A DNA stretch of 62,037 nucleotides, counting the filler, from Nitrospinae bacterium RIFCSPLOWO2_12_FULL_45_22 (GTDB lineage: Bacteria; 2-12-FULL-45-22): assembly GCA_001803565.1 (NCBI GenBank). It is 6 parts of 6 records of this genome, joined end to end, with 100 filler letters (N's around TTAATTAATTAA, not from the genome) between each part and the next. Parts side by side here need not be neighbours in the genome. Positions count along the whole stretch, not along the records: positions 1 to 25,109 come from MHDQ01000157.1; 5 more parts are not named here. One strand, given 5' to 3'. This document shows, one piece after another, positions 1 to 62,037 of this stretch; within the stretch, counting starts at the first letter, position 1; each line of letters starts with the position of its first letter. The notes under the pieces were generated by a model that made no database searches, was not told the DNA's origin, and worked only from the letters and a program-made list of their open reading frames with translations. The translations under genes were made by a program, and so were the position numbers.

Positions 1-464
1 TTAAAAAGGTCCCGCCGGGGCTGTGGTAGGCCCTTCAGGGATGGTTTTTGTGCCTGATAGAAAGGCTTTAGGGTACCGGATCGAAGGTCTTCTATGGCGC
101 TTGCCCAAACCCCTTCCGCCTCACCTATTATGACAGAATCTACATGTTGCTTAGCCTCCTGGGGTAGGAGGGAGGCGTGGATACCACCCATAATTACCTT
201 TACCCCCCGGGCACGATATTCATCGGCAATAGCATAGGCCCTGGGGGCCTGCATCGTCATAGCTGTCAACCCTATTACATCTACTTCTGCCCCAGAGTCA
301 ATATCTTCTATATTTTCGTCTATGAGAGAGACTTGCACATCCGGCGGGGTCAGGGCGGCAACTGATACCAGGCTGAGACGGGGGAACCAAAAGGATTTAA
401 TGGTATCTCTGTTGTGATGAAAAAGATAATCTTTATTAGCAGGCTCTATTAATCGAAGCTTCAT
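1..464 (-). CDS. B12-binding-domain radical SAM protein, N-terminal part (runs off window start)
   Basis: Not in ORF track. Manual translation from ATG at 464 (RBS AGGAGGTG): MKLRLIEP...PRLSLVSVAALTPPD...IDEN...GLTAMTMQAPRAYAIADEYRARGVKVIMGGIHASLLPQEA...IGEAE, a typical cobalamin-binding domain of class B radical SAM enzymes. Confidence 0.85.
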   Translation of the reverse strand, partial: MKLRLIEPANKDYLFHHNRDTIKSFWFPRLSLVSVAALTPPDVQVSLIDENIEDIDSGAEVDVIGLTAMTMQAPRAYAIADEYRARGVKVIMGGIHASLLPQEAKQHVDSVIIGEAEGVWASAIEDLRSGTLKPFYQAQKPSLKGLPQPRRDLF

Positions 465-507
465 ACATCACCTCCTATTTGATAATATTAGTTGTTTTGA
501 TGCAGGC

Positions 508-1188
508 TTATAACTCGACTTGCTTGAATATCTCGGCATAAGCAAGGCATTCTTTTTCTCCAAACCTAGCCCCCATCTGTTTTATGCGTTCTTGCCAGTC
601 CGGGATAGTCTCGATCTGGGTGCTATGTTGGGCAATAGCCCGCAACTTGATCTCTATAAATTCCGTAATATCAACAATAATATCAGGTTTTTCTGGAAAA
701 GTATAATAGATTGACTTGGGCCGGTGGGCATCCAGGCCGATAGCTAAAAACGCCGGAAAGAATAGATGATCCCTTGCGGCTACTATGGCATCAGTAACAG
801 CTATCCCAACGGCCCTATGGTCGGGGTGGATAAGGTAGGGCCGCCAGGGGTCATGGGTAATAACCAGGTCGGGTTTAATATAGCGTATGAGTAGTGCCAG
901 CTCTACCTTCAAGATAGAGTTAACTTCTAGCTCCCCATCGTGATGGCGTAAGAATATGACCCGTTGAACACCTAACAACTGGGCAGCGGCCTCTTGCTCC
1001 CGTTCCCGCAAGGCAGCCAATTGATAAGGGTTCATCTCTAAGTCCTTACTCCCTTTATTACCGTCTGTACAGATAATATAGATTACTTCTTTACCCTCGG
1101 CTGTCCATTTAGCTATAGAGCCGCCACAGGACAGCTCCGGGTCGTCAGGATGAGCGGAAATAACCAGTATTTTCCCTATTTTTTCCAT
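508..1188 (-). CDS. PIG-L/LmbE family N-acetyl deacetylase
   Basis: SAHPDDPE, HPDH and HSTQ motifs; start moved to MEKIGK (ATG 1188). Confidence 0.88.
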   Translation of the reverse strand: MEKIGKILVISAHPDDPELSCGGSIAKWTAEGKEVIYIICTDGNKGSKDLEMNPYQLAALREREQEAAAQLLGVQRVIFLRHHDGELEVNSILKVELALLIRYIKPDLVITHDPWRPYLIHPDHRAVGIAVTDAIVAARDHLFFPAFLAIGLDAHRPKSIYYTFPEKPDIIVDITEFIEIKLRAIAQHSTQIETIPDWQERIKQMGARFGEKECLAYAEIFKQVEL

Positions 1189-2428
1189 AGCGGTTATTAA
1201 AATTGGCAATAACTTTGTTATATAAGAGGATTTCTTGATCGGCAACTTTTGACCATTGGAAATTCTTTGCCCAGGCCATCCCATTTTGCCCCAGCCGGAA
1301 ATTTAATTCTTTGTCGGATAAGAGCAGGTCCAGCTTTTCGGCTAAGCTTCCACCATCCCCGACTGGTACAAGGAAACCAGCTTTATTGTCAGGTATAGTG
1401 AAAGAAAGCCCACCCACGTTAGATGCAACGATAGGAGTCCCACATGCCATAGCTTCTAAAGCAACCATCCCGAAAGACTCATACCGGGAAGGGATAGCTA
1501 AGACATCCGCTGCAGAATAATAATAAGTTAAGACCTCTTGCCTCTGGCCAGGCAAGAAGGAGACTTTCGTAGATATATCAAGTTTTCTTACCAGGGCCTT
1601 TATCCGCTGCAGTTCCTGGTTATCTTCGCTATCAGAATTATCACTGCCGCCTATTATAATAAGTTTTAACCCCGGTGTACTGCGCAGAATAGATATGGCC
1701 TTTACTAAGGTTTCCAGGCCTTTTATAGGATCAATCCTACCAACAAAAAGGACTATTTTTGCTTCATTTAGGCCCAGGAAGGCCCTGGCCTTATGTTTAG
1801 GTATTGGTCGGAAAATAGACGGGTTAACGCCGCATGGGATAACTTCTACCTTATCCGGGACAGCCTCATAAAACTTTATCATATCACTCTTGCCTTGCTG
1901 AGTGGCCGCTTCCAACTGGTCAACATGGCTCATAAGGACCTTCTCCAGCCTGAGGCGTAAAGGGTGCTCTCTATTTCCACCATTATCCATAGCCATATTC
2001 TTCAGGTAACCCAGGGTATGGAACCTTTGAATTACCGGGACTTCCCAATCCTTTTGCAGCTCTTTCGCCACCCCCCCAGAGAGCCAATAATGGGCATGCA
2101 AAAGATCGTATCTGATCCTTTCTTTTCTGGCAAATTCTTTTACCTGGTTGATAAATTCCGGTAAAAAATACCAGAGCAGATTCTTATTGTATGGCTGCGA
2201 TAGCCCCGCCTTAATGTGTATCACCCGTGCTTTTGACCCGAAAGAAACTACCTGGGGCAGATCATGTCTCTGGAGCCGGGTAAAGATATCTACCATAATC
2301 TCTCGGCGGCCCAATTCGTTAGCCAGCTCTTTTATATAGACATTCATACCGCCTGTATCCTGGCCCCCTAAAGGGGCTAAGGGACAGCTATGGACACTTA
2401 TCATTGCCACCCGGTTGAGGCCTACCAT
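1145..2428 (-). CDS. GT4 glycosyltransferase, MshA-like
   Basis: HSCPLAPLGGQDTGGMNVY, HYWLSG, FVGRIDPIKG, ESFGMVALEAMACG motifs. Confidence 0.85.
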   Translation of the reverse strand: MVGLNRVAMISVHSCPLAPLGGQDTGGMNVYIKELANELGRREIMVDIFTRLQRHDLPQVVSFGSKARVIHIKAGLSQPYNKNLLWYFLPEFINQVKEFARKERIRYDLLHAHYWLSGGVAKELQKDWEVPVIQRFHTLGYLKNMAMDNGGNREHPLRLRLEKVLMSHVDQLEAATQQGKSDMIKFYEAVPDKVEVIPCGVNPSIFRPIPKHKARAFLGLNEAKIVLFVGRIDPIKGLETLVKAISILRSTPGLKLIIIGGSDNSDSEDNQELQRIKALVRKLDISTKVSFLPGQRQEVLTYYYSAADVLAIPSRYESFGMVALEAMACGTPIVASNVGGLSFTIPDNKAGFLVPVGDGGSLAEKLDLLLSDKELNFRLGQNGMAWAKNFQWSKVADQEILLYNKVIANFNNRYGKNRENTGYFRSS

Positions 2429-2531
2429 TTTCCTATTCCCATTGAATTAGGGGTCGGGTCAGAAGACCGCGATCCTATCCGCGGGTAGTACTGGGTCTCC
2501 TGATCCAGCAAAAAAGAAATTCCTATCCCAC

Positions 2532-3542
2532 TTAAATCCGTAAAATCAGTTTATAGACCGTATTATCTACTGCCCCAAACTTATATTTGTATGACTCATT
2601 CCCCCGAAGAAAGTCCACTCGCTTGAAACCCTTCTCAATACAGTCCTTAACTATTAACCCTATAAGGACAATGCCGGGACTCCAGGGAGAGTAACGGGGT
2701 TCGTATCCAGAGTTATATATATATAAAGTATCAAGGTATTCAAAACCTATTATACCAGCAATCTTCTTGCCATTAGCGGTTAAGAAGGAGAGGTTTAGCC
2801 AACCCCGCTGGGCGAATAATTCTGCCAGGCTTAAAAAATAGGAGCTCATTTCACCACCCATAAAACCAGCCTTCTCTTCCCGACTTGCCCGATGCAGGAT
2901 AAAGAAATCTTCTATCCCTTCCCTAATTTTGTTAGCATCTTTTATCCTAAGCAGGTCTACCTGGGCCTCGCGGTTGATCTTTCTGGTCTTTCTCTCTAAT
3001 TCATGCCGATCCTTCTTTTTTAAGAGCTGCAGATACTCTTCCCAGCTAGTAGGTAAAGATAGTATCGGGCAAGTATCTTCTGGCAACAGTCGTACTTCAA
3101 AACCAAATTTTTCTGCTGGTTTGACAATCCAGGTCTTTGTTAGTGAATCTTCCGGTAGCCCGGATAATTCTATAGTCCCCTCCCCTTTGATCTTCTCTTT
3201 AAGATAATTTAATATGGAGACCAGAACCGGCTCTATCATGGCCTGATCAATTATCGCGTCCCTATAGTCCCAGGTATTTGTGTCTCCTATAAACTCTACC
3301 ACTACCCCATCCCGACTCTGTTTCATAATCAGCGGTACTATCCCTCTCAACCCTCTCGACTCGTCTCTCACAAGGAGAAAGTGGAAATCTTTGGTATACC
3401 AGAAGTGCTTTAACCATAGGTAGTACCATTCCCAGCAGAAGAATATCTTAGGGGCATGGGAGCGGCTCAAGAGTTGATTCCAGGGCTCTTGCATCTGGAT
3501 AAACTCGGTCCATCCCCTCAACTCTTCTATTATCAACTTCAT
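2532..3542 (-). CDS. GNAT N-acetyltransferase, CelD/BcsL-like
   Basis: YNSGYEP, SPGIVL, DFLRGNESYKYKFGA motifs. Confidence 0.8.
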   Translation of the reverse strand: MKLIIEELRGWTEFIQMQEPWNQLLSRSHAPKIFFCWEWYYLWLKHFWYTKDFHFLLVRDESRGLRGIVPLIMKQSRDGVVVEFIGDTNTWDYRDAIIDQAMIEPVLVSILNYLKEKIKGEGTIELSGLPEDSLTKTWIVKPAEKFGFEVRLLPEDTCPILSLPTSWEEYLQLLKKKDRHELERKTRKINREAQVDLLRIKDANKIREGIEDFFILHRASREEKAGFMGGEMSSYFLSLAELFAQRGWLNLSFLTANGKKIAGIIGFEYLDTLYIYNSGYEPRYSPWSPGIVLIGLIVKDCIEKGFKRVDFLRGNESYKYKFGAVDNTVYKLILRI

Positions 3543-3780
3543 TTTACCAGGTAACTATTTGGGTGTGGCTATTTAGTCCAAAAAGCAAATTCCTATGCCC
3601 TTAGAATCTGTCACAAAATAACTTGATCAAAGAAGAGGAGATATGGGGATGGTGGGGATAGGGAGATTTATATATAATTCTTTTTATCTCCAACATCTTC
3701 TTTATCCCCTTATCTCCTTGTCTTACACATTTAACTTGATCAAGTTATTGCGTAGCAATGCCTTAGCTCAGGATAGGGCT

Positions 3781-4365
3781 TTATCTTCTGGGGAGAAATA
3801 TGACTCCCTCATGTCCTTCTTCAATAGGACTCTGTCGGTAAAAAGGTATCCCACATATTCTGCTATATTTTATCACCTGGAATCGTTTAAACCCAGCTTT
3901 CTCTATGCCGCATTGAGAAGGGATATTTTCGCGCAGGACAAAGATCAAAGCCCGGGTATAGCCTTTCTCTTTACCATATTGACAAACATAGGTCAAGATA
4001 TAGGGATAAAGGTTCTTACCCCGGTAGTCTGGTAAAGTAAACGCATCATAGAGATAAAACTCTTCATGCTTAACTTTAATAACCTTATCAATCTCTCCTA
4101 CTTCTGCCTCGGAGAAGGCGACCCAACAATAGGCTGCTATGTGAGATTGGTGTACCGCTATCCAGATCATCTCTCCCCGGCCAAACCGGGATTGGCAAAT
4201 CAATTCATCGGCTATCTCTAATAAATTGAAGCAAGGCGATTCAGAAATATTTCTTAATTGATATACCTGAACATCGAGCTTTGGTTTTATAAGAGGCATA
4301 TCCCCAGAAAGGGGAAAGGCGTATAGATAGAGGCAGTTCGCAGAAAATAACCTCTTGAGTTTCAT
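3781..4365 (-). CDS. GNAT family acetyltransferase
   Basis: FTLPDYRGKNL acetyl-CoA-binding motif A; NIPS..GIEKAGF. Confidence 0.75.
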   Translation of the reverse strand: MKLKRLFSANCLYLYAFPLSGDMPLIKPKLDVQVYQLRNISESPCFNLLEIADELICQSRFGRGEMIWIAVHQSHIAAYCWVAFSEAEVGEIDKVIKVKHEEFYLYDAFTLPDYRGKNLYPYILTYVCQYGKEKGYTRALIFVLRENIPSQCGIEKAGFKRFQVIKYSRICGIPFYRQSPIEEGHEGVIFLPRR

Positions 4366-4596
4366 GATCTTTGGGTAAAAACTACAAAGGCACTAAAACA
4401 CAAAGAAAAATATCATGGGTAACAGTTCACAGGGGTCAGGGATCAGTGGTTAGGCAAGCTTTTCTCGGGCTATGAGTCCTTCGCACAATCTCTAAAGATC
4501 GATAACTATTCAAAAATTAAAGTCTTTTCCTGAACCCCGTGAACTGCATTACTATTGACTCTTTTGTGCCTTAGTGCCTTTATGGTTATAACTATT

Positions 4597-5397
4597 TTAA
4601 GTTGTTTCTTTTTTCACCCGGTCCTGCACATAGCGGGAGCGGACCAGGGACCATTGGGAACTCATACGGACAAAATATTGCATCACCCCTCTAGCCTTAG
4701 GATAAATAGTGAAGGGATAGATCCGGTTAGGGTCAATATTATCTACCGCAAATACCCCGATGCGTTGCACAGATAAATAATCCTGAAGCCGGGCAATCCA
4801 GCGCTCCTGGAGCCTTAAGGGGATACCCAAACTCTCCTGGAAGGCAGGTATCACAATAGCATAATCGTGAGTACTACCTTTCTTCCTGCGTAATTCAACC
4901 AATCTTTTAGCCCTCTCTTCCGCCTTTTCATCACATTTGACCTCCAGGTTAACAAGAAAACCCTTTCCTTCCTGCTCAAAATAAAGGTCTGCATCAGTGC
5001 TTTCTCCTGGCGAATAACCCTTTTCTTGCAGGAGGTGGGTGATAGCCATCTTAATATAATCCCTTGCCTCTTGTTCATCAGTGAAAGTACCCTGGGAACG
5101 AGTAGGGAGCAGATTTAGTTTGAGGGGTGCGGCAGGTGGAGGTGCGGGCCTCTTTTCCTTTTCCATTCTCCCTTCACAATAAAACAGATCGGAGTGCTCG
5201 ATCTCTTTATCATCAACAAATTTAACCCTGAGCAATAGTTTGATCCCCCCGGGGTAGTGCTGCTTTTCCAAAATATCCATTCCCTTTACTATAAAATTCT
5301 CAGCTAAGGGTAGTGTGATGAAGATTCCTTTTTGGACAAAGCTTTTATTAATGTCTCGAACAGTTACCCTTTTATCGGCATCTTCAACTGTTGTCAT
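4597..5397 (-). CDS. Hypothetical protein, last gene of ACDS-like cluster; C-terminal domain possibly restriction-endonuclease-like fold; paralog of 7467..8012
   Basis: RBS GGAGG; LQEKGY..DADLYF..NLEVK..DYAIVIP pattern. Confidence 0.7.
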   Translation of the reverse strand: MTTVEDADKRVTVRDINKSFVQKGIFITLPLAENFIVKGMDILEKQHYPGGIKLLLRVKFVDDKEIEHSDLFYCEGRMEKEKRPAPPPAAPLKLNLLPTRSQGTFTDEQEARDYIKMAITHLLQEKGYSPGESTDADLYFEQEGKGFLVNLEVKCDEKAEERAKRLVELRRKKGSTHDYAIVIPAFQESLGIPLRLQERWIARLQDYLSVQRIGVFAVDNIDPNRIYPFTIYPKARGVMQYFVRMSSQWSLVRSRYVQDRVKKETT

Positions 5398-5422
5398 AAT
5401 GGATTATTCCTCCCTTCCTCGT

Positions 5423-5905
5423 CTATCGGACCAATTCCAGGGCCCCAAAGGGACACCTCATCGCACATGCCCTGCAGTATTCTGGTGGGTCAGCCTTTCT
5501 CTTGCAACGGTATGGATTAACCACATGAATAATACCATCAATTACCTGAAGAACTGACACGCTTTCAGTAAAGGCGGGCATTTCACCTCTGGGCCGGACG
5601 CGGCTCCTTCTCCCCAGGCTGCAAACCATAATACAGTCACCGCATCCCACACATTTTTCTTGCTTAATAAGGTGGCCACTTTCTGCTATATCTGCTTCCT
5701 CTAGCTCTTCGCCAAAATATTCCTTCAGCAGTTCCATAGAACTGCTAAACTCTTCTTTTTGTAAATCCGGACAGTCCGCCAGGGTCTTTTCTCGGCTGAT
5801 GAGTTCAAAGGCAAAGGCCAAACAGGTCTCACAACCACATGCCTTACAGTCTGTACACGGGAGCAATTGATATATTTGTAGAGGATTAATTCTCTCCTGA
5901 GTCAT
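5423..5905 (-). CDS. Fe-S protein: CFeSP/RnfB-type N-terminal [4Fe-4S] domain plus ferredoxin domain (FwdG-like)
   Basis: LPCTDCKACGCETC...CP, then CVGCGDCIMVC and CRACAMRCP. Confidence 0.85.
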   Translation of the reverse strand: MTQERINPLQIYQLLPCTDCKACGCETCLAFAFELISREKTLADCPDLQKEEFSSSMELLKEYFGEELEEADIAESGHLIKQEKCVGCGDCIMVCSLGRRSRVRPRGEMPAFTESVSVLQVIDGIIHVVNPYRCKRKADPPEYCRACAMRCPFGALELVR

Positions 5906-6243
5906 GCTTCCACCACTTCTGCTATGACTTCTATTCGTTTAAAATTAGGTAATTGTGCCTTTACGGGATCATATTCCGTCAATTTATTGATATAAGAACT
6001 CACTGGCACGAAACCAACCCCTGGGGGGCAGTTGGCATCTGCCTTTACCTTCATTACTATGGCACCCATAGAATCACTAAGCCTGATCATATCACCTTCC
6101 GATATAGCCAGTGTCTCTAAATCAGTTGGTGCCATACTTATCTGGCTTGACAGCTCCTGGTAATTAGCTTCACTACCCTCTGTTTGCCTTATTGCCCATT
6201 GGTAAGCATCCCGGTAAGTGACAATCACCAGTTTGATTTTCAT
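5902..6243 (-). CDS. Molybdopterin dinucleotide-binding subunit, FwdD/FmdD-like
   Basis: 113 aa, MAPTDLETLAISEGD..GVGFVP..PNFK; ATGA overlaps with both neighbours. Confidence 0.8.
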   Translation of the reverse strand: MKIKLVIVTYRDAYQWAIRQTEGSEANYQELSSQISMAPTDLETLAISEGDMIRLSDSMGAIVMKVKADANCPPGVGFVPVSSYINKLTEYDPVKAQLPNFKRIEVIAEVVEA

Positions 6244-7460
6244 ACTCCCTCCAGCAGCCGGCTAATAATTTCTTCATCGCTAGGACGATCGGTCTCTTTT
6301 ATAGGACTTAAGGTCACCTCAGTCCCATCCATACGCACTACTCTCCCCCCAGCTTCTATGCCCGAGATAGCGCCCCCGAATACTACGGTAGAATGCATAC
6401 TCGTGGGGGTTATATATGGGTCAAGAGTTATCAGTGATATCCCCCGGTTCAAATTTTTTGCTAAGGAAGCAGGTAAGCTGGAGTATGGGTCTGTTCCTAC
6501 AATCAGGATACAATCAGCCTCCTGGTTGCGTACCTGTTCTAAGAAAGAAAACTGAGGACCATGAGATATGCCATTAGCAAAAGATATTTTGTTAACATGG
6601 CCGGTCTGCTGATATAATAAATGGTTCAAACCCCTCATATTAGTATGGCAGGCCATAGGAATGACTGCCAGGCCTATACCTAGAATGTTCTTTATGGTCT
6701 CAATCAGTTGCTGGAAGAGAGAAAAATCTCCATCTAAAGCATAGGTTAACCCTAAACCCACGAATATAATCGGAAACTGGGACTTTTTTAGGAGCTCCAC
6801 GAAGGCCCGGGCATCTTCTCTTCCTGAGTCCTCTTTTATGACCGTCAAAATGGAGATTATAAAATCTCTATCCTCACCAGGCAACAGTCTAAAGGCATGT
6901 CTACAGCGCCGGCTAAGCTCGGTATCCCTTACATCAACACAACTAAGCCCGGCGGGTTTAGCCCGCTCAAAGGGATAATAAGCAAACCGAGATATGTGTC
7001 TTGGGTGAGAGTGGTAAGGATTGGAACCCCAATAGACGAGCAAATCAGCCTCTTTTAGCTGGGGAAAAGAGCAAGAGGGTAAAGTTCCCGTAAGGATATT
7101 CTCTACTACCGTGCCCTGACAGAAAGAGGAGCAGTCATCTATTGTGGCTCCCAGGGTACGGGAAAGTTCAATAGCCCTGGCCTGGGCTTCCAGGGTAGAA
7201 TTATCCAGGCCAAAGATAAGGGGTTTTTTTGCCTGTCGGAGCAATTGGGTGGCGGTATCAAGGGCTTCTGTTAAGTCTCCTCTCTCTCCCTTTACCAGGC
7301 AGGGTGGATTACGTCTTTCGTTTATATTATGGGCATAAATAAAAGCTGCCCCTTTCCTGCAGGCATTTTCTACCCGGGTGATAACATCTCCTTCCTGCTC
7401 AACTCCAATATCATCACATAGACAGCTACAACCGGTACAAACAAGATTTTTATAGGACAT
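6240..7460 (-). CDS. Formylmethanofuran dehydrogenase subunit B-like Mo/W-pterin protein (divergent active site)
   Basis: CTGCSCLCDD...NACRKG Fe-S motif, SSFCQG metal-ligand Cys, WGSNPYHSHPRH, GIEAGG..RMDG. Confidence 0.88.
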   Translation of the reverse strand: MSYKNLVCTGCSCLCDDIGVEQEGDVITRVENACRKGAAFIYAHNINERRNPPCLVKGERGDLTEALDTATQLLRQAKKPLIFGLDNSTLEAQARAIELSRTLGATIDDCSSFCQGTVVENILTGTLPSCSFPQLKEADLLVYWGSNPYHSHPRHISRFAYYPFERAKPAGLSCVDVRDTELSRRCRHAFRLLPGEDRDFIISILTVIKEDSGREDARAFVELLKKSQFPIIFVGLGLTYALDGDFSLFQQLIETIKNILGIGLAVIPMACHTNMRGLNHLLYQQTGHVNKISFANGISHGPQFSFLEQVRNQEADCILIVGTDPYSSLPASLAKNLNRGISLITLDPYITPTSMHSTVVFGGAISGIEAGGRVVRMDGTEVTLSPIKETDRPSDEEIISRLLEGV

Positions 7461-7466
7461 AGCACC

Positions 7467-8012
7467 TTAATATTCTTCCTCTTCCCAAAGCTCCTTGGAA
7501 AGCTGCATAGCCAAAACACCATCCAGGGATTGCTTTCCTAATGCAAAATACTCTTTGCATGTCTTATCTAAAGGTTCACCTACCAGACACCAGACATATT
7601 CTTCATCTGGGTTAGCAAACCAAACCATAAACTTGTTTCTCTTGATCTCAAAATACTTCCAACCTTTCTCGGTCCGAAAGAATTCCAACATCAAGAATTC
7701 GTTAACCGGCGGTACTACAATCGTATAGTCAATCTTATCCCCCCGGACTGATCTGATAGCGGCTAACTTTGTTAGCCCTTCCAGGGCCACATCAAAGTGT
7801 TGACACCCTATCCCGACAATCTCGTAAGTCTTATCGCCCTCGACCCTTTTGGCATGAAAATCTGGTTTAGCAAAACCGATATAGGTTTCTGGAAGGATTT
7901 CATAACCAACATCCTGTAAGAATTGCTTGGTCCAACCCACTATTTCTTCCACCGGGAAATACCATTCCCTAAAGTCCCCTTCTTTAACCCTATCAGGCCT
8001 ATCCTTTGCCAT
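7467..8012 (-). CDS. Hypothetical protein, paralog of the C-terminal domain of 4597..5397
   Basis: FLQDVGY..KPDFHAK..DYTIVVPP; lies in the cluster with short spacers. Confidence 0.7.
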   Translation of the reverse strand: MAKDRPDRVKEGDFREWYFPVEEIVGWTKQFLQDVGYEILPETYIGFAKPDFHAKRVEGDKTYEIVGIGCQHFDVALEGLTKLAAIRSVRGDKIDYTIVVPPVNEFLMLEFFRTEKGWKYFEIKRNKFMVWFANPDEEYVWCLVGEPLDKTCKEYFALGKQSLDGVLAMQLSKELWEEEEY

Positions 8013-8179
8013 ATCCCATCAACCCCTTCTATGCTCAGTTGTGATCGTTTACCCATCTAACCGTTCTCTGGCCACTAAGACCCAAAGACGCCAAGGGAGC
8101 GTAAAACTCAAAGCTAAAAGTGCAAAGCTAAGGAATAATTACCTTAGCTTTGCCCTTTACACTTTACGTTTTGAGTCTC

Positions 8180-8647
8180 TTATAACGCTTTTATCAACTG
8201 TTCAAGGTTTTGTTGATACTGTTTTAATGAAGCATCGCCTAAAGAGTAATTAGCTTCCTTTATATACACATTACCTAAGGCAACAGTCTCAGCACCCTTG
8301 ACTCCCGAAGTTAGCCCCCGCGCAACTTTGGGACTATAGCCTAAAAATATAAGCAATTCCGGCTTCTCAGTCGTGATGGGTTCTTTCCATTCTGGTCCTC
8401 GGATAAAATCAACTATTTCGGCAGCATACTTTTTTGCTACCTTTTCCACTCCCCGCTCTTTCAAGCCCTTGGCGGTATTGGCCGTAGCTGCTACCGGCAA
8501 TTTTAGCTTCTTAGCGATCTCAGCGGCATAATCCAGTAATGACTTACCATCGAAATTGAGTTCATTACACAACGCCCCGGTCAGGAGTAAGGCCCTCTTT
8601 TTGCTTTTAAGGCAGGTAGCCAATTCAGACGGTCGTTTAGCGCTCAT
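8180..8647 (-). CDS. cdhB: ACDS epsilon subunit (CdhB)-like protein
   Basis: Follows cdhA; KRALLLTG, PVAATA, LLIFLG, ANYSL patterns; RBS GGAGG. Confidence 0.75.
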   Translation of the reverse strand: MSAKRPSELATCLKSKKRALLLTGALCNELNFDGKSLLDYAAEIAKKLKLPVAATANTAKGLKERGVEKVAKKYAAEIVDFIRGPEWKEPITTEKPELLIFLGYSPKVARGLTSGVKGAETVALGNVYIKEANYSLGDASLKQYQQNLEQLIKAL

Positions 8648-8784
8648 ATTTCCTCCCCCTTTAGCTATTCATTTAAATTAATCCGGATACATGTTTTCGC
8701 GGATATTCGCAGAATTTCCGGGCTTGGGGGTCAGGGCTCGGGAAACGGCTGGCTCCTGATCTCTGACCCCTGACAGCCATATGC

Positions 8785-11313
8785 TCAGCTCTTCTTCTCC
8801 TTGACTCCTATCTCATAAGAAGTCTTATAGTTCCTGATCTCTGGATCGGGGAACATCCTGGGAACTCTGGTGGGATAGACCCCTCCCATACAACTAAACT
8901 CATTCTGCATGGTCTCCATATCTACCAGTCGTCCATCGGGATGCTTAGCCCGCTTTAAGTTTAGCCGCTCTACTTCCCAGCCATGCTTGTCTGCTAGCTC
9001 CCTAAGCATCTTGGCCTTATAACGTACCGGGAGTTCCCATGAGGAACGGACAAAGAGAGGCCAATCATCTGGCCACTCACCAAAGGCTGCCAGAGAAAAC
9101 TCTACATAGGTCTCCAACCCAATTAAGCGAAAATCCCTAATAGCTACTGGCCGCTGGCACATGATGGTTACAGCTGTAACCGCCTCTTCGCGGGTCTCTA
9201 CCGGGATAATCATATGCTTAGGTGCTGGTTCAACGGGTCGCTTTTTCCTGGTCCAGCTATCGTAATACCACCACCGCTTCCAGTCCCATTTATTTCCGGG
9301 CAAAAAGCGATGCCAGTCAAAGGCTGACTCTGGACCAACTACTACTGGGCAACCACCCCTGGCCCAGGCTGCTACAATAGGATACATCCTATCTGGCAGC
9401 GCACCCCACACCAACAAAGGAGGTGAGACAAGGTTACCATATATATCCGCCGTCTCAGCAAAGTTACCATAATGAGAAGCGCCTGCACCCGTCCGGGGCC
9501 ATTTCATAGCCTGATCCAAAATATGAACACAGGCAGCACAATCTCCAGTGTTGATAAGATTCCTTAGATTAGCCTCGGCGCCAAACTCGTCAAAGATATA
9601 TTTCTTGGTCTTTTCATTAAAGTGACGGGCTACCTCTCCAGCGGCACAGCCAGCGACAAAGGTAATAAAATTACGCGCGGTCAATTCATAAGCTATCCAG
9701 CCAAGGTCTTCTTCATGCTTGGCATCACCGCACCCTAAAAGGTGACAAATACCTGGAGTATTACCCCACATGGAGCTAAAGGCCCAGGAGGAGGTTTCTA
9801 CCCTTGGTAAAGGCCCCCGACCCGGCCGGAGCTTAAACTTATCCCCCGGTGCTCGTTTCTCCATGGAGGCTACGATTAAGTCCAACAACGGGATATTTTC
9901 TGGGCAGATTTTGACACAGGCCCCACATCCAAAACACCCCTTCTCTACTTCCGCCAGGGCCTTAATACCCTCCTTAGCCACCTGCTGGACTGCCTTACTC
10001 AACAGAAGGCTATTGGGGCAGTTACTGAAGCAAAGATCACAATCTTCCCGGCATTTCTTGGCCTCGGCCTTGGCCTTCTCTTCAGATAGCCGATAATCTC
10101 CTTTCCGTTTGACTTGCTGGAGAACCTTGAGGGCTACCTCCGCTGCCTTCTCCGGCAACCTTATCCAGGCCCCTGGAGCACCAGCCACTAAATCCTTCAC
10201 AATATCATCCACAAAGCTATCAGTCCGATCCGGCAACCCGATATTCTTATCCCGGCTGACCCATATAACCCGGGTCCCTACCCGTTTGGTATCCTCCAGA
10301 ATATCCAGATTCATACAAGAACTGCCCCCTACCAACACATCAGATATACCGTAGCGTAATATCTTCCTGGCCTTGGTCATAGGGGCCAATGGGCGGACCC
10401 TCTCATAAAAACGGGCCAGATCATCTCCTGCTGGTCCAATACCGCATACCTCAACCTTTTCGGTCAGCCCTTTCTCCTTCAGTTGATTAGCTACCAGGTA
10501 AGCCAGGAGGAAGGTGTCCCCCATAAAAGTAATCACTGGCTTTCCGGGCTCTACATTCCCCAGACCGCCTACTACGTTTACCTCTGGCCAGTCAATCATC
10601 TCTGATACCTCATGGTCAGAGGCGTTGGTCAGGCCAAAAAGGCTCATCTTTATTAACTCGATAACATCTTTTCCGATCATGAGCATGGAGCCGGCATGAA
10701 AAACCATCCCCTCCAGCTCAATGGCATCGGTACCAGTAAAGCTAGCAGAGGAGAGTTTAACTAGTTGGGCTTCTGCATAAGCCAGGGCCCTATCCAAATC
10801 AGCCAGGTTCTGTCCACCCATGGGTATGCAGGTAAAAAGGCCAATGTGGCTTAGGTCTGAGGCATCATGATGCGCACCCCAGGAAACCTCTTTCTCTCTA
10901 CCGAACACCTTAATAGCATAGTCCAATAGCTCTCGCGAATGGACCATCTGGGTCGAACAACCCCGACATGCCTTGCGGAGACTGAGGCGGGCCTGGTACC
11001 CCTCGAATTCTAATCCACAGACTCCTTTACCAGAGCTGAGGTTACATGGCCCTAAGGGGCAATCGGTACAGGTCTCTACGGTATTGCAATATAAGGGGGT
11101 ATACCTATCTAAAAGGTGACTATCCCACTCAGAAACATCAGCCTGATCCGTAAAAGGGAATATCCGCGTATCAAACTGTTGGAATCGGTTCTCCATCCAA
11201 TCATTCTCAACTGCCCAGAGGACTATATCCTCTACCCCCCGAATATCCCGACAGACCTTAGTAATATCTACTTCACTACTACCCAGAACAGTCTTTGTCT
11301 TTTTATCTCCCAT
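8785..11313 (-). CDS. cdhA: Archaeal-type CO dehydrogenase alpha subunit (CdhA)-like protein with remodelled C-cluster
   Basis: WDSHLLDRYTP, CxxCxxGPC...CG B-cluster, two ferredoxin-type clusters (CREDCDLCFSNCP, CFGCGACVKICP), PGRGP, LGC, AGC, GDC, WGA, EPAPKH, ELP. Confidence 0.9.
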   Translation of the reverse strand: MGDKKTKTVLGSSEVDITKVCRDIRGVEDIVLWAVENDWMENRFQQFDTRIFPFTDQADVSEWDSHLLDRYTPLYCNTVETCTDCPLGPCNLSSGKGVCGLEFEGYQARLSLRKACRGCSTQMVHSRELLDYAIKVFGREKEVSWGAHHDASDLSHIGLFTCIPMGGQNLADLDRALAYAEAQLVKLSSASFTGTDAIELEGMVFHAGSMLMIGKDVIELIKMSLFGLTNASDHEVSEMIDWPEVNVVGGLGNVEPGKPVITFMGDTFLLAYLVANQLKEKGLTEKVEVCGIGPAGDDLARFYERVRPLAPMTKARKILRYGISDVLVGGSSCMNLDILEDTKRVGTRVIWVSRDKNIGLPDRTDSFVDDIVKDLVAGAPGAWIRLPEKAAEVALKVLQQVKRKGDYRLSEEKAKAEAKKCREDCDLCFSNCPNSLLLSKAVQQVAKEGIKALAEVEKGCFGCGACVKICPENIPLLDLIVASMEKRAPGDKFKLRPGRGPLPRVETSSWAFSSMWGNTPGICHLLGCGDAKHEEDLGWIAYELTARNFITFVAGCAAGEVARHFNEKTKKYIFDEFGAEANLRNLINTGDCAACVHILDQAMKWPRTGAGASHYGNFAETADIYGNLVSPPLLVWGALPDRMYPIVAAWARGGCPVVVGPESAFDWHRFLPGNKWDWKRWWYYDSWTRKKRPVEPAPKHMIIPVETREEAVTAVTIMCQRPVAIRDFRLIGLETYVEFSLAAFGEWPDDWPLFVRSSWELPVRYKAKMLRELADKHGWEVERLNLKRAKHPDGRLVDMETMQNEFSCMGGVYPTRVPRMFPDPEIRNYKTSYEIGVKEKKS

Positions 11314-11466
11314 TGGACCCCTCCTTCTCTTTTTCTCGTTAAGAATATAATTACCTTAGGTATTAGTATTATTCTGCTGTAGATAACCTCAGGGAAAGGA
11401 AAGAGTCAAATCCTGACCCTTTATTGGGCTCCAACCCAGCGAAGGCATTGGGTCAGAAATGGAGTT

Positions 11467-11691
11467 TTAGAAGAAATCCGCCTCAGCCATGCATTTAGGA
11501 CATACCTTGAGCTTGCGTTTGGCGGGCCTTAGGGTTGACATAGTAACATCGCCCTTTACCTTAGCACCCGGGGTTTGTTCCTCTAGCGTAACCTCCTTTT
11601 TGCAGATATCACACAAAGGGATCCCACATTCGTTACAATTAAACGCCATTTCATTTTTGTTACATACCTTACAGAGTGTTGCTTCAGCCAT
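11467..11691 (-). CDS. Small Cys-rich zinc-finger/metal-binding protein
   Basis: Four CxxC pairs in 74 aa; RBS GGAGGTG. Confidence 0.75.
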   Translation of the reverse strand: MAEATLCKVCNKNEMAFNCNECGIPLCDICKKEVTLEEQTPGAKVKGDVTMSTLRPAKRKLKVCPKCMAEADFF

Positions 11692-11716
11692 TTCTCACAC
11701 ACCTCCATTCAAATTT

Positions 11717-11833
11717 AGATTGCTTCGTCGAGTTCCCTCGCTTGCTCCCTCGTTTCACTCGGGACTTCGGCTCGGGACAAGCCTCGCAACGACATTGAGA
11801 GTCTTATCTTGTCTTTGCGAGCAAAGCAATCTC
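11717..11833. repeat. Palindromic intergenic repeat (GATTGCTTCGTCG...CCTCGCAACGAC...GTCTTTGCGAG...AGCAATCT)
   Basis: Self-complementary; related copy at 24621-24722. Confidence 0.8.
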
Positions 11834-11874
11834 AAAGTTGAAAATTCCCCTGCTATTAAATTATTCGCTACCTC

Positions 11875-14085
11875 TCATGATGAAGCAGCGGTAAACCTCT
11901 CTTCCAGGAGGGCCGTGGTCATGCCTTCCGGCCCAATAAAATAGATTCTACCCTTCCCTATTCTAGCTATCCTCCTCATTAACTCTGGGTCAGTTGATTC
12001 CTCATTGATACAAACACAAGAGATAGTTATACCTTTTTTTGCTGCCATAATTGCCTGCCGCAAGGCATATCTTTGGGGGGAGGGATGGGGTGCAGTTGCA
12101 TCACCATCAGAGATAAGGATCATCTGTTGACTGGCACGACCCCGGCGATGGCGACCGAATAACTGCGTAGCCTTCAAGATACCAAAGCCAATATTGGTAA
12201 AGGCATTTTCATGCAACTCCAGGTCTATTACTCGACGGCTCAACCTCTGAGGACTACCAGTGATATCCACCACTACATCAGCGAGGTTAGAAAAACCTAT
12301 TACCCCCACTCGGTCACCATATTGGGCAGCCGCTAACGAAAGGGCAATAGCACTCTCCTTGGCATGCCATAATTTCTCCAACTGCCGCATGGTCCCTGAT
12401 AAATCAACCACCAGAATGAAATCAATCTTGGCCCGGATATCTTTGGTGGTGACCATGATATCGTCTTTGGTCACCTCCTGTCTTCGATTTCTGATAGTCT
12501 CCCGGATCGTATCTTTGAAAGATACGTCTCGGTAGCGGTCCCCAAACCGAAAGCGTCTGGTGCCAACCTCCCGCCCTTCACCGGTACTTAGTTTCTTGCC
12601 GGTACTATGCTTACCATAACCATAAAGATAGCTGGCTTCTACCGTAGGGCTCAATCGCTCCAGGAGGAAGGTAACCCCGCGTCTACTGAGCTCCCAACCG
12701 GTGCTACCCCTCTCCAGTATCTTTTCCCGTTCCAGGTAGCTGATAGTTTCCTTAAGGGCAGCGGCTTCCATTTCCTGCTTCAACTTGGCTATCCGGGCAT
12801 CCCTCTTGCGCACCTCTTCAATCTCATACAGTAACTCATCCGTAATGAGGTCTCCTCCAAATCGCTCTGGGTAAAGCTCCCGGATACGGACCCTCATCTC
12901 CCTTACCAGTTGTGCCAGCTTAGATTCCGGGAATCGTTCTATCCTCTTCAAGAGTAGATCAAAGGCCCCGTACTTAAGAGGTTGTCTAAACTTATCTTCC
13001 CGCACAATCTCTTCCACCAGGGCAAGCATATCATCTTTGGAAAAGCTGATCTTTTCCTCCTCTACCAAAACACCTAAAGCCTTATCCAGTACCTCCTCAA
13101 TAATCTGATCTCTCTTGCCCGGGTTATCAGAATAGGGAGCCAATTGAAGCCGGTGAGGAAGAGTACAATAAGCCCCTGCCCGGATGACCTTGTCCTCATC
13201 TCCGTAATCTATTTCCTGGAGAGAGGATACTAATTCGCCATACCGGAGCATCCCCCGGGTACTTACACCCCGTTCTACTTCACTGTGAGTTCTGGTATCC
13301 CTGGTTATATCTATAGACTTATCAATGGTAACCTCTGATACCGGCACTTTATCCGGATATATCCGCTCTAGGTTGGATACTACCAACTGCCTCTCGTCCG
13401 TCCGATCCTCAACATAGTTCAGATAAATAGTATCAAAACATTCCAGTACTCCTAGGGGCAGAGTCTCTAATACCCGTTGGCTACCGGTAGCTATCACCAG
13501 GATGTCTAGCGCTATCCTCTCTTCATAAGCGCCAATGGTAATATTTCCACTCTCCAGGGCGAATAGGAGGGTATTCAATACCCTCTCTGGCATCCGGTCA
13601 ATCATATCAACCAGAAGGATGCCACGATTAGCCCGAAGGAGTTTACCAGGCATAAAGCTTTGCAAAGAATGGATACCATGGATTAAAGCGGCCTCGGGGT
13701 CAAAGGCGCCAATAAGGTCTTCAGGAACCAGATCCCCTCCGCCCTGTATCCTTTTCACACGCCCTACCCCCGGTAAAGTCTGTTTTTTATGACCATTCTC
13801 TTGCACCCTAGCGTCTAAGCACCAGGGGCAGGAAGGGTTTTGCGGTGAGCAGTTTAAAGGACAACCTTCAACTATTTCTATATCATCCAGAATAAGGCTA
13901 ATATTATTGGCTAAGGCTGTTTTACCACAGCCCGGGGGGCCAAGAATAAGTAAATGATGCCCACTAGAGAGGCTACTAAGGAATGCCTCTTTCACTGATT
14001 CCGGCATTTGGAATTGGTGAAACAGACGATTTCTTCCCTCCTCACATCCATAGATTAAATTATTAAGAAGTTCATCCCTAAGCAA
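11875..14085 (-). CDS. AAA+ (degenerate) fused to vWA domain, ChlD/MoxR-partner-like
   Basis: Walker A GPPGCGKT, altered Walker B LLVDM, MIDAS DLSGTM, TNIG, LISDG; start moved to TTG 14085 after GGAGG. Confidence 0.85.
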   Translation of the reverse strand: MLRDELLNNLIYGCEEGRNRLFHQFQMPESVKEAFLSSLSSGHHLLILGPPGCGKTALANNISLILDDIEIVEGCPLNCSPQNPSCPWCLDARVQENGHKKQTLPGVGRVKRIQGGGDLVPEDLIGAFDPEAALIHGIHSLQSFMPGKLLRANRGILLVDMIDRMPERVLNTLLFALESGNITIGAYEERIALDILVIATGSQRVLETLPLGVLECFDTIYLNYVEDRTDERQLVVSNLERIYPDKVPVSEVTIDKSIDITRDTRTHSEVERGVSTRGMLRYGELVSSLQEIDYGDEDKVIRAGAYCTLPHRLQLAPYSDNPGKRDQIIEEVLDKALGVLVEEEKISFSKDDMLALVEEIVREDKFRQPLKYGAFDLLLKRIERFPESKLAQLVREMRVRIRELYPERFGGDLITDELLYEIEEVRKRDARIAKLKQEMEAAALKETISYLEREKILERGSTGWELSRRGVTFLLERLSPTVEASYLYGYGKHSTGKKLSTGEGREVGTRRFRFGDRYRDVSFKDTIRETIRNRRQEVTKDDIMVTTKDIRAKIDFILVVDLSGTMRQLEKLWHAKESAIALSLAAAQYGDRVGVIGFSNLADVVVDITGSPQRLSRRVIDLELHENAFTNIGFGILKATQLFGRHRRGRASQQMILISDGDATAPHPSPQRYALRQAIMAAKKGITISCVCINEESTDPELMRRIARIGKGRIYFIGPEGMTTALLEERFTAASS

Positions 14086-14124
14086 AATATCCTCCGCAAA
14101 AAAGGGTTTATAAGCTAACCAAGA

Positions 14125-14154
14125 ATTATAGGCGGCGTCATTGGTCAATGGCAA
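14125..14154 (-). promoter_or_regulatory. Possible internal sigma70 promoter
   Basis: TTGCCA-N18-TATAAT upstream of the AAA-vWA gene. Confidence 0.4.
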
Positions 14155-14202
14155 ATGCAAGGCTACAACGATTTAACCTAATGACTAATGACGGTCACTC
14201 TA

Positions 14203-14423
14203 GTAACTGTTCAGCCACGAAGTAACACGAAGGAATTCTATTAGAGACTAAGAGATTAGGAGACTTAGGCAGAGGATTCTAGGGGCTAAGGGTTCTAGCG
14301 ATTCTACCCTTGAATCCCAGACCCCTATAAAGAGAGATTATAGTCTCCCACTCTCTATAAATCTCTTAGTCTTAGTCTCAGATACTTGGGAAAACTTAGC
14401 GTCCCTGGTGGCTGATTAATTAC
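14203..14423. repeat. Nested palindromic MITE-like element
   Basis: Ends GTAACTGTTCAGCCAC / GTGGCTGATTAATTAC enclosing GAGACTAAGAGATT / AATCTCTTAGTC arms. Confidence 0.65.
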
Positions 14424-14446
14424 AAAAATTAAAATTGATGCAGGGT

Positions 14447-14477
14447 GAGAAAGGGAGGAACAAGCCCTCCCTTTCTC
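14447..14477 (-). terminator. Strong hairpin right after the cdhC-like gene (terminator or mRNA stabiliser)
   Basis: GAGAAAGGGAGG-N7-CCTCCCTTTCTC perfect 12-bp stem; no immediate U-tract. Confidence 0.55.
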
Positions 14478-14483
14478 TGCATA

Positions 14484-15887
14484 TTATTTGGGAATTTCCC
14501 TGGTCTCATCTGGCCAGTCGTGCCCAGGTAAAGGGATCTTTACGGGGGCTGGTTTACCATCCTTCCAACGCTTCTCTACCACCGGGTGTTTTTTTTCCCG
14601 GAGGAAATTCTCTAAGTCCTTAGGAGTGATACAATCCTCCTCGGTAGCGATCTTATCGTAGACTTCTTCGGGAATGGCATCGGCAATCTCTACCTTCAGG
14701 TCTTTGGGCATCCACACTATCCGGTTCCAACCACCATCTCCCTGGAGGAACTTGGGTGCCTTCGTGCCATATATAGATATCCCTTTAAAGCCATGATTCT
14801 GTACCCCTCCGCTCATTAATCCCGCAATCTTAGAGAAGGGTAATCCGATGGGGGTTTGCCCCATATAGCGCCTTATTGCAATTCCTATCCCATCAACCTG
14901 AGGGATATAGAAGCTTACCGCCTCGAATCACCCTCAGTTAGTGGTGACATATTTGATGCTACTATGCAGATGAAAGATCTTGTGCCTATGGTCTGATCTC
15001 TCATAAATGGCATCATCTACCCCTGTGAACCGACCTGCTATGGGATCAATGGTCTCCCCTTTAGGGAGTTCAAAGATATAGCCATGGGGGTCTATCGCAT
15101 GAATGGCCTTGCAGGTATAAAAGCTTAGAACCCCACAGTAGGGGACGATTGCTGGGGTGATGATACAGGCATGGTTGGGGGCAATCATCTTGCAGAGGGT
15201 GCAGCCATAGAACAGGTCTACATCCTCATCTGCAATAGCCGCATGCTTGGCCATCAGGGCCTCCCATTTCGGCTTAGTCTCTTCCAATATTGACTCTATA
15301 GTCTTCACCCCACCGATCTCGGGAGTACCCAATACCCATTTTACTTCTACCGCCTCAACAATCGGGGCTGAGGTAAGGACACTTGCCCTTATAGACTGGG
15401 ACAGCTTTTTAAAACTCAGCCTGGGGGCTACTTCCTTACTTATCCTTGTCCAGATGGTATCCCGGGCGCCGATCATACCGACACCTTCCATAAACATCAA
15501 CCCCATAAACATACCCCGGGCGGCAAACTCCTCATGATCCTCTGTTAGCTCCGGTCCCCAGAGCTTGGCATGCAAAGAGAAGGGAAGAGAAGTTTCCGGT
15601 GGTATCTCATCCAGTTCCGGGCCAATTACCTCTACCCGGCCATCAACTATCTCATTCGGATCGTTAACTACCTCAGCATAGAGAAAGCTCTTATAATTAT
15701 GCTTAGGGCCGCCCAGTTCCGCATGCCAATAGCCTTTTCGGATTTCTCCGATATACCTGGGGCCAATCCCTACATCCTCCAGTCCATCCCACAATTTATC
15801 CAAGTCTGTCTCTAGCTGGTAAACTTTCCCTGGCGGCAACTTTGTCTTGTACCAGGGCTTAAGCTCGGTTTTCACTTCCGTAGCCAT
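14484..15887 (-). CDS. cdhC: Archaeal-type acetyl-CoA synthase (CdhC/ACDS beta)-like protein, 467 aa, predicted selenoprotein with U318-G319-U320
   Basis: Track ORFs 14934..15887 and 14484..14864 are in one frame; read-through gives YVTTN-TGA-G-TGA-FEAVSFYIPQVDGIGIAIRRYMGQTPIGLPFSKIAG, matching PMTSCGCFE..PxG..F..LAG; Fe4S4 ligands FYGCTLC..PNHAC..CG intact. Confidence 0.92.
14882..14912 (-). promoter_or_regulatory. Bacterial SECIS-like hairpin
   Basis: mRNA UUCU-A-UAUCCC-UCA-[GGU]-UGA-U-GGGAUA-GGAA; G-starting apical loop 29 and 35 nt downstream of the two UGA codons. Confidence 0.75.
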
Positions 15888-16036
15888 AATTAAAACCCTC
15901 CTTTCATCCTAGAATTTCCGATCATCAGCTCTATATATCCCTATTATAGCGTGCTATCACCTCCTTTTCTCCTGCTATAAAATACTCCTTCTGCTGTCAG
16001 CATCCAGGGTATTACCTTAAATAATCTCTCCCTCTA

Positions 16037-16828
16037 TTAACGAGTGGCTCGCTCGCTGATCTTTTCACAAACCTGCACCACGGCTATAGAAGCGGGAGAG
16101 TCCTCTGGTAGTTCAATGATAGGCTTACCTAAGGCATCAGCCAGGGCTATCTGGGGATCATATGGGACATAAGCCGTTATTTCAAGGCCATTTTCCTGTA
16201 CCATACGTTCTAGCCCGGGCCTGGTTTCATCGGTAACCTTGTTTGCTATCAACATAACCTCAGAAAAATTGACCACTAATTCTTTAGCCAGATCCTTCAC
16301 CCTCTTAGCGGTCAAAAGTCCATTCCAGGTGGCATCACTAACCGCTATCATCAAGTCAACATCTCGGGTAGTACGACGGCTAAGATGCTCCAGTCCAGCC
16401 TCACAATCAATCACAGTAAAGTCATAACTATTAGCCTTGGCATCTATTACCTGGCGCAGGATATTATTAACCGGGCAGTAACACCCTTCCCCTTCTGGAC
16501 GCCCCATAACGAGGAGATCAATATTGTTATCCCCTTCTTCGACTATCTCGTGCAAAGCCGTTTGAAAAGCCCCTCCTTTATTAGCCGCCTCTGGGCTACG
16601 GGCCGGGGCATGCATTATGGTCTCCCGGATATCACCCACACTCTTTCTCACCGTCATACCCAGAGCATGAGGGAGATTAGAGTCGGGATCGGCATCAATA
16701 GCCAATACATATCCTTTCCTGGACAAACACCTAATCAATAGAGCGGATAAGCCAGTTTTACCAACTCCACCTTTTCCAGAAACAGCTATAGTAAATCCCT
16801 TATTAACCAAGCTACCAGAAAACTCCAT
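16037..16828 (-). CDS. cooC: CooC/AcsF nickel-insertion ATPase
   Basis: GKGGVGKT, DADPDSNL, GEGCYCP, DCEAGLEHLSR. Confidence 0.92.
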   Translation of the reverse strand: MEFSGSLVNKGFTIAVSGKGGVGKTGLSALLIRCLSRKGYVLAIDADPDSNLPHALGMTVRKSVGDIRETIMHAPARSPEAANKGGAFQTALHEIVEEGDNNIDLLVMGRPEGEGCYCPVNNILRQVIDAKANSYDFTVIDCEAGLEHLSRRTTRDVDLMIAVSDATWNGLLTAKRVKDLAKELVVNFSEVMLIANKVTDETRPGLERMVQENGLEITAYVPYDPQIALADALGKPIIELPEDSPASIAVVQVCEKISERATR

Positions 16829-16829
16829 A

Positions 16830-17870
16830 CTAGTTCGCCTCCGGCAATAATCCCTTCACCATCTCCTCAATAAGACTTATGGGATCATCATAATACTTTG
16901 ACTCAGGAGAAGGTTTTATCCTACTCCCCAGAGCAGATATAGCCATTTTTCTAATACCTTCTACCTCAGCCTTTTTGCTTCCATTCAGTAAGGCAAGGGT
17001 CTGGACTTTTTCATAGAGAGATAGGCCGGCCCTAACGCTCGCTCCTTGATCAAGCTCCTTACCCCAGGGTTCTTCCCTGGTAGCCCTCACTAGTTTAACA
17101 ATAGCATCCACAATCTTTCCCGGGAGTTCCACCCCATCAAATTTTAGGCCAAATTTCATCAATATGTCTCGCTCTCGTTCTGGTGTCTCGGGATAGCCCA
17201 TCTTAATCACATCAAACCGATCCAGGAGTACATCGGAAAGCTCTTCTACGCCGGCATGTTCCCTTGGGTTCATGGTAGCAATCATGATAAAATTTGCTGG
17301 ATAATCAACATCATACGGACCAATGGTAGCGCTCCCCTCTTCCAGTACCTGGAGTAAGGCATTCTGTAACTTTTCCGGTACCCGGTTCAACTCATCAAAG
17401 AACACTACCCCTCGATTACCTTTGAGTAGTTTTCCTGGGGTAAAGGCCCGATAATCCTGGGGACCATACTTGAATGCCTGGGTAGGATCAATGTCGCCCA
17501 GGAGATCTTCGGCCGTCAGGTCTGGAGACCCCTGGATCCGGACAAACCTCTTTACACCTGGCACTTCCTCACCCTCTATCTTCTCCCCTTTAGTTAGTTT
17601 CAACCTACACATAGGGCAAACCGGGTTCCCCGGCTCGCAGTGATAAAGGCAGCCCTTTACAGACATCAATGCGGGTAAGGTTGATGCCACATGTTTCGTA
17701 AGGGTAGTCTTGCCGATACCCGGTGGCCCTTCTATTAAAATATGATGGCCGGCCAGGATAGAGGCCAAAATTTTCTCCTTGGCTTCCTCCTGACCTACAA
17801 TAATATCTAATGGGTCCTTCTTCTTCTGAACCGCACTAAGAATAGCCTCCTTCATTCCTTCAATCAGCAT
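16830..17870 (-). CDS. AAA+ ATPase, ChlI/MoxR-like
   Basis: GPPGIGKT, RIQGSPDLT, FFDELNR, ATMNP, LLDRF; CLYHCEPGNPVCPMC insert. Confidence 0.88.
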   Translation of the reverse strand: MLIEGMKEAILSAVQKKKDPLDIIVGQEEAKEKILASILAGHHILIEGPPGIGKTTLTKHVASTLPALMSVKGCLYHCEPGNPVCPMCRLKLTKGEKIEGEEVPGVKRFVRIQGSPDLTAEDLLGDIDPTQAFKYGPQDYRAFTPGKLLKGNRGVVFFDELNRVPEKLQNALLQVLEEGSATIGPYDVDYPANFIMIATMNPREHAGVEELSDVLLDRFDVIKMGYPETPERERDILMKFGLKFDGVELPGKIVDAIVKLVRATREEPWGKELDQGASVRAGLSLYEKVQTLALLNGSKKAEVEGIRKMAISALGSRIKPSPESKYYDDPISLIEEMVKGLLPEAN

Positions 17871-17949
17871 GATTCTCCTCGCTCCTAAAAATCAATTGAT
17901 TAAAACTTTCCATAACTAAAACTAATCTCTCCTCATAAAACCTATCTAT

Positions 17950-18159
17950 TTAGCTGTGCTTGACAACTCCTTCCTTACTTAATACCCGGTAAACCAACAT
18001 CTTAACTTTCCGTTCCTCCTGCGCATCCATTTCCCGGCCACCGGTCTTAAATACCACCTCTATCTTATCCCCAACCTCACTTATACTTGCTAGTGTCCGG
18101 CGGGGGACGGCCTCTTTTATTGCCTGGCGCAATTCTTCAAACTCATCTGCCATGCTCAT
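17950..18159 (-). CDS. Small hypothetical protein, first gene of ACDS-like cluster
   Basis: RBS GGGGAGGA; 69 aa; directly downstream of promoter. Confidence 0.65.
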   Translation of the reverse strand: MSMADEFEELRQAIKEAVPRRTLASISEVGDKIEVVFKTGGREMDAQEERKVKMLVYRVLSKEGVVKHS

Positions 18160-18216
18160 TCCTCCCCTTAAAGATTCCTACTATAATAATTAAAGAAATT
18201 TCCAGAAGGTTTTTCC

Positions 18217-18234
18217 ATACTGAACGATTAGTAT
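18217..18234. promoter_or_regulatory. Imperfect palindrome, candidate repressor operator
   Basis: ATACTGAACGATTAGTAT (14/18 self-complementary) just downstream of the -10 box. Confidence 0.5.
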
Positions 18235-18236
18235 CC

Positions 18237-18265
18237 CTTATACCACGAAACTAAAATCTCGTCAA
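18237..18265 (-). promoter_or_regulatory. Sigma70-type promoter of the ACDS-like cluster
   Basis: TTGACG-N17-TATAAG with extended -10 TG. Confidence 0.6.
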
Positions 18266-18354
18266 CCCCAAAATTTTATTTTGCAGTTCTGAAAATTAAA
18301 AAATCTTGTAACTGTTTAGCCACAATAAGATGGAACACAAATTACACGAATATG

Positions 18355-19392
18355 CTAATAGCGCGAATGAAGCAAACCCGATAAAGCACCAAGTGCAATT
18401 TCTGAAACATGATCTGGATGAATGGAATGTAGACATATTGATTCGGGGCAGTTTTTCCTCTCCTGGAGACTACAGGGCCTACAAGGGGCCTGGCCTTGCA
18501 CGATATAGACTTGCCTTCCCAGGGGGGACCACACCTGCGGGTCTGTAGGCCCAAAAAGGGCTATCGTTGGTATAGCTAAGGCTGCTGCCAGATGGGTTAT
18601 GCCCGAGTCATTGCCGATATAGAGAGCACAGCGGGATAATAAAGCAGCGAGGAGCCTTAAAGGGAGCTCTTTAAAAACGACAGGGGACAACTCTCCCAGC
18701 CTCTCTTTTAGCAAGCCGAGGGCTTGCTCATCAGTTGGACCGCCAACAAGGCAAATCTTTATAGCTGCGCGCTCATTCAGTTTCAGGCATAGCTCGGCAA
18801 AATGTTCTGCTGGCCAGCACTTCTTTGGGCTACCGCTACCGGGATGGACAGCTACTGTGGGTTGCTCAAGAGGCATTATCTGTCCGGCTTCCCGAAGAAA
18901 CTGTTCGGCCCCATGCCTATCTTCTTCCCTCAGGTAAACCCGGGGGATGAGAGAACCAGTTAATTGCTGGTGGATACCCAAAGGCTTTAAGCTCCCTAAG
19001 AGATATTCCGTTATGGGGCGTTGCTCCTGAGGTGGAGGAAGGGGGGGGTAAGTAAAGAATAAGCCTGCGCCATTTTCTTTAAGGTTTTGTTCCAGGATAC
19101 CATATGGGTCTTGGGTATATGCCAGGACCCAGTCGAAACTGGCAAAATAATCCCGCCAATAAGGGGCCAACCGGCCTCGGGGTATATAGAGCTGCTCTAA
19201 ACCCGGTTGATCCCAGGATGAAACCTTATCCGCCATAGGAAACCCCTCTATGAGCGAAAGGTATTCTGCATTGCCTACTAACTCTATATAGGCCCCAGGC
19301 TGGTGGTGTCTGATAGCCTGGAGAACAGGGAGCATCATGAGACTATCCCCTACACCCCCTATCCGAATAACTAATACCCTTTTTGCCCTCAT
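18355..19392 (-). CDS. Glycosyltransferase family 9 (LPS heptosyltransferase-like)
   Basis: GGVGD, HPGSGSPKKCWP, GNDSGITHLAAAL, LFGPT. Confidence 0.9.
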   Translation of the reverse strand: MRAKRVLVIRIGGVGDSLMMLPVLQAIRHHQPGAYIELVGNAEYLSLIEGFPMADKVSSWDQPGLEQLYIPRGRLAPYWRDYFASFDWVLAYTQDPYGILEQNLKENGAGLFFTYPPLPPPQEQRPITEYLLGSLKPLGIHQQLTGSLIPRVYLREEDRHGAEQFLREAGQIMPLEQPTVAVHPGSGSPKKCWPAEHFAELCLKLNERAAIKICLVGGPTDEQALGLLKERLGELSPVVFKELPLRLLAALLSRCALYIGNDSGITHLAAALAIPTIALFGPTDPQVWSPLGRQVYIVQGQAPCRPCSLQERKNCPESICLHSIHPDHVSEIALGALSGLLHSRY

Positions 19393-19428
19393 GCTCCGGT
19401 TCTAAAGAGGCCGTTATCTTCCCTGGGC

Positions 19429-20025
19429 CTACCTCCCTCCTGATCGCAAGTCCCAGGCCGGCATTAGTGGTAACTGGATAAAGATATGGCCAGCAAGCGA
19501 TTCTTCCTCCCGGCCAGCTATCAGTATCTGAACCCTTTTTATGGCAGGAAAATTGTGACAAAGGGTATTGATGATGGCATAAGTAGTCAATAGTTCAGCT
19601 TCAGGCCCCGCCGGGTGGTCTGTGCTGATCTCTGCGCTGAAATCAACATAAGCTATGCCGTTGTCCAGGTCCAGAAAAACTCCCTGTAATTGGGTACGGG
19701 GAGATATTACCGGGGAAAGGTCCTGGTCCTGAGTGCCCTGGATTAATTGATGAAGACATTCCTTTACCTGATCGGCAATAGATGGATGCCCTTCTATCTC
19801 TCTTTCCTCCCCAACTAATAACCTTCCATTGCTATCGGCAAAGAATAAGGTTATTTTTTGGTTCTTCTCTTCCATAGGAGTGGGTGGGTAAGGGCCTTGA
19901 AGGGTATCGCCCTTCTCTTTGGGCCTATTTAGCGCAAAATAGATAGCCGAAACAATGGCAATGGAGATTATTAGAAACAGAGTGAGAAGTCTTTGGTTAG
20001 TTTTTTTGTGTTTGCGGGATCCCAT
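19429..20025 (-). CDS. GerMN domain membrane-anchored protein
   Basis: N-terminal TM helix; LIQG, AYVDFS, IINTL, VQILIAG, LAGH. Confidence 0.85.
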   Translation of the reverse strand: MGSRKHKKTNQRLLTLFLIISIAIVSAIYFALNRPKEKGDTLQGPYPPTPMEEKNQKITLFFADSNGRLLVGEEREIEGHPSIADQVKECLHQLIQGTQDQDLSPVISPRTQLQGVFLDLDNGIAYVDFSAEISTDHPAGPEAELLTTYAIINTLCHNFPAIKRVQILIAGREEESLAGHIFIQLPLMPAWDLRSGGR

Positions 20026-20103
20026 GGGGAATATACGTCTAATCTACAGTGACCGTCATTAGTCACTGGTCATTAATCATTAGGTTAAATCCTTTGACGT
20101 CGC

Positions 20104-20877
20104 CTATAGTTCGTCTCTATAATATTCTTCAATGGCATTCGAGAGGGCTTCGGCAATAGCTTGCCGATAGATTTTATCCCTCAGCTTATCCTCTTCGATA
20201 GGATTAGTGAGATAGCCCATCTCTACCAGTACCGATGGCATACGGGCCCCTATCAATACTGCCCAGGGTCCCCCTAAAATCCTGCCTGCATGAGTTGGCA
20301 GATAGAAAGCCTTGTTAAGTCTTTCCATTAATATTTGGGCGAGGCGTTGGCTGGCAGGGATAAACTCTTCTTGTCCCCTTAACCAGGAGGGTAGACTATC
20401 GGTTGGAGGCTGCTCTAGGGGCTCGCTATCAGCCACTGCGGTATTCATATAGAACATATTGAACCCCTGTCTGCGGGGATTGAAGGCCGCTCCCGTATGC
20501 AGGCTGATGAATAAGTCGGCCTTTCTGTTATTAGCCAGGGCTATCCTTTCTGTTAGGGAGAGGGAATAATCGCCTGATCTGGTAAGAAAGACCTCTATCC
20601 CTAAGCGTTGTTGCAAGATATCTCTTAAATATTTTGCCACCTCTAGAGTAACAACCTTTTCCGTTAAACCACCCTTTCCTCTGACCCCTAAGTCTTTGCC
20701 ACCATGACCTGGGTCTAAAAATATCTTTCGAGGAGCAGGAATATCCCGGGCGTTCACCGCTGAGATCGCAGAGAACGCTGCGATAAAGCACAAAAGCAAA
20801 CTAAAAGTGTAAAGTGCAAAATGTAAAGCTAATGAATAATTTCCATGATTTTGAGCTTTTCGCTCTAAGCTTTGCAT
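20104..20877 (-). CDS. N-acetylmuramoyl-L-alanine amidase (Amidase_3)
   Basis: LDPGHGG, EK, LTR, ADLFISLH, PSVLVEMGYLTN; start uncertain (lies within a repeat). Confidence 0.88.
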   Translation of the reverse strand: MQSLERKAQNHGNYSLALHFALYTFSLLLCFIAAFSAISAVNARDIPAPRKIFLDPGHGGKDLGVRGKGGLTEKVVTLEVAKYLRDILQQRLGIEVFLTRSGDYSLSLTERIALANNRKADLFISLHTGAAFNPRRQGFNMFYMNTAVADSEPLEQPPTDSLPSWLRGQEEFIPASQRLAQILMERLNKAFYLPTHAGRILGGPWAVLIGARMPSVLVEMGYLTNPIEEDKLRDKIYRQAIAEALSNAIEEYYRDEL

Positions 20878-20926
20878 TTTAACTCTGTTTTCTCTGCGTG
20901 CTCTGTGGTAAGCGGTTATCTAACTT

Positions 20927-21736
20927 TTATCCTGGAGTGCTGTCACGGGTGGCGGCCTTTAGCTGGGCGATAAACTTGCCTACCCTACCTACCAGGTTAG
21001 GTCTAGCCAGGTTATCCTCTATCAACTTTATGACCGCACTGCCTACAATCACCCCATCAACCCATGATGCTACTGACCTGACATGCTCAGGAGAAGAAAT
21101 ACCAAATCCCACTGCAATAGGCATATTAGTAAGAGCCCTGATATTCTGGAGGGAAGGAGTCACGTCCTGGGCGATATTATCCCTCTCCCCGGTAACACCC
21201 ATAAGGGAAACGTAATAGAGAAATCCACTACCCTTTTGGGCGATAAGTTGGACCCGTCTATCTGGTGTGGTAGGGGCAAGTAGATATATAGCTGCTAGCC
21301 CTGCCTCCTCGGCCAGGCTCTGCAAAAACTCACCTTCTTCGGGAGGTAGATCGGGTACAATCAAACCGTCCACTCCCGCCTGGGCGGCCTGCTGAACAAA
21401 TGATGCCTCTCCCATCCTATAGATCAAGTTGTAGTAGGACATTATTATCAGGGGGATGTCTGTTTCCTCCCTCAATTCCCTCACTAGCTTTAGAACATCT
21501 TTCAAAGTTGTATGGCTCTTTAATCCCCGCAGATAGGCCTTTTGGATAGTAGGGCCATCTGCCAACGGGTCAGAGAAAGGTATGCCCAGCTCAATCATAT
21601 CCGCCCCTTGTCGCTCCATTCCCAGGATAAGGGCCTTGGTCAAAGGCAACGAAGGGTCCCCGGCCGCTATAAATGGTATCAGGGCCTTTTCCCGTTGATT
21701 TTTTAACTGCTTAAACTTTTCTTCAATCCTCTTCAT
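20927..21736 (-). CDS. trpA: Tryptophan synthase alpha subunit
   Basis: [27 protein letters not shown]. Confidence 0.97.
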
Positions 21737-22932
21737 TGACTTAAGAGTTTTTCGACTTGTTGGACATCTTTATCTCCCCGGCCAGAGAGGCAGATCAAGA
21801 TGCTTTGCTCTTTTTGCAGGCCAGGGGCTAGCTTTCTCGCATAAGCAATAGCATGGGCCGACTCTAAAGCCGGTATAATACCTTCCAGTCTTGATAGCCA
21901 GCAGAATCCTTCGAGGGCTTCTTTATCGGTAACACTAACATATTCTATCCGACCTATTTGCTTATAATAGCTATGTTCCGGCCCTACTCCAGGGTAGTCT
22001 AACCCGGCGGAGACAGAATGGGTAGGAGATATCTGGCCATGCTCGTCCTGGAGCAGATAGCTGAGGCTACCGTGGAGTATACCAATAGTACCCTTAGCCA
22101 GGGTAGCACCATGCTTATTTGACTCCGGGCCTAACCCACCAGCTTCTACCCCTACCAGCTTGACCGTCGTATCCGAGATAAAGGGATAAAAAAGACCTAT
22201 GGCATTGCTCCCCCCGCCTACACAGGCCAGGCAATAATCGGGTAACCTACCTTCTCTGGTCAGGAATTGCTCCCGGGCCTCTTGGCCAATAACTGATTGA
22301 AACTCCCTTACCATCATCGGATAGGGATGGGGGCCTACAACCGACCCAATAATATAATGGGTATCCCGAACTGTTGCTACCCAATCCCTCAGGGTCTCAT
22401 TAATAGCATCCTTCAGGGTACGGCTACCGGAAGCTACCGGTATGACCTGAGCGCCTAGAAGCCTCATACGAAACACATTGAGGGCCTGCCGCTCCATATC
22501 TTCTTCACCCATATAGATATCGCATTTAAGGCCAAACAATGCCGCTGCCGTTGCTGTAGCAACACCATGCTGTCCAGCGCCGGTCTCGGCAATCACCCGG
22601 CTCTTCCCCATCCGCTTGGTCAGGAGGGCCTGGGCCAGGGTATTGTTTATCTTATGGGCTCCGGTATGGTTCAGGTCTTCTCGCTTCAAATATATCTTCA
22701 CCCCCCCCAATTCTTCAGTGAGCCGTCGGGCATAATAGAGCGGTGTAGGCCGACCGGCATAGTACCGTAGATAATCCTTTAAAGTAGCTTGAAATTCCTG
22801 ATCGGATTTCGCCGCACAGTATGCTGCTTCTAGCTCCTCCAAAGGGGTCATAAGGGTCTCTGGGACAAATTTTCCCCCAAAGAGTCCGAAATGCCCCCGG
22901 CTATCCGGTAATGGTTGCGCCATATTTGTCAT
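21733..22932 (-). CDS. trpB: Tryptophan synthase beta subunit
   Basis: [37 protein letters not shown]. Confidence 0.98.
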
Positions 22933-23065
22933 TAGCCTCTATCCCTTAAAATAAGGGAACAACCTCCTTATACTTTATCTCTATTTACAATGACAGAACA
23001 AAAGAATCTTATCAGAGTTTGGATGATAATTTTGCGCCATGTTATAACGTCATGTTATAAGAAGT

Positions 23066-23902
23066 TCAAAGCCCCTTCACTAAATCAACTAGACATTGAT
23101 AAATTGATTTTGGCCCATGCCCAATTATTTTACTGTGTCTTTTCTCAATTCTAGTCTGACAAAAATTTACACCAGAGAATATAATGTCCCTATAGACATT
23201 CTCTATCACAAATGCTTCTAAGTTTGGAGCCATCGAAAACTTAGTACGCCAAATTCCTCCGCCACTCATCCCCCTAACATCTTCTGGTATTTGTTCGCCT
23301 TCCTCAAGATTCAAATCCAACGCCAAATAATCCCACCCATCTCTTTCATATTTTTCCTTAAGTTCAGTACAATATACCAAAGAGGGGGCCTTCCTTTTCT
23401 CTCTGCCTAATAGCTTGCTGGGACTTCCAAAGGTAGCCCAATAACCGTCATCACCATATAAATCATATCCTTGATCGGTAAGGCGTTTATCTATTGAATA
23501 AAATATCTTTCCATAATCCTCAAAGACGGGGCCCTCATTGGGCGGTAGGCATATGAAGACAATATCAGGAACCTCACAGTCGTATATAGTACCATGAATA
23601 GGAGGGTAAATAGCTTTTAAATAACCTTTTTTCAAAGTATGTAAGCCATTCCTCATAATTATTTTTATTTCTTGGTGTTTTTCTACCAGATTGAACCAGA
23701 CATGCCTTGCGCTCACTATTCCATAAGATTGATCAATCTTACATAGAGTTCCGGAACATGGAATAACATCTGAATCATCTCCATCGGAAATCAGCATAAC
23801 AACCGAATAAACTCTTATGTGTTTATTAACTTCCTTTTCAAAGGCGGGTGGTAATTCGCCAATTTGAATCTCCTTGAATTTTTTATCGCTTTCGATGTCC
23901 AT
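23066..23902 (-). CDS. Trypsin-like serine protease domain protein inserted in trp operon
   Basis: CSGTL..SARHV, DIVF, GMSGGG triad-like motifs; visibly AT-rich. Confidence 0.6.
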   Translation of the reverse strand: MDIESDKKFKEIQIGELPPAFEKEVNKHIRVYSVVMLISDGDDSDVIPCSGTLCKIDQSYGIVSARHVWFNLVEKHQEIKIIMRNGLHTLKKGYLKAIYPPIHGTIYDCEVPDIVFICLPPNEGPVFEDYGKIFYSIDKRLTDQGYDLYGDDGYWATFGSPSKLLGREKRKAPSLVYCTELKEKYERDGWDYLALDLNLEEGEQIPEDVRGMSGGGIWRTKFSMAPNLEAFVIENVYRDIIFSGVNFCQTRIEKRHSKIIGHGPKSIYQCLVDLVKGL

Positions 23903-23946
23903 GTTTCTTTTGTAGATACTAAAATTATCCGTTAGATCTGGCTCAA

Positions 23947-24582
23947 CTATTTTGCTTCTTCACTCGCCCCATTGGCTTCTTTTACGAACCTCTTCATCAG
24001 GGTTTTATCTTTTTTGCCGAGACTCAGTTCTACGCCGGTGCTAACATCTACGGCATAAGGCTGCACTTCGATTACTGCCTGTCGGACATTTTCAGGCGAG
24101 AGACCACCAGCCAGGATAATGCGCCCATAGGCCTTTGCCTGTTTAGCAAGGTTCCAATCAAAAGATCGCCCTGTGCCGCCCGGTATCTTTTCAGAATAGC
24201 TATCCAGTAGTAAGGCACTAACTGTATTATTAGAATAAGGTAACAGGGTTGCTAAGTCCTCTTCGCTGCGCAGGCGAAAGGCTTTAATAACGGGTTTAGG
24301 CACTTGCTTACAGAGGTCAGTAGACTCATGACCATGTAGTTGCACTACCACTATGCGACATAATTCACTTATTTGAATAATGTTATCCAACTTTTCGTCA
24401 ACAAAGACCCCTACCTTTGTAACAAAGGGGGGCAGTTGTCCTATCCATTGCCGCAATATTTCAGGTGGAATATAGCGGGGGCTTGGAGGATAAAAGACAA
24501 ACCCCAGAGCATCAGCCCCAGCCTCTATCGCATCAAGGGCATCGTCTAAATTAGTTATACCACAAATCTTTACTTTTATCAT
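23947..24582 (-). CDS. trpF: Phosphoribosylanthranilate isomerase
   Basis: VKICGIT, QLHGHE, GGTG, LAGGL, VDVSTGVE. Confidence 0.95.
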   Translation of the reverse strand: MIKVKICGITNLDDALDAIEAGADALGFVFYPPSPRYIPPEILRQWIGQLPPFVTKVGVFVDEKLDNIIQISELCRIVVVQLHGHESTDLCKQVPKPVIKAFRLRSEEDLATLLPYSNNTVSALLLDSYSEKIPGGTGRSFDWNLAKQAKAYGRIILAGGLSPENVRQAVIEVQPYAVDVSTGVELSLGKKDKTLMKRFVKEANGASEEAK

Positions 24583-24620
24583 AACCTTGGCCCCGGGCAA
24601 TTTTCGGTGAACATCTTCCT

Positions 24621-24722
24621 GAGATTGCTTCGTCGGGTTCCCTCACTTACGCTCGGGACAAGCCTCGCCATGACATTACGAAACCTCCTTTTCATGTCAT
24701 TGCGAGCAAAGCGAAGCAATCT
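24621..24722. repeat. Palindromic intergenic repeat, same family as 11717-11833
   Basis: GAGATTGCTTCGTCG...CTCGCCATGACA...TGTCATTGCGAG...GAAGCAATCT. Confidence 0.8.
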
Positions 24723-24737
24723 TATTCCCTTGTTATT

Positions 24738-25109
24738 TCAGCAGGAATTGCTGCTTTGCCCTTGACCCAGGAGTTCCTGGAGTTTATTCTTTATGCCTTC
24801 GGCACGCATCAATATCTCGCCAACGAGAAAGGCCCTTACCCCCCAGGACTCTAACCTTACAATATCCTCCCGGGTCTTTATACCGCTCTCGCTGATGATA
24901 ATTTTTGTTGAAGGGATATTTTTTATTAGGCACTGAGTAGTGGAGATATCGGTCTTCATGGTTAATAGGTCCCGGTTATTGATACCGATAAGGGTAGCCG
25001 GGGTAGACAGGGCCTTGTCCAGGTCTGGTTGAGAATGGACTTCTACTAATGGCTCTAAGCCTATACCCGAGCATAGCTCTACTAAGTCTTTCAATTGTCC
25101 GGGTTCTAA
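24738..25109 (-). CDS. trpC: Indole-3-glycerol phosphate synthase, C-terminal part (contig edge)
   Basis: LVEVH, IGINNRDL, SESGI, FLVGE. Confidence 0.92.
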   Translation of the reverse strand, partial: LEPGQLKDLVELCSGIGLEPLVEVHSQPDLDKALSTPATLIGINNRDLLTMKTDISTTQCLIKNIPSTKIIISESGIKTREDIVRLESWGVRAFLVGEILMRAEGIKNKLQELLGQGQSSNSC

Positions 25110-25209
25110 NNNNNNNNNNNNNNNNNNNNNNNNNNNNNNNNNNNNNNNNNNNNTTAATTAATTAANNNNNNNNNNNNNNNNNNNNNNNNNNNNNNNNNNN
25201 NNNNNNNNN
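25110..25209. other. Artificial contig linker
   Basis: N-run, TTAATTAATTAA (stops in six frames), N-run. Confidence 0.97.
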
Positions 25210-25221
25210 GGTGATATACAA

Positions 25222-25422
25222 ATGAATACGGTGCAAGAAATTGAAAAAGCAATTACTCAGCTATCTAAAGATGACTTAATGGTTTTGATGGAATGGTTTG
25301 AGGAGTTTGAGGCAAAAATGTGGGATAAGCAGTTTGAGGAGGATGTCCAATCAGGGAAACTTGAGAAAATAGCCAATAAAGCTATAGCGGACTTTCGGGC
25401 TGGTAAGTGCAAAGAGCTATGA
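25222..25422 (+). CDS. Putative type II antitoxin
   Basis: 66 aa acidic (WDKQFEEDV..GKLE); ATGA overlap with toxin. Confidence 0.7.
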   Translation: MNTVQEIEKAITQLSKDDLMVLMEWFEEFEAKMWDKQFEEDVQSGKLEKIANKAIADFRAGKCKEL

Positions 25423-25658
25423 AACATTTTGCTAATCCGTCATTTTGGACTTGCTATAAAAAACTACCAGCATCTGTTCAGGATTTGGCAGATAAGAATT
25501 TTGAGCTTATGAAAACCAACCCTAAGCACCCTTCTTTACATCTCAAGAAAGTTGGTAAGTACTGGTCAGTTAGAGTGGGTAGAAAATACCGAGCTGTTGG
25601 AGTAGAAATTGATAAGGGGTTAATCTGGAATGGGCAGTCGCGTGAACTGGGCATCTAA
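25419..25658 (+). CDS. RelE/ParE-like toxin, C-terminus possibly truncated
   Basis: MKH...FW..Y..LP..Q..ADK.F, HPSLHLKKV, WSVRVG..YRA. Confidence 0.7.
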   Translation: MKHFANPSFWTCYKKLPASVQDLADKNFELMKTNPKHPSLHLKKVGKYWSVRVGRKYRAVGVEIDKGLIWNGQSRELGI

Positions 25659-25838
25659 CAACAGCCCACCCCAACTCTTACCTACCTAAAACTAGACCAA
25701 CATCCTAATTGCTGATATTCTTACTCTCAAAAGACCTTTGACCGAGAATTGCTGGCTTTTTTATCCTTGACTTTACTTCCCTAATTGATTAACATCTTTT
25801 CGGTTTCAGATGCAGAGAGAATTCTTCGGAGAGATGCG

Positions 25839-26813
25839 ATGAGATTTCAGGAGACATTAGAGCTTTTAACAAACAATTTATCCCAGGTAGAAAGGGCGAT
25901 AAGGAATTATGCAGTTTCCGACGTATCTCTGATACCGGTAATTACTAATTATTTAGCTGATGGAGGGGGGAAGCGGATAAGGCCCATATTAGTATTAATA
26001 TGTTCTAGACTTTGTGGATATCAAGAAGAAAAAGATATTATCCATTCTTGCATAGTAGAGTTTATCCATACTGCTACTCTCCTTCATGATGATGTAATAG
26101 ATGGTTCAGAACTGCGGCGGGGTAACCCCTCAGTAAATTCCCGCTGGGGTGAGGAGACTAGCATTTTATTAGGGGATTATCTCTTTTCCAAGTCCTTTTG
26201 CCTATTGGCTAAACATAGTAATTTTCGAGTGATGGAGTCCCTGTCTAAAGCCTCCCTGAATATGGCTGAAGGAGAAATATCTCAACTAATTAATAGCTGC
26301 AACTTATCCACCCCAGAGGGAGAATATATGGAGGTTATCCGGCGAAAGACGGCCGAGCTCATCGCCTCATGTTGCCAGATAGGCGCTATCTTAGGGGAGG
26401 CGCCACTGTTGCAGGAAAAGGCATTGACCAATTTTGGCCTCAAGATCGGCACAACTTTTCAATTGGTGGATGATGTATTAGACTATTCCGCAGAAGAGAA
26501 AAAATTAGGAAAATCTATCGGCAAAGATTTTAGGGAGGGTAAAGTAACTTTGCCATTGATCCGTCTATATAATCGGTGTTCCGCTGGAGAGAGGAACTGG
26601 ATAGAAGATTACTTAGGAAACAAATATATTAAACCAGAAGAGTTGGGCTACTTACTTAAAATGATGGACAGCTATGGGGCCCTAGAATCTACTATGGAAC
26701 TAGCTAAGTCCTATGTTGAATCGGCTAAAGAAGAACTAAAAGTTTTTCCTGACTCCCTTTATCTAGAAGCCTTAACTTCAGTAGCCGATTATATTGTAAG
26801 TAGGGATTATTGA
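25839..26813 (+). CDS. Polyprenyl diphosphate synthase
   Basis: [35 protein letters not shown]. Confidence 0.93.
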
Positions 26814-26820
26814 TATAAAG

Positions 26821-27336
26821 TTGATCCATCCATATGTAAAACTGGCCCGGGAGACGATATCTGAATATATCCAGAGGGGGAGGGTTTTATCTGCCCCGGT
26901 ACCCTTGCCAGAAGAATTGAATAAGCAGGCGGGGGTATTTGTCTCCTTGAAGAAGGCGGGACAACTCCGGGGCTGTATCGGGACTTTTAGCCCTACCCAG
27001 CCAGACCTGGCCCTGGAAATTATTCATAATGCTATCAGTGCCTCTAGCCGCGACCCACGCTTCCCACCCGTTACTGCCGACGAGCTGGATCAGATTAAGA
27101 TTTCAGTAGATATCCTATCCGAGCCAGCAAAAGTTGATAGCATAGATCAATTAGATCCCCGGCGATATGGGGTCATTGTAACCAGTGGTTACAAACGGGG
27201 ACTGCTCTTACCGGATTTAGAAGGGGTAGATACTGTAGAGGAGCAATTGGATATTGCCAGGCAGAAAGCTGGTATTAAGTCAGGAGAGAAGATAGAGATA
27301 ACGCGGTTTGAGGTTCAAAGATTCAAAGAGCCATAA
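26821..27336 (+). CDS. AMMECR1 domain (AmmeMemoRadiSam protein A)
   Basis: GVFVSL..LRGCIGT, DPRF, GLLLP. Confidence 0.9.
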
Positions 27337-27357
27337 GAATATGCGGGGGGGTATAAT

Positions 27358-27627
27358 ATGGCTAAAGGCGGGCGAATCCCTTTATTTATCGTGTTGGTGG
27401 TCTTGGGCGGGTTAATAGGGACTATGTTGGGGGAGATTATAGCCCGGTTGTTACCTCCGGTAAGTAGGGTATTAGCCCTGGATCAGCCTTTAAAGATTGG
27501 CTTAGTTCAGCCTATACAGTTTAATCTGGAAATCTTATCTATTACCCTTGGATTTATAATAAAGTTTAATGTCATAACTATCTTAGGGATAATAGCGGGC
27601 ATTATCTTTTATTACCGGTATGATTGA
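27358..27627 (+). CDS. Small membrane protein (DUF4321-like)
   Basis: Hydrophobic; GGLIGTMLGEII...ITILGII. Confidence 0.65.
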   Translation: MAKGGRIPLFIVLVVLGGLIGTMLGEIIARLLPPVSRVLALDQPLKIGLVQPIQFNLEILSITLGFIIKFNVITILGIIAGIIFYYRYD

Positions 27628-27663
27628 GGCCCTTTAATACCACCGAGAGGAGGAGCCTAGGCT

Positions 27664-28836
27664 GTGGAAGTACCGGCTCAGATGAAGGGACTTGCAGGTT
27701 GGCAGAAACTTATGTTGGTAGGTTTTGCCCTTTGGTTGTTAGTGGCCTTCAGGGATACGGTTGGATTTGGTAGAGCACTCGGTCTCATGTTCGTGGAAGG
27801 GTTGGTCTCCATAACGGAGCTGCTCACCGGACTTTTCATCCTCCAGGGAGCCTGTGAGGCCCTTGTTCAGGCAGCGGAGCGGCTCGGTGCACGTCTCCGC
27901 TGGGATGGATATGTAGCTGGCACAGTGGGGGAAATCTGTTCTACACTTCCGGAGTTTGTAGTGATCGCCTTCATTGTACAGACGGAACCGCTTGCCGCCT
28001 TTATCATTGCCATCGTGACCATCTACAATAATGCCCTCATCTTCAGCATCTATTCGTTCTTCCTTCCCAAGAACCAATGGGGGCAATACGTCATGCCCCC
28101 ACCCATTACCAAGGCAGGGACTGAAGTTCTAATTGCCGGATCTGGAATCTACCTCACCATCGGTCTCTTGATGCTGGGATTAAGGACTGAGACCCACAAA
28201 GAGGCCCTGGCTTGGCCTGATCTCCTCGTCACCGCGATGGTTATGCTCGTTATCTTCGGTTATTACCTGCATACACTGGTAAAATATTACGTAAGTGGTG
28301 CGGAGGAGCACCGGCCGGCTGACCCGCATACCCTGGGACACCCCACGAATTGGAAAGGGATCATAGGACTCTTTATGCTGGGAATCCTGGGGTCAGTGTT
28401 GGGAGGAGAAAGCGTCTCGGGTTTTGCAGACGAAGCCTTGCATACCTTCAAGCTTCCTGCAGTAGCCACTAGCCTGGTACTGGCTTTCTTTGCCGGTATC
28501 TCTGAATATGTCATCGTTTACAAGGCCCATCGCCGCGGTGAGCTCGGCATCGCACTGTCCAATGTCTTCGGTGGCATCACTCAAGTGATGTTTCTGGTCG
28601 TTCCGTTTACCCTGCTGGTGATTGGTCTATTCAATCTCATCACTGGAGACCCCCGTTTTGTTGTGCCGATTAACTTTACTACAACGAGTATCATGGTTCT
28701 TCTCTTCCCTCTCTTTTTTGTTCTTCTCCAATACATTGAAGAGGACCATACGCTTTCCAATCTAGATGCAGCGGCTATGACCGGGATTTACCTCTTCCTT
28801 ATCTATGTCCTGGTTTTTACGAGTGCCGCTGGCTAG
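27664..28836 (+). CDS. Ca2+/cation antiporter (CaCA superfamily)
   Basis: Multiple TMs; alpha-repeats STLPEF and AGISEY...SNVFGG. Confidence 0.75.
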   Translation: MEVPAQMKGLAGWQKLMLVGFALWLLVAFRDTVGFGRALGLMFVEGLVSITELLTGLFILQGACEALVQAAERLGARLRWDGYVAGTVGEICSTLPEFVVIAFIVQTEPLAAFIIAIVTIYNNALIFSIYSFFLPKNQWGQYVMPPPITKAGTEVLIAGSGIYLTIGLLMLGLRTETHKEALAWPDLLVTAMVMLVIFGYYLHTLVKYYVSGAEEHRPADPHTLGHPTNWKGIIGLFMLGILGSVLGGESVSGFADEALHTFKLPAVATSLVLAFFAGISEYVIVYKAHRRGELGIALSNVFGGITQVMFLVVPFTLLVIGLFNLITGDPRFVVPINFTTTSIMVLLFPLFFVLLQYIEEDHTLSNLDAAAMTGIYLFLIYVLVFTSAAG

Positions 28837-28976
28837 TGGATTGTAACAAAATAAGCCAATAATCCTGCTGTTATATCGCCTACCATTATTATATAAAGAT
28901 TCCTGGCCATATCAGGTTTATTCTCTTCAGAGGCTTTTATATTACTTTCAGGTAAGCAAGGGGCAGGGTAGAAAAT

Positions 28977-30572
28977 TTAAGATCCCTCGTAGTAGGTACT
29001 TAAGGGACGGTTTTTTACTAAGTGGAATACCAGGCTCATTTCTCGAATATTGATTAGGTATGAGAACGCCGGATAAATGGTTATGCCTATCCCGATATTT
29101 AAAATTATCTGGGTCAATAGATTGGTATGAAAGCGGAAGAGGCCAGAGAGCCAGAGTTGCAATATTCCGGTAAATATGGTTGCACCTGCAATCTTAACCA
29201 GGACGGGTACGGATGACCATGCACCAATGTTTTTTAATCTCCGTTTTAGCATAATGATCAGGAAGGTCATAGAGAATAGATAGGTAACGGAGGTAGAGAG
29301 AGCAATCCCTACATGACCCCAGAAGCGCATGAATATCAGATTAAAGACTATATTCAGGATAAGGTTCTGTAAGGAGGCATACATCAGGACTTTAGTATTT
29401 TGTAAGGCACTAAACATCCGGGCAATAAAGACCCCGATAGCAAAAAAAACCAGCCCCACAGCATAAGCGGTCCAGGCCCGGGATACATTTAAGGTAGAAT
29501 GGGCATCAAAGGCCCCCCGCTGAAAAAATAGCTCTATCAATGGTCTTCCGATAATAGCTATTTCCATAGTCAGGGGAAGGAGGATAAAGGCTGATACCCG
29601 GATCAGTAATGAGAATGCCTTTTTTAGGTCATCCATATTATCTTCGGCTACCTGTTGCGAGAAAAAGGGTAGGATAGCACTACCTACACCCAGGATAAAC
29701 ATCTGTATAGGTATGCTATTCAACTTATCTGCATAGCTCAAGGCAGAGATACTACCCTCAGGCAGAAACGAGGCCATTATCCTATCCACGGCAATGTTTA
29801 TATGTGAGAAAGAGGCCCCTATCAACATAGGTCCCATCAGCCGCACTATCTTTCTTACTGCGGGGTGCCTAAAATCAAGGGTAAAGTTATCGAGTCGGTA
29901 AGGGATTTGGCCCCTGCTTAAGCCTATCAAAAGGACTCCTAGTTGTATAGTCGAGCCCAATATTAGACCATAGGCCAGGGCATATACTCCTTGGTCCCTG
30001 GCTAATATCAGGTAAACAATAGATATTACTGAGCCCACTATAGGGCAGAAAGCTGGTAGGGCAAAACGTTGGTAGGCATTGAATAAGAAAGTTATCAGAT
30101 CAAAGATACCGCTCAGGAATAATAATGGGGCCAGGAAACGCAACAGCCTTACAGTAAGCTCTTGCTGGCCGGGCTCAAAACCCGGTGCAACCATCAAGAC
30201 CAGCCAGGGAGCCAGTAAGGTCAGCAAGATAGTAATAATAAGCAGTACTAGCAAAGCCATAGAAAAAAATGTGTTGAAGACCTGATGGGCTTTTCCCTCA
30301 TCTTCCTGATGCCTCATCTGGATAAATACCGGTATGAATGATGCCTGGATAGAGCCAATAATAAGACAACTTATGATAGTCGGCAGGGTTAGAGCGGCAT
30401 AGTAAGCATCCAGGCTCCCACTAGTGCCAAAGTAATGGGCTATGACAATGTTCTTGATAAAGCTGAAGAAGTTTATGGCCAGATTAGCCAGGATCAAGGT
30501 GAAGGAGGCCCAGGCAATCTGAGCATACTGGGTTGGTTCAGGGGTGATACTGCTTTGCTGCTCTTCTATCAT
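28977..30572 (-). CDS. murJ: Lipid II flippase MurJ/MviN
   Basis: FGTS..DAY, SFIPVF, LSYA, FFQRGAF, GIALSTS; about 14 TMs. Confidence 0.88.
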   Translation of the reverse strand: MIEEQQSSITPEPTQYAQIAWASFTLILANLAINFFSFIKNIVIAHYFGTSGSLDAYYAALTLPTIISCLIIGSIQASFIPVFIQMRHQEDEGKAHQVFNTFFSMALLVLLIITILLTLLAPWLVLMVAPGFEPGQQELTVRLLRFLAPLLFLSGIFDLITFLFNAYQRFALPAFCPIVGSVISIVYLILARDQGVYALAYGLILGSTIQLGVLLIGLSRGQIPYRLDNFTLDFRHPAVRKIVRLMGPMLIGASFSHINIAVDRIMASFLPEGSISALSYADKLNSIPIQMFILGVGSAILPFFSQQVAEDNMDDLKKAFSLLIRVSAFILLPLTMEIAIIGRPLIELFFQRGAFDAHSTLNVSRAWTAYAVGLVFFAIGVFIARMFSALQNTKVLMYASLQNLILNIVFNLIFMRFWGHVGIALSTSVTYLFSMTFLIIMLKRRLKNIGAWSSVPVLVKIAGATIFTGILQLWLSGLFRFHTNLLTQIILNIGIGITIYPAFSYLINIREMSLVFHLVKNRPLSTYYEGS

Positions 30573-30849
30573 AGAAGCGATATGCCTTTCCTCCGATCAT
30601 CGCGTTTATTACTTACATTCAAGGGGTTTTTGCTCCCAGCCAATTATAGTATTTTTAGCTTGAGATTGTTACATTAACCAAATGATCCCTGGTCATTATT
30701 CGCCTCCTTTGCCTGTTTGCGGCTCTATTTTAACCTAAATACTTTAATCTGACAAAGTTAAGTTAGTGGTGGGTATTTTCTGTTTGACAGGTACGAAAAT
30801 CCCATGCTACACTCTCTAGAAGGGCAAACTATTAGTCCTGTCGTAATCC

Positions 30850-30949
30850 NNNNNNNNNNNNNNNNNNNNNNNNNNNNNNNNNNNNNNNNNNNNTTAATTA
30901 ATTAANNNNNNNNNNNNNNNNNNNNNNNNNNNNNNNNNNNNNNNNNNNN
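30850..30949. other. Artificial contig linker
   Basis: N-TTAATTAATTAA-N. Confidence 0.97.
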
Positions 30950-32907
30950 CGGTAGGCGCCAAAACCCTCCTTAACGATACCCAGGGGCCAGTTCTGTACC
31001 CGGTCAAACTCGGCCTCATTAAGCAGATAGGGGAATTTATCCGGGTCAGCCAGGGCATCAAGCAGGGCGGGTGCGTTCGCTACCAGTCCCCAGGGCCAGT
31101 GGTCCTGCTCCTGTCTGGTGCCGCTGATAATAGTCGCCCCGGCCTTGAGCGACCAATGGTCAGTAATGAGCCACTCGCAGTTGATACCACCGGTAGTGGC
31201 ATTGTACTGCGGAGAATAGGCGATCCAGGCCTGGGGCGTGATCCGGTCCCGATAATAATTGGTCTGGGCCAGGAAGGTAAAGGTAAAGTTATTGGCCCAG
31301 TCTATCATCCCGGTATGCTCCCCACCGCTATGGCGCAGGTNNNNNNNNNNNNNNNNNNNNNNNNNNNNNNNNNNACCGGTATGCTCCCCACCGCTATGGC
31401 GCAGGTTATGGGTAGCCAATGCCTGGCCACTAAGGAAGATACTCTTGCCGGGGTTCAGCAACGGGATATAGGTAGGCCGATCAATGCCCACAGCCCACTT
31501 CAAGCGATCTACCCGATCCTTCCAATCCCATTTATCCGTATTAGTGATCAGGACCTTGGGAGTAAAGGAAGACTCTATGCGCCATACGGTCGAGGTATAT
31601 TGCTCAAAATAGTCTACGGATAAACCAAAGGTATTCTTTCTGGGGTTCTCGATCACACCAAAACCCCCTTCTGGTATGGGCATACCCATCAGGGCACTCA
31701 AGACCGGGTCCGGGCCATAGGAACCACCCAGGTAGTTAGATACTAAGTCTAACAGTCCTTTGTAGGGCCGACCGGGGTAAGGGGACCATTTAGCCCAGGG
31801 ATTAATCATATGCAGATACCCATCATCGTCAAAGCCATACCAGTGGGTCAGGGCAAAGCGCCAGTCTTTATAGCGCCACTCTAACCGCCCACCCCACTCG
31901 CTATTGCTCATAGAGGAACCATACTTCTTTACCTTCCAGAGGGCCTGAGTACCCCACGCATCAGGTTGGCTACCATAGGGACGAGGGACACCTAATAACC
32001 TACCCAATGCCCCGGAGGCATCAAAGAACTGACTATACAGCCTCAGATTCTCGGCAAAGGGGTTGGCCCAGGGCTCTCCCCCCTGCCCCAGACCAGTCGG
32101 CTCAAAGTCATCCCAGAGCCATACCCCCTCAAGGGCAATATTATCAAAAGGACCAATGGTGCCAATTTGATACTGATAGCGGGTAGACCATTGCGGGATG
32201 CGGATGTCTTCCCAGGAGTCATAGAAACCATGCCGACCGAAGTCTATCGGGTTAGGGATGTCCTGCGAGCGGAAGAAGTCGGTCTTACCCCAGACGATTT
32301 GTTGCTTGCCGATGCGGAACCAGTGGGGGCCAGCAGTAATATCCAGATAGAGCTCTCGCAGCTCATTCTCATCACTGGAGTCGTTATGCCACCACTCCAG
32401 CTTGCTCTCGGTATAGCCCACATTGTTCCGGCCACTCCCCCAGGCCCGCTTCACCACGGGTACTACAGGTAGCACCACTGGCTGATCGGTCTCAAAGGCC
32501 CGGGGCAGTTTCAACCACCGGGTCAGGGTAGAGCCGTTCCAGACAAACCGGGCGGCATCGTCCCCATAGGTATCGGGGTTCAGGTCATAGACCCCATCAT
32601 AGACCGCCCGGGTAGTAGTGAAGAGGTCTACCCGGTTAATAAAGCCCCAGTTCTTTATCAGGTTCTCTACGGTGATCTCAAACTGGGCTGTGTTACGGAA
32701 TGAAGTGAGCTGCATCTGTTTGCTGAAGCGAAAATCATCTGAGCGCATGATGGTATAATTCTCTAAAAAACCCTCTACAATCAGGTTCCTTTCCCCAGGT
32801 AATAGATATTCCATCCTGCCCTGGGAAATGCCTGGTAAGACCAGTGGTAAAACCAAAACTAACAATATTAACACGCTTCGGAGAACGAATTTCATTCTTC
32901 TAACCAT
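30950..32907 (-). CDS. DUF1302-like outer-membrane protein (C-terminus cut by contig edge)
   Basis: Signal peptide; LRELYLD, RIGKQQIVWGKTD..NP.D; context with DUF1329/RND/YCF48. Confidence 0.8.
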
Positions 32908-33213
32908 AGCACCCTCCTTCTGTGTCGTTATTAGCTCTCATGGTAACGGCTAAGGCAGTATTTTAACCCGGAACTCACGCTTATCGAGGAGACAGAAACC
33001 AATGCAACGAGTCAGTCTTGCAATTGATGAACAGCGAAAATCTCTCCTATTCGCTACCGTCAGAGGGAAATTGGCAAGGGGAAGAGCAGCGGTCAGCAAA
33101 AATTCTATCGCACTTGGGGCTGGAGCAACTCGGCTTCAGATAACAGGTGGAATATCGTTGGCTTAATTTATTTATCTTCTAAAGCATCACCTCCTTCGCT
33201 GATTCGTTACCGA

Positions 33214-34575
33214 TTAGCGGCCGCGGGTGAGGCGGTTGATATCAAAATACTTTACCGTACCCGGGCCACTCATCTTCTCGGTTGTTTCTCCTGGGATACC
33301 CTGGTAAACGCTGGCGGTCCATTTCGAATCTGGGCCGGGCATGGCAATAGTACCCTTATTATTCTGATAATCTATACAGGTAAGGGAGGCCCATACTGGC
33401 AGACGCAACCCCTTGTTTTGCGGGTTAAAGCCATCCTCACTCCAGTACCAGCCCAAAATAAAGCCTTTCCAGAGCTCATTCTTCTTATCCCAGGCCGAAG
33501 TCCAGGTGGAATACATGGTCTGGACATCTACATAGAAGAGCTTACGGGCATAGGGATGCCTTTCCCATTTAGGGATATTATCCACGATAAAGGTATCCCG
33601 GAGCTCCCAGCGGGTAATAGGTATCAATTTATGATGCCCATAGAGGTCATTATCCGTAATAGTCTTTTTATCTATGGCGATAGAGGTAAGCATCTTCCTG
33701 CGGTTAATAAGTTTCCATTCCCAATCAGCCGGTCGTCCAGAGAAGTTATAAAAATCGTCTATGGTATACTCCGTGCCCATAAAGGAGTCGGCCCGGGTCG
33801 CCATAGACATACGCCGCACCCGGCGCAAGGCCGGCACATAGGCCCAACCATCATCCTCTTTGAAAGAATCGGCATAACGGAAAGAGACGAAGGTGGTATC
33901 CTTCACATCAAAGGGCATGGTGATCTGTACCCACTCCTTGCGCTGGAAGTCTTTAGCATCCGGGGCCTCAACGGTATAGTTATTCTCTGGCAAATCGGCC
34001 CGGTGGGTAAAATAGGTCCTTTTATATAACCCGCCCACTTTGCGGTCTATAGTACCGCCGGGGCTCCTGAGCCAACCCTCCCAGTGATCAGCGCCTAATC
34101 CTTCATTCTGCCAGCGGTATTCCCAGTTCCATACCAGCTTATAGCCGGCCTGCGGGTCACCCACCTTGATACTATCCGAGGGAAATGGGTAGCCAGCAAC
34201 ATAGTCGAGCAGTTCGCCTTTGGGACCGATCCTGGCCTGGGTGCCAAATTTTTTCGTTGCTTCAAGATAGAGGGGATGAGGAGAATAGTCGCGGGTCTCG
34301 GCAATAGTGATCTTCATATCCTTAGTAAAGATAGCGCTCCAGAACTCCCGCGGTATCCAGGGCTTGAGTTTCTCTATATCCTTGTAAGTGAGCACATCCC
34401 CGGGCTTAAACTGGGGCTCACCCGGGTCTTGTTTGAACCACTCCAGACACTCATCCAGCTTGACCAACTCCAGCTCCTGCGCCCACAGGACAAAACTGCT
34501 TACCAGGACCAACGTAGTGACGACCAACCCAACCAAGAAAGCCTTTTGTAACATAACCTGCGCCCCCCTTCTCAT
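33214..34575 (-). CDS. DUF1329 family periplasmic (lipoprotein-sorting-like) protein
   Basis: G.PFP, WAYVPALRRVRR, WELR, HPY.RK..YVD. Confidence 0.85.
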   Translation of the reverse strand: MRRGAQVMLQKAFLVGLVVTTLVLVSSFVLWAQELELVKLDECLEWFKQDPGEPQFKPGDVLTYKDIEKLKPWIPREFWSAIFTKDMKITIAETRDYSPHPLYLEATKKFGTQARIGPKGELLDYVAGYPFPSDSIKVGDPQAGYKLVWNWEYRWQNEGLGADHWEGWLRSPGGTIDRKVGGLYKRTYFTHRADLPENNYTVEAPDAKDFQRKEWVQITMPFDVKDTTFVSFRYADSFKEDDGWAYVPALRRVRRMSMATRADSFMGTEYTIDDFYNFSGRPADWEWKLINRRKMLTSIAIDKKTITDNDLYGHHKLIPITRWELRDTFIVDNIPKWERHPYARKLFYVDVQTMYSTWTSAWDKKNELWKGFILGWYWSEDGFNPQNKGLRLPVWASLTCIDYQNNKGTIAMPGPDSKWTASVYQGIPGETTEKMSGPGTVKYFDINRLTRGR

Positions 34576-34655
34576 ATTGATTAATGGTTACTGGTTATTT
34601 CTTTGGTTTTTCTGTCTCTTCAAGGTATAAGGTATAATGATTAACAACAAAATTA

Positions 34656-37193
34656 TTACTCTACTAACTGAACTACAATACCATGGACCATCATGGCAAT
34701 ACCCAGGCCACCCAATACGGAAAAGAAATAGGTATCAATATTTCGGTGCCCGGTAGATAGAGCATAGAGGGATATAGCGCCCATACCTGCTATAACTATG
34801 ATTATAGTGAGTATAATACGCTGTATCCGCCTCTTCCGGGCCATAGCCGGGTCTTTCTCTCCTAGGGCAAACCGGGGCTTGATGATAGAGAACAGGGCTG
34901 GCACCAGGGTCACAGCAAATACACCATTAGCAGTCAGGACAATAGCCAGTAGCAGGGCCATCTCGGCCATAAACCGGATACTGGATAGGGGATACCAGAA
35001 GAGGATGCCGGCCACCAGACAGACCGCGGTAAAGGTCACGGCCATACCCGTGGTAGAGATGGCCTTACGGATAGCGGCATCCATATCACCACCCAGGGTC
35101 CGATACTCCTTCTTCATGCGATCCACAATATATACCGCATAGTCTACACCCACACCCACACCGATAGCAGCCACCGGCAAGGTATTGACATTCATACCGA
35201 TATTTTGCCAGGCCATATAAGCCAGGGCAATGAGGGTAGCCAGGCCCAGCGGGGCCACGATCAGGCAAGAGGCTATTGCGGAGAAATAGCTGACAAAGAC
35301 ACAGAAAAAGACCATAGAGAAGACCAGGATATTGTTCCAATGGTCTGACCATTCAATGTCCTCATTGGTAGCGGCCAGGACACCAATCAGCCCCCCGGCC
35401 AGTTTGTATTTAAAATCCTTCTGGGGATTTTCGGCAATAAACTCCTTGGTCTTCTCCAGGGCACTGGTAATAGTAGCGCCGGTCGTATCTTTATAATACA
35501 CGGCCAGGTTGGCCTCTTTGCCTTTATAATCAATATAAGAGCTGAGGACCCGCGGCACCGGCGAGCCCGCCTCATACATGAACATCAGACCTCCTACATC
35601 CTCAAGACTATCAGGTATGGTGGACCACATGGGGTCTTCGTAATGATACATCTTGTTGATGGATTTCATCAGGGTAGCAATGCTGAATTCACCACCGGCC
35701 TGCGGGTCTTCCACCAGATATTCCCCCATCCGCTCCATAACCTTTAGGGCCTCTGGCTCTTTAATAATATTCTCTTTGTCACCCGAGAAGATCACATAGA
35801 GGTGATTAGCCCCAGCAAACTTGCTGTTTATAGCCCGGGCAGAGACATTATAGTCATGTTCAGGCCAGAGTAGCGGTGAGCCCGGCTTGGTATCGCCATA
35901 GGTGATATAATAAGAGGTGGGGAAAACAAGGGCAAAGAGCAGGATAGCGGCCCCTAGTATGCCCCACCGCCTTGTCTTACCTGTAGATAGCTTCGCCATC
36001 TGCTCCAGGTACCAATGGACTGGCCCCACTACATACCGCTGGCGCTGGTGTGGGGCGGGCAGATAAGAGATCAGGATAGGGGTGAGCATTAGCACAGAAA
36101 AGATGATACTCATGCCCCAGAAGGTATTGAAGAAGGCCAGCCGATGCATCATGGGTATGCTGGATACCGAGACCACAAAGATACCCATCGCATCCGTAAC
36201 TACAGAGATCATACCGGGTACAAAGAGGTCCCCCATGGCCTTGGTAGCAGAGTACTTCTTATCCCCGGTATCTTCATATTCTTCCAGGAAGCGCTCGGTC
36301 ATCTGTACCGAATGGCTGATACAGCGGGCCGTCACCAGCAGGTGGACAATAAGGATCAGGGGATCGAAATTATAACCGGCAATACCGGCAAAACCCACAC
36401 CCCAAATACAACTGATCCCCGCACCCACAAAAGGCACCAGCACACCCACCAGGCGGCGGAAATAGAAGATCAATAAGCCAAACAATACCAGCAGAGTGAT
36501 AGATATGGCCACAATTATGGAAGCGCCCCGGTACAGTTGCGTGGTATGCCCATAATGATAATAGATCCAACCATAGAGCATAGGAGAGCCACTAATATAT
36601 AGGGTAGTATTATTATCTTCTAATTCCTTTCTCATTTTTTGCAGCCGCTCAAAGACAATACTATAGTTGAGTCGCTGCTCATAAAAGGCTGCCGAGACCA
36701 GAGCTGCTTTACCATCATAAGAGACCAACCGCCCCCGTACATTATCATTAATAAAGCAATCCCGTTTAAACTGAGCCAGTTCTTCTTTGGTCTTAGGCAT
36801 AATATCGGGCATGACGGGATAAGAATTCAACGTCCCATCCGGGGTAATGACCAGGGAGCGTACCTTGGGGTGGGCGATAGATTCAAGCTGGTAATGGTTT
36901 ATACCAGGGATCAGGTCGAGCTGGTCAGTAAGATATTTAATCTTTTGCAGGGTCTTGGTATTAAAGATATCCCCTTGTTTTACCTCTAAGGAGATAGTTA
37001 CGATATTAGCGCCACCAAACTTATCCCGTACCTCTTTATGGAGGTCGATATAGGGGTGTTTTTGGGGCAGGAGTTCGTCAAAAGAGGTCAAGACATGCAC
37101 ATCCATAAAATTGAGGAATAGATAAGTAGTAGCCCCCAGGATTAATAACGTAGCCAGGAGCCTATGCCGCATCACCAATTCTGCAAAACGCAT
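34656..37193 (-). CDS. MMPL/RND family transporter
   Basis: Two TM repeats; LLPQKHPYI, FGGAN, GVGVDYAVY. Confidence 0.9.
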   Translation of the reverse strand: MRFAELVMRHRLLATLLILGATTYLFLNFMDVHVLTSFDELLPQKHPYIDLHKEVRDKFGGANIVTISLEVKQGDIFNTKTLQKIKYLTDQLDLIPGINHYQLESIAHPKVRSLVITPDGTLNSYPVMPDIMPKTKEELAQFKRDCFINDNVRGRLVSYDGKAALVSAAFYEQRLNYSIVFERLQKMRKELEDNNTTLYISGSPMLYGWIYYHYGHTTQLYRGASIIVAISITLLVLFGLLIFYFRRLVGVLVPFVGAGISCIWGVGFAGIAGYNFDPLILIVHLLVTARCISHSVQMTERFLEEYEDTGDKKYSATKAMGDLFVPGMISVVTDAMGIFVVSVSSIPMMHRLAFFNTFWGMSIIFSVLMLTPILISYLPAPHQRQRYVVGPVHWYLEQMAKLSTGKTRRWGILGAAILLFALVFPTSYYITYGDTKPGSPLLWPEHDYNVSARAINSKFAGANHLYVIFSGDKENIIKEPEALKVMERMGEYLVEDPQAGGEFSIATLMKSINKMYHYEDPMWSTIPDSLEDVGGLMFMYEAGSPVPRVLSSYIDYKGKEANLAVYYKDTTGATITSALEKTKEFIAENPQKDFKYKLAGGLIGVLAATNEDIEWSDHWNNILVFSMVFFCVFVSYFSAIASCLIVAPLGLATLIALAYMAWQNIGMNVNTLPVAAIGVGVGVDYAVYIVDRMKKEYRTLGGDMDAAIRKAISTTGMAVTFTAVCLVAGILFWYPLSSIRFMAEMALLLAIVLTANGVFAVTLVPALFSIIKPRFALGEKDPAMARKRRIQRIILTIIIVIAGMGAISLYALSTGHRNIDTYFFSVLGGLGIAMMVHGIVVQLVE

Positions 37194-37344
37194 CTATGCT
37201 CCTCCTTATTTCTTATAAGCATTCAGCTTTCAGCCAGTCTTTGGTGAGTGGTTAATTGGTAAATAGTTAATTAGTAATACCCACCACTCACCAATTAACC
37301 AGTAAAATGCTGCCTGCTGATTATTGAGTGCTGAACACTAACAG

Positions 37345-38394
37345 TTATTGCTTTGGGGGGAAGAGTTGCTGCCAGGTCTGCCCTCCATCCCCGGTCTTGA
37401 AGATGGTGCCGCTCCCTCCTACTACCCACCCTACCTCCCGGTCCGAGGAAAAGGCTGTGCCCCGAAACCAATTTATGGACTCAATATCTTTAATATTGTG
37501 CCAGCTATTCTCTGGATCATCAGAATATTTTAAGGCCGTGCCTACCGAACCGAAGGCAAAATCTTCTTTGCCTAAGCCAATAGAAAATAGGTTCTGAATG
37601 GTGTGAGAAGGGACTTTCCGCCAGCTCTGGCCACCATCCTCGGTATGGACAGTAGTGCCAGCCAGCCCTGCTACCCAGCCATGGGCCAGATCCCGGAATT
37701 TAATATCATACCAATAGGTACTGGTTGGCATTTCTTCCAGGAAATTTTCCTGGGGTTGCCAGGTCAAGCCACCATCTTCGGTATGGAGTATATGGGCAAA
37801 TTCCCCTATTATCCAGCCCTGCTGGGCATCATAAAAATATACCCGGTTGAGGACCAGGTCAGGGTTCTCTTCTGGCCGCAAAAACTTATCCAGTTGCTCG
37901 ACCGGCCAGGTCTTCAATGATCTATCTTGCCAGGTCTTGCCACTGTCGGGGCTATGGAGGATAGTGCCAAAGTCGCCCACGGCCCAGATATTTTGTCTAT
38001 CAGCATAGGCCACTGAGATAAGATGGTGCTTTGTGCCGCTGGTAGCTTTTATCCAGGTCTTACCACCGTCGTCGGTACGCAGGATAGCCCCCTCCCGGCC
38101 GGTGATAATACCCTGCCTCTCATCAATAAACTTGACACTGTATAAAGGCTTATCCGTACCACTGGTCTGCAATTCCCAGGTCTTACCACCATTAGCCGTA
38201 TGGAGTATCTTGCCCCAATAGCCTACTACCCAGGCATGCTCTCTGCCTACTGCCGCTACGCCATATAAACTATCCCGCTCGCTAATAATTGCTGTTTGCG
38301 CTCTTATTTTTGCGGGTAAAAGGAAAAGGGTTAGGGATACTCCGAGGATTGTTAGTAGATAGAGGGACCGGCGCTTGACTAGAAATATAGACAT
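37345..38394 (-). CDS. YCF48/BNR-repeat beta-propeller protein
   Basis: Repeated G.ILHTxDGGxTW Asp-box motifs; signal peptide. Confidence 0.9.
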   Translation of the reverse strand: MSIFLVKRRSLYLLTILGVSLTLFLLPAKIRAQTAIISERDSLYGVAAVGREHAWVVGYWGKILHTANGGKTWELQTSGTDKPLYSVKFIDERQGIITGREGAILRTDDGGKTWIKATSGTKHHLISVAYADRQNIWAVGDFGTILHSPDSGKTWQDRSLKTWPVEQLDKFLRPEENPDLVLNRVYFYDAQQGWIIGEFAHILHTEDGGLTWQPQENFLEEMPTSTYWYDIKFRDLAHGWVAGLAGTTVHTEDGGQSWRKVPSHTIQNLFSIGLGKEDFAFGSVGTALKYSDDPENSWHNIKDIESINWFRGTAFSSDREVGWVVGGSGTIFKTGDGGQTWQQLFPPKQ

Positions 38395-38437
38395 GCTATC
38401 TGATTCCTCCCTTAAAAAATCGAAAGATCAGGCGGAA

Positions 38438-38537
38438 NNNNNNNNNNNNNNNNNNNNNNNNNNNNNNNNNNNNNNNNNNNNTTAATTAATTAANNNNNNN
38501 NNNNNNNNNNNNNNNNNNNNNNNNNNNNNNNNNNNNN
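38438..38537. other. Artificial contig linker
   Basis: N-TTAATTAATTAA-N. Confidence 0.97.
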
Positions 38538-38629
38538 TGGGAGTTCTATTTTACCCAGAAAACCTTATTTCTTATGCTATTGAGAAAGAACTATTATGAA
38601 AATTTACCCACACAAAACTTAGTAGACCC
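38538..38629. mobile_element. Probable end of an insertion sequence (IS256-like terminal repeat)
   Basis: Ends CACACAAAACTTAGTAGACCC where PHP homology stops; contig breaks 90 bp away. Confidence 0.4.
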
Positions 38630-38875
38630 AGGAAAGTAAGCAGTAACTTCCGTGCTAATAAACACTCCGGGAAGATGCGCTATTTCCAGCGCTCCCTGGA
38701 TGGTGTTATGATCCGTTATCGTCACATAGTCCATCCCCATCTTTTGGGCAGACTTATAGATAAATTCGGGAGATGTATAACTTTCGGGACAGTTAATTTT
38801 TTTGAGCGCCCAAATAGTGGGCTTATTGGAATACTTCGAGTGGACGTGAATATCTGATTTATAAATACGATTCAT
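38594..38875 (-). pseudogene. PHP-domain protein, truncated
   Basis: DIHVHSKYS, CPESYT, VTITDHNTI.G, EVTAYFP, then non-homologous tail and stop. Confidence 0.7.
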
Positions 38876-38884
38876 AGAAACCTC

Positions 38885-39451
38885 CTAATCAGACGCTTCG
38901 AAAATAATTAAAGGCGGCACATTAAACAGTTCAAAACCTGTGTGAATTTCTTCAAAATGTTGTTTTAAATATTTTTTTATACGCGGTGAAAACTGATACA
39001 CGATGAGCTTTCCTCCTTTCCTTAATACCCCCTTGCTATGAGCAATAATTTTGTGATTCAGTTCATGATCTGTGAAAGAAAAAGGAATTCCCAGGATTAC
39101 GTAATCAACAACGCCTATGCCAAGCTGCTTTACGATGCAAGGCAAGTTGATCGCATTATCATAAAATACGAAGACCCGTGCATCGTTAATATGGCGTCGT
39201 AAATATTCATAAAAGTCTCTATTGCTTTCTATCAGTATGAGTTTGGATCCCGGGGACATTTGATTCAAAATAGCGAATGAAAAAACCCCGCTCCCCGGCC
39301 CGCATTCCACGATGACATTGTCCCTGGTAAAATCTATTTTGCCGCATATTTTTCTCACAGCGAAGGACGAAGATGGAGTTACAGAAGCTATTTTCCTGTC
39401 TTTCCAATATGTCCTGATGTACTGAAAGGTTTGTCCGATATTTTTCATCAA
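38885..39451 (-). CDS. SAM-dependent methyltransferase (phospholipid N-methyltransferase-like)
   Basis: SVTPSS, VECGPGSGVF, GIPFS, YQFS, NVPP. Confidence 0.8.
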   Translation of the reverse strand: MMKNIGQTFQYIRTYWKDRKIASVTPSSSFAVRKICGKIDFTRDNVIVECGPGSGVFSFAILNQMSPGSKLILIESNRDFYEYLRRHINDARVFVFYDNAINLPCIVKQLGIGVVDYVILGIPFSFTDHELNHKIIAHSKGVLRKGGKLIVYQFSPRIKKYLKQHFEEIHTGFELFNVPPLIIFEASD

Positions 39452-39475
39452 TCCGATGAGGTGATATTTCGCCAG

Positions 39476-40528
39476 TTATACCCTGTCTTTATGAACATGA
39501 AAGGTGACGGTCGACCCGGTAACCGTACTCCGTCCGGTATACAGAAAGATGGCAAACCATAATCCAAGCGAAAAGAAAATTACCGCAGGGTTCCAGAGCG
39601 ATAATAATCCTGCCGTTATCCCGGCTTCCAGAGTCGAAGCGGACGGCAGGAATGGAATTATTCCCAATGAATAACCTATCGCAATAATTGCCATGATCTG
39701 GTAGGTGGAAATTTTTCCACCGCCTCTGTAATCCGCCCTCAATACCTCAGAAAAAGACCGCCATGCCTGCGTTACTATCATGGTCATAATAAAGGCGGTA
39801 ATATAATAAGACTTCAGGAAAAGGAATGTGCCAATGATACCCGTCGTGATGTATAATACGGCTGTAATTGCCTGGACCGGTATGACCTTCACACCATCCA
39901 AACCACTTTCATAAGCAATTTTTTTCGTCTTCCCTGAGAACATAAAACAATAATTATGAAACAGCTTTTGTATCAGATTGTGGCTGCGGGAAAGTGGTTT
40001 CCCATAGCAGCAGCCAAAACTAATGCATGCGAGACGCCCCATTCCTTCCCCGAAGGCGTAAGAAATAATGAAGGCGGCAAGCGCCGGTATTTGAGGGATA
40101 TAATAACCCGTCTTTGCTCCTACGGTCATGTTTATGAACGAGAGAACCCATGGCGCGATGAGAATTCCTAAAAAAGACGCGCCGCCAATGGTAAAGGTGT
40201 GTGATTTCTTTTCCACGACCCGAGCGATGAACCTTGATGCAGGAACACAAATGAGCAATATGGTTACTATCGTGGTGAAGATACCGATCAATGGAACCTT
40301 TATGGTTCCCATGAGGATGAGCATAATGGATATGGCAGCCACATAGGCATTGGCGGAAAACAAACCGTAATAGGTTAAATTGATGCCTTTCCAACGGCCT
40401 GATTCGTCTCTCGAAATTGGCATGGAGGCAATAATTTGCCACCCTTCACCGGGCAGAGTCTTAAACCCCCATCTTAAAAATAATAGAAAAAACACTGCGA
40501 GCGAGAAAATGAACAATCCATTCTGCAT
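39476..40528 (-). CDS. Prolipoprotein diacylglyceryl transferase (Lgt)-like membrane protein
   Basis: GEGMGRLACISFGCCYGKP, PVQ, SEVLRAD. Confidence 0.75.
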   Translation of the reverse strand: MQNGLFIFSLAVFFLLFLRWGFKTLPGEGWQIIASMPISRDESGRWKGINLTYYGLFSANAYVAAISIMLILMGTIKVPLIGIFTTIVTILLICVPASRFIARVVEKKSHTFTIGGASFLGILIAPWVLSFINMTVGAKTGYYIPQIPALAAFIISYAFGEGMGRLACISFGCCYGKPLSRSHNLIQKLFHNYCFMFSGKTKKIAYESGLDGVKVIPVQAITAVLYITTGIIGTFLFLKSYYITAFIMTMIVTQAWRSFSEVLRADYRGGGKISTYQIMAIIAIGYSLGIIPFLPSASTLEAGITAGLLSLWNPAVIFFSLGLWFAIFLYTGRSTVTGSTVTFHVHKDRV

Positions 40529-40590
40529 AAAATACTCCTCCGACTTGTTTATTTTTTAACGTGGTCTTACAATAATTCCCTTTATTGAAA

Positions 40591-40875
40591 TCATTTTCCT
40601 GAAAGGTGATAAAGCTTTGCTTTCAATGTGTTCAACGTGTTTATTTCTTCCAAGATATCGTTTAAGGGTTTTTCTAAAGACTCAGGACGGGAATCTTTGA
40701 GATAAACCATTTCTGCGACCGATTGAACTCTGTCAAATAGTACGCCAAGCGATTCTTGCATACCTCGTGATACAGAGGCAATAATTCCTTTGTAATCGTT
40801 AATAACCTTTTGAAATCCTTCCACATTTCTATTTAACTCCGATATTGCAGTTTTCAATTCAATGGGTTTTTGCAT
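40591..40875 (-). CDS. Small helical/coiled-coil hypothetical protein
   Basis: ATG 40875 after GGAG; 94 aa. Confidence 0.55.
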   Translation of the reverse strand: MQKPIELKTAISELNRNVEGFQKVINDYKGIIASVSRGMQESLGVLFDRVQSVAEMVYLKDSRPESLEKPLNDILEEINTLNTLKAKLYHLSGK

Positions 40876-40921
40876 AATTTTATCTCCGTCTCCACAAAAA
40901 TCTGAAGGGAAAAAACGCCCT

Positions 40922-41923
40922 CTACCGAATATCAACAATATGAGCAATGAGGGAGCGAACCGTAACCTCCGTCTCCACCAGCGGCATTCCAAAACCCTTA
41001 GAGAAGCGGCTTTCTACGCCCGGAGAGAACATATTTCGAATTAAATCTTCCGCAAATCTTACCCGTCCTTTTTGAAAGATAATCACAGTAGTGCTGCTGC
41101 CGGGACGATACAGGCTTTTGGGAAGGCCTTTCTTAAGAAACATGCCTGTGTTTACCGCCTTCGGGGCGTCATATTTTTCTTCACTATAGCGCTGAACGAC
41201 TTTACCGATCATCAGGGCGACAATTTCAATCATTGCCACAAAACCCGCCCTTGACCCGTTTGGAACGTCAGTGTCAATAATGGTAACCACTCTTTTATTC
41301 TTTGAATACGGAGACACCATAGTCACCACCGCTCCCGGATTACAGGCGTGGTAGTTGCCGTCTAATTCGTAAATATCAACAACTTTTCCTGCTACCGACG
41401 TATGGTTGTAATGATACTTCTCCGGTGTTAATCGGAATATCGCAAAATTTCCATCCAAAAAAGCGTTAAGCCATTGTCTCTTATCCAAACCGAAGAGCTC
41501 TTCGTAACTAAAAAACTTGTTTTTCAGGCGCAGGGCTGACGTCTCGTAAAATGAACCAAGAATGACCCGTGAATCCGAGGGAGAAACGATTGCGCGCGGA
41601 TCCTCCGGCATTGGGCGGCATTCCCAATAGCATATTTTCCTTTCGAATATTTTTTCGTACGTGTCCAGATTGTTTGGATCATCCACACACTCATCGGGAT
41701 TAATGCCGATTGACCGGAAAACAGCCCTTTTCCTCAGGATAGTATGGTAATTGAGGTATCCGAGCAAACTCGACCCCCAGGCGCTTGTGATTGTCCTGAA
41801 AATCGCCGGCGCATGTTCCCTGGCGTGGGAGTAAAGAAATTTGACGGCGGCATCCGCGTAAAGCCGTTCCGTGCAAACCCTGCCGCTATCTCGCTGGATA
41901 TACTGGTGTTTTATTGAAAACAT
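40922..41923 (-). CDS. Phosphatidylserine decarboxylase family proenzyme
   Basis: FERK, VSPSDSR, RLTPEKYHYNH, NKRVV, PGSST autocleavage-like site. Confidence 0.85.
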   Translation of the reverse strand: MFSIKHQYIQRDSGRVCTERLYADAAVKFLYSHAREHAPAIFRTITSAWGSSLLGYLNYHTILRKRAVFRSIGINPDECVDDPNNLDTYEKIFERKICYWECRPMPEDPRAIVSPSDSRVILGSFYETSALRLKNKFFSYEELFGLDKRQWLNAFLDGNFAIFRLTPEKYHYNHTSVAGKVVDIYELDGNYHACNPGAVVTMVSPYSKNKRVVTIIDTDVPNGSRAGFVAMIEIVALMIGKVVQRYSEEKYDAPKAVNTGMFLKKGLPKSLYRPGSSTTVIIFQKGRVRFAEDLIRNMFSPGVESRFSKGFGMPLVETEVTVRSLIAHIVDIR

Positions 41924-44160
41924 CTCCCTTTGTTTGCTCCATAAGTGTTTTGGATTGTTTGGTATCGTAGTCTAAGATAATCAGTATAAGATAAATAAGC
42001 TTCCTTAAATCATCTTCCGGCACGATTTCCGCTGCCACATCATTTTTGATAGCATCAAGATATTCCAGCGGATTCTTATCCTTGAGAATCTTGTGAATTG
42101 ACTCTTTATACACTTCGTTATCTATACCCATACGGGCGCTATACAATTCAGCGAGCCCCTTTTCTAAAATTTGGAAAGCCTCAAGTAAATGAAATTTCTT
42201 TAGGCGGTTACGATAATACCTCTCCGCAGCCTGATTAAACTCATCGGCTTGCACATTCATGGGAGATTTAACACCCAGTTCATCAAGAATTTCCCGGGTT
42301 AATTTTCCAACTACAGAGTATTTATCCGGATTGTCCAGCCTCTGTTGTAAATCTTCCATGGTTTCCTTCACGTTTAACATTTCTATCAGGTCAGCCGCAT
42401 CATTCTGGAGAACTTTCATCAATGCCTTGCAATATTCGGTATTATATATCCGCAAATATCCGGGATATCTGCGGCTGGGGCGCACCCTTTTTATCTGTTC
42501 CACAATCTTTCTCAGAAATAAATTACCGGTATCTTTGCGAATGAAAAACGTGGGGATTCCGATGGCCGCTCCAAAAAATATCTGCCGGCGTTCGCTTTCC
42601 ACGATGGGTTCGTCTGGTATATGCCGGTGGGTAAGCTTACCCTCTACGATATATTTGAATGCCAATGCATTCAGGAGCATTTGTAGATCAACAGCCCTGC
42701 CCATGTCTGCCTCAAGACTCGAAAAAAGACTGTAGTACCGCCCTTCAAAACCTGAAAAACCCATAGCTTCAAATTCTCTTAATCTGTACAAGAGGTAAGG
42801 CGGCATCCTGGTATCGAATATCCCAAGATCGGAAAGGTCTTTCTTTAGTCTTGTACCGTTACCGGCCATTCCATTTAATGCCGGGCTCTGATCCGTGCTT
42901 AACAGCGCCACAAAGTAATCAATCAAACGAAAGTCGGGGACAAAATCTCCTTTCAACTGAAAGACCGTGCTAATCAATTTATCAAGCCATATTGGTCCAA
43001 ATGGCGTAATCGGGCCACCAAGAAATTTCAGGTTGGCTTTTTTCTTCCATCTTCGCCAGATCATACGCAAATGAGTATAATCGAGTTCATGAGGAAGGAA
43101 TCCTAAGGCCTTTTCCGGTCGAAAATCAGTAAAATCCAGCCGGTACGGGGCTGCGCTATAGGTTCCAACAAAAAGCGGCAGAAAATGTTCAACCATTTTA
43201 ATAACCAGGTCGCCGAGATATTTTTCATGCGCCTTGGTAAATCCGGAAGATTTATCCTGAAGATAATTAGATAATTTTATACTGCCTAAACTTATGTGCG
43301 TCCCGTTGTTTGCAAGACTGATATTTGACGTGTTGGGCAACACCACGAGGTTATTGGTGATAATATCGGCCTCTCTCAGCTTTGCCACTGCGTTCAATTG
43401 GCTGCGGCTCAAGACCTGATGACACAGATGCATATAATTGTATTTAGCCTCTCCTATATCCCAGCCTGAGAGACATGGATTTATAAACAATTCCCGGTAA
43501 AAGGAGTCTGAAATAATCTCATTGAGCTTCTTCTGTCGTATAGGCGGGTGCGTCGAGAAATAAACCTTCACCGCTTGACCCCTTGCCCTGAGCAGAAACT
43601 TCTCATTGGCATACATTGCCAATAGTTGTGTTAGCAGGTATCTCTTTGATGTTTCTCTTGCTATTGCCTTGCCCATGCCTGTTTCTTGCCGTAAAGGAGT
43701 TACATGAAACGAAAAGGTTTCAGGCGAAGTATTATCATTAAGAAAATGATGCATGACTCTTTCCCCGGACTGTCGAGCTATATCAGGAATAGCGCTTTGC
43801 GAGCCAATGACGTCTGCAAGGGAAAGTTTGAGAAGATAGCTGGCCGGGATACGGACAAACTCCTCGCCATTTTCGTAAAAAATGAACTTGTGAATATCCG
43901 CCCTTGGCTCACTGTAAGGGTCTTTTTTATCAGAGCGTAGATCACCGTTGAATACGGCGCTGGCAAATTGGCACAAAGCCCTGCGTGGAAATTTCACCCA
44001 GCTATTTTCCCAGACATTTTCTGTATTGTCGTTGAGGAATTTTTCAATATCCGTAATAACCGTTTTCGGCGCGTCTCCTGCAGCGGCACGTTTTATAATA
44101 TTTCTAAAATAATTAGATTGCTCTATCGTTATCGGAAGATCAACGTTGTGTTTCTTCCCT
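41886..44160 (-). CDS. Large conserved hypothetical protein, possibly carboxylate-amine ligase fold (N-terminus off contig)
   Basis: Frame open to the linker; NNGTHISLG and GFEGR motifs. Confidence 0.7.
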
Positions 44161-44260
44161 NNNNNNNNNNNNNNNNNNNNNNNNNNNNNNNNNNNNNNNN
44201 NNNNTTAATTAATTAANNNNNNNNNNNNNNNNNNNNNNNNNNNNNNNNNNNNNNNNNNNN
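44161..44260. other. Artificial contig linker
   Basis: N-TTAATTAATTAA-N. Confidence 0.97.
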
Positions 44261-45441
44261 CCCCGGGTCTCCAGGATAGCCCGCTCACCATTTGTCTTTA
44301 CTATCTCAATTTCAAGACTGGCCTGGGTAGTCTCTCCCTGGAGCAACTGTTGCATGACCCTCTCGATCTTAATGAGTTCCTCGGGCTTATCGGGAGGGAG
44401 AATATCCCTTATATGTATCCTATCGTTTAAACCATAACCAGTGAATTCGCGGGCCGCGAGATTAGCCTCTATGAAATTTCCTTCTAAATCAAACAGATAA
44501 ATTAAATCATTGGCATAGGTGAAGATATGCTGGTATTTTTCTTTGGTACGGGCAAGCCTTTGCTGGAATAGGGTCCGCTCGGTAGCGATACCCATCTGGC
44601 TAGTAATGGTTTCCAGGAAAGGCAGTATCTCGGGTTTAAAATAGTTATACTCCCGGCTGGCCAGGGCTAAAAATCCTAAAAGGCTTCTTTCCCGCGATTT
44701 TATCGGCACATAGACCGCTGATTTCACCCCTTCCCGCAAAAGCTTCTTTCGGGGGAGCCTGGGGTCTTGCTCGAAATTTTCTATAACAAGGGAATTACCT
44801 TGACAAAGAGTGGTATAGAGGGGCGAATCTGCTATATTAAACGGCGAATACTTCTCCTCGGTAATATAATTGGCGGAAAGACCCCTGCCAACTATCAGCG
44901 GGGCAGTCCTGGCTCTAGGATCGAAAGAGCGGATATGCCCTATGGGTACTCCCAGGAACTCGCAGAGTCTATCCAGGCACGCCCCTGCCATCTCTTCTGG
45001 CCCCAGCGGCTGATTAAGGATGGTGGTAATTTCATACAAGACCTGGGCCTGCCATCTTTCTTGCTTTAATTGTTCTTCCAGACGGACCTTCTCGGTAATA
45101 TCCCGGCAGACACTCTGGATGGCTACAATCCTATTATCTTGAGCTATAGGGACGGCCTTGACCTCCAGGATGGCTATCCTCCCATTGGCCTTAATAAAAG
45201 ATAGAGGGACTGTTACTTCTCTATTGAACCTGATATGGCTCTGGAAAAGCCGCTGGACTGTTTGCCAGCTCTCGGCAGTCAGGAACTTGCTGAGATGCTG
45301 GCCAATAAGCATATCTACCTCGTAACCCAGAATCTTTTCTATTGCTCGATTCACATAGAGAAAATTTCCGGTTACATCTAAGGAAAAGACCAGATCGCTT
45401 ATCTGGTCTAATGAAATCTGATAGTCAATCTGATACAACAT
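44261..45441 (-). CDS. PAS-GAF-PAS sensor protein (C-terminus off contig)
   Basis: YVN..LGY..LIG, RDITE, GAF SAVYVPIKS..LGFL, second PAS. Confidence 0.85.
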
Positions 45442-45498
45442 ATCCTCTTATCCCAAGGGCCATTATTTTTTACTTTGCCAATGTTACATTTCCGGGTA

Positions 45499-45632
45499 GC
45501 AAATTCTAAATCCTAAGCACCAAACCCTAAACAATATCAAAGACCTAAATCCAAATCTTAAAACCACTTTTCATTTCGAATTTTGGTCATTTGAATTTGT
45601 TTAGGACTTAGGGTTTAGGATTTAGGATTTAA
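45499..45632. repeat. Palindromic AAATCCT-heptad repeat element
   Basis: AAATTCTAAATCCTAAGCAC...TTTAGGATTTAGGATTTA; inverted copy at 60194-60318. Confidence 0.8.
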
Positions 45633-45710
45633 ATTTAGCCCTGTCTAATTACTTATCGGCATTCCTTCTAAACCCTTAAGATACCCTTTGGCTTTTTTCC
45701 CCGGACCTAT

Positions 45711-46856
45711 CTAGAGCCCCATATGTCGGGCAATAATCAGGCGCTGCATCTGGGAAGTACCAGCGCTGACGGTAGTGATCTTAGCATCCCGGAAATAACG
45801 CTGCATATCGTATTCCATACAATAGCCATACCCACCCATAATTTGCATCCCTTGCGTAGCAACCTCCATAAGGGTTTCTGAAGAAAACAGTTTAGCCATA
45901 GAAACCTCTTTGCTGGCAGGTAGCCCCTGATCAAGCATCCAGGCAGCCCGGTAGACCATGAGCCGGGCGGCCTCTACCTTGGTTTGCATATCGGCCAGCA
46001 TATGCGAGATAGCCTGGAATTTCCCTATGGGCTTCCCAAATTGGACCCTCTCTTTGGCATAGGCCAGGGCATCATTCACTACGCTCTGGGCCTGGCCCAC
46101 ATAAGCAGAAGAGGCTACTATCCTCTCTTTGTCTAGATTGCCCAGAATAACCTCCCAGCCCTCGTTCAATTTGCCTAGCATCTTATTTTTGGATATTCGG
46201 ACATTATCCAGGTTAAGAGAAAAAGTACCCATAGTCCTCCGGCCAAGGGTCTCGATCCGCCGCATAGTTAGACCCGGAGTATCATTCTCTACCAGGAATA
46301 CTGAGATACCTTTTTGTCTTGGTTGGGCATGTTTATCCGTACGGGTGGCCATAGTGATAATAGTATTTTTTGCCTCGGCCCCAGAACAAAACATCTTCTC
46401 ACCGTTAATAATAAAATCATCCCCATCAGGTACGGCGGAGATGCTTATGGCCGCGGCATCAGAGCCGGCTGCCGGTTCGCTAATAGAAATAGCCAGTCGG
46501 ATCTCCCCCCGGACAATCCTGGGAACATAGTAATCCTTTTGCTCTTCGGTGCCATGTTTAAGGATATTAAGCCCGCAAAACATAGTAGTAACATATCCAC
46601 CCGCAATATCATAGACATACTTAGCAAATGCCTCGGTCGTTAAAATAAGCTCCATTATGCCGCAGTTATTACCACCGTATTTTTCTGGAAAGGGCAAACC
46701 GAACCAACCTTGCCGAGCTATCTTTTCATAAAAATCATAAGGGAATTGCTTATTCTCATCATATTGCCTGGCTACCTCCCGGGGGCACTCCTTTTCTACA
46801 AAGCTTACCACGGTCTTTCGGAACATCTCCTGCTCATCCGTCAGACTAAAATCCAT
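45711..46856 (-). CDS. Acyl-CoA dehydrogenase
   Basis: SEPAAGSD, INGEKMF, RVQFGKPIGKFQ, QIMGGYG, GTSQMQ. Confidence 0.95.
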   Translation of the reverse strand: MDFSLTDEQEMFRKTVVSFVEKECPREVARQYDENKQFPYDFYEKIARQGWFGLPFPEKYGGNNCGIMELILTTEAFAKYVYDIAGGYVTTMFCGLNILKHGTEEQKDYYVPRIVRGEIRLAISISEPAAGSDAAAISISAVPDGDDFIINGEKMFCSGAEAKNTIITMATRTDKHAQPRQKGISVFLVENDTPGLTMRRIETLGRRTMGTFSLNLDNVRISKNKMLGKLNEGWEVILGNLDKERIVASSAYVGQAQSVVNDALAYAKERVQFGKPIGKFQAISHMLADMQTKVEAARLMVYRAAWMLDQGLPASKEVSMAKLFSSETLMEVATQGMQIMGGYGYCMEYDMQRYFRDAKITTVSAGTSQMQRLIIARHMGL

Positions 46857-46984
46857 CTCCTCTCTCCCTTATCAAGCAAGATTCTTTTATCCTGAAACCC
46901 GCATTCCGTCCTCTTATCGCTAAAACAGGACCTAGAACTAATGACTTAAACAGAAATGGGACGTTACAATATTTTCGTGGAAGC

Positions 46985-47014
46985 ATTATATGCAGCCCAT
47001 CTCATTATTGTCAA
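46985..47014 (-). promoter_or_regulatory. Consensus sigma70 promoter
   Basis: TTGACA-N18-TATAAT upstream of the minus-strand acyl-CoA dehydrogenase. Confidence 0.7.
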
Positions 47015-47488
47015 GGGATATTGACAATTGAACTTTCCCCAAAATTTTATCCCTGGAAGGGTAAATTAACGTATGGTAGATGGTTTTAGAAGACCTCACT
47101 TCCCACTCCTTACGATGTATGTATCTTTGTGCCCTCTGCAAGCTCGACGTCTCGGTGGTTACACCAGATATTATAGAATTACCCGCATAATTGCCCTTAG
47201 TGCTCTACTCCATAATTACGGTGACGTATTTGAGAGAAAGTGCTTATGATAAGGAAACCAGGAATACAGGAGAGATTAATTTCCTGGCCTCTTGGCTTCC
47301 TAATAAAAAAGAAGGCAAAAAATAGGCATAATACGTAACTGTATTTATGAAATGAAGCCCTTAGTGATAAAATTTTGGAGGATGTTCAGTCGAGATGGTG
47401 GGTTGTTCTGGGGGCGTAATATTAGTATAATCATAGTGATAGTTATTTCGGAATTATTATAACCGAATAGCAAGAGGAGGCGGGAGGG

Positions 47489-48661
47489 ATGGAATTTGGG
47501 TTTACTAAGGAGCAGGAGCAATTGAGAGAGGGAGTACGGAGTTTCTTGGAGCAGGAGCTAGCCGCAGAAAGCTTTGCCGCCCGCAGTAACCAGTGGGTAG
47601 AGGGGTTCTCCCAGGAATTCTCTCGTAAGGTAGCCCAGCGGGGATGGATAGGGATGACCTGGCCCAGGGAGTATAGTGGACAGGGCCGTAGCTATATTGA
47701 CCGGGCAATACTCATGGAGGAGATGCTCCGCTACCAGGCGCCTATTGGTTACCATTTTCTGGGGGATCGCCAGGTAGGCCCCTCGCTTATGCATTTCGGT
47801 AGCGATGAACTGAAGAAGGAGTTCCTGCCCAGGATAATCAATGCCAGCGTCTCTTTCTGCCTGGGCTTTAGTGAGCCCGATGCCGGTTCTGACCTGGTAG
47901 CGGTTAGGACTAATGCCCGGGAAGAAGGCGATTATTATGTCATTAATGGCCAGAAGGTATGGACCAGCCTGGCCCATAAGGCCGATTATATCTGGATACT
48001 GGCCCGTACCGACCCCGAGGCGCCCAAGCATAAAGCCCTGAGCGAGCTGATTATTGACCTGAAGAGCCCGGGGATTACTATCCGACCAATAATAAATATG
48101 GCCGGAGCCCACTCTTTTAATGAAGTATTTTTTGAAGAAGTGAAAACACCCAGGACTTATCTGGTAGGGGGGAAGAACCGGGGGTTTTATCAGATTATGA
48201 CCCAGGTGGACTATGAAAGGGCTGGCCTGGAGCGGCTCATGCAGAACTACCCCTTATTTGAAAAGATTATTAAGTTCCTAAGGGAGGATAAGGGCGAAGG
48301 CGCCCGGCTCCGTAAAGACCCGATCATAAGGGACAGTATTGGCCGGTTAGAGGTGGAGTATCAGACCGGGAGGCTATTCTGCTATTATGTAGCCTGGGTC
48401 TTGGATCAAGGCCGGATACCTAACTATGAAGCGGCCCTGTGTAAGGCATATTGTACCCAGTTCGAGCAGCGCTTAAATGATATTGCTACCCGCATATTAG
48501 GGTTATATGGCCAGCTCTTACCCGGTTCAAAATGGGCACCCATAAATGGTGAAGCCCCTGAGTCCTATCTCTTCGGCCCCTCTTATACTTTACAGGGTGG
48601 CACTGTGGAGATCCTAAAGAATATTGTGGCTACCCGCGGGCTGGGACTCCCCACCTCATAA
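47489..48661 (+). CDS. Acyl-CoA dehydrogenase (FadE26/FadE29-like subgroup)
   Basis: FCLGFSEPDAGSDL, INGQKVWTS, FNEVFF, GGTVEI. Confidence 0.93.
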   Translation: MEFGFTKEQEQLREGVRSFLEQELAAESFAARSNQWVEGFSQEFSRKVAQRGWIGMTWPREYSGQGRSYIDRAILMEEMLRYQAPIGYHFLGDRQVGPSLMHFGSDELKKEFLPRIINASVSFCLGFSEPDAGSDLVAVRTNAREEGDYYVINGQKVWTSLAHKADYIWILARTDPEAPKHKALSELIIDLKSPGITIRPIINMAGAHSFNEVFFEEVKTPRTYLVGGKNRGFYQIMTQVDYERAGLERLMQNYPLFEKIIKFLREDKGEGARLRKDPIIRDSIGRLEVEYQTGRLFCYYVAWVLDQGRIPNYEAALCKAYCTQFEQRLNDIATRILGLYGQLLPGSKWAPINGEAPESYLFGPSYTLQGGTVEILKNIVATRGLGLPTS

Positions 48662-49211
48662 ATTGGGATTGGTTTAATAAACCCTAACAGTTAGGTAGCC
48701 ATTACTCAAAATTTATTACTTGACAACTTTCTCATTTTGGGTTAAGAAAGAATAAAAATTTAGTATTTTTATTCTTTTGTAGACCAATAACCAATTCCGG
48801 GAGTCTAAAAACCCTTATCCCCATTTTGCTAAAACTTCTCTTAGTTAATAAGGTTACCAAAAATTTTTATTGCTTAAATTTAGGATTTAGTGTATATTGA
48901 ATCGGTAGCGATTACTTACCGCATTTGGGAAGACATTTTCTATCCCTCATCAAATAAACCTTGGTAAAAACTCAATAGAAATAACCACAATTCCTCTTTT
49001 AGCCCTTAATATTTCTTGCGAGATTGCCGAAAAATCCTTTTGTGGTGTGAGAAGATAAGAAGATAATTGGTAGGAACATTCAACCCTTAGCTTCGACTCA
49101 AGAATAAAATTACCTCCGTTCATCTAATAATGCCAATAAGAGTAAAGGCTCAGGCAAATCTTTAGAGCGGCAACCCATTACCAACCTTCTGTTAAAAGTA
49201 AAGGAGACAAG

Positions 49212-50561
49212 ATGGTAGAGACAACAGTTTCTAGGACTAATAGCGTAGTAGAGAGCAAACATACTAAGAGCGGCGAAGAGACTATCCAGAAAGCTGACGG
49301 TCAAGCTCTCCATATCGGGGAATTGAAAGAGATGAGTATTCAAAAATTGCTGGAGATAGCCAAAGCGCTTGATATACCCGGGAGCAGTAATCTAAAAAAG
49401 CAAGAACTGATCTTCCAAATCTTAAAAGCCCAAACAGAAAAGAGTGGTTTGATCTTTGCTGAAGGTGTGTTAGAAACCTTACCGGAAGGGTTTGGGTTTC
49501 TCCGCGCCCCAGATTATAACTACTTGCCTGGCCCGGATGATATTTATATCTCTCCTTCGCAAATCAGGAAGTTTGATCTACGGACGGGCGATACCGTTTC
49601 AGGCCAGATCCGTCCCCCCAAAGAAGGGGAGAAGTATTTTGCTTTGCTTAAAGTAGAGGCAGTAAATTTCGAGTCGCCCGAGTTAGCGGCAGGCAAGCTC
49701 CTTTTTGATAACCTGACACCCCTGTATCCCAACAAGCACATCAAACTAGAAGTAGGGCCGGACAACTTATGTGCCCGGGTAATGGACCTGCTGACCCCTA
49801 TTGGCAAAGGGCAGCGGGGCCTCGTAGTTGCCCCTCCCAGGACGGGCAAGACCATGCTCCTACAGACCATTGCCAATTCCATAACCCGTAATCACCCAGA
49901 AATTTACCTGATTGTCTTATTGATAGATGAGAGGCCGGAAGAAGTCACTGATATGGAGCGATCAGTAAAGGGCGAGGTAATAAGCTCTACCTTTGATGAG
50001 CCGGCCCATAGGCATATCCAGGTAGCAGAGATTGTCTTAGAAAAGGCGAAGCGCTTAACGGAACACAAAAGAGATGTAGTAATATTGTTAGATAGTCTTA
50101 CCCGGCTAGCCCGGGCATATAACACTATGGCCCCACCTAGCGGTAAGGTCTTGTCTGGTGGGATAGACTCCAATGCCTTGCAGCGCCCTAAGAGGTTCTT
50201 TGGAGCTGCACGGAATCTGGAGGAAGGGGGTAGCCTAACCATTATTGCAACTGCTTTGATTGATACTGGTAGTCGGATGGATGATGTTATTTTTGAAGAA
50301 TTCAAAGGGACAGGCAATATGGAGCTTAATCTGGATCGCCGTCTGGTGGATAGACGGATATTTCCCGCAATTGATCTTGCCCGCTCAGGTACGAGAAAGG
50401 AAGAGCTATTGCTGCCACAGGATGAACTCCATAAGATATGGGTCCTGAGAAAAGTTTTGACCCCTCTAAATTTGGTGGAATGTATGGAACTATTATTAGA
50501 AAAACTGGCTAAGACCAAATCCAATAAAGAATTCCTAAATTCAATGAATAGTTTAGATTAA
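49212..50561 (+). CDS. rho: Transcription termination factor Rho
   Basis: [43 protein letters not shown]. Confidence 0.98.
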
Positions 50562-50897
50562 CAAACGGTGCTCACCCCTTCTTTTCAATTACATCCCTCA
50601 TTCCGGAAAGCTGGAAATGCCTAAGTTAGTAATTGTTTAGCCAAATAAAGTCTTCTAAAATATAGCCGCAAAGAAGCACAAAAATAAGATTAAACCACCA
50701 AGGTACAAAGAACGTTGGACGTGTCCGTCTCTAAGCCGTTAAGGGTAAGGCGTGAGGGCGTAAGGGGTATCTCCCTATGCCTTACTTTTTACGCTCTCAC
50801 TACTTACGCCTTACTCCTTACGATAAGTCCTAACAGTCACGGATCACGAGCGTAAAATTCTTTGTGACTGTACAATATAAGGAGGTAAGCCCTAATC

Positions 50898-51563
50898 ATG
50901 TCTAGAAAGAAGATTGTCCCCTCTATCCTATCCGCAGATTTGACCCGGCTGGCACAAGAGGTTGAAGCAGCCGAAAAAGGTGGTGCTGATTGGCTCCATG
51001 TAGATGTAATGGATGGACACTTTGCACCCACTATTACTATCGGACCTCTGATAGTGTCTGCCCTCAGAAAAACTACTAAGCTGCCGCTCGATGTCCATCT
51101 CATGATTGAAAACCCTGATAGATACATTGAGCAGTTCTCTGAGGCCGGTGCCGACATCATCACTGTGCCGGTAGAGGCCTGTACCCATCTCCATCGGACG
51201 GTTCATTTTATCAAGGATAGAGGGTGCCAGGTTGGGGTCTGCCTTAATCCAGCTACCCCGCTATCCCTTCTGGACTGTATCCTTCCGGACCTGGATCTGG
51301 TTATCTTACTAATGGTCAATCCCGGCTTCAAGGGGCAGAAGCTTGATCCAGCCCTGCTTGCCAAGATAAGGGCCCTCCGTAAGCTGATAAATGAAGGGGG
51401 GTTGCAGGCCAATATTGAAGCCGATGGTGGTATCAGTCTGGATAATATAAGCCAGGTAGCCGGGGCTGGGGCTGATATTTTCGTGGCTGGGACAGCCGTC
51501 TTCTCCAGCAAAGATTATGGTGAGACTATAAGTAAGTTGCGGAACCTTGCCGAGTCTGCGTAA
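50898..51563 (+). CDS. rpe: Ribulose-phosphate 3-epimerase
   Basis: PSILSAD, HVDVMDGHF, DVHLM, VNPGF, DGG. Confidence 0.95.
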   Translation: MSRKKIVPSILSADLTRLAQEVEAAEKGGADWLHVDVMDGHFAPTITIGPLIVSALRKTTKLPLDVHLMIENPDRYIEQFSEAGADIITVPVEACTHLHRTVHFIKDRGCQVGVCLNPATPLSLLDCILPDLDLVILLMVNPGFKGQKLDPALLAKIRALRKLINEGGLQANIEADGGISLDNISQVAGAGADIFVAGTAVFSSKDYGETISKLRNLAESA

Positions 51564-51608
51564 TCTCCTCACCTGGTAACCATTAAGTTAACCCCCTTCG
51601 GCAGGACT

Positions 51609-51688
51609 TTTTAGACAGGATTAACAGGATTTACAATTTTTTATTATTTGTATTATCCTGTTTTCATCCTGTAAATCCTGTCTAAAAA
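51609..51688. repeat. Palindromic ACAGGATT repeat element between convergent genes
   Basis: TTTTAGACAGGATTAACAGGAT...ATCCTGTAAATCCTGTCTAAAA. Confidence 0.75.
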
Positions 51689-51694
51689 TAGTTA

Positions 51695-52489
51695 TTATTT
51701 CTTATTTTTTAGACTTTGGTACAGGTCGTGGGCTTGCTTAGGGTTAGCCTTTTCATGCACAACAGCACGCAGAGCCTGGATCATAGCTACCGGGTGCCCA
51801 TCTTGCCAGACATTCCTTCCCAGATTCACACCAATAGCCCCTTTCTGCATGCCATCATAAACGAATTCTAATACCTCAAGCGGGGTTTCACACTTGGGCC
51901 CACCAGCCATAACCACAGGCACTGGACATCCATTTACTACCTTGTCAAAACCGTCATCACACCAGTAGGTCTTTACTACCCGGGCCCCTAGCTCGGCTGC
52001 TATACGGCAGCTTAGTGCCAGGTAGCGGGCATCACGTTTTTCCAATTCTCGGCCCACGGCAGTAACGGCCATTACTGGAATGCCATAATCTTCGGCCTCA
52101 TCAACCAGCTTTGCCAGATTTAATAGGGTTTGGCGCTCATAATCACTACCTACAAAGACAGAGATGCCTACTGCCGCCGCATTAAGCCGGAGGGCTTCTT
52201 TAATAGAAGTGGTTATACCTTCATTAGCCAGGTCTTTCCCGGCCATACTGGTACCGCCAGAGACCCTGAGGATGATTGGTTTACTATTGGTAGGATCTAC
52301 GGCTGAGCGTAATACTCCCCTGGTAACAAAGAGGGCATCGCAATAAGGGAGCAATGGTTTGATCGTCTCTCCTGGCCTTTCCAGTTTACTAGTAGGCCCC
52401 TGAAAATATCCGTGGTCTATCGGTAAAAAGAAGCAATGACCATCAGGTTTAATCAATTGTGACAGCCGGTTCTTCATTCCCCAATCCAT
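51695..52489 (-). CDS. lsrF: LsrF-like class I aldolase / 3-hydroxy-5-phosphonooxypentane-2,4-dione thiolase
   Basis: MDWGMKNRLS, DHGYFQGPT, RIAAELGA.VVKTY, AGGPK. Confidence 0.88.
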   Translation of the reverse strand: MDWGMKNRLSQLIKPDGHCFFLPIDHGYFQGPTSKLERPGETIKPLLPYCDALFVTRGVLRSAVDPTNSKPIILRVSGGTSMAGKDLANEGITTSIKEALRLNAAAVGISVFVGSDYERQTLLNLAKLVDEAEDYGIPVMAVTAVGRELEKRDARYLALSCRIAAELGARVVKTYWCDDGFDKVVNGCPVPVVMAGGPKCETPLEVLEFVYDGMQKGAIGVNLGRNVWQDGHPVAMIQALRAVVHEKANPKQAHDLYQSLKNKK

Positions 52490-52540
52490 ATTAATAACCC
52501 TCCCTACAATAACCAATAACCAATAACCAATAACTTATAA

Positions 52541-53569
52541 CTAGCGCTGGGGTTCAATAATCACCTTGATAGAGTCCTGGGCTCCGGCGACAAGCTGAAA
52601 CCCCATGGCTGTTTCTGCCAGGCTTAGACGATGAGTAATCATCTCATGCACACGGACCCTACGAGCCCGGATCAGTTCCACTGCCGTTGTATAGTCCGCA
52701 GGACTACCGGCATAGGAAGTAGTTAGCGTTATGTCGTTGCGAAAAAATAGGTCATTCACTGAAATAGGAATGGTAACATCCGGGTCTGTCGGGGCAAAGA
52801 ATAGGACTGTCCCACCCCGCTCTACCGACTGTAATGCCTGAGTGATAGCTGATTTAGCGCCAGTGCATACCAGCACCCGATCAGCCAGCCGGCCATTATT
52901 GACTTCCCGCACCCCGGCCGATACATCCTCTTTAGCATGGATTACTGCCTCGGCCCCAAACCGTCTTGCGGCCTCTAGCCGGTATTCAGCCACATCGGTT
53001 GCTATTAAGCGCCCGGCACCAAGGGCCCGGGCTAGTTCCAGGTGGAGCAATCCCGAAATGCCAGAACCAATAACGAGTACCGTCTGACCCGGTTGGATGC
53101 GTGCTATCCTTTGCCCCCGCAAGATACAGGCCAGGGGCTCAGTAAAAGTTCCCTCCTCATAGGATACCTCATCTGGTAACCGATACACCCCACGATCTAC
53201 ATTGATAGCCGGTAGCCGAAGGTATTCAGCAAAACCACCCGGATCAAAATTTGTCTGGCGGAGAGTATCACAGACCGTATGATGATCGTTAAGACAATAG
53301 TAACAGGTATTACACGGGACATGATGGGCTACCGATACCCGATCCCCTTCGTGGTAGCGTTCTACCCCGGCACCCACAGCGACAACCTCTCCAGCAATCT
53401 CATGACCCAGCACTAAAGGGGCCTTGTGGATGCGATACCATTCCATCACATCACTACCGCAGATACCACTGGCCTGTACCCGTATTAACAATTCTCCCGG
53501 GCCGATTGGAGGAACAGGCATCTCCTCCACACGAATATCCCGATTGTTATAGTACATAGCAACCCGCAT
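52541..53569 (-). CDS. Zn-dependent medium-chain (polyol/threonine-type) dehydrogenase
   Basis: GICGSD, GHE, CNTCYYC, EPLAC, GSGISG. Confidence 0.9.
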   Translation of the reverse strand: MRVAMYYNNRDIRVEEMPVPPIGPGELLIRVQASGICGSDVMEWYRIHKAPLVLGHEIAGEVVAVGAGVERYHEGDRVSVAHHVPCNTCYYCLNDHHTVCDTLRQTNFDPGGFAEYLRLPAINVDRGVYRLPDEVSYEEGTFTEPLACILRGQRIARIQPGQTVLVIGSGISGLLHLELARALGAGRLIATDVAEYRLEAARRFGAEAVIHAKEDVSAGVREVNNGRLADRVLVCTGAKSAITQALQSVERGGTVLFFAPTDPDVTIPISVNDLFFRNDITLTTSYAGSPADYTTAVELIRARRVRVHEMITHRLSLAETAMGFQLVAGAQDSIKVIIEPQR

Positions 53570-53707
53570 AGTATTTATCCCTTTATGATGAATTCTCTTT
53601 AGCAACTAAATCGAGAAACAGAATAGATCACAATAAGCTACCCCCCTGACCCTCACGCTGTCCGTTGTGACCGACTGAAACAGGTTATCATAATATGGTA
53701 GTGGGTG

Positions 53708-54409
53708 TCAAGAATCACACCTCTTATAAATAGCGATCATCTCGTCGCTATATACCTCAGGTCTCTTATAGATAACAAAAGGTCTTTCTATCCTGAGCTG
53801 GCAAGGGGCCAATTTTATCCCTTCTATCAGGACTAATTTAGCAGGGCTGTCTGAGTAGGAATGGACAAACTGGAGCCTGGAGGGCGAGATTTTTTGCCGC
53901 TCCATAATATCCACTACCTCTCCTAACCGGGAGGGAAGGATTATTAAAGATATTATGCCATTGACCCGGGTCAGATAGGCTGCGCTGGCCAGGTATTCTG
54001 ATAAGGTGATGGCTACTTCATGGCGGGCAATAGCCTTTCCGGCATCGGGGTTTATCCTGCCGGCTCTAACCGGCCAGTATGGTGGGTTGCCTACTACCAG
54101 ATCAAAAGAAGCCGGTGGAAAATTATCTGACACCTCTTTTATATCTAACTCCAAGATCTCAATAACCCCCTCTAGGCCATGGAGCCGAACATTCTTCCTG
54201 GCTATAAAGACCAGTTCTTCTTGGATCTCAATCCCAATGATCTTAAGGCCCTTCTGGCGCTGAGTAAGCAAAAGGGGGATGATCCCATTTCCTGTGCCTA
54301 AATCTATTACCCTATCCCCGGGTTTCAAAGGGACGAAATTTGCCAGGATAAATGGGTCTAGCGAGTAACGGTATCCCTTTTCTGGCTGGATAATCTTTAA
54401 CTCATCCAT
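53708..54409 (-). CDS. tRNA1(Val) A37 N6-methyltransferase family
   Basis: QPEKGYRYSLD, DLGTGNG, NPPY, IARHE; start moved to MDELK. Confidence 0.85.
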   Translation of the reverse strand: MDELKIIQPEKGYRYSLDPFILANFVPLKPGDRVIDLGTGNGIIPLLLTQRQKGLKIIGIEIQEELVFIARKNVRLHGLEGVIEILELDIKEVSDNFPPASFDLVVGNPPYWPVRAGRINPDAGKAIARHEVAITLSEYLASAAYLTRVNGIISLIILPSRLGEVVDIMERQKISPSRLQFVHSYSDSPAKLVLIEGIKLAPCQLRIERPFVIYKRPEVYSDEMIAIYKRCDS

Positions 54410-54592
54410 AGTACCTCTACCATAACCAGGGTTATCTCTATTTCCATATTGTATCAAAATTTTTGGCAATTTCTTATTGACTGTGATTATTAAAGGTGGT
54501 ATAGAAAAATCGGCCATAGGGATGATCCATTTGATACCCTGATGTGATATTAAGATTTTTAAACGGCTTTTTAAGGGAAGGAGGGGTTGATT

Positions 54593-55396
54593 ATGCAACG
54601 ATATTATCCGGGAAGATTTGCTGGCAAAGTAGCGCTGGTAATGGGTGTAGGAAGAGGTAGCACCAAAGAAGCGGCGGTTCGGATGGCAGCCGAAGGAGCC
54701 GATATAGCGCTGACCGATATTGTCAAGGAGTATGTGGATAAAGCTGCCGAGGAATGCCGGGGTTATGGCCGGAAAGCGCTGGCCTTTGCGGCTGATGCCG
54801 CTGATGGGAAATTGACAGGAGAGATTGTTGAACAAGCTAATAAAGAATTGGCTAAGATTGACATCCTGGTCTATGCCGCGATCCCTATTGGTCTTGGTGA
54901 GAAGAAAGGGGCCTTACGCCCCTTCCATGAGACTAGCGTTGAAGAGTGGGATAGGGAATATGCTGTGACATTGAGGGGTTTTACCTATGCCCTCCGGGCC
55001 GTTCTATCCGGCATGATGGAGCGCAATTATGGTAAGATAGTATTTATTGCTACTGATGCAGCCCGGCAGGGCAGCACCGGCCAGACGGTTGATGGGGCCA
55101 TGAAGGCGGCTGGGATCGGCTTAGTCAAGACCCTGGCTAGAGAGTATGCCCGCTATAAGATCAATGTCAATGTAGTCTCTCCGGGTCCCCATGCTACTCC
55201 TTTAGTAAAGGAGCAACTAGAGGCCGCTGGGGCTTTCAGCACCAAGGTCATCGAGGGGATGGTTAGCTGGGTACCATTTAAGCGATTGGGGGAACCAGAT
55301 GAAATCGGTGCGGTAACCTGTTTTATGGCCTCTGACGACGCCAGCTATATGACAGGCCAGACCATTAGTGTCAGTGGCGGCCTTAGTATGTTCTAA
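54593..55396 (+). CDS. Short-chain dehydrogenase/reductase (atypical active site)
   Basis: GKVALV, KTLAREYA, NVVSPG, MTGQTISVSGG; YxxxK appears as DGAMK. Confidence 0.85.
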   Translation: MQRYYPGRFAGKVALVMGVGRGSTKEAAVRMAAEGADIALTDIVKEYVDKAAEECRGYGRKALAFAADAADGKLTGEIVEQANKELAKIDILVYAAIPIGLGEKKGALRPFHETSVEEWDREYAVTLRGFTYALRAVLSGMMERNYGKIVFIATDAARQGSTGQTVDGAMKAAGIGLVKTLAREYARYKINVNVVSPGPHATPLVKEQLEAAGAFSTKVIEGMVSWVPFKRLGEPDEIGAVTCFMASDDASYMTGQTISVSGGLSMF

Positions 55397-56400
55397 TGTT
55401 GGAAGCAGGGGCGGCGCAAGTAGATATCACACCGGCTTTATCGGAAAAGGTAGTAAGGCTGGCGGGCTATCGGGCCAGGAATAAAGCCCCTGCCCGAGGT
55501 GTTTTAGATAGGCTTCATGTCAGGGCCTTATTCCTGCGTCAGGGTAGCGATAACCTGATAATAGTCAGTTGTGACCAACTCTGGATCAGCCACCGGATAA
55601 AGGAACTGGTGCTGGAGGCAATAAGTCCCCCCTATCAGGTGGTATCCCGGGAATTGCTTATCTGTGCTACCCATACCCATTCCGGGCCCGCTGGCCTCAC
55701 CGACCATCCCCTGGCCGTGGAACTATTTGGCCCTTATGACACCGAGCTATGGGAAATTACCTGCCATAATCTTATTGCGGCTATTAACCTCGCTGCCCGC
55801 TCTTTAAGGCCCGCCAGCTTAGCTATTACGGCTGCCCCGTGGGAGGGATACACGATTAATCGGCGCCACCCGGCTAAGCCCATAGACCCCCAGATCACCC
55901 TTCTCAAGATAGAAGATAATCAAAGCCATCTAATTGCCCTGGTAACCAATTTTACTGCCCACCCAACCATCCTGGGGCCGGATAATCTACTGCTCTCGGC
56001 CGACTTTCCGGGATATTTTACCCAGGAGCTCCAACGGCTTATTGGGGGGGATCCGGTAATTATATTCTGTAACGGCACTCAGGGAGATCAAGCTGTAAGG
56101 CAGGATGTATTGATAGGAGAGGATGCTTATGCCCGGTGTAGCTATTTTGGCAAGGCTTTGGCCCAGCGTGTATACAGCATGACCTACGAGGCACAAACTG
56201 GACCCCTGAATAAGCTCTCTTCTTTTCTCCTCGAACAACATCTACCACCGGCTACTAATAAGCTCATGTCCTTTACCCATGCTCCTCTCCAGGGGTTCAT
56301 AATAGACAATGCCCTCTTTCTGGCAGTGCCGGGTGAGGTGATAGCGGCCCTGGGATTACAGATCAAGCAAGAAGCACAAAGGCAGGGTTACTGGCCGGTA
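55396..56400 (+). CDS. Neutral/alkaline ceramidase-family amidohydrolase (partial)
   Basis: VDITP, LAGY, ATHTHSGP, AHPT, SADFPG, VPGE. Confidence 0.82.
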
Positions 56401-56500
56401 NNNNNNNNNNNNNNNNNNNNNNNNNNNNNNNNNNNNNNNNNNNNTTAATTAATTAANNNNNNNNNNNNNNNNNNNNNNNNNNNNNNNNNNNNNNNNNNNN
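56401..56500. other. Artificial contig linker
   Basis: N-TTAATTAATTAA-N. Confidence 0.97.
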
Positions 56501-56573
56501 CGAGGTAGATACGACCTATTCTGCCGAGGAGATCCAGAACCAGGCAGAGGCCCTTATAGAGAGGATTGCGTAA
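56501..56573 (+). CDS. C-terminal fragment, probably a partner 2-hydroxyacyl-CoA dehydratase/BCR subunit
   Basis: EVDTTYSAEEIQNQAEALIERIA*, resembling the QxxxRxEAFxE terminus; precedes a HAD-family gene. Confidence 0.45.
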
Positions 56574-56589
56574 GTAAGGAGGCCCTATC

Positions 56590-57879
56590 ATGGTATACAG
56601 TGCTACCCCATTAAAAATCTGGGATGAATGTAAAACTTTGACCCTGAATTATTATCGCGCGATGTTTACCGCCCGTGAAGAAGGAAGGAAGCTGGCCTGG
56701 ATGGGGGCCAGCGCCCCACCCGAGCTGGTGCGGGTATTTGATATCGTCCCGGTAGCCGGGGAGCCTTATTCTGCTACCAGCAATTTCAGGCCCAATTTAA
56801 CCATGAAATTCATGCAGGCAGTAGAAAAGGCCGGCTTCCCCAGGGATTTATGCTGCTACACCCGTACCTTCCTGGGCTCGATCCTGACCCAGGAGAGCCC
56901 TTTTGGTGAGTTGCCCAGCCCGGATTTTATCATCAGTGTCAAATGGGATTGTACCACCCATATCCAGTGGTGGCATAATGCTGCCCGGCTTACCGGAAAA
57001 CCCTTTTTTATCATTGAGTCATCCCCTTGTGAAGAAGGGATCAAAGAATACCACATAGATTATTTTGTTACTCAATTGAAGCGACTGATCGGGTTCCTGG
57101 AAGAGATGACCGGGAAGAAGCTGGATGAAGAGAAGTTGATCCAGAATGTCCATTATGCTTATCAAGCTACAGAAATCTGGGACGATATTCTGCAGCTCTG
57201 CCAGGCTATCCCCAGCCCATTGAATTATAAAAGCTTCCTGACATTAATGGTCCCTGCTATCCTGATGCGTGGCACTCGCACTGCGGTAGAATATTATCAG
57301 AGGCTAAGGGATGAACTAGCCGGGCGGGTTAGAGAAGGCATTAGTGGTATTCCGGAAGAAAAATACCGGCTTATCTGGATAAACCTGCCCCTATGGTATA
57401 ACATGGCGCTCTTAAAAGAGCTGGATCAGGCTGGAGCGGCGGTTGTAGCTTCTCCCTATACCGCTATGTGGGGAAATATCTTTACCAAAACCCGCCATAA
57501 ACCGTCTTCTTATGACCCGAAGATGTATGAATATAAACCTCCAACTAATACTGACGAGGCCCTAAGAGAAATAGCAAAATCATGGATGGGACGCACCTCA
57601 TTCAGTGACTTTAAGTCCCAAAAGAATCTATTAAAATGGATGATCGAGGGATTTAAGATAGATGGGGTGATTTCCCATGACAACCGGGGCTGCAAGGTAT
57701 TCCCCTTAGGTCAGATGGACTTGATGAAATGGATTCAGGACCAGTATGATATGCCTATAATGATCTTTGAGGCCAACCATGGTGATCCGAGCAACTTCTC
57801 TGAAGGTCAGATCAGCACCCGGCTCCAGGCATTCCTGGAGGTATTGCAACAAAGGCCCCAAAGGTGTCAAATAAGATAA
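56590..57879 (+). CDS. 2-hydroxyacyl-CoA dehydratase / benzoyl-CoA reductase subunit (BcrB/BzdO/HgdA-like)
   Basis: GEPY, RDLCCY, DCTTH..W, DGVI.H.NRGC, TRLQAFLE. Confidence 0.85.
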   Translation: MVYSATPLKIWDECKTLTLNYYRAMFTAREEGRKLAWMGASAPPELVRVFDIVPVAGEPYSATSNFRPNLTMKFMQAVEKAGFPRDLCCYTRTFLGSILTQESPFGELPSPDFIISVKWDCTTHIQWWHNAARLTGKPFFIIESSPCEEGIKEYHIDYFVTQLKRLIGFLEEMTGKKLDEEKLIQNVHYAYQATEIWDDILQLCQAIPSPLNYKSFLTLMVPAILMRGTRTAVEYYQRLRDELAGRVREGISGIPEEKYRLIWINLPLWYNMALLKELDQAGAAVVASPYTAMWGNIFTKTRHKPSSYDPKMYEYKPPTNTDEALREIAKSWMGRTSFSDFKSQKNLLKWMIEGFKIDGVISHDNRGCKVFPLGQMDLMKWIQDQYDMPIMIFEANHGDPSNFSEGQISTRLQAFLEVLQQRPQRCQIR

Positions 57880-57884
57880 TTTGA

Positions 57885-58100
57885 AATTGTTTAGCCAACT
57901 AAAGTCTTCTAAAAATAAGCCGCAAAAATGCGCAAAAAGAACAAAAATAATATGAACCACAAAGCCACAAAGAACACTAAGAAAAAAAGGGTGGCATCCC
58001 AAAATAACCATTAACCAATTAAATTCTTTGTGTCCTTTGTGACTTTGTGGTTATGAACTTAACCAGAATTTCTTTGTGCCTTTTTGTGGCTAAACTATTA
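57885..58100. repeat. Palindromic CACAAAG-type repeat element; 5' arm shared with 50629-50712
   Basis: ATTGTTTAGCCAA.TAAAGTCTTCTAAAA.T..GCCGCAAA in both; closes with TTTGTGGCTAAACTATTAC. Confidence 0.75.
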
Positions 58101-58106
58101 CCTAAA

Positions 58107-60101
58107 ATGAATATTACACAATATCGCCCGATTGTATTTCCTTTCACGGCCCTGGTGGGGCAGGAGCGGCTGAGATATGCCTTGCTCCTCAATGCCATAA
58201 ACCCCCGCTTAGCGGGGTTATTGATCCAGGGCGAGAAAGGCACAGCTAAATCAACCGCAGTGCGGGCCCTGGCCGACTTGTTGCCCGAAATAGAAGTAGT
58301 AAAAGACTGTGTATTCAGTTGTCATCCCTACCTGCCTAACAAGATGTGTGATGACTGCTTGAAACGCTTCAAGGATAGCGGCTCATTACCCATTGCCCGG
58401 CGCAAGATAAGGATAGTAGAACTACCCGTCAGCGCCACAGAAGACCGGATAGTAGGGAGTATAGATTTTGAATATTCTTTGAAGACCGGCAGTCGTCGCT
58501 TAGAGCCCGGTATCCTGGCCTATGCTAACCGGGGGATATTATATGTGGATGAGATAAACCTGCTACCGGATAGCCTGGCAGACCTCCTCCTGGATGCTGC
58601 CGCCCTGGGGATTAATATTATTGAACGAGAAGGAATATCCTTTAAGCACCCCGCGGAATTTATCCTGATCGGCTCCATGAACCCCGAAGAAGGAGAGCTA
58701 AGGCCGCAGCTCCTGGACCGATTTGGGCTATGTATCACGGTAGATAGCTTACCTGACCCTATCCAGCGCCTGGCGGTTATTAGAAGGCAGTTGGAGTTTG
58801 AACAAGGCCCCTGGGCCTTTATCCAGCAATGGCAGTCCGAGCAATTCCACTTACAGAACAGGATTTGGCAAGCCCAAACCCTCTTACCCCAGGTAGAAAT
58901 ATCCGCTGAGCTGCTAGAGATGATCTCTGAGATATGCCTGAGCAATAATACCGCTGGCCATCGGGCCGATATCCTGATGTGTGCTACTGCCAAGACTATA
59001 GCAGCGTTTGAAGGTCGCCAGCAAGTAATTTTAGAAGACCTGGCCCGGGCAGCGGAATATGTCCTGCTACACCGGGGACGAATACCAATGCCAGTCCAGG
59101 GAGGCATTCCGGTACCAGTTCCTTCTGTCTCGCAGGAGGATAAAGGTTCAGATACGATGGTTCCTACCAACCTGGGTGAACAGGATGAAGCAGAGGATCA
59201 GGGGGAGAAAGAAGAACCACCAGAGACCCCTGATTCTATCTTTCCCCTGGGTAACCCTTTCCATATCCGCTCTATTGAGGTCCACCGGGATCGCTTTTAT
59301 CGGCAGCGGTATGGCCGGCGGAGTCCTAGCAAGACCCTGGCCAAGAGTGGGCGTTATGTCCGCAGCACGTCGGTTCGCAGGAATGACGATCTAGCCTTGG
59401 ATGCCACTATCCGTACCGCGGCACCCCACCAATCCAGCCGCGAAAAAAAGGGCCTGGCTATCGCTATTGAGACGTCTGATATAAGAGAAAAGGTAAGGGA
59501 ACGAAAGATAGGAAATCTCTTACTCTTTGTGGTAGATGCCAGTGGTTCTATGGGCACCATATTAATGAGCGAGACCAAGGGGGCCATCTTTTCTTTGCTG
59601 CTAGATGCCTATAAACGCCGGGATAAGGTGGGCCTGGTAGCCTTCCGCGAGGATTCCGCCGAAATATTGCTACCGCCTACCAATAGTATTGAATTAGCTA
59701 AAAAACTCCTGGAAGAGTTACCTACAGGCGGAAAAACCCCCCTGGTACATGGCCTGGTAACCGGTTACCAATTGATCAAGAGCCATCTCAGAAAAGAGAG
59801 CCAGAGCCTACCTATAATGATTCTGATCTCCGATTGCCGACCCAATGTCCCCTGGCACGAAACGCCTTATTATGATTACCGGTATAACGAGGTGGGTTAC
59901 CCTAAAGTGCTGGAGGAAGTCCTCTCTATGGCCCAGTATATTCAGTCTGAAGGCCAGATTAAATCCTTAGTCATAGAAGTAGATGATCGGTATGATCATA
60001 TGTCTAAAGGCCGGGATATTGCGGAGGCTATGGGCGCCCAATATTTCCGCATCCAGGACTTACAGGCCAAAGGTATTGTGCGACTCCTCCGCAACCGCTA
60101 A
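58107..60101 (+). CDS. Mg/Co-chelatase ChlI-ChlD-like AAA+ / acidic linker / vWA protein
   Basis: [55 protein letters not shown]. Confidence 0.9.
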
Positions 60102-60113
60102 CGATAAAAATTA

Positions 60114-60143
60114 TTGACACCAAAATAACCTCTCTGGTATTAT
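60114..60143 (+). promoter_or_regulatory. Sigma70-type promoter
   Basis: TTGACA-N18-TATTAT with TG extension. Confidence 0.55.
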
Positions 60144-60193
60144 TTTTAAGTTTTGGAGTATTTATCCTCGAGCAGGGACATTATAAGATTAGA

Positions 60194-60318
60194 TAAATCC
60201 TAAATTCTAAATCCTAAACAAATTCAAATGCCCAAAATTCAAAATGATAAAATAGTTTTGCATTTGGATTTAGGATTTTGATATTGGTTAGGATTTAGTG
60301 CTTGGGATTTAGAATTTG
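60194..60318. repeat. Palindromic AAATCCT-heptad repeat element (inverted copy of 45499-45632)
   Basis: TAAATCCTAAATTCTAAATCCTAAACAAATTCAAATG...GTGCTTGGGATTTAGAATTTG. Confidence 0.8.
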
Positions 60319-60400
60319 TTCCGCCAGAGGCTCTTAGTAAATGCAACAGTGTGAAGATAACCATTAAGCCATATTTTGTAGAAAAGAGGGGGGAGGAGAG

Positions 60401-61150
60401 ATGAAAGGACATTTAGCAGGGAAAGTGGCCGTAGTAACGGGATCAGGCCGGGGTATTGGTCGGGGTCTTGCCATTGCGATGGCTAAAGAAGGGGCCAAAC
60501 TAGTAGTAAATGATCTAGACAAAGACCCGGCAGAAGAAACGGCAAAACTCATAAAGGACGCTGGTGCTCAGGCAGCCGTTTGCGTAGGCGGGGTTGACAG
60601 GAGAGACGGAGCCCAAGCCATTATTGACACAGCTATATCCAACTTTGGTCGAATAGACATCCTGGTCAACAATGCCGGTATCATTCGGGATGCGATGATG
60701 CATAAGATGACTGAGGAACAATTCGATAGTGTTGTAGGGGTACATTTGAAGGGGGCCTGGAATTGTACCCAGGCCGCGGTGAAGCATATGATGGAACAGA
60801 AGAGTGGTAAGATCATTAATATTATCTCTTTAGCCGGAATATCGGGCAATGTCGGTCAAGCCAATTATAGCGCTGCTAAAGCAGGTATGATTGGTCTTAC
60901 CAAGTCCAATGCGAAAGAGTTTGCCCGTTATGGCATCAATGTTAATGCTATCGGCCCCGCGGCATTTACCAGGATGGTAGAATCCATCCCCGAACAGATA
61001 AGGGAAGTAATGGCAAAACGGATCCCCCTGGGTAGGTTCGGCACGCCGGAAGATATTGCCCCCGCAGTAATATTTCTGGCATCAGAAGACAGCAACTATA
61101 TCACCGGTCAGGTGCTCCATGTTGATGGGGGGATGTCCATAGCATTTTAA
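60401..61150 (+). CDS. 3-oxoacyl-ACP/CoA reductase (FabG-like SDR)
   Basis: TGSGRGIG, NNAGIIRD, GQANYSAAKAG. Confidence 0.92.
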   Translation: MKGHLAGKVAVVTGSGRGIGRGLAIAMAKEGAKLVVNDLDKDPAEETAKLIKDAGAQAAVCVGGVDRRDGAQAIIDTAISNFGRIDILVNNAGIIRDAMMHKMTEEQFDSVVGVHLKGAWNCTQAAVKHMMEQKSGKIINIISLAGISGNVGQANYSAAKAGMIGLTKSNAKEFARYGINVNAIGPAAFTRMVESIPEQIREVMAKRIPLGRFGTPEDIAPAVIFLASEDSNYITGQVLHVDGGMSIAF

Positions 61151-61154
61151 CTGC

Positions 61155-61913
61155 TTACAAGTCACGGAGCATAACCAGGTTTAACATCCGGGGGGAATCC
61201 CCTTTTTCCCGGCGGTAAGAGTAAAAGAGCTCCGGGTTGCAGCAGGTACATAAGTTAAGGGTAAAAATATTTCTTTCCTTTATCCCCAACTCCATTAACT
61301 GAAGCTGATTGGCCTTGATTAAATCTAGAGTAAAAAAACCGCCTCTCCTTTCCCAGAGGAATTCCTCCCAATAGTCAAAGGACTCCTGGAAAGGACGGGC
61401 CAATCCCAGCGGTATCTCATAGCAACACGGGCCAATACCAGGGCCTATGCTGATTAAGCAGTCTTGCGCTACAGCTTTAAATAGTCTTACCATCTGGGTT
61501 AAGGCATGGGTTACTACGCGAAGTAAAGTCCCTTGCCGGCCAGCATGCACTATGCCTACTGAGGGGCGGTTTTTCTCTATTATAATGATAGGTAAGCAAT
61601 CGGCCGTCAGAACCGCTAGAGCGAGGCCAGGCTGATCAGTAATAAACGCATCGGCAATAATATGTTCCATCTTTTCTTTCACAACCGCGACGCTATTGCC
61701 ATGAATTTGCCTGCCTACAACCAATTTGGCTGGATTAATATCCAGTGCCTCACACAGGAGAGACCTATTTTCTTTTTCCTCATAGCCTCCTTTATCTACC
61801 GCATTATTCTGTATCAAACGGGTAGAAAAGGCATGAGCTATGCTGGTTATTTGTTCCAGCGGAGCAAGAGTAAAATACTGAGTATTATTGACTGACCTGG
61901 TTATCTTAAACAA
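61155..61913 (-). CDS. pgeF: YfiH/PgeF family purine nucleoside phosphorylase
   Basis: HAFSTR, QIHG, TADCLP, HAG, GPGIGPCCYE, CTCC..FYSYRR. Confidence 0.9.
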   Translation of the reverse strand: MFKITRSVNNTQYFTLAPLEQITSIAHAFSTRLIQNNAVDKGGYEEKENRSLLCEALDINPAKLVVGRQIHGNSVAVVKEKMEHIIADAFITDQPGLALAVLTADCLPIIIIEKNRPSVGIVHAGRQGTLLRVVTHALTQMVRLFKAVAQDCLISIGPGIGPCCYEIPLGLARPFQESFDYWEEFLWERRGGFFTLDLIKANQLQLMELGIKERNIFTLNLCTCCNPELFYSYRREKGDSPRMLNLVMLRDL

Positions 61914-62037
61914 TTTCTTTTGCCATAGGTAAAGTAAAAAAATGTAACTGGAGTTTGGTTAATATTTTTGCTGAAATCTGCCGAAAAACCTATAAAGGAT
62001 ATATACTCATTTCTTTCGCATAAAAGGCTATTTTTTT

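What the first reader, a model, noticed from the sequence alone, without database searches (positions are those of the whole stretch)
4597..18159. Candidate new metalloenzyme system: repurposed archaeal-type ACDS plus Fwd-like module in a bacterium
Seen: 13 co-oriented genes downstream of a promoter/operator: small ORF, AAA+, cooC, Sec-cdhC, AAA-vWA, Zn-finger, cdhA-like, cdhB-like, unknown, fwdB/D/G-like, unknown. The cluster has unrelated genes on both sides within one contig, so it is complete here. It lacks CFeSP (CdhD/E, AcsC/D), methyltransferase AcsE and FwdA/C. All three catalytic subunits have altered active sites. Inference: this is not ordinary Wood-Ljungdahl CO2 fixation; it may do acyl/aryl-CoA (de)carbonylation or other thioester/C1 chemistry coupled to a Mo/W redox step.
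Basis: partly seen in the sequence, partly recalled or inferred. Interest (0 to 1): 0.88.

Follow-up and report, generated by a model that had tools for sequence, protein, structure and literature searches.

The report
Second, selenium-bearing acetyl-CoA-synthase-like enzyme cluster
This bacterium carries a conserved extra copy of the ancient nickel enzyme machinery for making acetyl-CoA, rebuilt with altered metal sites (two selenocysteines at the nickel centre), so it probably does chemistry that has not yet been described.

Summary
Window 4597-18159 (minus strand) carries 13 co-oriented ORFs: a small ORF, a MoxR/ChlI-type AAA+, CooC, CdhC, a ChlD-like AAA+-vWA, a zinc finger, a CdhA-like and a CdhB-like protein, two unknowns, FwdB-like, FwdD-like and a 3x[4Fe-4S] protein.

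All three catalytic subunits are altered:
- CdhC reads Sec-Gly-Sec where relatives have the nickel-binding Cys-Gly-Cys.
- CdhA lacks the His and Cys ligands of the C-cluster's pendant iron, and both acid-base residues.
- FwdB-like lacks the His and Arg.

Twelve of the 13 genes recur together: 5 of 77 related genome loci hold all 12 and 15 hold at least 10. They span Chloroflexota, Thermodesulfobacteriota, 'Deltaproteobacteria' and Spirochaetota. Cluster CdhC forms one clade apart from the canonical ACS of the same genomes.

All 10 genomes tested also hold CFeSP-family genes, so sharing in trans is not excluded. The CdhA variant was already catalogued as Ni-CODH 'structural group A-4' (Inoue 2019), with no function assigned. 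I found neither the gene set nor a Sec-containing ACS in print.

Best reading: a paralogous ACDS-derived thioester/C1 enzyme of unknown substrate. The acyl/aryl-CoA idea remains untested.

The parts
18236..18264 (-). promoter-like TTGACG - 17 nt - TATAAG upstream of the operon
   Evidence: Read directly from the sequence. The consensus scan did not list it, and its total was not above chance.
17950..18159 (-). 69-aa ORF preceded by an AAGGGGAGG ribosome-binding site; doubtful member of the cluster
   Evidence: Pfam gives only a sub-threshold MinC_N_1 hit. A relative was found only in L081 (56%), apart from L079, which is the same DNA as the window.
16830..17870 (-). MoxR/ChlI-type AAA+ ATPase with a C-x3-C-x7-C-x2-C insert
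   Evidence: Pfam AAA_3, Mg_chelatase, AAA_5 and AAA_lid_2. NCBIfam Cob-chelat-sub and BchI hits lie far below their cut-offs. Found in 21 of 77 related loci.
16037..16828 (-). CooC-type P-loop NTPase (GKGGVGKT, CYC motif); putative nickel-insertion factor
   Evidence: Pfam CbiA, ParA and Fer4_NifH. The motifs are seen in the translation. Found in 19 of 77 loci.
14484..15887 (-). CdhC-type acetyl-CoA synthase subunit, 467 aa, with Sec318-Gly-Sec320 in place of the nickel-binding Cys-Gly-Cys of the A-cluster. The cubane cysteines C229, C232, C241 and C251 are kept.
   Evidence: The TGA codons lie at 14934-14936 and 14928-14930.
14886..14907 (-). SECIS-like hairpin (UAUCCCUCA-GGU-UGA-U-GGGAUA). 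It starts 29 nt after the first base of the first UGA.
   Evidence: The core UCAGGUUGA occurs in 11 of 11 distinct Sec forms and 0 of 35 Cys forms. Synonymous sites are frozen only in Sec forms.
11875..14160 (-). ChlD-like AAA+ (with a Cys4 insert) fused to a C-terminal vWA domain (DLSGT MIDAS-like motif)
   Evidence: Pfam Mg_chelatase, VWA and VWA_2; NCBIfam. Found in 23 of 77 loci.
11467..11691 (-). 74-aa, 8-Cys zinc-finger protein (B-box-like), a partner of the CdhA-like subunit
   Evidence: Pfam zf-B_box, 25.3 bits against a cut-off of 24.1. It lies within 400 nt upstream of 46 of 72 CdhA-like genes. It is fused in frame to CdhA-like in 7 loci.
8785..11313 (-). CdhA-like subunit, Ni-CODH structural group A-4. 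D266 replaces the C-cluster His, G293-P294 replaces Cys-Cys, Q122 and R642 replace the acid-base His and Lys. The four other C-cluster Cys, the B-cluster motif and the E/F clusters are kept.
   Evidence: PMC6344411 Table 2.
8180..8647 (-). CdhB-like (epsilon) subunit, divergent
   Evidence: Pfam CO_dh, E = 1e-6. TIGR00315 gives 46.9 bits against 101.2. Found in 42 of 77 loci.
7467..8012 (-). 181-aa conserved protein with an AF2093-like / PD-(D/E)XK-like fold; function unknown
   Evidence: No Pfam or NCBIfam hit. AlphaFold2 model with pLDDT 87. Best PDB match is 2ph7, E = 6.5e-7. Found in 35 of 77 loci.
6240..7460 (-). FwdB-like protein. The N-terminal [4Fe-4S] cysteines and the metal-ligand Cys are kept (FCQG); the catalytic His is Gln and the Arg is Ala.
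5902..6243 (-). FwdD-like molybdopterin-dinucleotide-binding barrel
   Evidence: Pfam Molydop_binding, E = 1.3e-11. NF042908 gives 40 bits against 175.
5423..5905 (-). 160-aa protein with 12 invariant Cys (3 x [4Fe-4S]): a CdhE/AcsC-type N-terminal FeS domain plus a 2x[4Fe-4S] ferredoxin. Predicted to dock on the A-cluster face of CdhC.
4597..5397 (-). 266-aa conserved protein. Its C-terminal half is a paralogue of the 181-aa protein (AF2093-like fold); function unknown.
   Evidence: Found in 20 of 77 loci.

Best explanation
The cluster encodes a second, paralogous enzyme complex derived from the archaeal-type acetyl-CoA decarbonylase/synthase. It is separate from the organism's canonical Wood-Ljungdahl CODH/ACS.

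Shown:
- The CdhC subunit keeps every ligand of a [4Fe-4S]-Ni-Ni A-cluster. In this lineage both nickel-bridging thiolates are selenocysteines, inserted at two UGA codons that share one downstream SECIS-like hairpin.
- The CdhA-like subunit keeps the [3Fe-4S]-Ni ligands of the C-cluster. It has lost the His/Cys pair of the pendant iron and the His/Lys proton relay.
- The FwdB-like subunit has lost the His/Arg pair used by formate and formylmethanofuran dehydrogenases.
- The 12 genes co-occur and co-evolve across bacterial phyla.

Inferred:
- CdhC still makes or breaks a C-C(O)-S thioester bond at nickel.
- CdhA-like/CdhB-like/Zn-finger and FwdB/D-like no longer interconvert CO2 with CO or formate in the canonical way. 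They handle a CO- or formyl-level C1 unit, or electrons, for CdhC.
- The 3x[4Fe-4S] protein docks on the A-cluster face with its CdhE-like domain and supplies electrons.
- The MoxR-type AAA+, the ChlD-like vWA protein and CooC are ATP/GTP-driven maturation factors for the altered metal sites.
- The two AF2093-like proteins are structural subunits.

The physiological substrates are unknown. My best guess is a reaction on a thioester other than the standard CFeSP-fed acetyl-CoA cycle, either short-chain acyl-CoA (de)carbonylation or a C1 supply that bypasses CO2 reduction. I give about 0.75 that this is a functionally distinct system and about 0.25 to any one specific chemistry.
For: Altered sites, conserved family-wide.
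- CdhA-like positions read Q/D/G-[PAS]/C/C/C/C/R in 34 sequences. None of the 67 CdhA-like sequences from the loci has the canonical His or Cys-Cys.
- The FwdB-like Arg position is never Arg in 31 of 31 sequences. In the window His is Gln.

A-cluster ligands are intact.
- C229, C232, C241 and C251 are invariant, and residues 318-320 align with CGC in all Cys-form relatives.

Selenocysteine.
- TGA-GGN-TGA occurs in the window, in 3 genome loci (L002, L064, L073) and in 14 of 15 metagenome pattern matches. The frame stays conserved downstream in all of them.
- 15 of 15 truncated database proteins end exactly before the first Cys position.
- The hairpin core occurs in 11 of 11 Sec forms and 0 of 35 Cys forms.
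- SelA and SelB score over their cut-offs in the three genomes that hold Sec forms. tRNA-Sec is over its cut-off in the closest one, G001.
- This is the only gene in the window with such a TGA pattern.

Conservation.
- Of 77 loci, 5 hold all 12 genes, 15 hold at least 10 and 29 hold at least 6.

Separate clades.
- 51 cluster-type CdhC form one clade with SH-aLRT 100, apart from the canonical ACS of the same genomes.
- The CdhA-like signature groups are each one clade, apart from canonical CdhA. They map onto the CdhC clades.

A canonical system exists as well.
- Complete CooS/AcsB/AcsC/AcsD/AcsE in G001, and CdhA (1062 bits against a cut-off of 781), CdhB, CdhC, gamma and MeTr in G002.
- A further, canonical-type ACS in 9 of 10 genomes, and also in G006.

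Docking of the FeS protein on CdhC.
- ipSAE 0.80 against 0.00 for the best of 3 controls. The three runs share at least 85% of their contacts and the partner's pLDDT is at least 83.
- The mark was reached by 58 of 80 solved complexes and 2 of 110 mismatched pairs in the tool's calibration, and these counts hold only roughly because my own alignments were used.
- The interface includes the cubane cysteines and the CGC triplet.
- The pass may reflect likeness to solved CoFeSP-ACS complexes.

Phe195 equivalent.
- The one alcove residue of methanogen CdhC is Ile or Leu in 33 of 33 CdhC of the window's branch and Phe in 9 of 10 canonical ACS (role taken from passages of PMC11321310).

Zinc finger.
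- It is fused to CdhA-like in 7 loci.
Against: - CFeSP-family genes (PF03599 over its cut-off) are present in 10 of 10 genomes tested that hold the cluster. The cluster may therefore depend on the canonical methyl carrier.
- CdhC passes NCBI's cdhC equivalog cut-off. Nothing in its A-cluster ligands argues for a new substrate.
- The acyl-CoA neighbours are lineage-specific and absent from the window.
- In ANME-1 and Methanosarcinales loci the CdhA-like gene stands without the other genes within +/-10 kb; overall 23 of 77 loci show that gene alone, some of them short contigs.
- There are no expression or protein data.
- The window's own genome is not held, so Sec machinery and a canonical ACS are shown only for relatives.
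- Both trees are quick LG+G4 searches with SH-aLRT support only.
Confidence: 0.55

Rival explanations
1. It is an alternative ACDS isoenzyme of the Wood-Ljungdahl pathway. CdhC still synthesises or cleaves acetyl-CoA, using the CFeSP and methyltransferase encoded elsewhere. The CdhA-like/CdhB-like pair serves as a docking, CO-channel or electron-transfer partner, or as a slow CODH with a rewired C-cluster. The extra genes only mature the enzyme or supply electrons to it.
For: - CFeSP-family genes are present in 10 of 10 genomes tested.
- CdhC scores over the cdhC equivalog cut-off and all A-cluster ligands are present.
- A nearly invariant Cys (C290), three residues before the lost Cys-Cys, could replace the missing ligand.
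- Inoue 2019 suggested that groups A-4 and A-6 take part in the pathway without a D-cluster (passages).
- The Alkanophaga paper counts 'multiple ACDS' as expressed (passage of PMC10322722).
Against: - The His, Cys, His and Lys that define CO/CO2 catalysis are all replaced, family-wide.
- The Phe195 equivalent is Ile or Leu in 33 of 33 CdhC of this branch. According to passages of PMC11321310, mutating it lowers affinity for methyl-Co(III).
- The cluster's own FeS protein is predicted to cover the A-cluster face. According to passages of PMC13370988, CdhD and the CdhE N-domain dock on the ACS A3 domain.
- Six further conserved genes have no counterpart in ACDS.
- The genomes already hold a complete canonical enzyme.
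Confidence: 0.3
2. It is a redox or small-molecule enzyme, or a sensor, with no C-C bond chemistry. This would parallel hybrid-cluster proteins and the CO-inactive CODH clades. CdhC would serve only as a nickel/FeS scaffold.
For: - Other CODH clades with altered C-clusters lack CO/CO2 activity (passages of PMC13056359).
- The A-6-like subgroup pairs CdhA-like/CdhB-like with FwdB-like, a FwdA-like amidohydrolase and the FeS protein, with no CdhC within +/-10 kb (L032, L034, L035, L040, L046).
Against: - All six A-cluster ligand positions are strictly kept.
- Two selenocysteines plus a SECIS are maintained at the nickel site in two separate clades. That argues for selection on catalysis at the A-cluster.
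- CdhC is present in 34 of 77 loci and in every complete cluster.
Confidence: 0.1
3. It is a decaying remnant. CdhC is a pseudogene broken by stop codons and the altered sites are loss-of-function mutations.
For: Gene callers end CdhC at residue 313-317 in 15 database clusters.
Against: - The frame and the protein sequence stay conserved after the TGAs in 17 of 17 Sec-form loci other than the window.
- Both TGAs sit on the two Cys codons.
- The replaced residues are themselves conserved across phyla.
- Gene order is kept at 34-76% protein identity.
Confidence: 0.02

Closest known systems
Archaeal acetyl-CoA decarbonylase/synthase, CdhABCDE (solved: 3cf4, 8riu, 9c0q-9c0t)
   Same: - CdhA, CdhB and CdhC homologues lie in one operon with CooC.
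- The CdhA-like protein aligns end to end with 8riu_A (E = 4e-114) and CdhC with 9c0s_E (E = 3e-82).
- The B, E and F clusters, four C-cluster Cys and all A-cluster ligand positions are kept.
   Different: - No CdhD/CdhE (CFeSP) in the cluster.
- The C-cluster His, a Cys and the His/Lys relay are replaced.
- Sec-Gly-Sec at the nickel site.
- CdhA-like and CdhB-like score well below the NCBIfam cut-offs.
- Separate clades.
- Extra conserved genes: Zn finger, MoxR, ChlD-vWA, FwdB/D-like, a 3x[4Fe-4S] protein and two AF2093-like proteins.
Ni-CODH structural group A-4 (and A-6) of Inoue et al. 2019 (PMC6344411; Table 2 and passages read, supplements not seen)
   Same: - Exactly the published signature: His to D, Cys1 to P, acid-base His to Q, Lys to R, with the E/F clusters present.
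- Found in bacteria only, deep-branching in clade A, and clustered with ACS.
- The FNG..L subgroup matches A-6 at the C-cluster and Lys positions (N, S, L), but has Phe where Table 2 lists His at the acid-base site.
   Different: - The paper gives no function.
- Its main text does not mention the MoxR/ChlD/FwdB-like/zinc-finger context (0 occurrences of 'chelatase', 'formylmethanofuran' or the COG numbers I tried).
- It does not mention selenocysteine in the partner ACS.
- I also find archaeal relatives with a QNGA signature.
Formylmethanofuran dehydrogenase FwdABCD (5t5i) and, from recall, the non-redox Fhc complex of methylotrophs
   Same: - The FwdB-like protein aligns over its full length with 5t5i_B (E = 1e-58).
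- The N-terminal [4Fe-4S] motif and, in this subgroup, the metal-ligand Cys are kept.
- A FwdD-like barrel follows.
- Sister subgroups carry a FwdA-like amidohydrolase instead (10 loci).
   Different: - No FwdA or FwdC in the window.
- His119 is Gln and Arg288 is Ala. The Arg is never kept in 31 of 31 family members, and the Cys becomes Ser in the Dehalococcoidia copies.
- The score is below the TIGR03129 cut-off.
- That FhcB is a FwdB homologue without a redox site is recalled, not tested here.
[NiFeSe] hydrogenases (recalled)
   Same: Selenocysteine replaces a cysteine ligand of a catalytic nickel. Cys and Sec forms coexist among relatives.
   Different: - The enzyme family is different.
- Here two Sec, one residue apart, would bridge two nickel ions.
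- I found no Sec-containing ACS in print. The two selenoproteome reviews (PMC13188914, PMC9312934; passages) list only a CdhE/HgcA-like protein. Searches were.
MoxR-vWA maturation pairs such as CoxD/CoxE of aerobic Mo-Cu CO dehydrogenase (PMC4240915, abstract seen) and BchI/BchD or CobS/CobT chelatase motors
   Same: A MoxR/ChlI-type AAA+ plus a protein with a C-terminal vWA/MIDAS domain, encoded beside a metalloenzyme.
   Different: - There is no BchH/CobN-type substrate subunit.
- Both ATPases carry a Cys4 insert.
- The target would be a Ni-Fe-S(-Se) or pterin site.
- The function is inferred only.

Membership tests
Canonical CODH/ACS (ACDS) of the Wood-Ljungdahl pathway | CODH subunit with the full C-cluster ligand set (His + 5 Cys) and the acid-base His and Lys | tested here: not met
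   D266, G293-P294, Q122 and R642 stand at these positions. The same holds in 34 sequences, and no canonical set occurs in 67 of 67.
Canonical CODH/ACS (ACDS) of the Wood-Ljungdahl pathway | CdhA and CdhB reach the NCBIfam equivalog cut-offs | tested here: not met
   TIGR00314: 465 bits against 781. TIGR00315: 46.9 against 101.2. Canonical CdhA and CdhB of G002 score 1062 and 135.
Canonical CODH/ACS (ACDS) of the Wood-Ljungdahl pathway | ACS subunit with four cubane Cys and a Cys-Gly-Cys nickel site | tested here: met
   All positions are present, with Sec at both Cys of the triplet. TIGR00316 gives 388 bits against 356 when read with Cys.
Canonical CODH/ACS (ACDS) of the Wood-Ljungdahl pathway | CFeSP (CdhD/E or AcsC/D) and methyltransferase encoded with it | tested here: not met
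   None in the 62-kb window. They are present at other loci in the relatives' genomes.
Canonical CODH/ACS (ACDS) of the Wood-Ljungdahl pathway | ACS branches with the canonical ACS sequences | tested here: not met
   The cluster CdhC clade (51 rows, SH-aLRT 100) excludes the canonical ACS of the same genomes (quick tree).
Ni-CODH structural group A-4 (Inoue 2019) | Signature D, P, C, C, C, C at the C-cluster; Q and R at the acid-base sites; E/F clusters present | tested here: met
   against Table 2 of PMC6344411. Fer4 hits at residues 416-474.
Ni-CODH structural group A-4 (Inoue 2019) | No D-cluster cysteines | not tested
   I did not map the D-cluster positions.
Formylmethanofuran dehydrogenase | FwdB with the metal-ligand Cys/Sec plus the catalytic His and Arg | tested here: not met
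   The Cys is kept, His is Gln and Arg is Ala. The Arg is absent in 31 of 31 family members. TIGR03129 gives 302 bits against 328.
Formylmethanofuran dehydrogenase | FwdA amidohydrolase and FwdC present | tested here: not met
   No FwdA-like match in the window. No amidohydrolase or FwdC-type hit among the 13 proteins.
Bacterial selenoprotein (SelB/SECIS-dependent) | In-frame UGA aligned with Cys in homologues, with the frame conserved downstream | tested here: met
Bacterial selenoprotein (SelB/SECIS-dependent) | Conserved stem-loop shortly after the UGA | tested here: met
   A hairpin with a GGU loop at offsets 29-50. Present in 11 of 11 Sec forms and 0 of 35 Cys forms, with a C-to-A change that pairs the bulged U. 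No Rfam model matched. The likeness to the E. coli fdhF SECIS is recalled.
Bacterial selenoprotein (SelB/SECIS-dependent) | selA, selB and tRNA-Sec in the genome | tested here: inconclusive
   The window's genome is not held. In relatives with Sec forms, SelA and SelB are over their cut-offs in 3 of 3. tRNA-Sec is over its cut-off in 1 of 3.
MoxR-vWA metal-centre maturation pair | MoxR/ChlI-type AAA+ and a vWA/MIDAS protein encoded with the target enzyme | tested here: met
   Pfam and NCBIfam domains. The pair co-occurs with the cluster. A role in maturation cannot be tested with these tools.

The most novel reading that the evidence does not exclude
This is a widespread, uncharacterised branch of the CODH/ACS family that catalyses a reaction not yet known in biology. 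It would form or cleave a C-C bond at a nickel-selenium A-cluster without a corrinoid methyl carrier. Two examples are carbonylation or decarbonylation of a thioester other than acetyl-CoA, and acetyl-CoA synthesis fed with a formyl-level C1 unit through the rebuilt CdhA-like and FwdB-like modules instead of by CO2 reduction.
Probability: 0.3. Interest if true: 0.95.

Novelty: new variant of a known kind. Interest (0 to 1): 0.8.

Why it matters
- CODH/ACS is among the oldest carbon-fixing machines. A conserved sister complex with rewired C-cluster, A-cluster and pterin sites would show what else this scaffold can do. The sister complex is found in Dehalococcoidia, Syntrophales-like and Desulfobacterales-like bacteria of groundwater and sediments, and partly in alkane- and methane-oxidising archaea.
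- A natural Sec-Gly-Sec nickel site would be the ACS counterpart of [NiFeSe] hydrogenase, and a ready-made probe of A-cluster chemistry.
- There is a practical point too. These genes are now annotated as ordinary 'ACDS' subunits or as 'hypothetical'. Gene callers truncate the Sec forms of CdhC at residue ~315. Metabolic reconstructions of subsurface anaerobes may therefore over-count or mis-assign the Wood-Ljungdahl pathway.

Tried and rejected
- Own genome: not held. All genome-level statements rest on relatives.
Supplements of papers are closed. Adam et al. 2018 is not held.
- Promoter/terminator scan: not above chance, with nothing at the operon's ends. The repeat finder on the leader failed on a strand argument and I did not repeat it, so no operator was assessed.
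- tRNA and Rfam scans of the window found nothing.
- RNA evidence: no RNA holder listed. The two runs labelled metatranscriptomic are marked 'probably DNA', and only contigs were laid. Nothing is claimed about expression.
- TGA read as Trp or Gly genome-wide: rejected. Only this gene in the window has in-frame TGA of this kind, and the aligned residue in relatives is Cys.
- Split gene (317 aa + 126 aa): rejected. The 21 codons between the second TGA and the next ATG are conserved as protein in all Sec forms.
- Nuclease or defence-system reading (MoxR + vWA + PD-(D/E)XK folds): rejected as the main reading. The two nuclease-fold proteins do not keep a D...(D/E)xK triad across their families, and the other genes are metalloenzyme subunits.
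- Mean hairpin energy does not separate Sec from Cys forms (-8.3 against -8.0 kcal/mol). The sequence core and the frozen synonymous sites do.
- Only one protein pair was sent to complex prediction. Pairs involving the CdhA-like, FwdB-like or AF2093-like proteins were not tested.
- Literature: I found no paper on a Sec-containing ACS or on an ACS cluster with MoxR/vWA/FwdB-like genes. The library lacks most subscription journals.

Full report
**What is there.** Window 4597-18159 holds 13 ORFs, all on the minus strand. Family scans give, in order of transcription:
- a 69-aa ORF;
- a MoxR/ChlI-type AAA+;
- a CooC-type P-loop protein with a CxC motif;
- CdhC;
- a ChlD-like AAA+ with a C-terminal vWA domain;
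- a 74-aa, 8-Cys zinc finger;
- a CdhA-like protein;
- a CdhB-like protein;
- a 181-aa protein with no family hit;
- a FwdB-like protein;
- a FwdD-like barrel;
- a 160-aa FeS protein;
- a 266-aa protein with no family hit.

CdhC is one gene only if two TGA codons are read through. The flanking genes are unrelated: GNAT acetyltransferases on one side, a heptosyltransferase, an amidase, MurJ and Rho on the other. These also show that the organism is a Gram-negative-type bacterium.

tblastn with canonical AcsA, AcsC, AcsD, AcsE, CdhE and a FwdA-like protein finds nothing else in the 62 kb. A promoter-like TTGACG-17-TATAAG can be read at 18264-18236. The consensus scan is not above chance, and I did not assess an operator.

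**Altered catalytic sites.**
- *CdhA-like.* Aligned with solved CdhA (8riu_A, 9c0q_A), it has GD266T for GHN, GIG293P294AG for GICCT, Q122 for the acid-base His and R642 for the Lys. The other four C-cluster Cys are kept (C333, C528, C556, C592).
  - These replacements are conserved. In 26 database relatives and in 67 of 67 CdhA-like sequences from related loci no canonical His or Cys-Cys occurs. Thirty-four sequences share the window's Q/D/G-[PAS]/CCCC/R signature.
  - A nearly invariant Cys (C290) lies three residues before the lost pair.
- *FwdB-like.* Aligned with 5t5i_B, it keeps the [4Fe-4S] cysteines and the metal-ligand Cys (FCQG against VCHG). His119 is Gln and Arg288 is Ala.
  - Across 31 family members the Arg is never kept.
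  - The Cys is Ser in the Dehalococcoidia copies.
- *CdhC.* It keeps the four cubane Cys but has U318-G-U320 where all Cys-form relatives have C-G-C.

**Selenocysteine.**
- TGA-GGN-TGA at the same two codons occurs in three genome loci at 42-66% protein identity (L002, L064, L073).
- It also occurs in 14 of 15 metagenome matches to a DNA pattern. The fifteenth, L090, is a chance match. L079 is the same DNA as the window.
- The frame and the protein sequence remain conserved after the TGAs in all of these.
- Fifteen of 15 database proteins of 312-317 aa end exactly before the first Cys position.
- Eleven distinct Sec-form sequences share a hairpin: 6 bp, a bulged U, 3 bp and a GGU loop, at offsets 29-50 from the first UGA.
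  - The core UCAGGUUGA is present in 11 of 11 Sec forms and 0 of 35 Cys forms.
  - Codons 10-15 are almost invariant at synonymous sites in Sec forms and vary freely in Cys forms.
  - Gln (CAG) replaces Glu or Asp in 11 of 11 Sec forms.
  - In the Desulfobacteraceae-type forms a C-to-A change pairs the bulged U.
- SelA and SelB score over their cut-offs in the three genomes with Sec forms. tRNA-Sec is over its cut-off in the closest one.
- No other gene in the window shows such a TGA pattern.
- Contigs from three other samples agree at the site.
- On the CdhC tree the Sec forms make two clades, so Cys/Sec exchange happened more than once.
- The canonical ACS of the same genomes has no stops.

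**Conservation.** A pattern search of 185,579 species' genomes with the CdhA-like alignment gave 77 loci.
- By tblastn with the window's proteins, 5 loci hold all 12 genes other than the small ORF (L002, L008, L023, L024, L025). Fifteen hold at least 10 and 29 hold at least 6. Twenty-three show only the CdhA-like gene, and one shows none of the genes at this coverage threshold.
- L002 is colinear with the window. Dehalococcoidia and Chloroflexia loci are rearranged, with the CdhC-Znf-CdhA unit duplicated.
- The record titles name Syntrophales, 'Deltaproteobacteria', Thermodesulfobacteriota, Desulfobacterales, Chloroflexota/Dehalococcoidia and Spirochaetota.
- Alkanophaga archaea have Znf-CdhA-CdhB-CdhC-181aa. 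ANME-1 and Methanosarcinales loci mostly have the CdhA-like gene alone.
- The zinc finger lies within 400 nt upstream of 46 of 72 CdhA-like genes and is fused to it in 7 loci.

**Separate clades, and a canonical system as well.**
- Cluster-type CdhC (48 from loci plus 3 archaeal) form one clade with SH-aLRT 100. The clade is separate from bacterial AcsB-type and CdhC-type ACS, encoded beside CFeSP genes where the locus was annotated (L093, L094), of the same genomes.
- CdhA-like subgroups defined by signature are each monophyletic and separate from canonical CdhA. They correspond to the CdhC clades.
- Both trees are quick LG+G4 searches.
- The genome of L002 (G001) holds a complete CooS/AcsB/AcsC/AcsD/AcsE locus. 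The genome of L001 (G002) holds canonical CdhA (1062 bits), CdhB, CdhC, gamma and MeTr.
- PF03599 (CFeSP family) is over its cut-off in 10 of 10 genomes tested. A further, canonical-type ACS is present in 9 of 10, and also in G006. G016 shows only its two cluster copies.
- So the cluster is an extra system. It always sits beside a Wood-Ljungdahl set, which leaves sharing of the CFeSP open.

**Accessory proteins.**
- The 160-aa protein has 12 invariant Cys. Its first 50 residues are the [4Fe-4S] domain of CdhE/AcsC.
- According to passages of PMC13370988, CdhD and that CdhE domain contact the ACS A3 domain in the methyl-transfer state.
- A complex prediction of a Cys-form CdhC (P0003) with the L001 FeS protein gave ipSAE 0.80 against 0.00 for the best of three controls.
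  - The runs agree in at least 85% of their contacts and the partner's pLDDT is at least 83.
  - In the tool's calibration the mark was reached by 58 of 80 solved complexes and 2 of 110 mismatched pairs. These counts hold only roughly here, because my own alignments were used.
  - The interface includes residues 227-236, 249-252 and 316-318, that is the cubane cysteines and the CGC triplet.
  - The pass may come from likeness to solved CoFeSP-ACS complexes. It supports binding but does not show it.
- The 181-aa protein and the C-terminal half of the 266-aa protein are paralogues (E = 2e-4). Their models have pLDDT 87 and 88, and both best match PDB 2ph7 (AF2093, function unknown). This is a PD-(D/E)XK-like fold.
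- Neither family keeps a nuclease triad.

**Hints on chemistry (weak).**
- In at least 8 Dehalococcoidia/Chloroflexia loci, MeaB, an acyl-CoA mutase large subunit and a B12-binding subunit precede CdhB. In 11 loci a close relative (72-83% identity) of the L012 3-oxoacyl-reductase-like SDR is present, and in the four loci whose ORFs I listed or compared (L007, L012, L020, L023) it lies between the 181-aa gene and CdhC.
- In Alkanophaga a thiolase/DUF35 pair follows the cluster.
- In the ADGN..K and FNG..L subgroups a FwdA-like amidohydrolase follows the FwdB-like gene (10 loci).
- The Phe195 equivalent of methanogen CdhC is Ile or Leu in 33 of 33 CdhC of the window's branch and Phe in 9 of 10 canonical ACS. 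According to passages of PMC11321310, mutating it lowers affinity for methyl-Co(III).

**What is known.**
- Inoue et al. 2019 (PMC6344411; Table 2 and passages) already list this CdhA variant as structural group A-4 and a sister as A-6. They describe them as bacterial, deep-branching, clustered with ACS and 'possibly' involved in the Wood-Ljungdahl pathway.
- Their main text mentions none of the MoxR, ChlD or FwdB-like context. I could not see the supplements, which may list it.
- The 2026 eLife survey treats clade A as ACS-linked only (passages).
- Two selenoproteome reviews list a CdhE/HgcA-like selenoprotein but no ACS beta subunit.
- Further searches found nothing on a Sec-containing ACS or on this gene set.

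**Verdict.**
- The reading 'not ordinary Wood-Ljungdahl CO2 fixation, but a distinct conserved system' is supported.
- The proposed acyl/aryl-CoA chemistry and a Mo/W redox step are not shown.
- The most surprising single feature is the Sec-Gly-Sec nickel site with its own SECIS.

Noticed in passing
window 58047-60101 (+): A second ChlD-like protein (AAA_lid_2, Mg_chelatase, VWA_2; 684 aa) lies 40 kb away from the cluster.
   Followed up: no
window 16830-17870 and 11875-14160 (-): Both AAA+ proteins carry a similar C-x3-C-x7-C-x2-C insert shortly after the Walker A motif (CLYHCEPGNPVCPMC and CPLNCSPQNPSCPWC). This may be a zinc ribbon.
   Followed up: no
window 8785-11313 (-), residue C290: A nearly invariant Cys lies three residues before the lost Cys-Cys of the C-cluster; canonical CdhA has Ala or Gly there. 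It could be a shifted ligand.
   Followed up: partly
L007, L010, L012, L016, L020, L024, L036: Dehalococcoidia/Chloroflexia loci hold two tandem CdhC-Znf-CdhA units. The two CdhC copies fall in two sister clades.
   Followed up: partly
L012 2278-7928 and relatives (L014, L015, L020, L021, L023-L025): MeaB, an acyl-CoA mutase large subunit and a B12-binding subunit lie just upstream of CdhB. An SDR is inserted between the 181-aa gene and CdhC.
   Followed up: partly
L047, L050, L052, L054, L056, L077; L034, L035, L040, L046: A FwdA-like amidohydrolase (TIGR03121, 117 bits against a cut-off of 393) follows the divergent FwdB-like gene in sister subgroups. The FNG..L (A-6-like) loci have no CdhC nearby.
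   Followed up: partly
L047, L049-L052, L054, L056: The zinc finger is fused in frame to the N-terminus of the CdhA-like protein.
   Followed up: yes
G004:C2:105066-105596: A CdhD-family match in the canonical locus of a Chloroflexia genome has one in-frame TGA. It may be another selenoprotein or a break.
   Followed up: no
L079 (metagenome contig of 25,109 bases): It is identical, or nearly so, to window 6771-18159 (100% protein identity for 10 genes, 99% for CdhC). It is the same DNA, not independent support.
   Followed up: yes
window 41886-43997 (-): A 703-aa ORF with no Pfam family at E <= 1e-5.
   Followed up: no
window 4597-18159: Near-identical DNA is held by 20 rows of coded groundwater, soil and sediment metagenome runs from 17 coded studies, possibly one campaign. 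Three are marked as possible sources.
   Followed up: partly

What the first reader, a model, noticed from the sequence alone, without database searches (positions are those of the whole stretch)
8785..11313. CdhA homolog with a rebuilt C-cluster and no D-cluster ligands
Compared with Methanosarcina CdhA as recalled: CDQCCYC appears as VETCTDC (both D-cluster Cys lost, B-cluster kept). The catalytic His of CHAAH is Gln (TQMVH), the IGHN His ligand is Asp (MGDT), GLCCT is GIGPA (Cys ligand lost), and the catalytic Lys of WGAYSQK is Arg (WGALPDR). Four other C-cluster Cys remain (SSC, LGC, AGC, GDC), and new Cys appear (ACRGC, VCGIG, GDCAAC). The 842-aa frame is intact, suggesting selection for a different metal site rather than decay.
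Basis: partly seen in the sequence, partly recalled or inferred. Interest (0 to 1): 0.8.

Follow-up and report, generated by a model that had tools for sequence, protein, structure and literature searches.

The report
Variant CO dehydrogenase with selenium partner
The gene encodes an already catalogued but never studied variant of the archaeal-type CO dehydrogenase subunit with a re-ligated catalytic metal site, and the acetyl-CoA synthase gene beside it appears to carry two selenocysteines at its nickel site.

Summary
The 842-aa ORF (minus strand, 8785-11313) is a full-length CdhA homologue. It keeps the B, E and F cluster cysteines and four C-cluster cysteines. It lacks both D-cluster cysteines and has His->Asp, Cys-Cys->Gly-Pro, His->Gln and Lys->Arg.

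These replacements are near-invariant in about 85-98 homologue clusters, so the site is selected, not decaying. The pattern is already catalogued as structural group A-4 of clade A Ni-CODH (Inoue 2019, PMC6344411, Table 2). Its function is unknown.

New here:
- **Operon.** The gene sits in a conserved 13-gene operon: BchI-like, CooC, CdhC, BchD-like, an 8-Cys microprotein, CdhA-like, CdhB-like, two unknowns, FwdB/D-like and a ferredoxin.
- **Extra system.** Four of five related genomes searched also hold a canonical-type CODH/ACS set.
- **FwdB-like subunit.** It lacks the catalytic His and Arg.
- **Selenium.** The CdhC gene reads TGA-GGG-TGA where 43 homologues have Cys-Gly-Cys, the nickel-binding A-cluster motif. 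This is a probable Sec-Gly-Sec site. I found it in no searched paper.

Best reading: a re-ligated catalytic cluster in a paralogous nickel enzyme whose reaction is unknown.

The parts
8785..11313 (-). CdhA-like alpha subunit, 842 aa, structural group A-4. B, E and F cluster Cys kept, D-cluster Cys absent. C-site is Cys333/528/556/592 plus Cys595 and Asp266, with Gln122 and Arg642 at the acid-base positions.
8180..8647 (-). CdhB-like epsilon subunit, 155 aa
   Evidence: TIGR00315 E 2.9e-12, below cut-off; PF02552; conserved next to the CdhA-like gene
14484..15887 (-). CdhC-like ACS beta subunit: one 467-codon frame with two in-frame TGA codons. The [4Fe-4S] motif C-x2-C-x8-C-x9-C is kept. The Cys-Gly-Cys motif is encoded as TGA-GGG-TGA.
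   Evidence: (alignment to 9c0s_E)
14928..14936 (-). TGA-GGG-TGA, the putative Sec-Gly-Sec at the Ni-binding A-cluster motif
   Evidence: Cys-Gly-Cys in 43 homologous genes. Same letters in contigs of 4 of 4 runs laid.
14910..14924 (-). Candidate SECIS-like hairpin, GAGGC-loop-GCUUC, starting 9 nt after the first TGA
   Evidence: -5.3 to -6.9 kcal/mol in 15 of 15 distinct Sec-type sequences, against -4 or lower in 10 of 43 Cys-type. No Rfam match.
16830..17870 (-). BchI/ChlI-like AAA+ ATPase, 346 aa
   Evidence: conserved in the cluster
16037..16828 (-). CooC-type Ni-insertion ATPase, 263 aa, with the Cys-x-Cys motif
   Evidence: best solved match CooC1 3kje_A, 1.3e-20, GEGCYC aligned to GSQCYC
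11875..14160 (-). BchD-like AAA+ plus VWA protein, 761 aa
   Evidence: Found near Asp266-type CdhA-like genes in 24 of 41 loci and near Asn/Phe-type in 0 of 30.
11467..11691 (-). 74-aa protein with 8 Cys (four C-x2-C pairs), B-box-like
   Evidence: PF00643 at 25.3 bits, cut-off 24.1. Conserved in L001, L002, L003, L006, L009 and L032.
7467..8012 (-). Unknown 181-aa protein; PD-(D/E)XK-like or DUF6834_C-like fold by Atlas model only
   Evidence: in 22 loci
6240..7460 (-). FwdB-like pterin-fold subunit, 406 aa. [4Fe-4S] Cys and the W/Mo-ligand Cys are kept. The adjacent His is Gln and the catalytic Arg is Ala.
   Evidence: TIGR03129 at 302 bits, cut-off 328; alignment to 5t5i_B; family columns
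5902..6243 (-). FwdD-like subunit, 113 aa
5423..5905 (-). 160-aa Fe-S protein: CdhE/RnfB-type N-terminal Fe-S domain plus ferredoxin motifs
   Evidence: PF04060 and Fer4 families
4597..5397 (-). Unknown 266-aa protein. Its C-terminal half resembles the 181-aa protein in the Atlas models.
   Evidence: in 16 loci

Best explanation
The ORF is the alpha-type subunit of a second, paralogous acetyl-CoA decarbonylase/synthase-like nickel enzyme. It is not the cell's ordinary CO dehydrogenase.

Shown:
- It is a full-length CdhA fold of Inoue's structural group A-4.
- It keeps the electron-transfer clusters B, E and F and four C-cluster cysteines.
- Both ligands of the pendant iron are replaced (His->Asp266; Cys-Cys->Gly-Pro).
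- Both acid-base residues are replaced (His->Gln122; Lys->Arg642).
- It has gained a cysteine next to the Ni-ligand Cys592.
- These states are conserved across a large clade.
- It is encoded in a conserved 13-gene operon with an epsilon-like subunit, an ACS beta subunit with a complete A-cluster motif (here with TGA at both Ni-binding Cys codons), an FwdB/D-like pterin-fold pair that lacks the CO2-reducing His and Arg, a ferredoxin, a CooC, and a BchI/BchD-like AAA+/VWA pair.
- Four of five related genomes searched also encode a canonical-type CODH/ACS set.

Inferred:
- The C-site still binds a specific, re-ligated Fe-S cluster, possibly holding Ni, made from five Cys and Asp266, with Gln122, Asp/Glu641 and Arg642 as second sphere. 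It is not a plain electron-transfer cubane.
- The BchI/BchD-like motor helps load it.
- It no longer performs the standard His/Lys-assisted CO2/CO interconversion. Instead it supplies or removes the carbonyl-level ligand, or electrons, for the neighbouring A-cluster in a carbonylation or decarbonylation that does not use an operon-encoded corrinoid protein. The substrate is not known.
For: - **Family and fold.**
- **Match to A-4.** The A-4 row of Table 2 of PMC6344411 reads no D-cluster; D, P, C, C, C, C; Q, R; E/F present. The window shows D266, P294, C333/528/556/592, Q122, R642, and E/F Cys at 421/425/428/432 and 460/463/466/470.
- **Selection on the new residues.** Q 90, D 93, G293 96 and R 90 of 98 rows. 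All four are invariant in the 30-row alignment A1.
- **Extra Cys.** At 589/595/596 in 81 of 85 strict A-4 rows. None of 12 canonical rows has one.
- **Clade.** 29 rows, SH-aLRT 99, inside a 39-row clade of CdhA-like proteins without His/Cys-Cys and apart from canonical rows.
- **Synteny.** Of 41 loci with an Asp266-type gene, 32 hold CdhC, 25 FwdB-like and 24 BchD/I-like within the stretch fetched. Of 30 Asn/Phe-type loci, 0 hold BchD/I-like.
- **CooC.** It has Cys-x-Cys.
- **A-cluster ligands.** Complete in CdhC.
- **FwdB-like.** The Arg is absent in 24 of 24 family members plus the window. The metal-ligand position is Cys, Ser or other.
- **Extra system.** G001 and G002 have CooS + AcsB + CdhE on another contig. 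G004 has two CdhA above cut-off with CdhC and CdhE. G005 has a partial, higher-scoring CdhA (548 bits over positions 386-761, below the whole-protein cut-off) with CdhC and CdhE.
- **No corrinoid-protein gene** in the operon.
Against: - There are no biochemical data for any member.
- Four retained Cys could simply hold a [4Fe-4S] cubane.
- I could not measure distances in the model (no coordinates returned), so the idea that Cys595/589 and Asp266 reach the cluster rests on sequence position only.
- Some close relatives have lost three of the four Cys (P0010 SCDD, P0019 SCNS; L037). In those the subunit cannot bind the cluster, which fits a structural role.
- Inoue et al. read the link with ACS genes as possible Wood-Ljungdahl involvement.
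- CooC could serve the A-cluster alone.
- The FwdB-like subunit may be a cofactor-less relic.
- The Asp266 / BchD link rests on related sequences, not independent events.
- G003, a 1.4-Mb MAG, has a CooS above cut-off but only a 49-residue CdhE match, so its second system is not shown.
Confidence: 0.55

Rival explanations
1. It is a working CO dehydrogenase isoenzyme. The re-ligated site (Asp for His, a relocated Cys, Arg for Lys) still interconverts CO2 and CO and feeds CO to the adjacent ACS, giving a second ordinary CODH/ACS.
For: It is always near an ACS beta subunit with complete A-cluster ligands and a CooC. The number of potential ligands is unchanged, five Cys plus one Asp. Inoue et al. 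suggest Wood-Ljungdahl involvement for A-4.
Against: Both acid-base residues and both pendant-Fe ligands are replaced. The operon has no CdhD/CdhE corrinoid protein. Four of five related genomes already have a canonical-type set. From recall, not tested here: substitutions at the equivalent Lys, His and Cys of CODH-II strongly reduce activity. Such mutant structures exist in the PDB list.
Confidence: 0.2
2. It is a non-catalytic scaffold or electron-transfer subunit. The four Cys hold a plain [4Fe-4S] cluster or nothing, and the protein is kept because it docks on and covers the ACS subunit.
For: B, E and F clusters are conserved. Relatives that lost three of four C-site Cys are still full-length (P0010, P0019; L037). 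Earlier AI notes on fully ligand-less Dehalococcoidia copies propose this (e1-2639880, e1-890461; unchecked leads).
Against: A scaffold would not need Gln122, Asp266, Gly293, Asp/Glu641 and Arg642 fixed in 90-96 of 98 rows, nor an extra Cys beside Cys592 in 81 of 85. A dedicated AAA+/VWA pair co-occurs only with the Asp266 types.
Confidence: 0.17
3. It carries a hybrid-cluster-like Fe-S-O site and reduces a small N- or O-oxide. This would parallel hybrid cluster protein and, from recall, the clade D CooS-V protein.
For: Carboxylates are gained at ligand or near-ligand positions: Asp266, Asp267 in 51 of 85, Asp/Glu641 in 84 of 85. Inoue et al. note that another CODH group, D-1, copies the HCP ligand set.
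Against: The operon context is ACS, CooC and an Fwd-like pair, not stress genes. The ligand pattern does not match the HCP set described.
Confidence: 0.05
4. It is a decaying pseudogene or annotation artefact.
For: It scores below the cdhA equivalog cut-off.
Against: The 842-codon frame is intact. The model is confident. There are 111 homologues with conserved replacements and conserved synteny across phyla.
Confidence: 0.02

Closest known systems
Structural group A-4 of clade A (Cdh-type) Ni-CODH, Inoue et al. 2019, Front Microbiol 9:3353 (PMC6344411). I read passages and Table 2; supplements are closed.
   Same: The signature is identical: no D-cluster; His->Asp; first Cys->Pro; four Cys kept; acid-base His->Gln and Lys->Arg; E and F clusters present; gene cluster with ACS subunit; bacterial.
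   Different: The passages I read list it as a sequence class only, with no function. They do not mention the FwdB/D-like, BchI/BchD-like, microprotein or unknown partners. They report A-4 as bacterial only; I found related non-canonical types (Gln/Asn/Glu) in ANME-1 and Ca. Alkanophaga records. The Sec-Gly-Sec ACS partner is not mentioned.
Canonical CdhA, alpha subunit of archaeal ACDS (M. barkeri 3CF4, M. thermophila 9C0Q-T, Ca. Ethanoperedens 8RIU)
   Same: Whole fold (TM 0.81-0.93), B, E and F cluster motifs, four C-cluster Cys, an epsilon partner and a beta (ACS) partner.
   Different: 25-30% identity. D-cluster absent. Pendant-Fe ligands and acid-base residues replaced. No gamma/delta corrinoid subunits in the operon. 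Extra Fwd-like and AAA+/VWA partners.
Tungsten formylmethanofuran dehydrogenase FwdB/FwdD (5T5I)
   Same: FwdB-like 1.4e-58 over the full length. [4Fe-4S] motif and metal-ligand Cys kept. A separate FwdD-like gene is present.
   Different: C-H-G-P is C-Q-G-T and the Arg of P-M-R-G-H is Ala. The Arg is absent in all 24 relatives and the ligand is Ser in the Dehalococcoidia subgroup. No FwdA or FwdC in this operon. An amidohydrolase sits beside the FwdB-like gene only in a distant subgroup.
Selenocysteine as a nickel ligand in [NiFeSe] hydrogenases, and double-Sec UxxU selenoproteins (review PMC13188914; passages and table rows read)
   Same: Sec replaces a metal-binding Cys at a Ni site. Two Sec within four residues has a precedent (UxxU row).
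   Different: No ACS beta subunit, 'UGU', 'CdhC' or 'COG1614' appears in the main text of that review. The only CODH/ACS entry there and in PMC9312934 is the gamma subunit / HgcA.
AAA+ (MoxR/BchI-type) plus VWA maturation pairs such as CoxD/CoxE, NorQ/NorD, CbbQ/CbbO (recalled, not tested here)
   Same: A BchI-like ATPase and an AAA+/VWA protein are encoded beside a metalloenzyme.
   Different: No such pair is known to me for Ni-CODH/ACS. Its target here is inferred only from co-occurrence with Asp266-type CdhA-like genes.

Membership tests
Cdh-type Ni-CODH alpha subunit (CdhA, TIGR00314) | Full-length homology and fold | tested here: met
   E 2.6e-139 over residues 56-785, but 465 bits against the 781-bit equivalog cut-off. 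TM 0.81-0.93 to CdhA structures.
Cdh-type Ni-CODH alpha subunit (CdhA, TIGR00314) | B-cluster four Cys and E/F-cluster 2 x four Cys | tested here: met
   C82, C85, C90, C99; C421/425/428/432; C460/463/466/470
Cdh-type Ni-CODH alpha subunit (CdhA, TIGR00314) | Type I D-cluster motif Cys-X-X-Cys-Cys | tested here: not met
   V-E-T-C-T. The motif definition is from PMC6344411.
Cdh-type Ni-CODH alpha subunit (CdhA, TIGR00314) | C-cluster ligands: His plus five Cys | tested here: not met
   His->Asp266; Cys-Cys->Gly293-Pro294; the other four Cys are present
Cdh-type Ni-CODH alpha subunit (CdhA, TIGR00314) | Acid-base His and Lys | tested here: not met
   Gln122 and Arg642
Cdh-type Ni-CODH alpha subunit (CdhA, TIGR00314) | CO oxidation / CO2 reduction activity | not testable with these tools
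   Needs purified protein
Structural group A-4 (Inoue 2019) | Signature: no D-cluster | D | P | C C C C | Q | R | E/F present | tested here: met
   The window matches every column of the A-4 row of Table 2
Structural group A-4 (Inoue 2019) | Placement in the A-4 clade with the published representative | not tested
   The representative's sequence was not among my hits by name. My own tree gives one clade for all Q|D|R rows (29 rows, SH-aLRT 99).
Structural group A-4 (Inoue 2019) | Gene cluster with ACS subunit | tested here: met
   CdhC at 14484-15887. CdhC in 32 of 41 Asp-type loci.
ACS beta subunit (CdhC, TIGR00316), for the neighbouring gene | A-cluster ligands: C-x2-C-x8-C-x9-C and Cys-Gly-Cys | tested here: inconclusive
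   The [4Fe-4S] motif is present. The Cys-Gly-Cys positions are TGA-GGG-TGA, so the feature is met only if TGA is read as Sec.
Bacterial selenoprotein, for the neighbouring CdhC | In-frame TGA aligned with Cys in homologues, with conserved frame downstream | tested here: met
   43 Cys-Gly-Cys genes against TGA-GGN-TGA in the window, L002, L003 and L032, and TGA-GGG-TGC in L078. 18 of 80 database homologues end exactly before the motif. Nine further U-G-U and three U-G-C metagenome loci. The downstream part is 72-76% identical to the window.
Bacterial selenoprotein, for the neighbouring CdhC | SECIS hairpin just downstream of the UGA | tested here: inconclusive
   A 5-bp hairpin 9 nt after the first UGA in 15 of 15 distinct Sec-type sequences, against 10 of 43 Cys-type. 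The third pair is G-C, G-U or A-U. The sequences are related, the region is coding, and there is no Rfam hit.
Bacterial selenoprotein, for the neighbouring CdhC | Sec machinery in the genome; TGA otherwise a stop | tested here: inconclusive
   No genome is held for the window and the window has no tRNA. SelB is above cut-off in G001 and G002 (U-G-U genomes) but not in G003, a 1.4-Mb MAG. TGA ends the CdhA-like ORF and other ORFs here.
Formylmethanofuran dehydrogenase subunit B (TIGR03129), for the neighbouring gene | Cys/Sec-His-x-Pro metal-ligand motif and catalytic Arg | tested here: not met
   C-Q-G-T; Arg->Ala; 302 bits against the 328-bit cut-off. The UHxP motif is from the table.

The most novel reading that the evidence does not exclude
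The operon encodes a new nickel-selenium enzyme. An ACS-type Ni-Ni A-cluster bridged by two selenolates (Sec-Gly-Sec) would work with a re-ligated, non-CO2-reducing cluster in the CdhA-like subunit and a re-purposed Fwd-type pterin module. Together they would carry out a carbonylation or decarbonylation other than corrinoid-dependent acetyl-CoA synthesis from CO2, for example on another acyl-CoA or another C1 donor, in subsurface anaerobes that also keep the ordinary CODH/ACS.
Probability: 0.3. Interest if true: 0.9.

Novelty: new variant of a known kind. Interest (0 to 1): 0.65.

Why it matters
The CdhA signature itself is not new; it is Inoue's group A-4. But no member has been studied, and later surveys drop such sequences by design. 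One survey kept only sequences with all five C-cluster Cys (PMC13240472, methods passage).

This window shows three things:
- The variant belongs to a conserved multi-subunit system, found across Syntrophales, other Thermodesulfobacteriota, Dehalococcoidia and Spirochaetota records, that exists beside the ordinary CODH/ACS.
- Annotating it as CO dehydrogenase or as Wood-Ljungdahl capacity is probably wrong.
- One lineage appears to put selenocysteine at both nickel-bridging positions of the A-cluster.

If real, that would be a natural Se-for-S substitution in one of the best-studied organometallic enzyme sites. It would give a 77Se spectroscopic handle on the A-cluster. It would also add a selenoprotein family that is not listed in the two reviews I searched.

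Tried and rejected
- **Whole-genome search.** No genome is held for the window. Sec machinery and a canonical CODH/ACS could only be checked in relatives' genomes.
- **tRNA scan.** None found in the window.
- **Rfam.** No match at gathering threshold for the window, nor at E<=1 for 4000-18600. That gives no riboswitch and no SECIS family.
- **Downstream folding energy.** The MFE of the 57 nt after the TGA pair does not separate Sec-type (mean -16.1) from Cys-type (mean -14.1, sd 3.6). Only the local 24-nt hairpin does.
- **Read-through with TGA=U.** This showed no other convincing read-through gene in the window.
- **Sequencing runs.** No RNA holder is listed, so expression was not assessed.
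- **The two unknown proteins.** Sequence search of solved structures gave only E 0.013 (2ph7) and nothing better than E 0.36 for the other. The Atlas gave fold-level leads only: PD-(D/E)XK-like, DUF6834_C. No function is claimed.
- **Taxonomy.** TrpB is 62-70% identical to four of the five related genomes searched, with no match in G002, which is not diagnostic. The organism is left unnamed. LPS heptosyltransferase, MurJ and AmiA-like genes show it is a bacterium.
- **Literature.**
  - Adam et al. 2018 could not be opened.
  - Searches found nothing on this cluster.
  - led only to Inoue 2019.
  - Searches found no Sec-containing ACS beta subunit.
  - Supplements of Inoue 2019 (context tables) and of the selenoproteome reviews are closed and may bear on both novelty claims.
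- **Recurring neighbours.** Recurrent ORF family 9 is antisense overlap, judged from its coordinates, and was dropped. The acyl-CoA genes near Dehalococcoidia loci (SDR, mutase, MeaB, AOR) may reflect lineage synteny, so I draw no function from them.
- **Complex prediction.** Not used. The pairs of interest exceed the size limit or are textbook pairs.


Full report
**The object.** The finding's coordinates hold one open frame on the minus strand (8785..11313, ATG to TGA, 842 aa). The plus-strand frame is full of stops. Pfam sees the Prismane/CODH family and a 2x[4Fe-4S] insert. NCBIfam cdhA (TIGR00314) matches residues 56-785 at E 2.6e-139, but with 465 bits against an equivalog cut-off of 781. 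Sequence search of solved structures finds only CdhA chains strongly: 8riu_A 4e-114, 9c0q_A 9e-100, 3cf4_A 7e-92. An AlphaFold2 model built on a 30-sequence alignment is confident (pLDDT 89.2, pTM 0.91). It superposes on those structures with TM 0.81-0.84 by query and 0.89-0.93 by target.

**Check of the observation.**
- C-x2-C-C-x-C becomes V-E-T-C-T-D-C, leaving C-x2-C-x4-C...C.
- Gln122 sits under the first His of the C-x-x-H-x-A-H stretch.
- G-D266-T sits under G-H-N.
- G-I-G293-P294 sits under G-(I/L)-C-C.
- Arg642 sits under the Lys of W-G-A-x-S-Q-K.
- Cys333, Cys528, Cys556 and Cys592 sit under conserved Cys.

Inoue et al. define the clade A D-cluster motif as Cys-X-X-Cys-Cys, and that motif is absent here.

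Two of the three 'new cysteines' are not new. Both Cys of ACRGC align with Cys in 8riu and 9c0q. The Cys of VCGIG is Cys in 11 of 12 canonical rows of my alignment. The third, Cys595 in GDCAAC, is real, and it is one form of a family trait described below.

**Is it more than chance or decay?**
- A word-index search of 5.8 billion proteins gave 111 hits. An exhaustive search of 50%-identity representatives gave 172 hits at E<=0.001 and 55 at E<=1e-30.
- In a MAFFT alignment of the 111 hits I set 12 rows apart as canonical and one as odd (P0107).
- The other 98 rows have Gln122 in 90, Asp266 in 93, Gly293 in 96, Arg642 in 90, Cys333 in 94, Cys528 in 98, Cys556 in 94 and Cys592 in 95.
- Position 294 is Pro 42, Ala 30, Ser 17.
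- The canonical rows have His, His, Cys-Cys and Lys.
- 85 of the 98 have Gln, Asp and Arg together. Of these, 81 carry an extra Cys at 589, 595 or 596 beside the Ni-ligand Cys592. No canonical row has a Cys there.
- Asp/Glu641 is present in 84 of the 85.
- A quick maximum-likelihood tree of 61 rows, thinned at 62% identity from 151, puts all Gln|Asp|Arg rows in one clade of 29 (SH-aLRT 99). That clade lies inside a 39-row clade of CdhA-like proteins that all lack His/Cys-Cys, apart from the canonical rows.

So the new residues are themselves under selection.

**It is already catalogued.** Table 2 of Inoue et al. 2019 (PMC6344411; passages and table read, supplements closed) lists structural group A-4 with exactly this signature: no D-cluster; His->D; Cys1->P; Cys2-5 kept; acid-base His->Q and Lys->R; E and F clusters present. 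The group is bacterial, deeply branching and clustered with ACS genes, and no function is given. I found no other paper that uses the A-4 label. A 2026 survey kept only sequences with all five C-cluster Cys, so it excludes this group. A 2026 context study treats clade A as one block.

**Surroundings.** All genes from 17870 down to 4597 are on the minus strand:
- BchI-like AAA+ ATPase.
- CooC-type ATPase with the Cys-x-Cys nickel motif; its best solved match is CooC1 3kje.
- CdhC-like ACS beta subunit.
- BchD-like AAA+/VWA protein.
- A 74-aa eight-Cys B-box-like protein.
- The CdhA-like gene.
- CdhB-like epsilon subunit.
- An unknown 181-aa protein.
- FwdB-like and FwdD-like subunits.
- A 160-aa Fe-S protein.
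- An unknown 266-aa protein.

A scan of one genome per species returned 77 loci (309 pattern matches, 106 confirmed relatives, best 80 kept). tblastn with the window's proteins shows the same gene set, in this or a rearranged order. It appears in records titled Syntrophales, Syntrophaceae, Deltaproteobacteria, Thermodesulfobacteriota, Dehalococcoidia/Chloroflexota and Spirochaetota.

| Loci with a long CdhA-like hit (71 in all) | CdhC | FwdB-like | BchD/I-like |
|---|---|---|---|
| Asp266 type (41 loci) | 32 | 25 | 24 |
| Asn or Phe at 266 (30 loci) | 9 | 3 | 0 |

Many loci are cut by contig ends, so these are lower bounds. The Asn/Phe types include records titled ANME-1/Methanophagales and Ca. 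Alkanophaga, with the pattern Gln|Asn|Gly-Ala|Glu.

**An extra system, not the housekeeping one.** I searched five related genomes:
- G001 and G002 have a CooS above cut-off, a long AcsB-type ACS and a full CdhE on another contig.
- G004 has two CdhA above cut-off with CdhC and CdhE.
- G005 has a partial, higher-scoring CdhA (548 bits over positions 386-761, below the whole-protein cut-off) with CdhC and CdhE.
- G003, a 1.4-Mb MAG, has a CooS above cut-off but only a 49-residue match to the CdhE model.

The variant operon itself has no corrinoid-protein gene. It holds only a 160-aa protein that matches the first ~50 residues of CdhE.

**The Fwd-like pair is also non-canonical.** Aligned to FwdB of 5T5I, the [4Fe-4S] cysteines and the tungsten-ligand Cys are present. 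But C-H-G-P is C-Q-G-T, and the Arg of P-M-R-G-H is Ala. In 24 family members from the loci the Arg is absent in all. The ligand position is Cys in the window's subgroup, Ser in the Dehalococcoidia subgroup, and other residues further out. So both modules that normally reduce CO2 have lost their CO2-handling residues, while the A-cluster subunit keeps every ligand.

**The selenium observation.**
- *The site.* The CdhC-like gene was first listed as two ORFs. It is one frame interrupted by two TGA codons...T-T-N-TGA-GGG-TGA-F-E-A... (14936-14928, minus strand). With TGA read as Sec, this stretch aligns with T-S-C-G-C-F-E of M. thermophila CdhC, 9c0s_E. From established knowledge (recalled), that is the Cys-Gly-Cys that binds the two nickel ions of the A-cluster.
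- *Genome loci.* I examined 46 CdhC genes at this junction in the genome loci. 43 encode Cys-Gly-Cys. Three (L002, L003, L032), the closest relatives of the window, have TGA-GGN-TGA. A second copy in the genome of L032 has TGA-GGG-TGC (L078).
- *Protein database.* 18 of 80 homologues stop exactly at ...(T/S)-N before the motif. 23 matched my Cys-Gly-Cys pattern. 39 were not classified by my pattern.
- *Metagenome scan.* A pattern scan of metagenome contigs gave 24 stretches. At least 12 are this gene: nine U-G-U (one identical to the window) and three U-G-C. Nine are chance matches and three duplicate a listed sequence.
- *Independent assemblies.* Contigs of four runs from four studies cover the site without any difference.
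- *TGA as a stop.* TGA is an ordinary stop elsewhere in the window, including at the end of the CdhA-like gene.
- *Sec machinery.* SelB is above cut-off in two of the three U-G-U genomes.
- *Hairpin.* A 5-bp hairpin begins 9 nt after the first TGA. It is present in 15 of 15 distinct Sec-type sequences (-5.3 to -6.9 kcal/mol), against -4 or lower in 10 of 43 Cys-type. Its third pair is G-C, G-U or A-U. These sequences are related and the region is coding, so this is suggestive only.
- *Prior art.* Two selenoproteome reviews list only the gamma subunit / HgcA among CODH/ACS proteins. They contain no 'UGU', 'CdhC' or 'COG1614' in their main text. A double-Sec UxxU family shows that two close Sec residues have a precedent. 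Searches found no Sec-containing ACS.

I therefore read this as a probable Sec-Gly-Sec A-cluster, about 0.8 that Sec is inserted at least at the first codon.

**How it most likely works.**
- *Shown:* fold, ligand pattern, conservation, operon, and coexistence with a canonical-type CODH/ACS set in four of five related genomes.
- *Inferred, the cluster:* the C-site binds a specific re-ligated cluster. The ligand count is preserved at five Cys plus one Asp, instead of five Cys plus one His, and polar second-sphere residues are fixed.
- *Inferred, the loader:* a chelatase-type AAA+/VWA pair, found only with Asp266-type genes, may load it.
- *Inferred, the chemistry:* because the acid-base His/Lys pair is gone, I do not expect ordinary CO2/CO turnover. 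The complete, in one lineage selenium-upgraded, A-cluster suggests that the chemistry centres on the ACS-type subunit. The CdhA-like subunit would then deliver or remove a carbonyl-level ligand or electrons.
- *Not known:* the substrate.

Acyl-CoA genes (SDR inside the cluster, mutase plus MeaB, AOR) recur near the Dehalococcoidia loci, and an amidohydrolase sits beside the FwdB-like gene in a distant subgroup. These are leads only.

**Against this reading.** Four Cys could hold a plain cubane. Close relatives that lost three of the four Cys (P0010, P0019, L037) show that the fold can be kept without the cluster. Earlier AI notes propose the same for fully ligand-less copies. No assay exists.

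**Earlier notes of this scan.** Unchecked AI notes on other genomes describe the same module and also name group A-4 (e1-4366300, e1-1356108, e1-1168887). I reached A-4 from the paper before seeing them. None mentions selenocysteine.

**Verdict.** The CdhA signature is a known sequence class (A-4), so on its own it is a new member of a known kind. The operon-level picture and the Sec-Gly-Sec ACS partner make this window a new variant worth experimental follow-up.

Noticed in passing
window 14928-14936 (minus), inside CdhC-like gene 14484-15887: Two in-frame TGA codons flank a Gly codon exactly where 43 homologues have the Ni-binding Cys-Gly-Cys. This is a probable Sec-Gly-Sec A-cluster. An intermediate TGA-GGG-TGC form exists in L078, L084, L090 and L099.
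   Followed up: yes
window 11467-11691 (minus): A conserved 74-aa ORF with four C-x2-C pairs (B-box-like) lies between the BchD-like and CdhA-like genes. A + strand 151-aa ORF overlaps it and has no family match.
   Followed up: partly
L038, L042 (Ca. Alkanophaga); L047, L049-L052 and other ANME-1/Methanophagales records: These archaeal records carry a related non-canonical CdhA-like type (Gln | Asn | Gly-Ala | Glu at the four key positions), often next to a Cys-Gly-Cys CdhC. So non-canonical Cdh-type proteins are not confined to bacteria.
   Followed up: partly
L046, L048, L059, L068, L072, L074, L076: In distant subgroups of the CdhA-like family an amidohydrolase (PF07969, the family type of FwdA) lies beside the FwdB-like gene. 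Several of these clusters show no CdhC in the stretch fetched.
   Followed up: partly
L008, L015, L017, L018, L023, L026, L027 (Dehalococcoidia-type loci): A short-chain dehydrogenase gene sits inside the cluster between the 181-aa unknown and CdhC. A methylmalonyl-CoA-mutase-like gene, MeaB and an aldehyde:ferredoxin oxidoreductase recur nearby. The CdhC-CdhA pair is tandemly duplicated in many of these loci.
   Followed up: partly
P0010, P0019; L037: Close relatives of the window's protein (57-59% identity) have lost three of the four retained C-site Cys. P0010 and P0019 also lack the B-cluster Cys (that region is missing from L037). All keep Gln, Asp and Arg and remain full length or nearly so.
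   Followed up: no
window 56590-60101 (+): A 2-hydroxyacyl-CoA dehydratase D-component-like gene is followed by a fused BchI-BchD-like 'putative cobaltochelatase' (TIGR02442 at 718 bits, cut-off 779). This is a second chelatase-type ATPase in the window, unrelated in position to the Cdh-like operon.
   Followed up: no
window 508-2428 (minus): A MshA-like glycosyltransferase and a BshB/MshB-like deacetylase lie side by side, which suggests synthesis of a low-molecular-weight thiol.
   Followed up: no
window 8180-15887, public runs: The stretch is held near-identically (half or more of the sampled words) by 20 runs of 17 studies labelled groundwater, soil or sediment metagenome. Three of these may be the source of the window.
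   Followed up: partly

What the first reader, a model, noticed from the sequence alone, without database searches (positions are those of the whole stretch)
14484..15887. Acetyl-CoA-synthase-like protein with a Sec-Gly-Sec (TGA-GGG-TGA) nickel-binding motif
Seen: the two track ORFs are one 1404-nt frame interrupted only by TGA at 14936-14934 and 14930-14928, reading ...YVTTN-U-G-U-FEAVSFYIP.... Known: in ACS the motif PMTS-C-G-C-FE (Cys595-Gly596-Cys597 in Moorella AcsB) binds the distal Ni and bridges to the proximal Ni of the A-cluster. Both stops fall exactly on these two Cys, homology continues to the natural end, and the Fe4S4 ligands are intact. TGA is an ordinary stop in neighbouring genes (cdhA, trpB), so this is not a global code change. 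Inference: an A-cluster with two Ni-Se bridges. I know of no characterised example, and annotation pipelines would split the gene or call it a pseudogene.
Basis: partly seen in the sequence, partly recalled or inferred. Interest (0 to 1): 0.97.

Follow-up and report, generated by a model that had tools for sequence, protein, structure and literature searches.

The report
Acetyl-CoA synthase with two selenocysteines
This gene encodes the nickel enzyme that makes acetyl-CoA from CO, but the two cysteines that hold its two nickel atoms are written as UGA codons, apparently read as selenocysteine, a form of the enzyme that seems not to have been described.

Summary
Window 15887..14484 (minus strand) is one 467-codon cdhC / acetyl-CoA synthase frame, broken only by TGA-GGG-TGA at the Cys-Gly-Cys that binds the two nickels of the A-cluster.

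It is neither an error nor a pseudogene:
- Contigs from four other sequencing runs show the same letters.
- Seven distinct relatives carry TGA-GGN-TGA and three carry TGA-GGG-TGC.
- 15 database proteins end exactly before this codon.
- The 3' part stays open under strong purifying selection (dN/dS 0.06-0.15).

The four relatives whose genomes are held all have a canonical tRNA-Sec(UCA), selA and selD; three have selB.

Two conserved, mutually exclusive RNA folds lie just downstream. One is a long stem-loop holding the first UGA, present in 10 of 10 UGA forms and 3 of 137 Cys forms. The other is a hairpin made of a 20-nt invariant run, intact in 7 of 7 double-UGA forms.

TGA is an ordinary stop in neighbouring genes.

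Best reading (0.85): a family of ACS selenoproteins in which selenolates bridge the two nickels.

Selenium itself is not shown, and the window's own genome is not held. I found no description in the literature I could search.

The parts
14484..15887 (-). cdhC / acetyl-CoA synthase (ACDS beta) gene, 467 codons read through two UGA
   Evidence: single frame; TIGR00316 at 388.2 bits (cut-off 355.95); matches solved ACS chains over residues 38-441
14934..14936 (-). UGA1 = residue 318. It aligns with the first Cys of the Cys-Gly-Cys Ni motif (Cys595 in the numbering quoted in PMC10299331).
14931..14933 (-). GGG, Gly319 of the motif
   Evidence: GGN in all homologues
14928..14930 (-). UGA2 = residue 320. 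It aligns with the second Cys of the motif (Cys597).
15135..15203 (-). Codons of C229, C232, C241 and C251 (C-x2-C-x8-C-x9-C), the Fe4S4 ligands of the A-cluster. C232 aligns with the Cys that bridges to the proximal Ni.
   Evidence: (invariant columns)
14894..14940 (-). Fold A, a long stem-loop. CAACUGAGGG (which holds UGA1) pairs with CCCUCA(G)GUUG, with hairpin 1 at the apex. Candidate SECIS for UGA1.
   Evidence: MFE fold in the window, L002, L084, L021, and partly in L015 and L106; lower stem 8 or 9 of 9 pairs in 10/10 UGA forms and 3/137 Cys forms
14910..14924 (-). Hairpin 1: GAGGC-GGUAA-GCUUC, the apical part of fold A. Its stem starts 9 nt after UGA1.
   Evidence: It is not specific on its own: 5/5 pairs in 32 of 136 Cys forms.
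14887..14906 (-). Hairpin 2 (fold B): AUCCCUCA-GGU-UGA(U)GGGAU. It is a 20-nt run invariant in all double-UGA sequences. Candidate SECIS for UGA2; its stem starts 21 nt after UGA2.
   Evidence: longest invariant run 20 nt, next longest 8; codons +10..+15 codon-invariant; 8/8 pairs in 7/7 UGU, 1/3 UGC, 2/136 CGC
15897..15901 (-). GGAGG ribosome-binding site 9 nt before the ATG
   Evidence: read directly
16037..17870 (-). Upstream operon genes: MoxR-type AAA ATPase (16830-17870) and CooC/CbiA-type P-loop ATPase (16037-16828)
   Evidence: the order is conserved in all UGU loci
5423..14160 (-). Downstream operon genes: AAA+VWA chelatase-like (11875-14160), cdhA (8785-11313), cdhB (8180-8647), an unnamed 181-aa gene (7467-8012), FwdB-like (6240-7460), FwdD-like (5902-6243), FeS protein (5423-5905)

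Best explanation
The gene encodes a full-length, functional acetyl-CoA synthase subunit (archaeal-type CdhC). Both cysteines of the Cys-Gly-Cys motif are replaced by selenocysteine, inserted at two UGA codons 6 nt apart.

By homology with solved A-clusters, these two residues give the distal Ni its two chalcogenolate ligands (alongside two backbone amides) and bridge to the proximal, catalytic Ni. The predicted site is therefore [Fe4S4]-Cys232-Ni(proximal)-(mu-Sec318)(mu-Sec320)-Ni(distal).

Recoding is directed by RNA structure inside the coding sequence. A long stem-loop holds UGA1 in its lower stem and carries a GGUA(A)-loop hairpin at its top; it is shared by all UGA-bearing forms and is proposed to serve UGA1. 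Once the ribosome melts its lower stem, the freed 3' arm can refold into a second hairpin with a GGU loop and a bulged U. That hairpin is invariant only in the double-UGA clade and is proposed to serve UGA2.

Shown here: the codons, their conservation, translation past them (purifying selection), the conserved folds, and the Sec machinery in relatives.

Inferred: Sec rather than another residue, the Ni-Se geometry, and which fold serves which UGA.
For: (1) Position. The two TGAs align with the CGC of solved ACS chains and of 136-137 distinct Cys-form homologues. PMC10299331 (passage read) states that Cys595 and Cys597 bind both Ni atoms.

(2) Conservation. TGA-GGN-TGA occurs in 7 distinct sequences: the window (= L080), L001, L002 (= L085), L003, L083, L084 and L115. 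They are 67-78% identical in DNA to each other, except L003/L083 at 91%. TGA-GGG-TGC occurs in 3 (L015, L021, L106). In addition, 15 of the 120 listed database homologues (61-93% identity) end at ...TTN.

(3) Translation continues. The 105 codons after UGA2 give dN/dS of 0.064-0.151 in the 9 of 15 pairs where dS could be computed; dS was saturated in the other 6. There are no indels and no further stops.

(4) RNA.
- In 6 non-redundant UGU sequences, 98 degenerate codons have an invariant amino acid but only 16 have an invariant codon. Six of those 16 are consecutive (+10..+15).
- The longest invariant run is 20 nt; the next longest is 8.
- That run forms hairpin 2: 8/8 pairs in 7/7 UGU, 1/3 UGC and 2/136 CGC forms.
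- The fold A lower stem has 8 or 9 of 9 pairs in 7/7 UGU, 3/3 UGC and 3/137 CGC forms.
- The UGU and UGC groups are separate clades.

(5) Machinery in the four held genomes that carry UGA forms (G001-G004).
- tRNA-Sec: 74.7-78.4 bits (gathering score 47), UCA anticodon, 8/5 fold, G73, in 4/4.
- selA: 4/4 over the cut-off.
- selD: 4/4 over the cut-off, each with its own in-frame TGA.
- selB: 3/4 over the cut-off.

(6) Not an artefact. Contigs from runs X8, X9, X12 and X14 (four studies, none flagged as a possible source) cover 14928-14936 with 0 differences.

(7) Not a code change. TGA ends cdhA, the VWA gene and trpB.

(8) Functional context.
- The operon MoxR-CooC-cdhC-VWA-cdhA-cdhB is conserved in all UGU loci.
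- Corrinoid-protein subunits (PF03599) are present in 4/4 of those genomes.
Against: The window's own genome is not held. The 62-kb window has no tRNA and no Rfam hit, so Sec machinery is shown only in relatives.

No selenium, protein or RNA data exist here.

The RNA evidence rests on conservation and specificity, not covariation:
- On the 7 UGU sequences, the shuffle control is not exceeded for the structure tested there (an outer helix, hairpin 1 and hairpin 2): 249 of 500 shuffles reach the observed score. Only 1 pair changes on both sides.
- Across 12 sequences, 1 compensatory pair is seen, and it is in the Cys form L082.
- Folding z-scores are modest: -3.0 for the window and -3.1 for L002, but -0.6 to -1.25 for the other five UGU sequences.

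Spacing is unusual for hairpin 2. Its stem starts 21 nt after UGA2. In the selD genes of G001-G004 the hairpin starts about 12-13 nt after the UGA (read by eye).

Hairpin 1 alone also forms in many Cys forms.

In G001, selB was found only as a below-cut-off match and a C-terminal fragment.

selA is also present in 7 of 10 genomes that carry only Cys forms, so the link between trait and codon is one-sided.

Two Cys forms inside the clade (L081, L082) keep both folds, so the folds by themselves do not prove recoding.
Confidence: 0.85

Rival explanations
1. The UGA codons are recoded, but as cysteine. A tRNA-Sec-like tRNA-Cys with a UCA anticodon (selC*), possibly delivered by a second SelB, would insert Cys, so the enzyme would have an ordinary all-sulfur A-cluster.
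For: Such tRNAs exist in Syntrophobacterales and Desulfobacterales and decode UGA as Cys in tests (PMC5389517, passages read). G002, the Syntrophaceae genome that carries L002, has two Sec-like tRNA-Cys genes with U73. The window's own tRNA set is unknown.
Against: Both G002 selC*-like tRNAs have a GCA anticodon, not UCA. The only UCA-anticodon hits over the Rfam cut-off in G001-G004 have G73 and the 8/5 fold of canonical tRNA-Sec. All four genomes keep selA and selD, which make Sec. Keeping two UGAs and two RNA folds merely to insert Cys, when TGY relatives exist, has no obvious benefit.
Confidence: 0.07
2. UGA1 mostly acts as a stop. The main product would be a 317-residue protein without the Ni site, and the full-length form would be rare or made only when selenium is plentiful (a selenium-gated switch rather than a constitutive selenoenzyme).
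For: Two successive Sec insertions should be inefficient (general knowledge of bacterial Sec decoding, recalled). Gene callers predict the 317-aa form. G001 carries a UGC paralogue beside the UGU one.
Against: The 3' third is under as strong purifying selection as the 5' part. It carries the whole Ni-binding domain, without which the protein is not an ACS. This reading supplements the main one rather than replacing it.
Confidence: 0.04
3. The gene is a pseudogene or split gene, or the TGAs are sequencing or assembly errors.
For: Under table 11 the frame is broken twice.
Against: The letters are identical in contigs of four other runs and in L080. The same two codons are TGA in six other distinct sequences whose synonymous sites are saturated. 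There are no other stops or indels, and downstream dN/dS is 0.06-0.15.
Confidence: 0.02
4. The organism reads all UGA codons as an amino acid (genetic code 4 or 25).
For: None beyond the two codons themselves.
Against: TGA ends 9 of 54 ORFs of 150 aa or more, including cdhA, the VWA gene and trpB, at the ends expected from their family models.
Confidence: 0.01

Closest known systems
Canonical acetyl-CoA synthase / ACDS beta subunit (CdhC of Methanosarcina, PDB 9c0s; AcsB of Carboxydothermus and Moorella, PDB 9fr0, 1ru3, 1oao)
   Same: Same family and domain order. It scores over the curated cdhC cut-off, has the same four Fe4S4 Cys ligands, the same x-Gly-x Ni motif followed by FE, and sits in an operon with cdhA, cdhB and a CooC-type ATPase.
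   Different: Both Ni-bridging Cys codons are UGA. It belongs to a bacterial clade of the short, archaeal-type form (Chloroflexota and Syntrophaceae MAGs) that is flanked by MoxR and AAA+VWA genes and followed by FwdB/FwdD-like genes.
[NiFeSe] hydrogenases
   Same: They are the known case of selenocysteine as a ligand of a catalytic nickel. The 2026 selenoproteome review mentions the Sec-containing subclass (PMC13188914, passage read).
   Different: They are not homologous. There, one terminal Cys ligand of Ni is Sec (recalled). Here, two Sec would bridge two Ni atoms.
Sec-containing HgcA / CdhE-like corrinoid protein (listed in the selenoproteome reviews)
   Same: It is a selenoprotein member of a family related to CODH/ACS subunits (PMC9312934 and PMC13188914, table passages read).
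   Different: It is a different subunit (gamma, corrinoid) with one Sec in a CU motif, and it is not the A-cluster. Neither review's main text lists the beta subunit.
Bacterial SECIS of the E. coli fdhF type
   Same: It is a stem-loop inside the ORF that starts at the UGA, with the UGA in the lower stem and a G/U-containing apical loop. Fold A has this layout. The fdhF details are recalled.
   Different: Two UGAs lie 6 nt apart, and a second, mutually exclusive hairpin is specific to the double-UGA clade. No curated model was available to score either fold (one search gave no Rfam hit).
Selenoproteins with two close Sec residues (the UxxU FmdB-family protein in the review table)
   Same: It is a precedent for two Sec residues within a few codons in a bacterial protein (PMC13188914 table passage).
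   Different: The motif here is U-G-U, and it ligates metals rather than forming a redox pair.

Membership tests
CdhC / acetyl-CoA synthase (TIGR00316; PF03598 + PF19436) | Whole-protein score over the curated family cut-off | tested here: met
   TIGR00316 388.2 bits vs 355.95; NF003379 395 vs 372; both Pfam domains are over their cut-offs. The read-through protein was scored with C at the two UGA positions.
CdhC / acetyl-CoA synthase | Four Cys ligands of the A-cluster Fe4S4 (C-x2-C-x8-C-x9-C) | tested here: met
   C229, C232, C241 and C251 are invariant in 23 sequences; they align with the Cys residues of solved ACS chains.
CdhC / acetyl-CoA synthase | Cys-Gly-Cys Ni-binding tripeptide followed by Phe-Glu | tested here: inconclusive
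   The position, the Gly and the FE are kept. The two Cys codons are UGA, so the feature is met only if UGA is read as Sec (a chalcogen analogue) or Cys. That cannot be decided from sequence.
CdhC / acetyl-CoA synthase | Genomic partners: CODH subunits, a Ni-insertion ATPase and the corrinoid protein | tested here: met
   cdhA, cdhB and a CooC-type gene are in the operon. PF03599 subunits are present in 4/4 relatives' genomes, but on other contigs. They were not found in the window itself.
CdhC / acetyl-CoA synthase | Acetyl-CoA synthesis or cleavage activity with a Ni-Ni-Fe4S4 cluster | not testable with these tools
   Needs purified enzyme.
Bacterial selenoprotein gene | In-frame UGA aligned with Cys in homologues | tested here: met
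   both UGAs align with TGY in 136-137 distinct homologous sites.
Bacterial selenoprotein gene | UGA conserved among orthologues, with a coding signal downstream | tested here: met
   7 UGU and 3 UGC sequences; downstream dN/dS 0.064-0.151.
Bacterial selenoprotein gene | SECIS stem-loop just downstream of the UGA | tested here: met
   two conserved folds are specific to UGA forms. Binding by SelB was not tested, covariation is weak, and the spacing of hairpin 2 is longer than in selD of the same genomes.
Bacterial selenoprotein gene | selA, selB, selC and selD in the same genome | not testable with these tools
   The window's genome is not held. In relatives G001-G004: tRNA-Sec 4/4, selA 4/4, selD 4/4, selB 3/4.
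Bacterial selenoprotein gene | Selenium in the protein | not testable with these tools
   Needs mass spectrometry or 75Se labelling.

The most novel reading that the evidence does not exclude
A natural A-cluster whose two nickel atoms are bridged by two selenolates. It would be made by a widespread family of subsurface bacterial ACS enzymes (Chloroflexota, Syntrophaceae and relatives). The two adjacent UGA codons would be decoded by two alternating SECIS folds that the translating ribosome switches between. To my knowledge (recalled, not searched) this would be the second class of Ni-Se enzyme and the first biological metal cluster with bridging selenocysteines.
Probability: 0.75. Interest if true: 0.92.

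Novelty: new variant of a known kind. Interest (0 to 1): 0.88.

Why it matters
Acetyl-CoA synthase is the key enzyme of the Wood-Ljungdahl pathway, and its Ni-Ni-Fe4S4 A-cluster is a long-studied organometallic catalyst.

Replacing both bridging thiolates with selenolates should change the redox potential and nucleophilicity of the proximal Ni, and possibly its tolerance to oxygen. The Sec and Cys forms of [NiFe] hydrogenase suggest what kind of difference to expect. Closely related Cys forms (L081, L082, about 70% identical) give a ready-made pair for testing what selenium does to Ni-methyl and Ni-CO chemistry.

It would add a central carbon-fixation enzyme to the selenoproteome and tie acetyl-CoA pathway activity in groundwater and sediment bacteria to selenium supply.

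It also matters for annotation. Gene callers split or truncate these genes: 15 of the 120 listed homologues are affected. Pathway reconstructions for these MAGs may therefore score ACS as broken.

Two UGAs 6 nt apart, with two exclusive folds, make a compact system for studying how SelB serves neighbouring codons.

Tried and rejected
- The whole genome of the window is not held, so the Sec machinery of this organism could not be searched.
Nothing was obtained from it.
- The window has no tRNA and no Rfam family at gathering score. This says nothing about SECIS, because no bacterial SECIS model matched or may be present in the library.
- No other in-frame-TGA gene was found in the window.
- RNA evidence: no RNA holder is listed. 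Run X12 is labelled metatranscriptomic but flagged 'probably DNA'. Its 1314-nt contig (14494-15807, 0 differences) is used only to confirm the letters, not as evidence of expression.
- Taxon of the window. Rho (49212-50561) is 70% identical to the Syntrophaceae genome G002 and 57-58% to the two Chloroflexota genomes. Across 151 genomes of G002's class it is a flat 67-75% in the 149 that matched. The organism remains unplaced.
- An outer helix (window 14931-14925 with 14884-14878) was considered. It is paired at 5-7 of 7 positions in UGU forms, but 19 of 136 Cys forms reach 6 of 7. I dropped it as not specific.
- Hairpin 1 as a stand-alone SECIS was rejected as unspecific.
- selA versus codon type. 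selA is present in 4/4 genomes with UGA forms and in 7/10 genomes with Cys forms only. It was not found in G155 and G156 (L004, L005) or in G157. This is compatible with the reading but not discriminating, and the MAGs are incomplete.
- Literature. Six of them paired selenocysteine or selenoprotein with acetyl-CoA synthase, CdhC, AcsB, A-cluster or acetyl-CoA decarbonylase; a seventh of that kind, for 'CODH ACS', found no paper, probably because the phrase does not match 'CODH/ACS'. Passages were read in PMC13188914, PMC9312934, PMC5736913, PMC9751293, PMC8318568 and PMC4959059. None mentions Sec in the ACS beta subunit. Supplements were closed, so lists of candidate selenoproteins in supplementary tables could hold it.
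- Structure prediction and complex prediction were not run. The sequence match to solved ACS chains was judged sufficient, and model coordinates cannot be measured here.
Full report
**1. What is in the sequence**

On the minus strand, an ATG at 15887-15885, preceded by GGAGG at 15901-15897, opens a frame that ends at TAA 14486-14484. Table 11 splits it into ORFs 14934..15887 (317 aa) and 14484..14864 (126 aa).

The only interruptions are TGA at 14936-14934 and TGA at 14930-14928, with GGG between them. Read with TGA=U, the frame gives 467 residues with U318-G319-U320 in ...IKYVTTN-U-G-U-FEAVSFYIPQVDG....

The read-through protein is a CdhC-type acetyl-CoA synthase:
- Pfam PF03598 and PF19436 both match.
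- TIGR00316 scores 388.2 bits against a cut-off of 355.95, and NF003379 scores 395 against 372.
- It matches solved ACS chains over residues 38-441: Methanosarcina ACDS beta 9c0s at E 2.6e-82 and Carboxydothermus ACS 9fr0 at E 8.5e-74.

In those alignments the two TGAs fall on the two Cys of (T/S)CGCFE. C229, C232, C241 and C251 fall on the C-x2-C-x8-C-x9-C cluster ligands.

A passage of PMC10299331 states the roles of these residues. Cys595 and Cys597, together with the cluster-bridging Cys509, bind the proximal Ni. Cys595, Cys597 and the backbone amides of Cys595-Gly596-Cys597 bind the distal Ni.

**2. Not an error, not a code change, not a pseudogene**

*Error.* Twenty runs from 17 studies hold at least 75% of the gene's sampled words. 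I laid four runs from four studies, none flagged as a possible source. Each has a contig across 14928-14936 with no difference.

*Code change.* TGA ends 9 of the 54 ORFs of 150 aa or more, among them cdhA (8787-8785), the VWA gene directly downstream (11877-11875) and trpB (21735-21733). No other long frame has an internal TGA.

*Pseudogene.* Related DNA settles this.
- Of 79 loci from species-representative genomes, three carry TGA-GGN-TGA: L001 and L003 (Chloroflexota MAGs) and L002 (a Syntrophaceae MAG). Two carry TGA-GGG-TGC: L015, in the same genome as L001, and L021 (Dehalococcoidales). 73 carry TGY-GGN-TGY and L076 showed no motif. I dropped three regular-expression hits outside cdhC (in L017, L022 and L036).
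- Of 80 metagenome loci, L080 is the window's own sequence. L083, L084, L085 and L115 are TGA-GGN-TGA and L106 is TGA-GGG-TGC. There are 73 CGC sites, and two loci (L107, L109) showed no motif.
- After removing duplicates (L085 = L002), there are 7 distinct double-UGA sequences. They are 67-78% identical over 600 nt, except L003/L083 at 91%. There are 3 distinct UGA-Gly-Cys sequences.

In all of them the frame after the site is open, has no indels and is conserved as protein. For the 105 codons after UGA2, dN/dS is 0.064-0.151 in the 9 of 15 pairs where dS could be computed. In the other 6 pairs dS was saturated.

Independently, 15 of the 120 best database homologues (61-93% identity, 312-317 aa) end exactly at ...TTN. 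Gene callers have therefore met the same stop codon in many more assemblies.

**3. Who has it**

I built a tree of 67 rows: the window, 44 sites from 40 of the 159 loci, the 15 truncated proteins and 7 full-length database proteins. The remaining loci were left out to keep the tree small.

- All 7 UGU rows and all 15 truncated rows fall in one clade of 28 rows (support 100/99). Six Cys forms are scattered inside it: P0004+P0006, L081, L082, P0010 and P0075.
- The three UGC rows form a separate clade (100/100).

The scatter of Cys forms looks like repeated exchange between Sec and Cys. I did not test the direction of change.

The operon order MoxR-type ATPase, CooC-type ATPase, cdhC, AAA+VWA chelatase-like gene, cdhA, cdhB is the same in the window and in every UGU locus long enough to show it. 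It is also the same in the Cys-form relatives L081, L082, L004 and L005.

**4. Recoding machinery**

The window's own genome is not held. The window itself has no tRNA gene and no Rfam hit.

Four genomes carrying UGA forms are held (G001-G004):
- All four have a tRNA-Sec at 74.7-78.4 bits (gathering score 47). Each has a UCA anticodon, an 8-bp acceptor stem, a 5-bp T stem and G73.
- All four have selA over the cut-off.
- All four have selD over the cut-off, each with its own in-frame TGA.
- Three have selB over the cut-off. G001 shows only an EF-Tu-like match and a C-terminal fragment on the tRNA-Sec contig.

All four also carry the corrinoid-protein subunits (PF03599) on other contigs.

selA is also present in 7 of 10 genomes that have only Cys forms. 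It was not found in the genomes of L004 and L005, the Cys-form sister group, or in that of L006. The association is therefore one-sided, and these MAGs are incomplete.

**5. RNA structure**

In 6 non-redundant UGU sequences, 98 degenerate codons keep the same amino acid but only 16 keep the same codon. Six of those 16 are the consecutive codons +10 to +15 (I-P-Q-V-D-G). The longest invariant nucleotide run is 20 nt, at window 14906-14887; the next longest is 8 nt.

*Hairpin 2.* The 20-nt run folds as AUCCCUCA-GGU-UGA(U)GGGAU. It is fully paired in 7 of 7 UGU forms, 1 of 3 UGC forms and 2 of 136 distinct Cys forms. Those two are L081 and L082, the Cys forms inside the Sec clade. L082 keeps one pair through changes on both sides.

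*Fold A.* Folding with four more upstream bases shows a competing structure. CAACUGAGGG, which holds UGA1, pairs with CCCUCA(G)GUUG, with hairpin 1 (GAGGC-GGUA(A)-GCYUY) at the top. In the window this spans 14940-14894, at -21.8 kcal/mol and z = -2.99.

Fold A is the minimum-energy fold in the window, L002, L084 and L021, and in looser form in L015 and L106. I left out the one pair that involves the third base of codon 318. The lower stem then has 8 or 9 of 9 pairs in 7 of 7 UGU forms, 3 of 3 UGC forms and 3 of 137 Cys forms (L081, L082, L116).

*How the two fit together.* Fold A goes with UGA1 in both clades, and hairpin 2 goes with UGA2. The two folds share 11 nt, so they cannot coexist.

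My model is an inference. Fold A is a classical SECIS for UGA1. The ribosome melts its lower stem, and hairpin 2 then forms and serves UGA2.

*Weak points.*
- Covariation is almost nil, because the helices do not vary. The shuffle control is not exceeded.
- Folding z-scores for five of the seven UGU sequences are only -0.6 to -1.25.
- The stem of hairpin 2 starts 21 nt after UGA2. In the selD genes of G001-G004 the hairpin starts about 12-13 nt after the UGA (read by eye).
- Hairpin 1 on its own also forms in many Cys forms.

**6. Rivals**

*Cys at UGA.* Insertion of Cys at UGA by a selC* tRNA-Cys is documented in Deltaproteobacteria (PMC5389517). G002 has two such Sec-like tRNA-Cys genes with U73, but both have a GCA anticodon. 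I cannot exclude this rival for the window's organism and give it 0.07.

*Mostly a stop.* A product that mostly terminates at UGA1, gated by selenium supply, would supplement the main reading rather than replace it (0.04).

*Pseudogene, artefact or global code change.* These are contradicted by sections 2 and 4.

**7. Comparison with what is known, and novelty**

The protein is an ACS by every feature that sequence can test. The one open feature is the chemical identity of residues 318 and 320.

The 2022 and 2026 selenoproteome reviews list the gamma-subunit relative HgcA/CdhE as a selenoprotein, but not the beta subunit. Six searches pairing selenocysteine or selenoprotein with acetyl-CoA synthase, CdhC, AcsB, A-cluster or acetyl-CoA decarbonylase found no paper that describes Sec in this enzyme. 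A seventh, for 'CODH ACS', found nothing, probably for a formatting reason. I read passages in six candidate papers.

The library lacks most subscription journals, and supplements were closed, so 'not described' holds only for what I could search.

The nearest functional analogue is the [NiFeSe] hydrogenase.

I class this as a new variant of a known kind: a known enzyme and a known recoding system, in a combination and a metal-site chemistry that I could not find described.

**8. Verdict**

Confidence that this is a double-Sec ACS is 0.85. Interest is 0.88.

Noticed in passing
window 5423-8012 (minus): Directly after cdhB the operon continues with four genes: an unnamed 181-aa gene, a FwdB-like protein (TIGR03129 at 302 bits, cut-off 328), a FwdD-like protein, and a small FeS protein resembling the N-terminus of CdhE or RnfB. 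The same genes accompany cdhA and cdhC in Chloroflexota and Desulfobacterales loci (L007, L022, L016, L013). A formylmethanofuran-dehydrogenase-like module tied to CODH/ACS, with no corrinoid protein in the cluster, is unusual.
   Followed up: partly
window 16830-17870 and 11875-14160 (minus): A MoxR-type AAA ATPase and a 761-aa AAA+VWA chelatase-like protein flank cdhC. They are conserved in order in all Sec-form loci and in the nearest Cys-form loci. They may be a metal-insertion machine for the A-cluster, acting with the CooC-type ATPase at 16037-16828.
   Followed up: partly
L176 2388-2486 and 8654-8751 (G002 contig C14): Two 98-99-nt tRNA-Sec-like tRNA-Cys genes (GCA anticodon, U73) lie in the Syntrophaceae genome that carries L002. 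Each is followed by a long ORF (2618-4063; 8783-10003, open at the end). They sit on the same contig as the corrinoid-protein genes and resemble the selC* tRNAs of PMC5389517.
   Followed up: partly
L001 and L015 (both in G001): One Chloroflexota genome carries both a UGU-type cdhC (with the MoxR/CooC/VWA operon) and a UGC-type cdhC (followed directly by a cdhA).
   Followed up: no
L081 3135-3200; L082 4942-5007: Two Cys-form genes inside the Sec clade keep both RNA folds. L082 has a compensatory C-G to U-A change in hairpin 2. Either these are very recent Sec-to-Cys conversions, or the folds have a second role.
   Followed up: partly
L006, L007, L017, L022, L091: Several Chloroflexota loci hold two cdhC-cdhA pairs in tandem about 4.3 kb apart. 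The two copies belong to two distinct, well-supported subclades of the tree.
   Followed up: no
G001-G004 selD loci (L172-L175): selD in all four genomes has its own in-frame TGA (motif G-A-G-*-A-x-K). A GGUCC...GGACC-type hairpin starts about 12-13 nt downstream of it.
   Followed up: partly
window 14161-14483: A 320-nt gap lies between cdhC and the VWA gene. Just after the cdhC stop there is a strong inverted repeat (AGAAAGGGAGG...CCTCCCTTTCT), seen by eye. The terminator scan did not call it, because no T run follows. A promoter-like site lies at 14154-14125 (11 of 12 matches), inside the start of the VWA ORF.
   Followed up: no
window 56590-60101 (plus): A benzoyl-CoA-reductase/2-hydroxyacyl-CoA-dehydratase-like gene is followed by a second chelatase-like gene (TIGR02442 at 718 bits, cut-off 779).
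   Followed up: no
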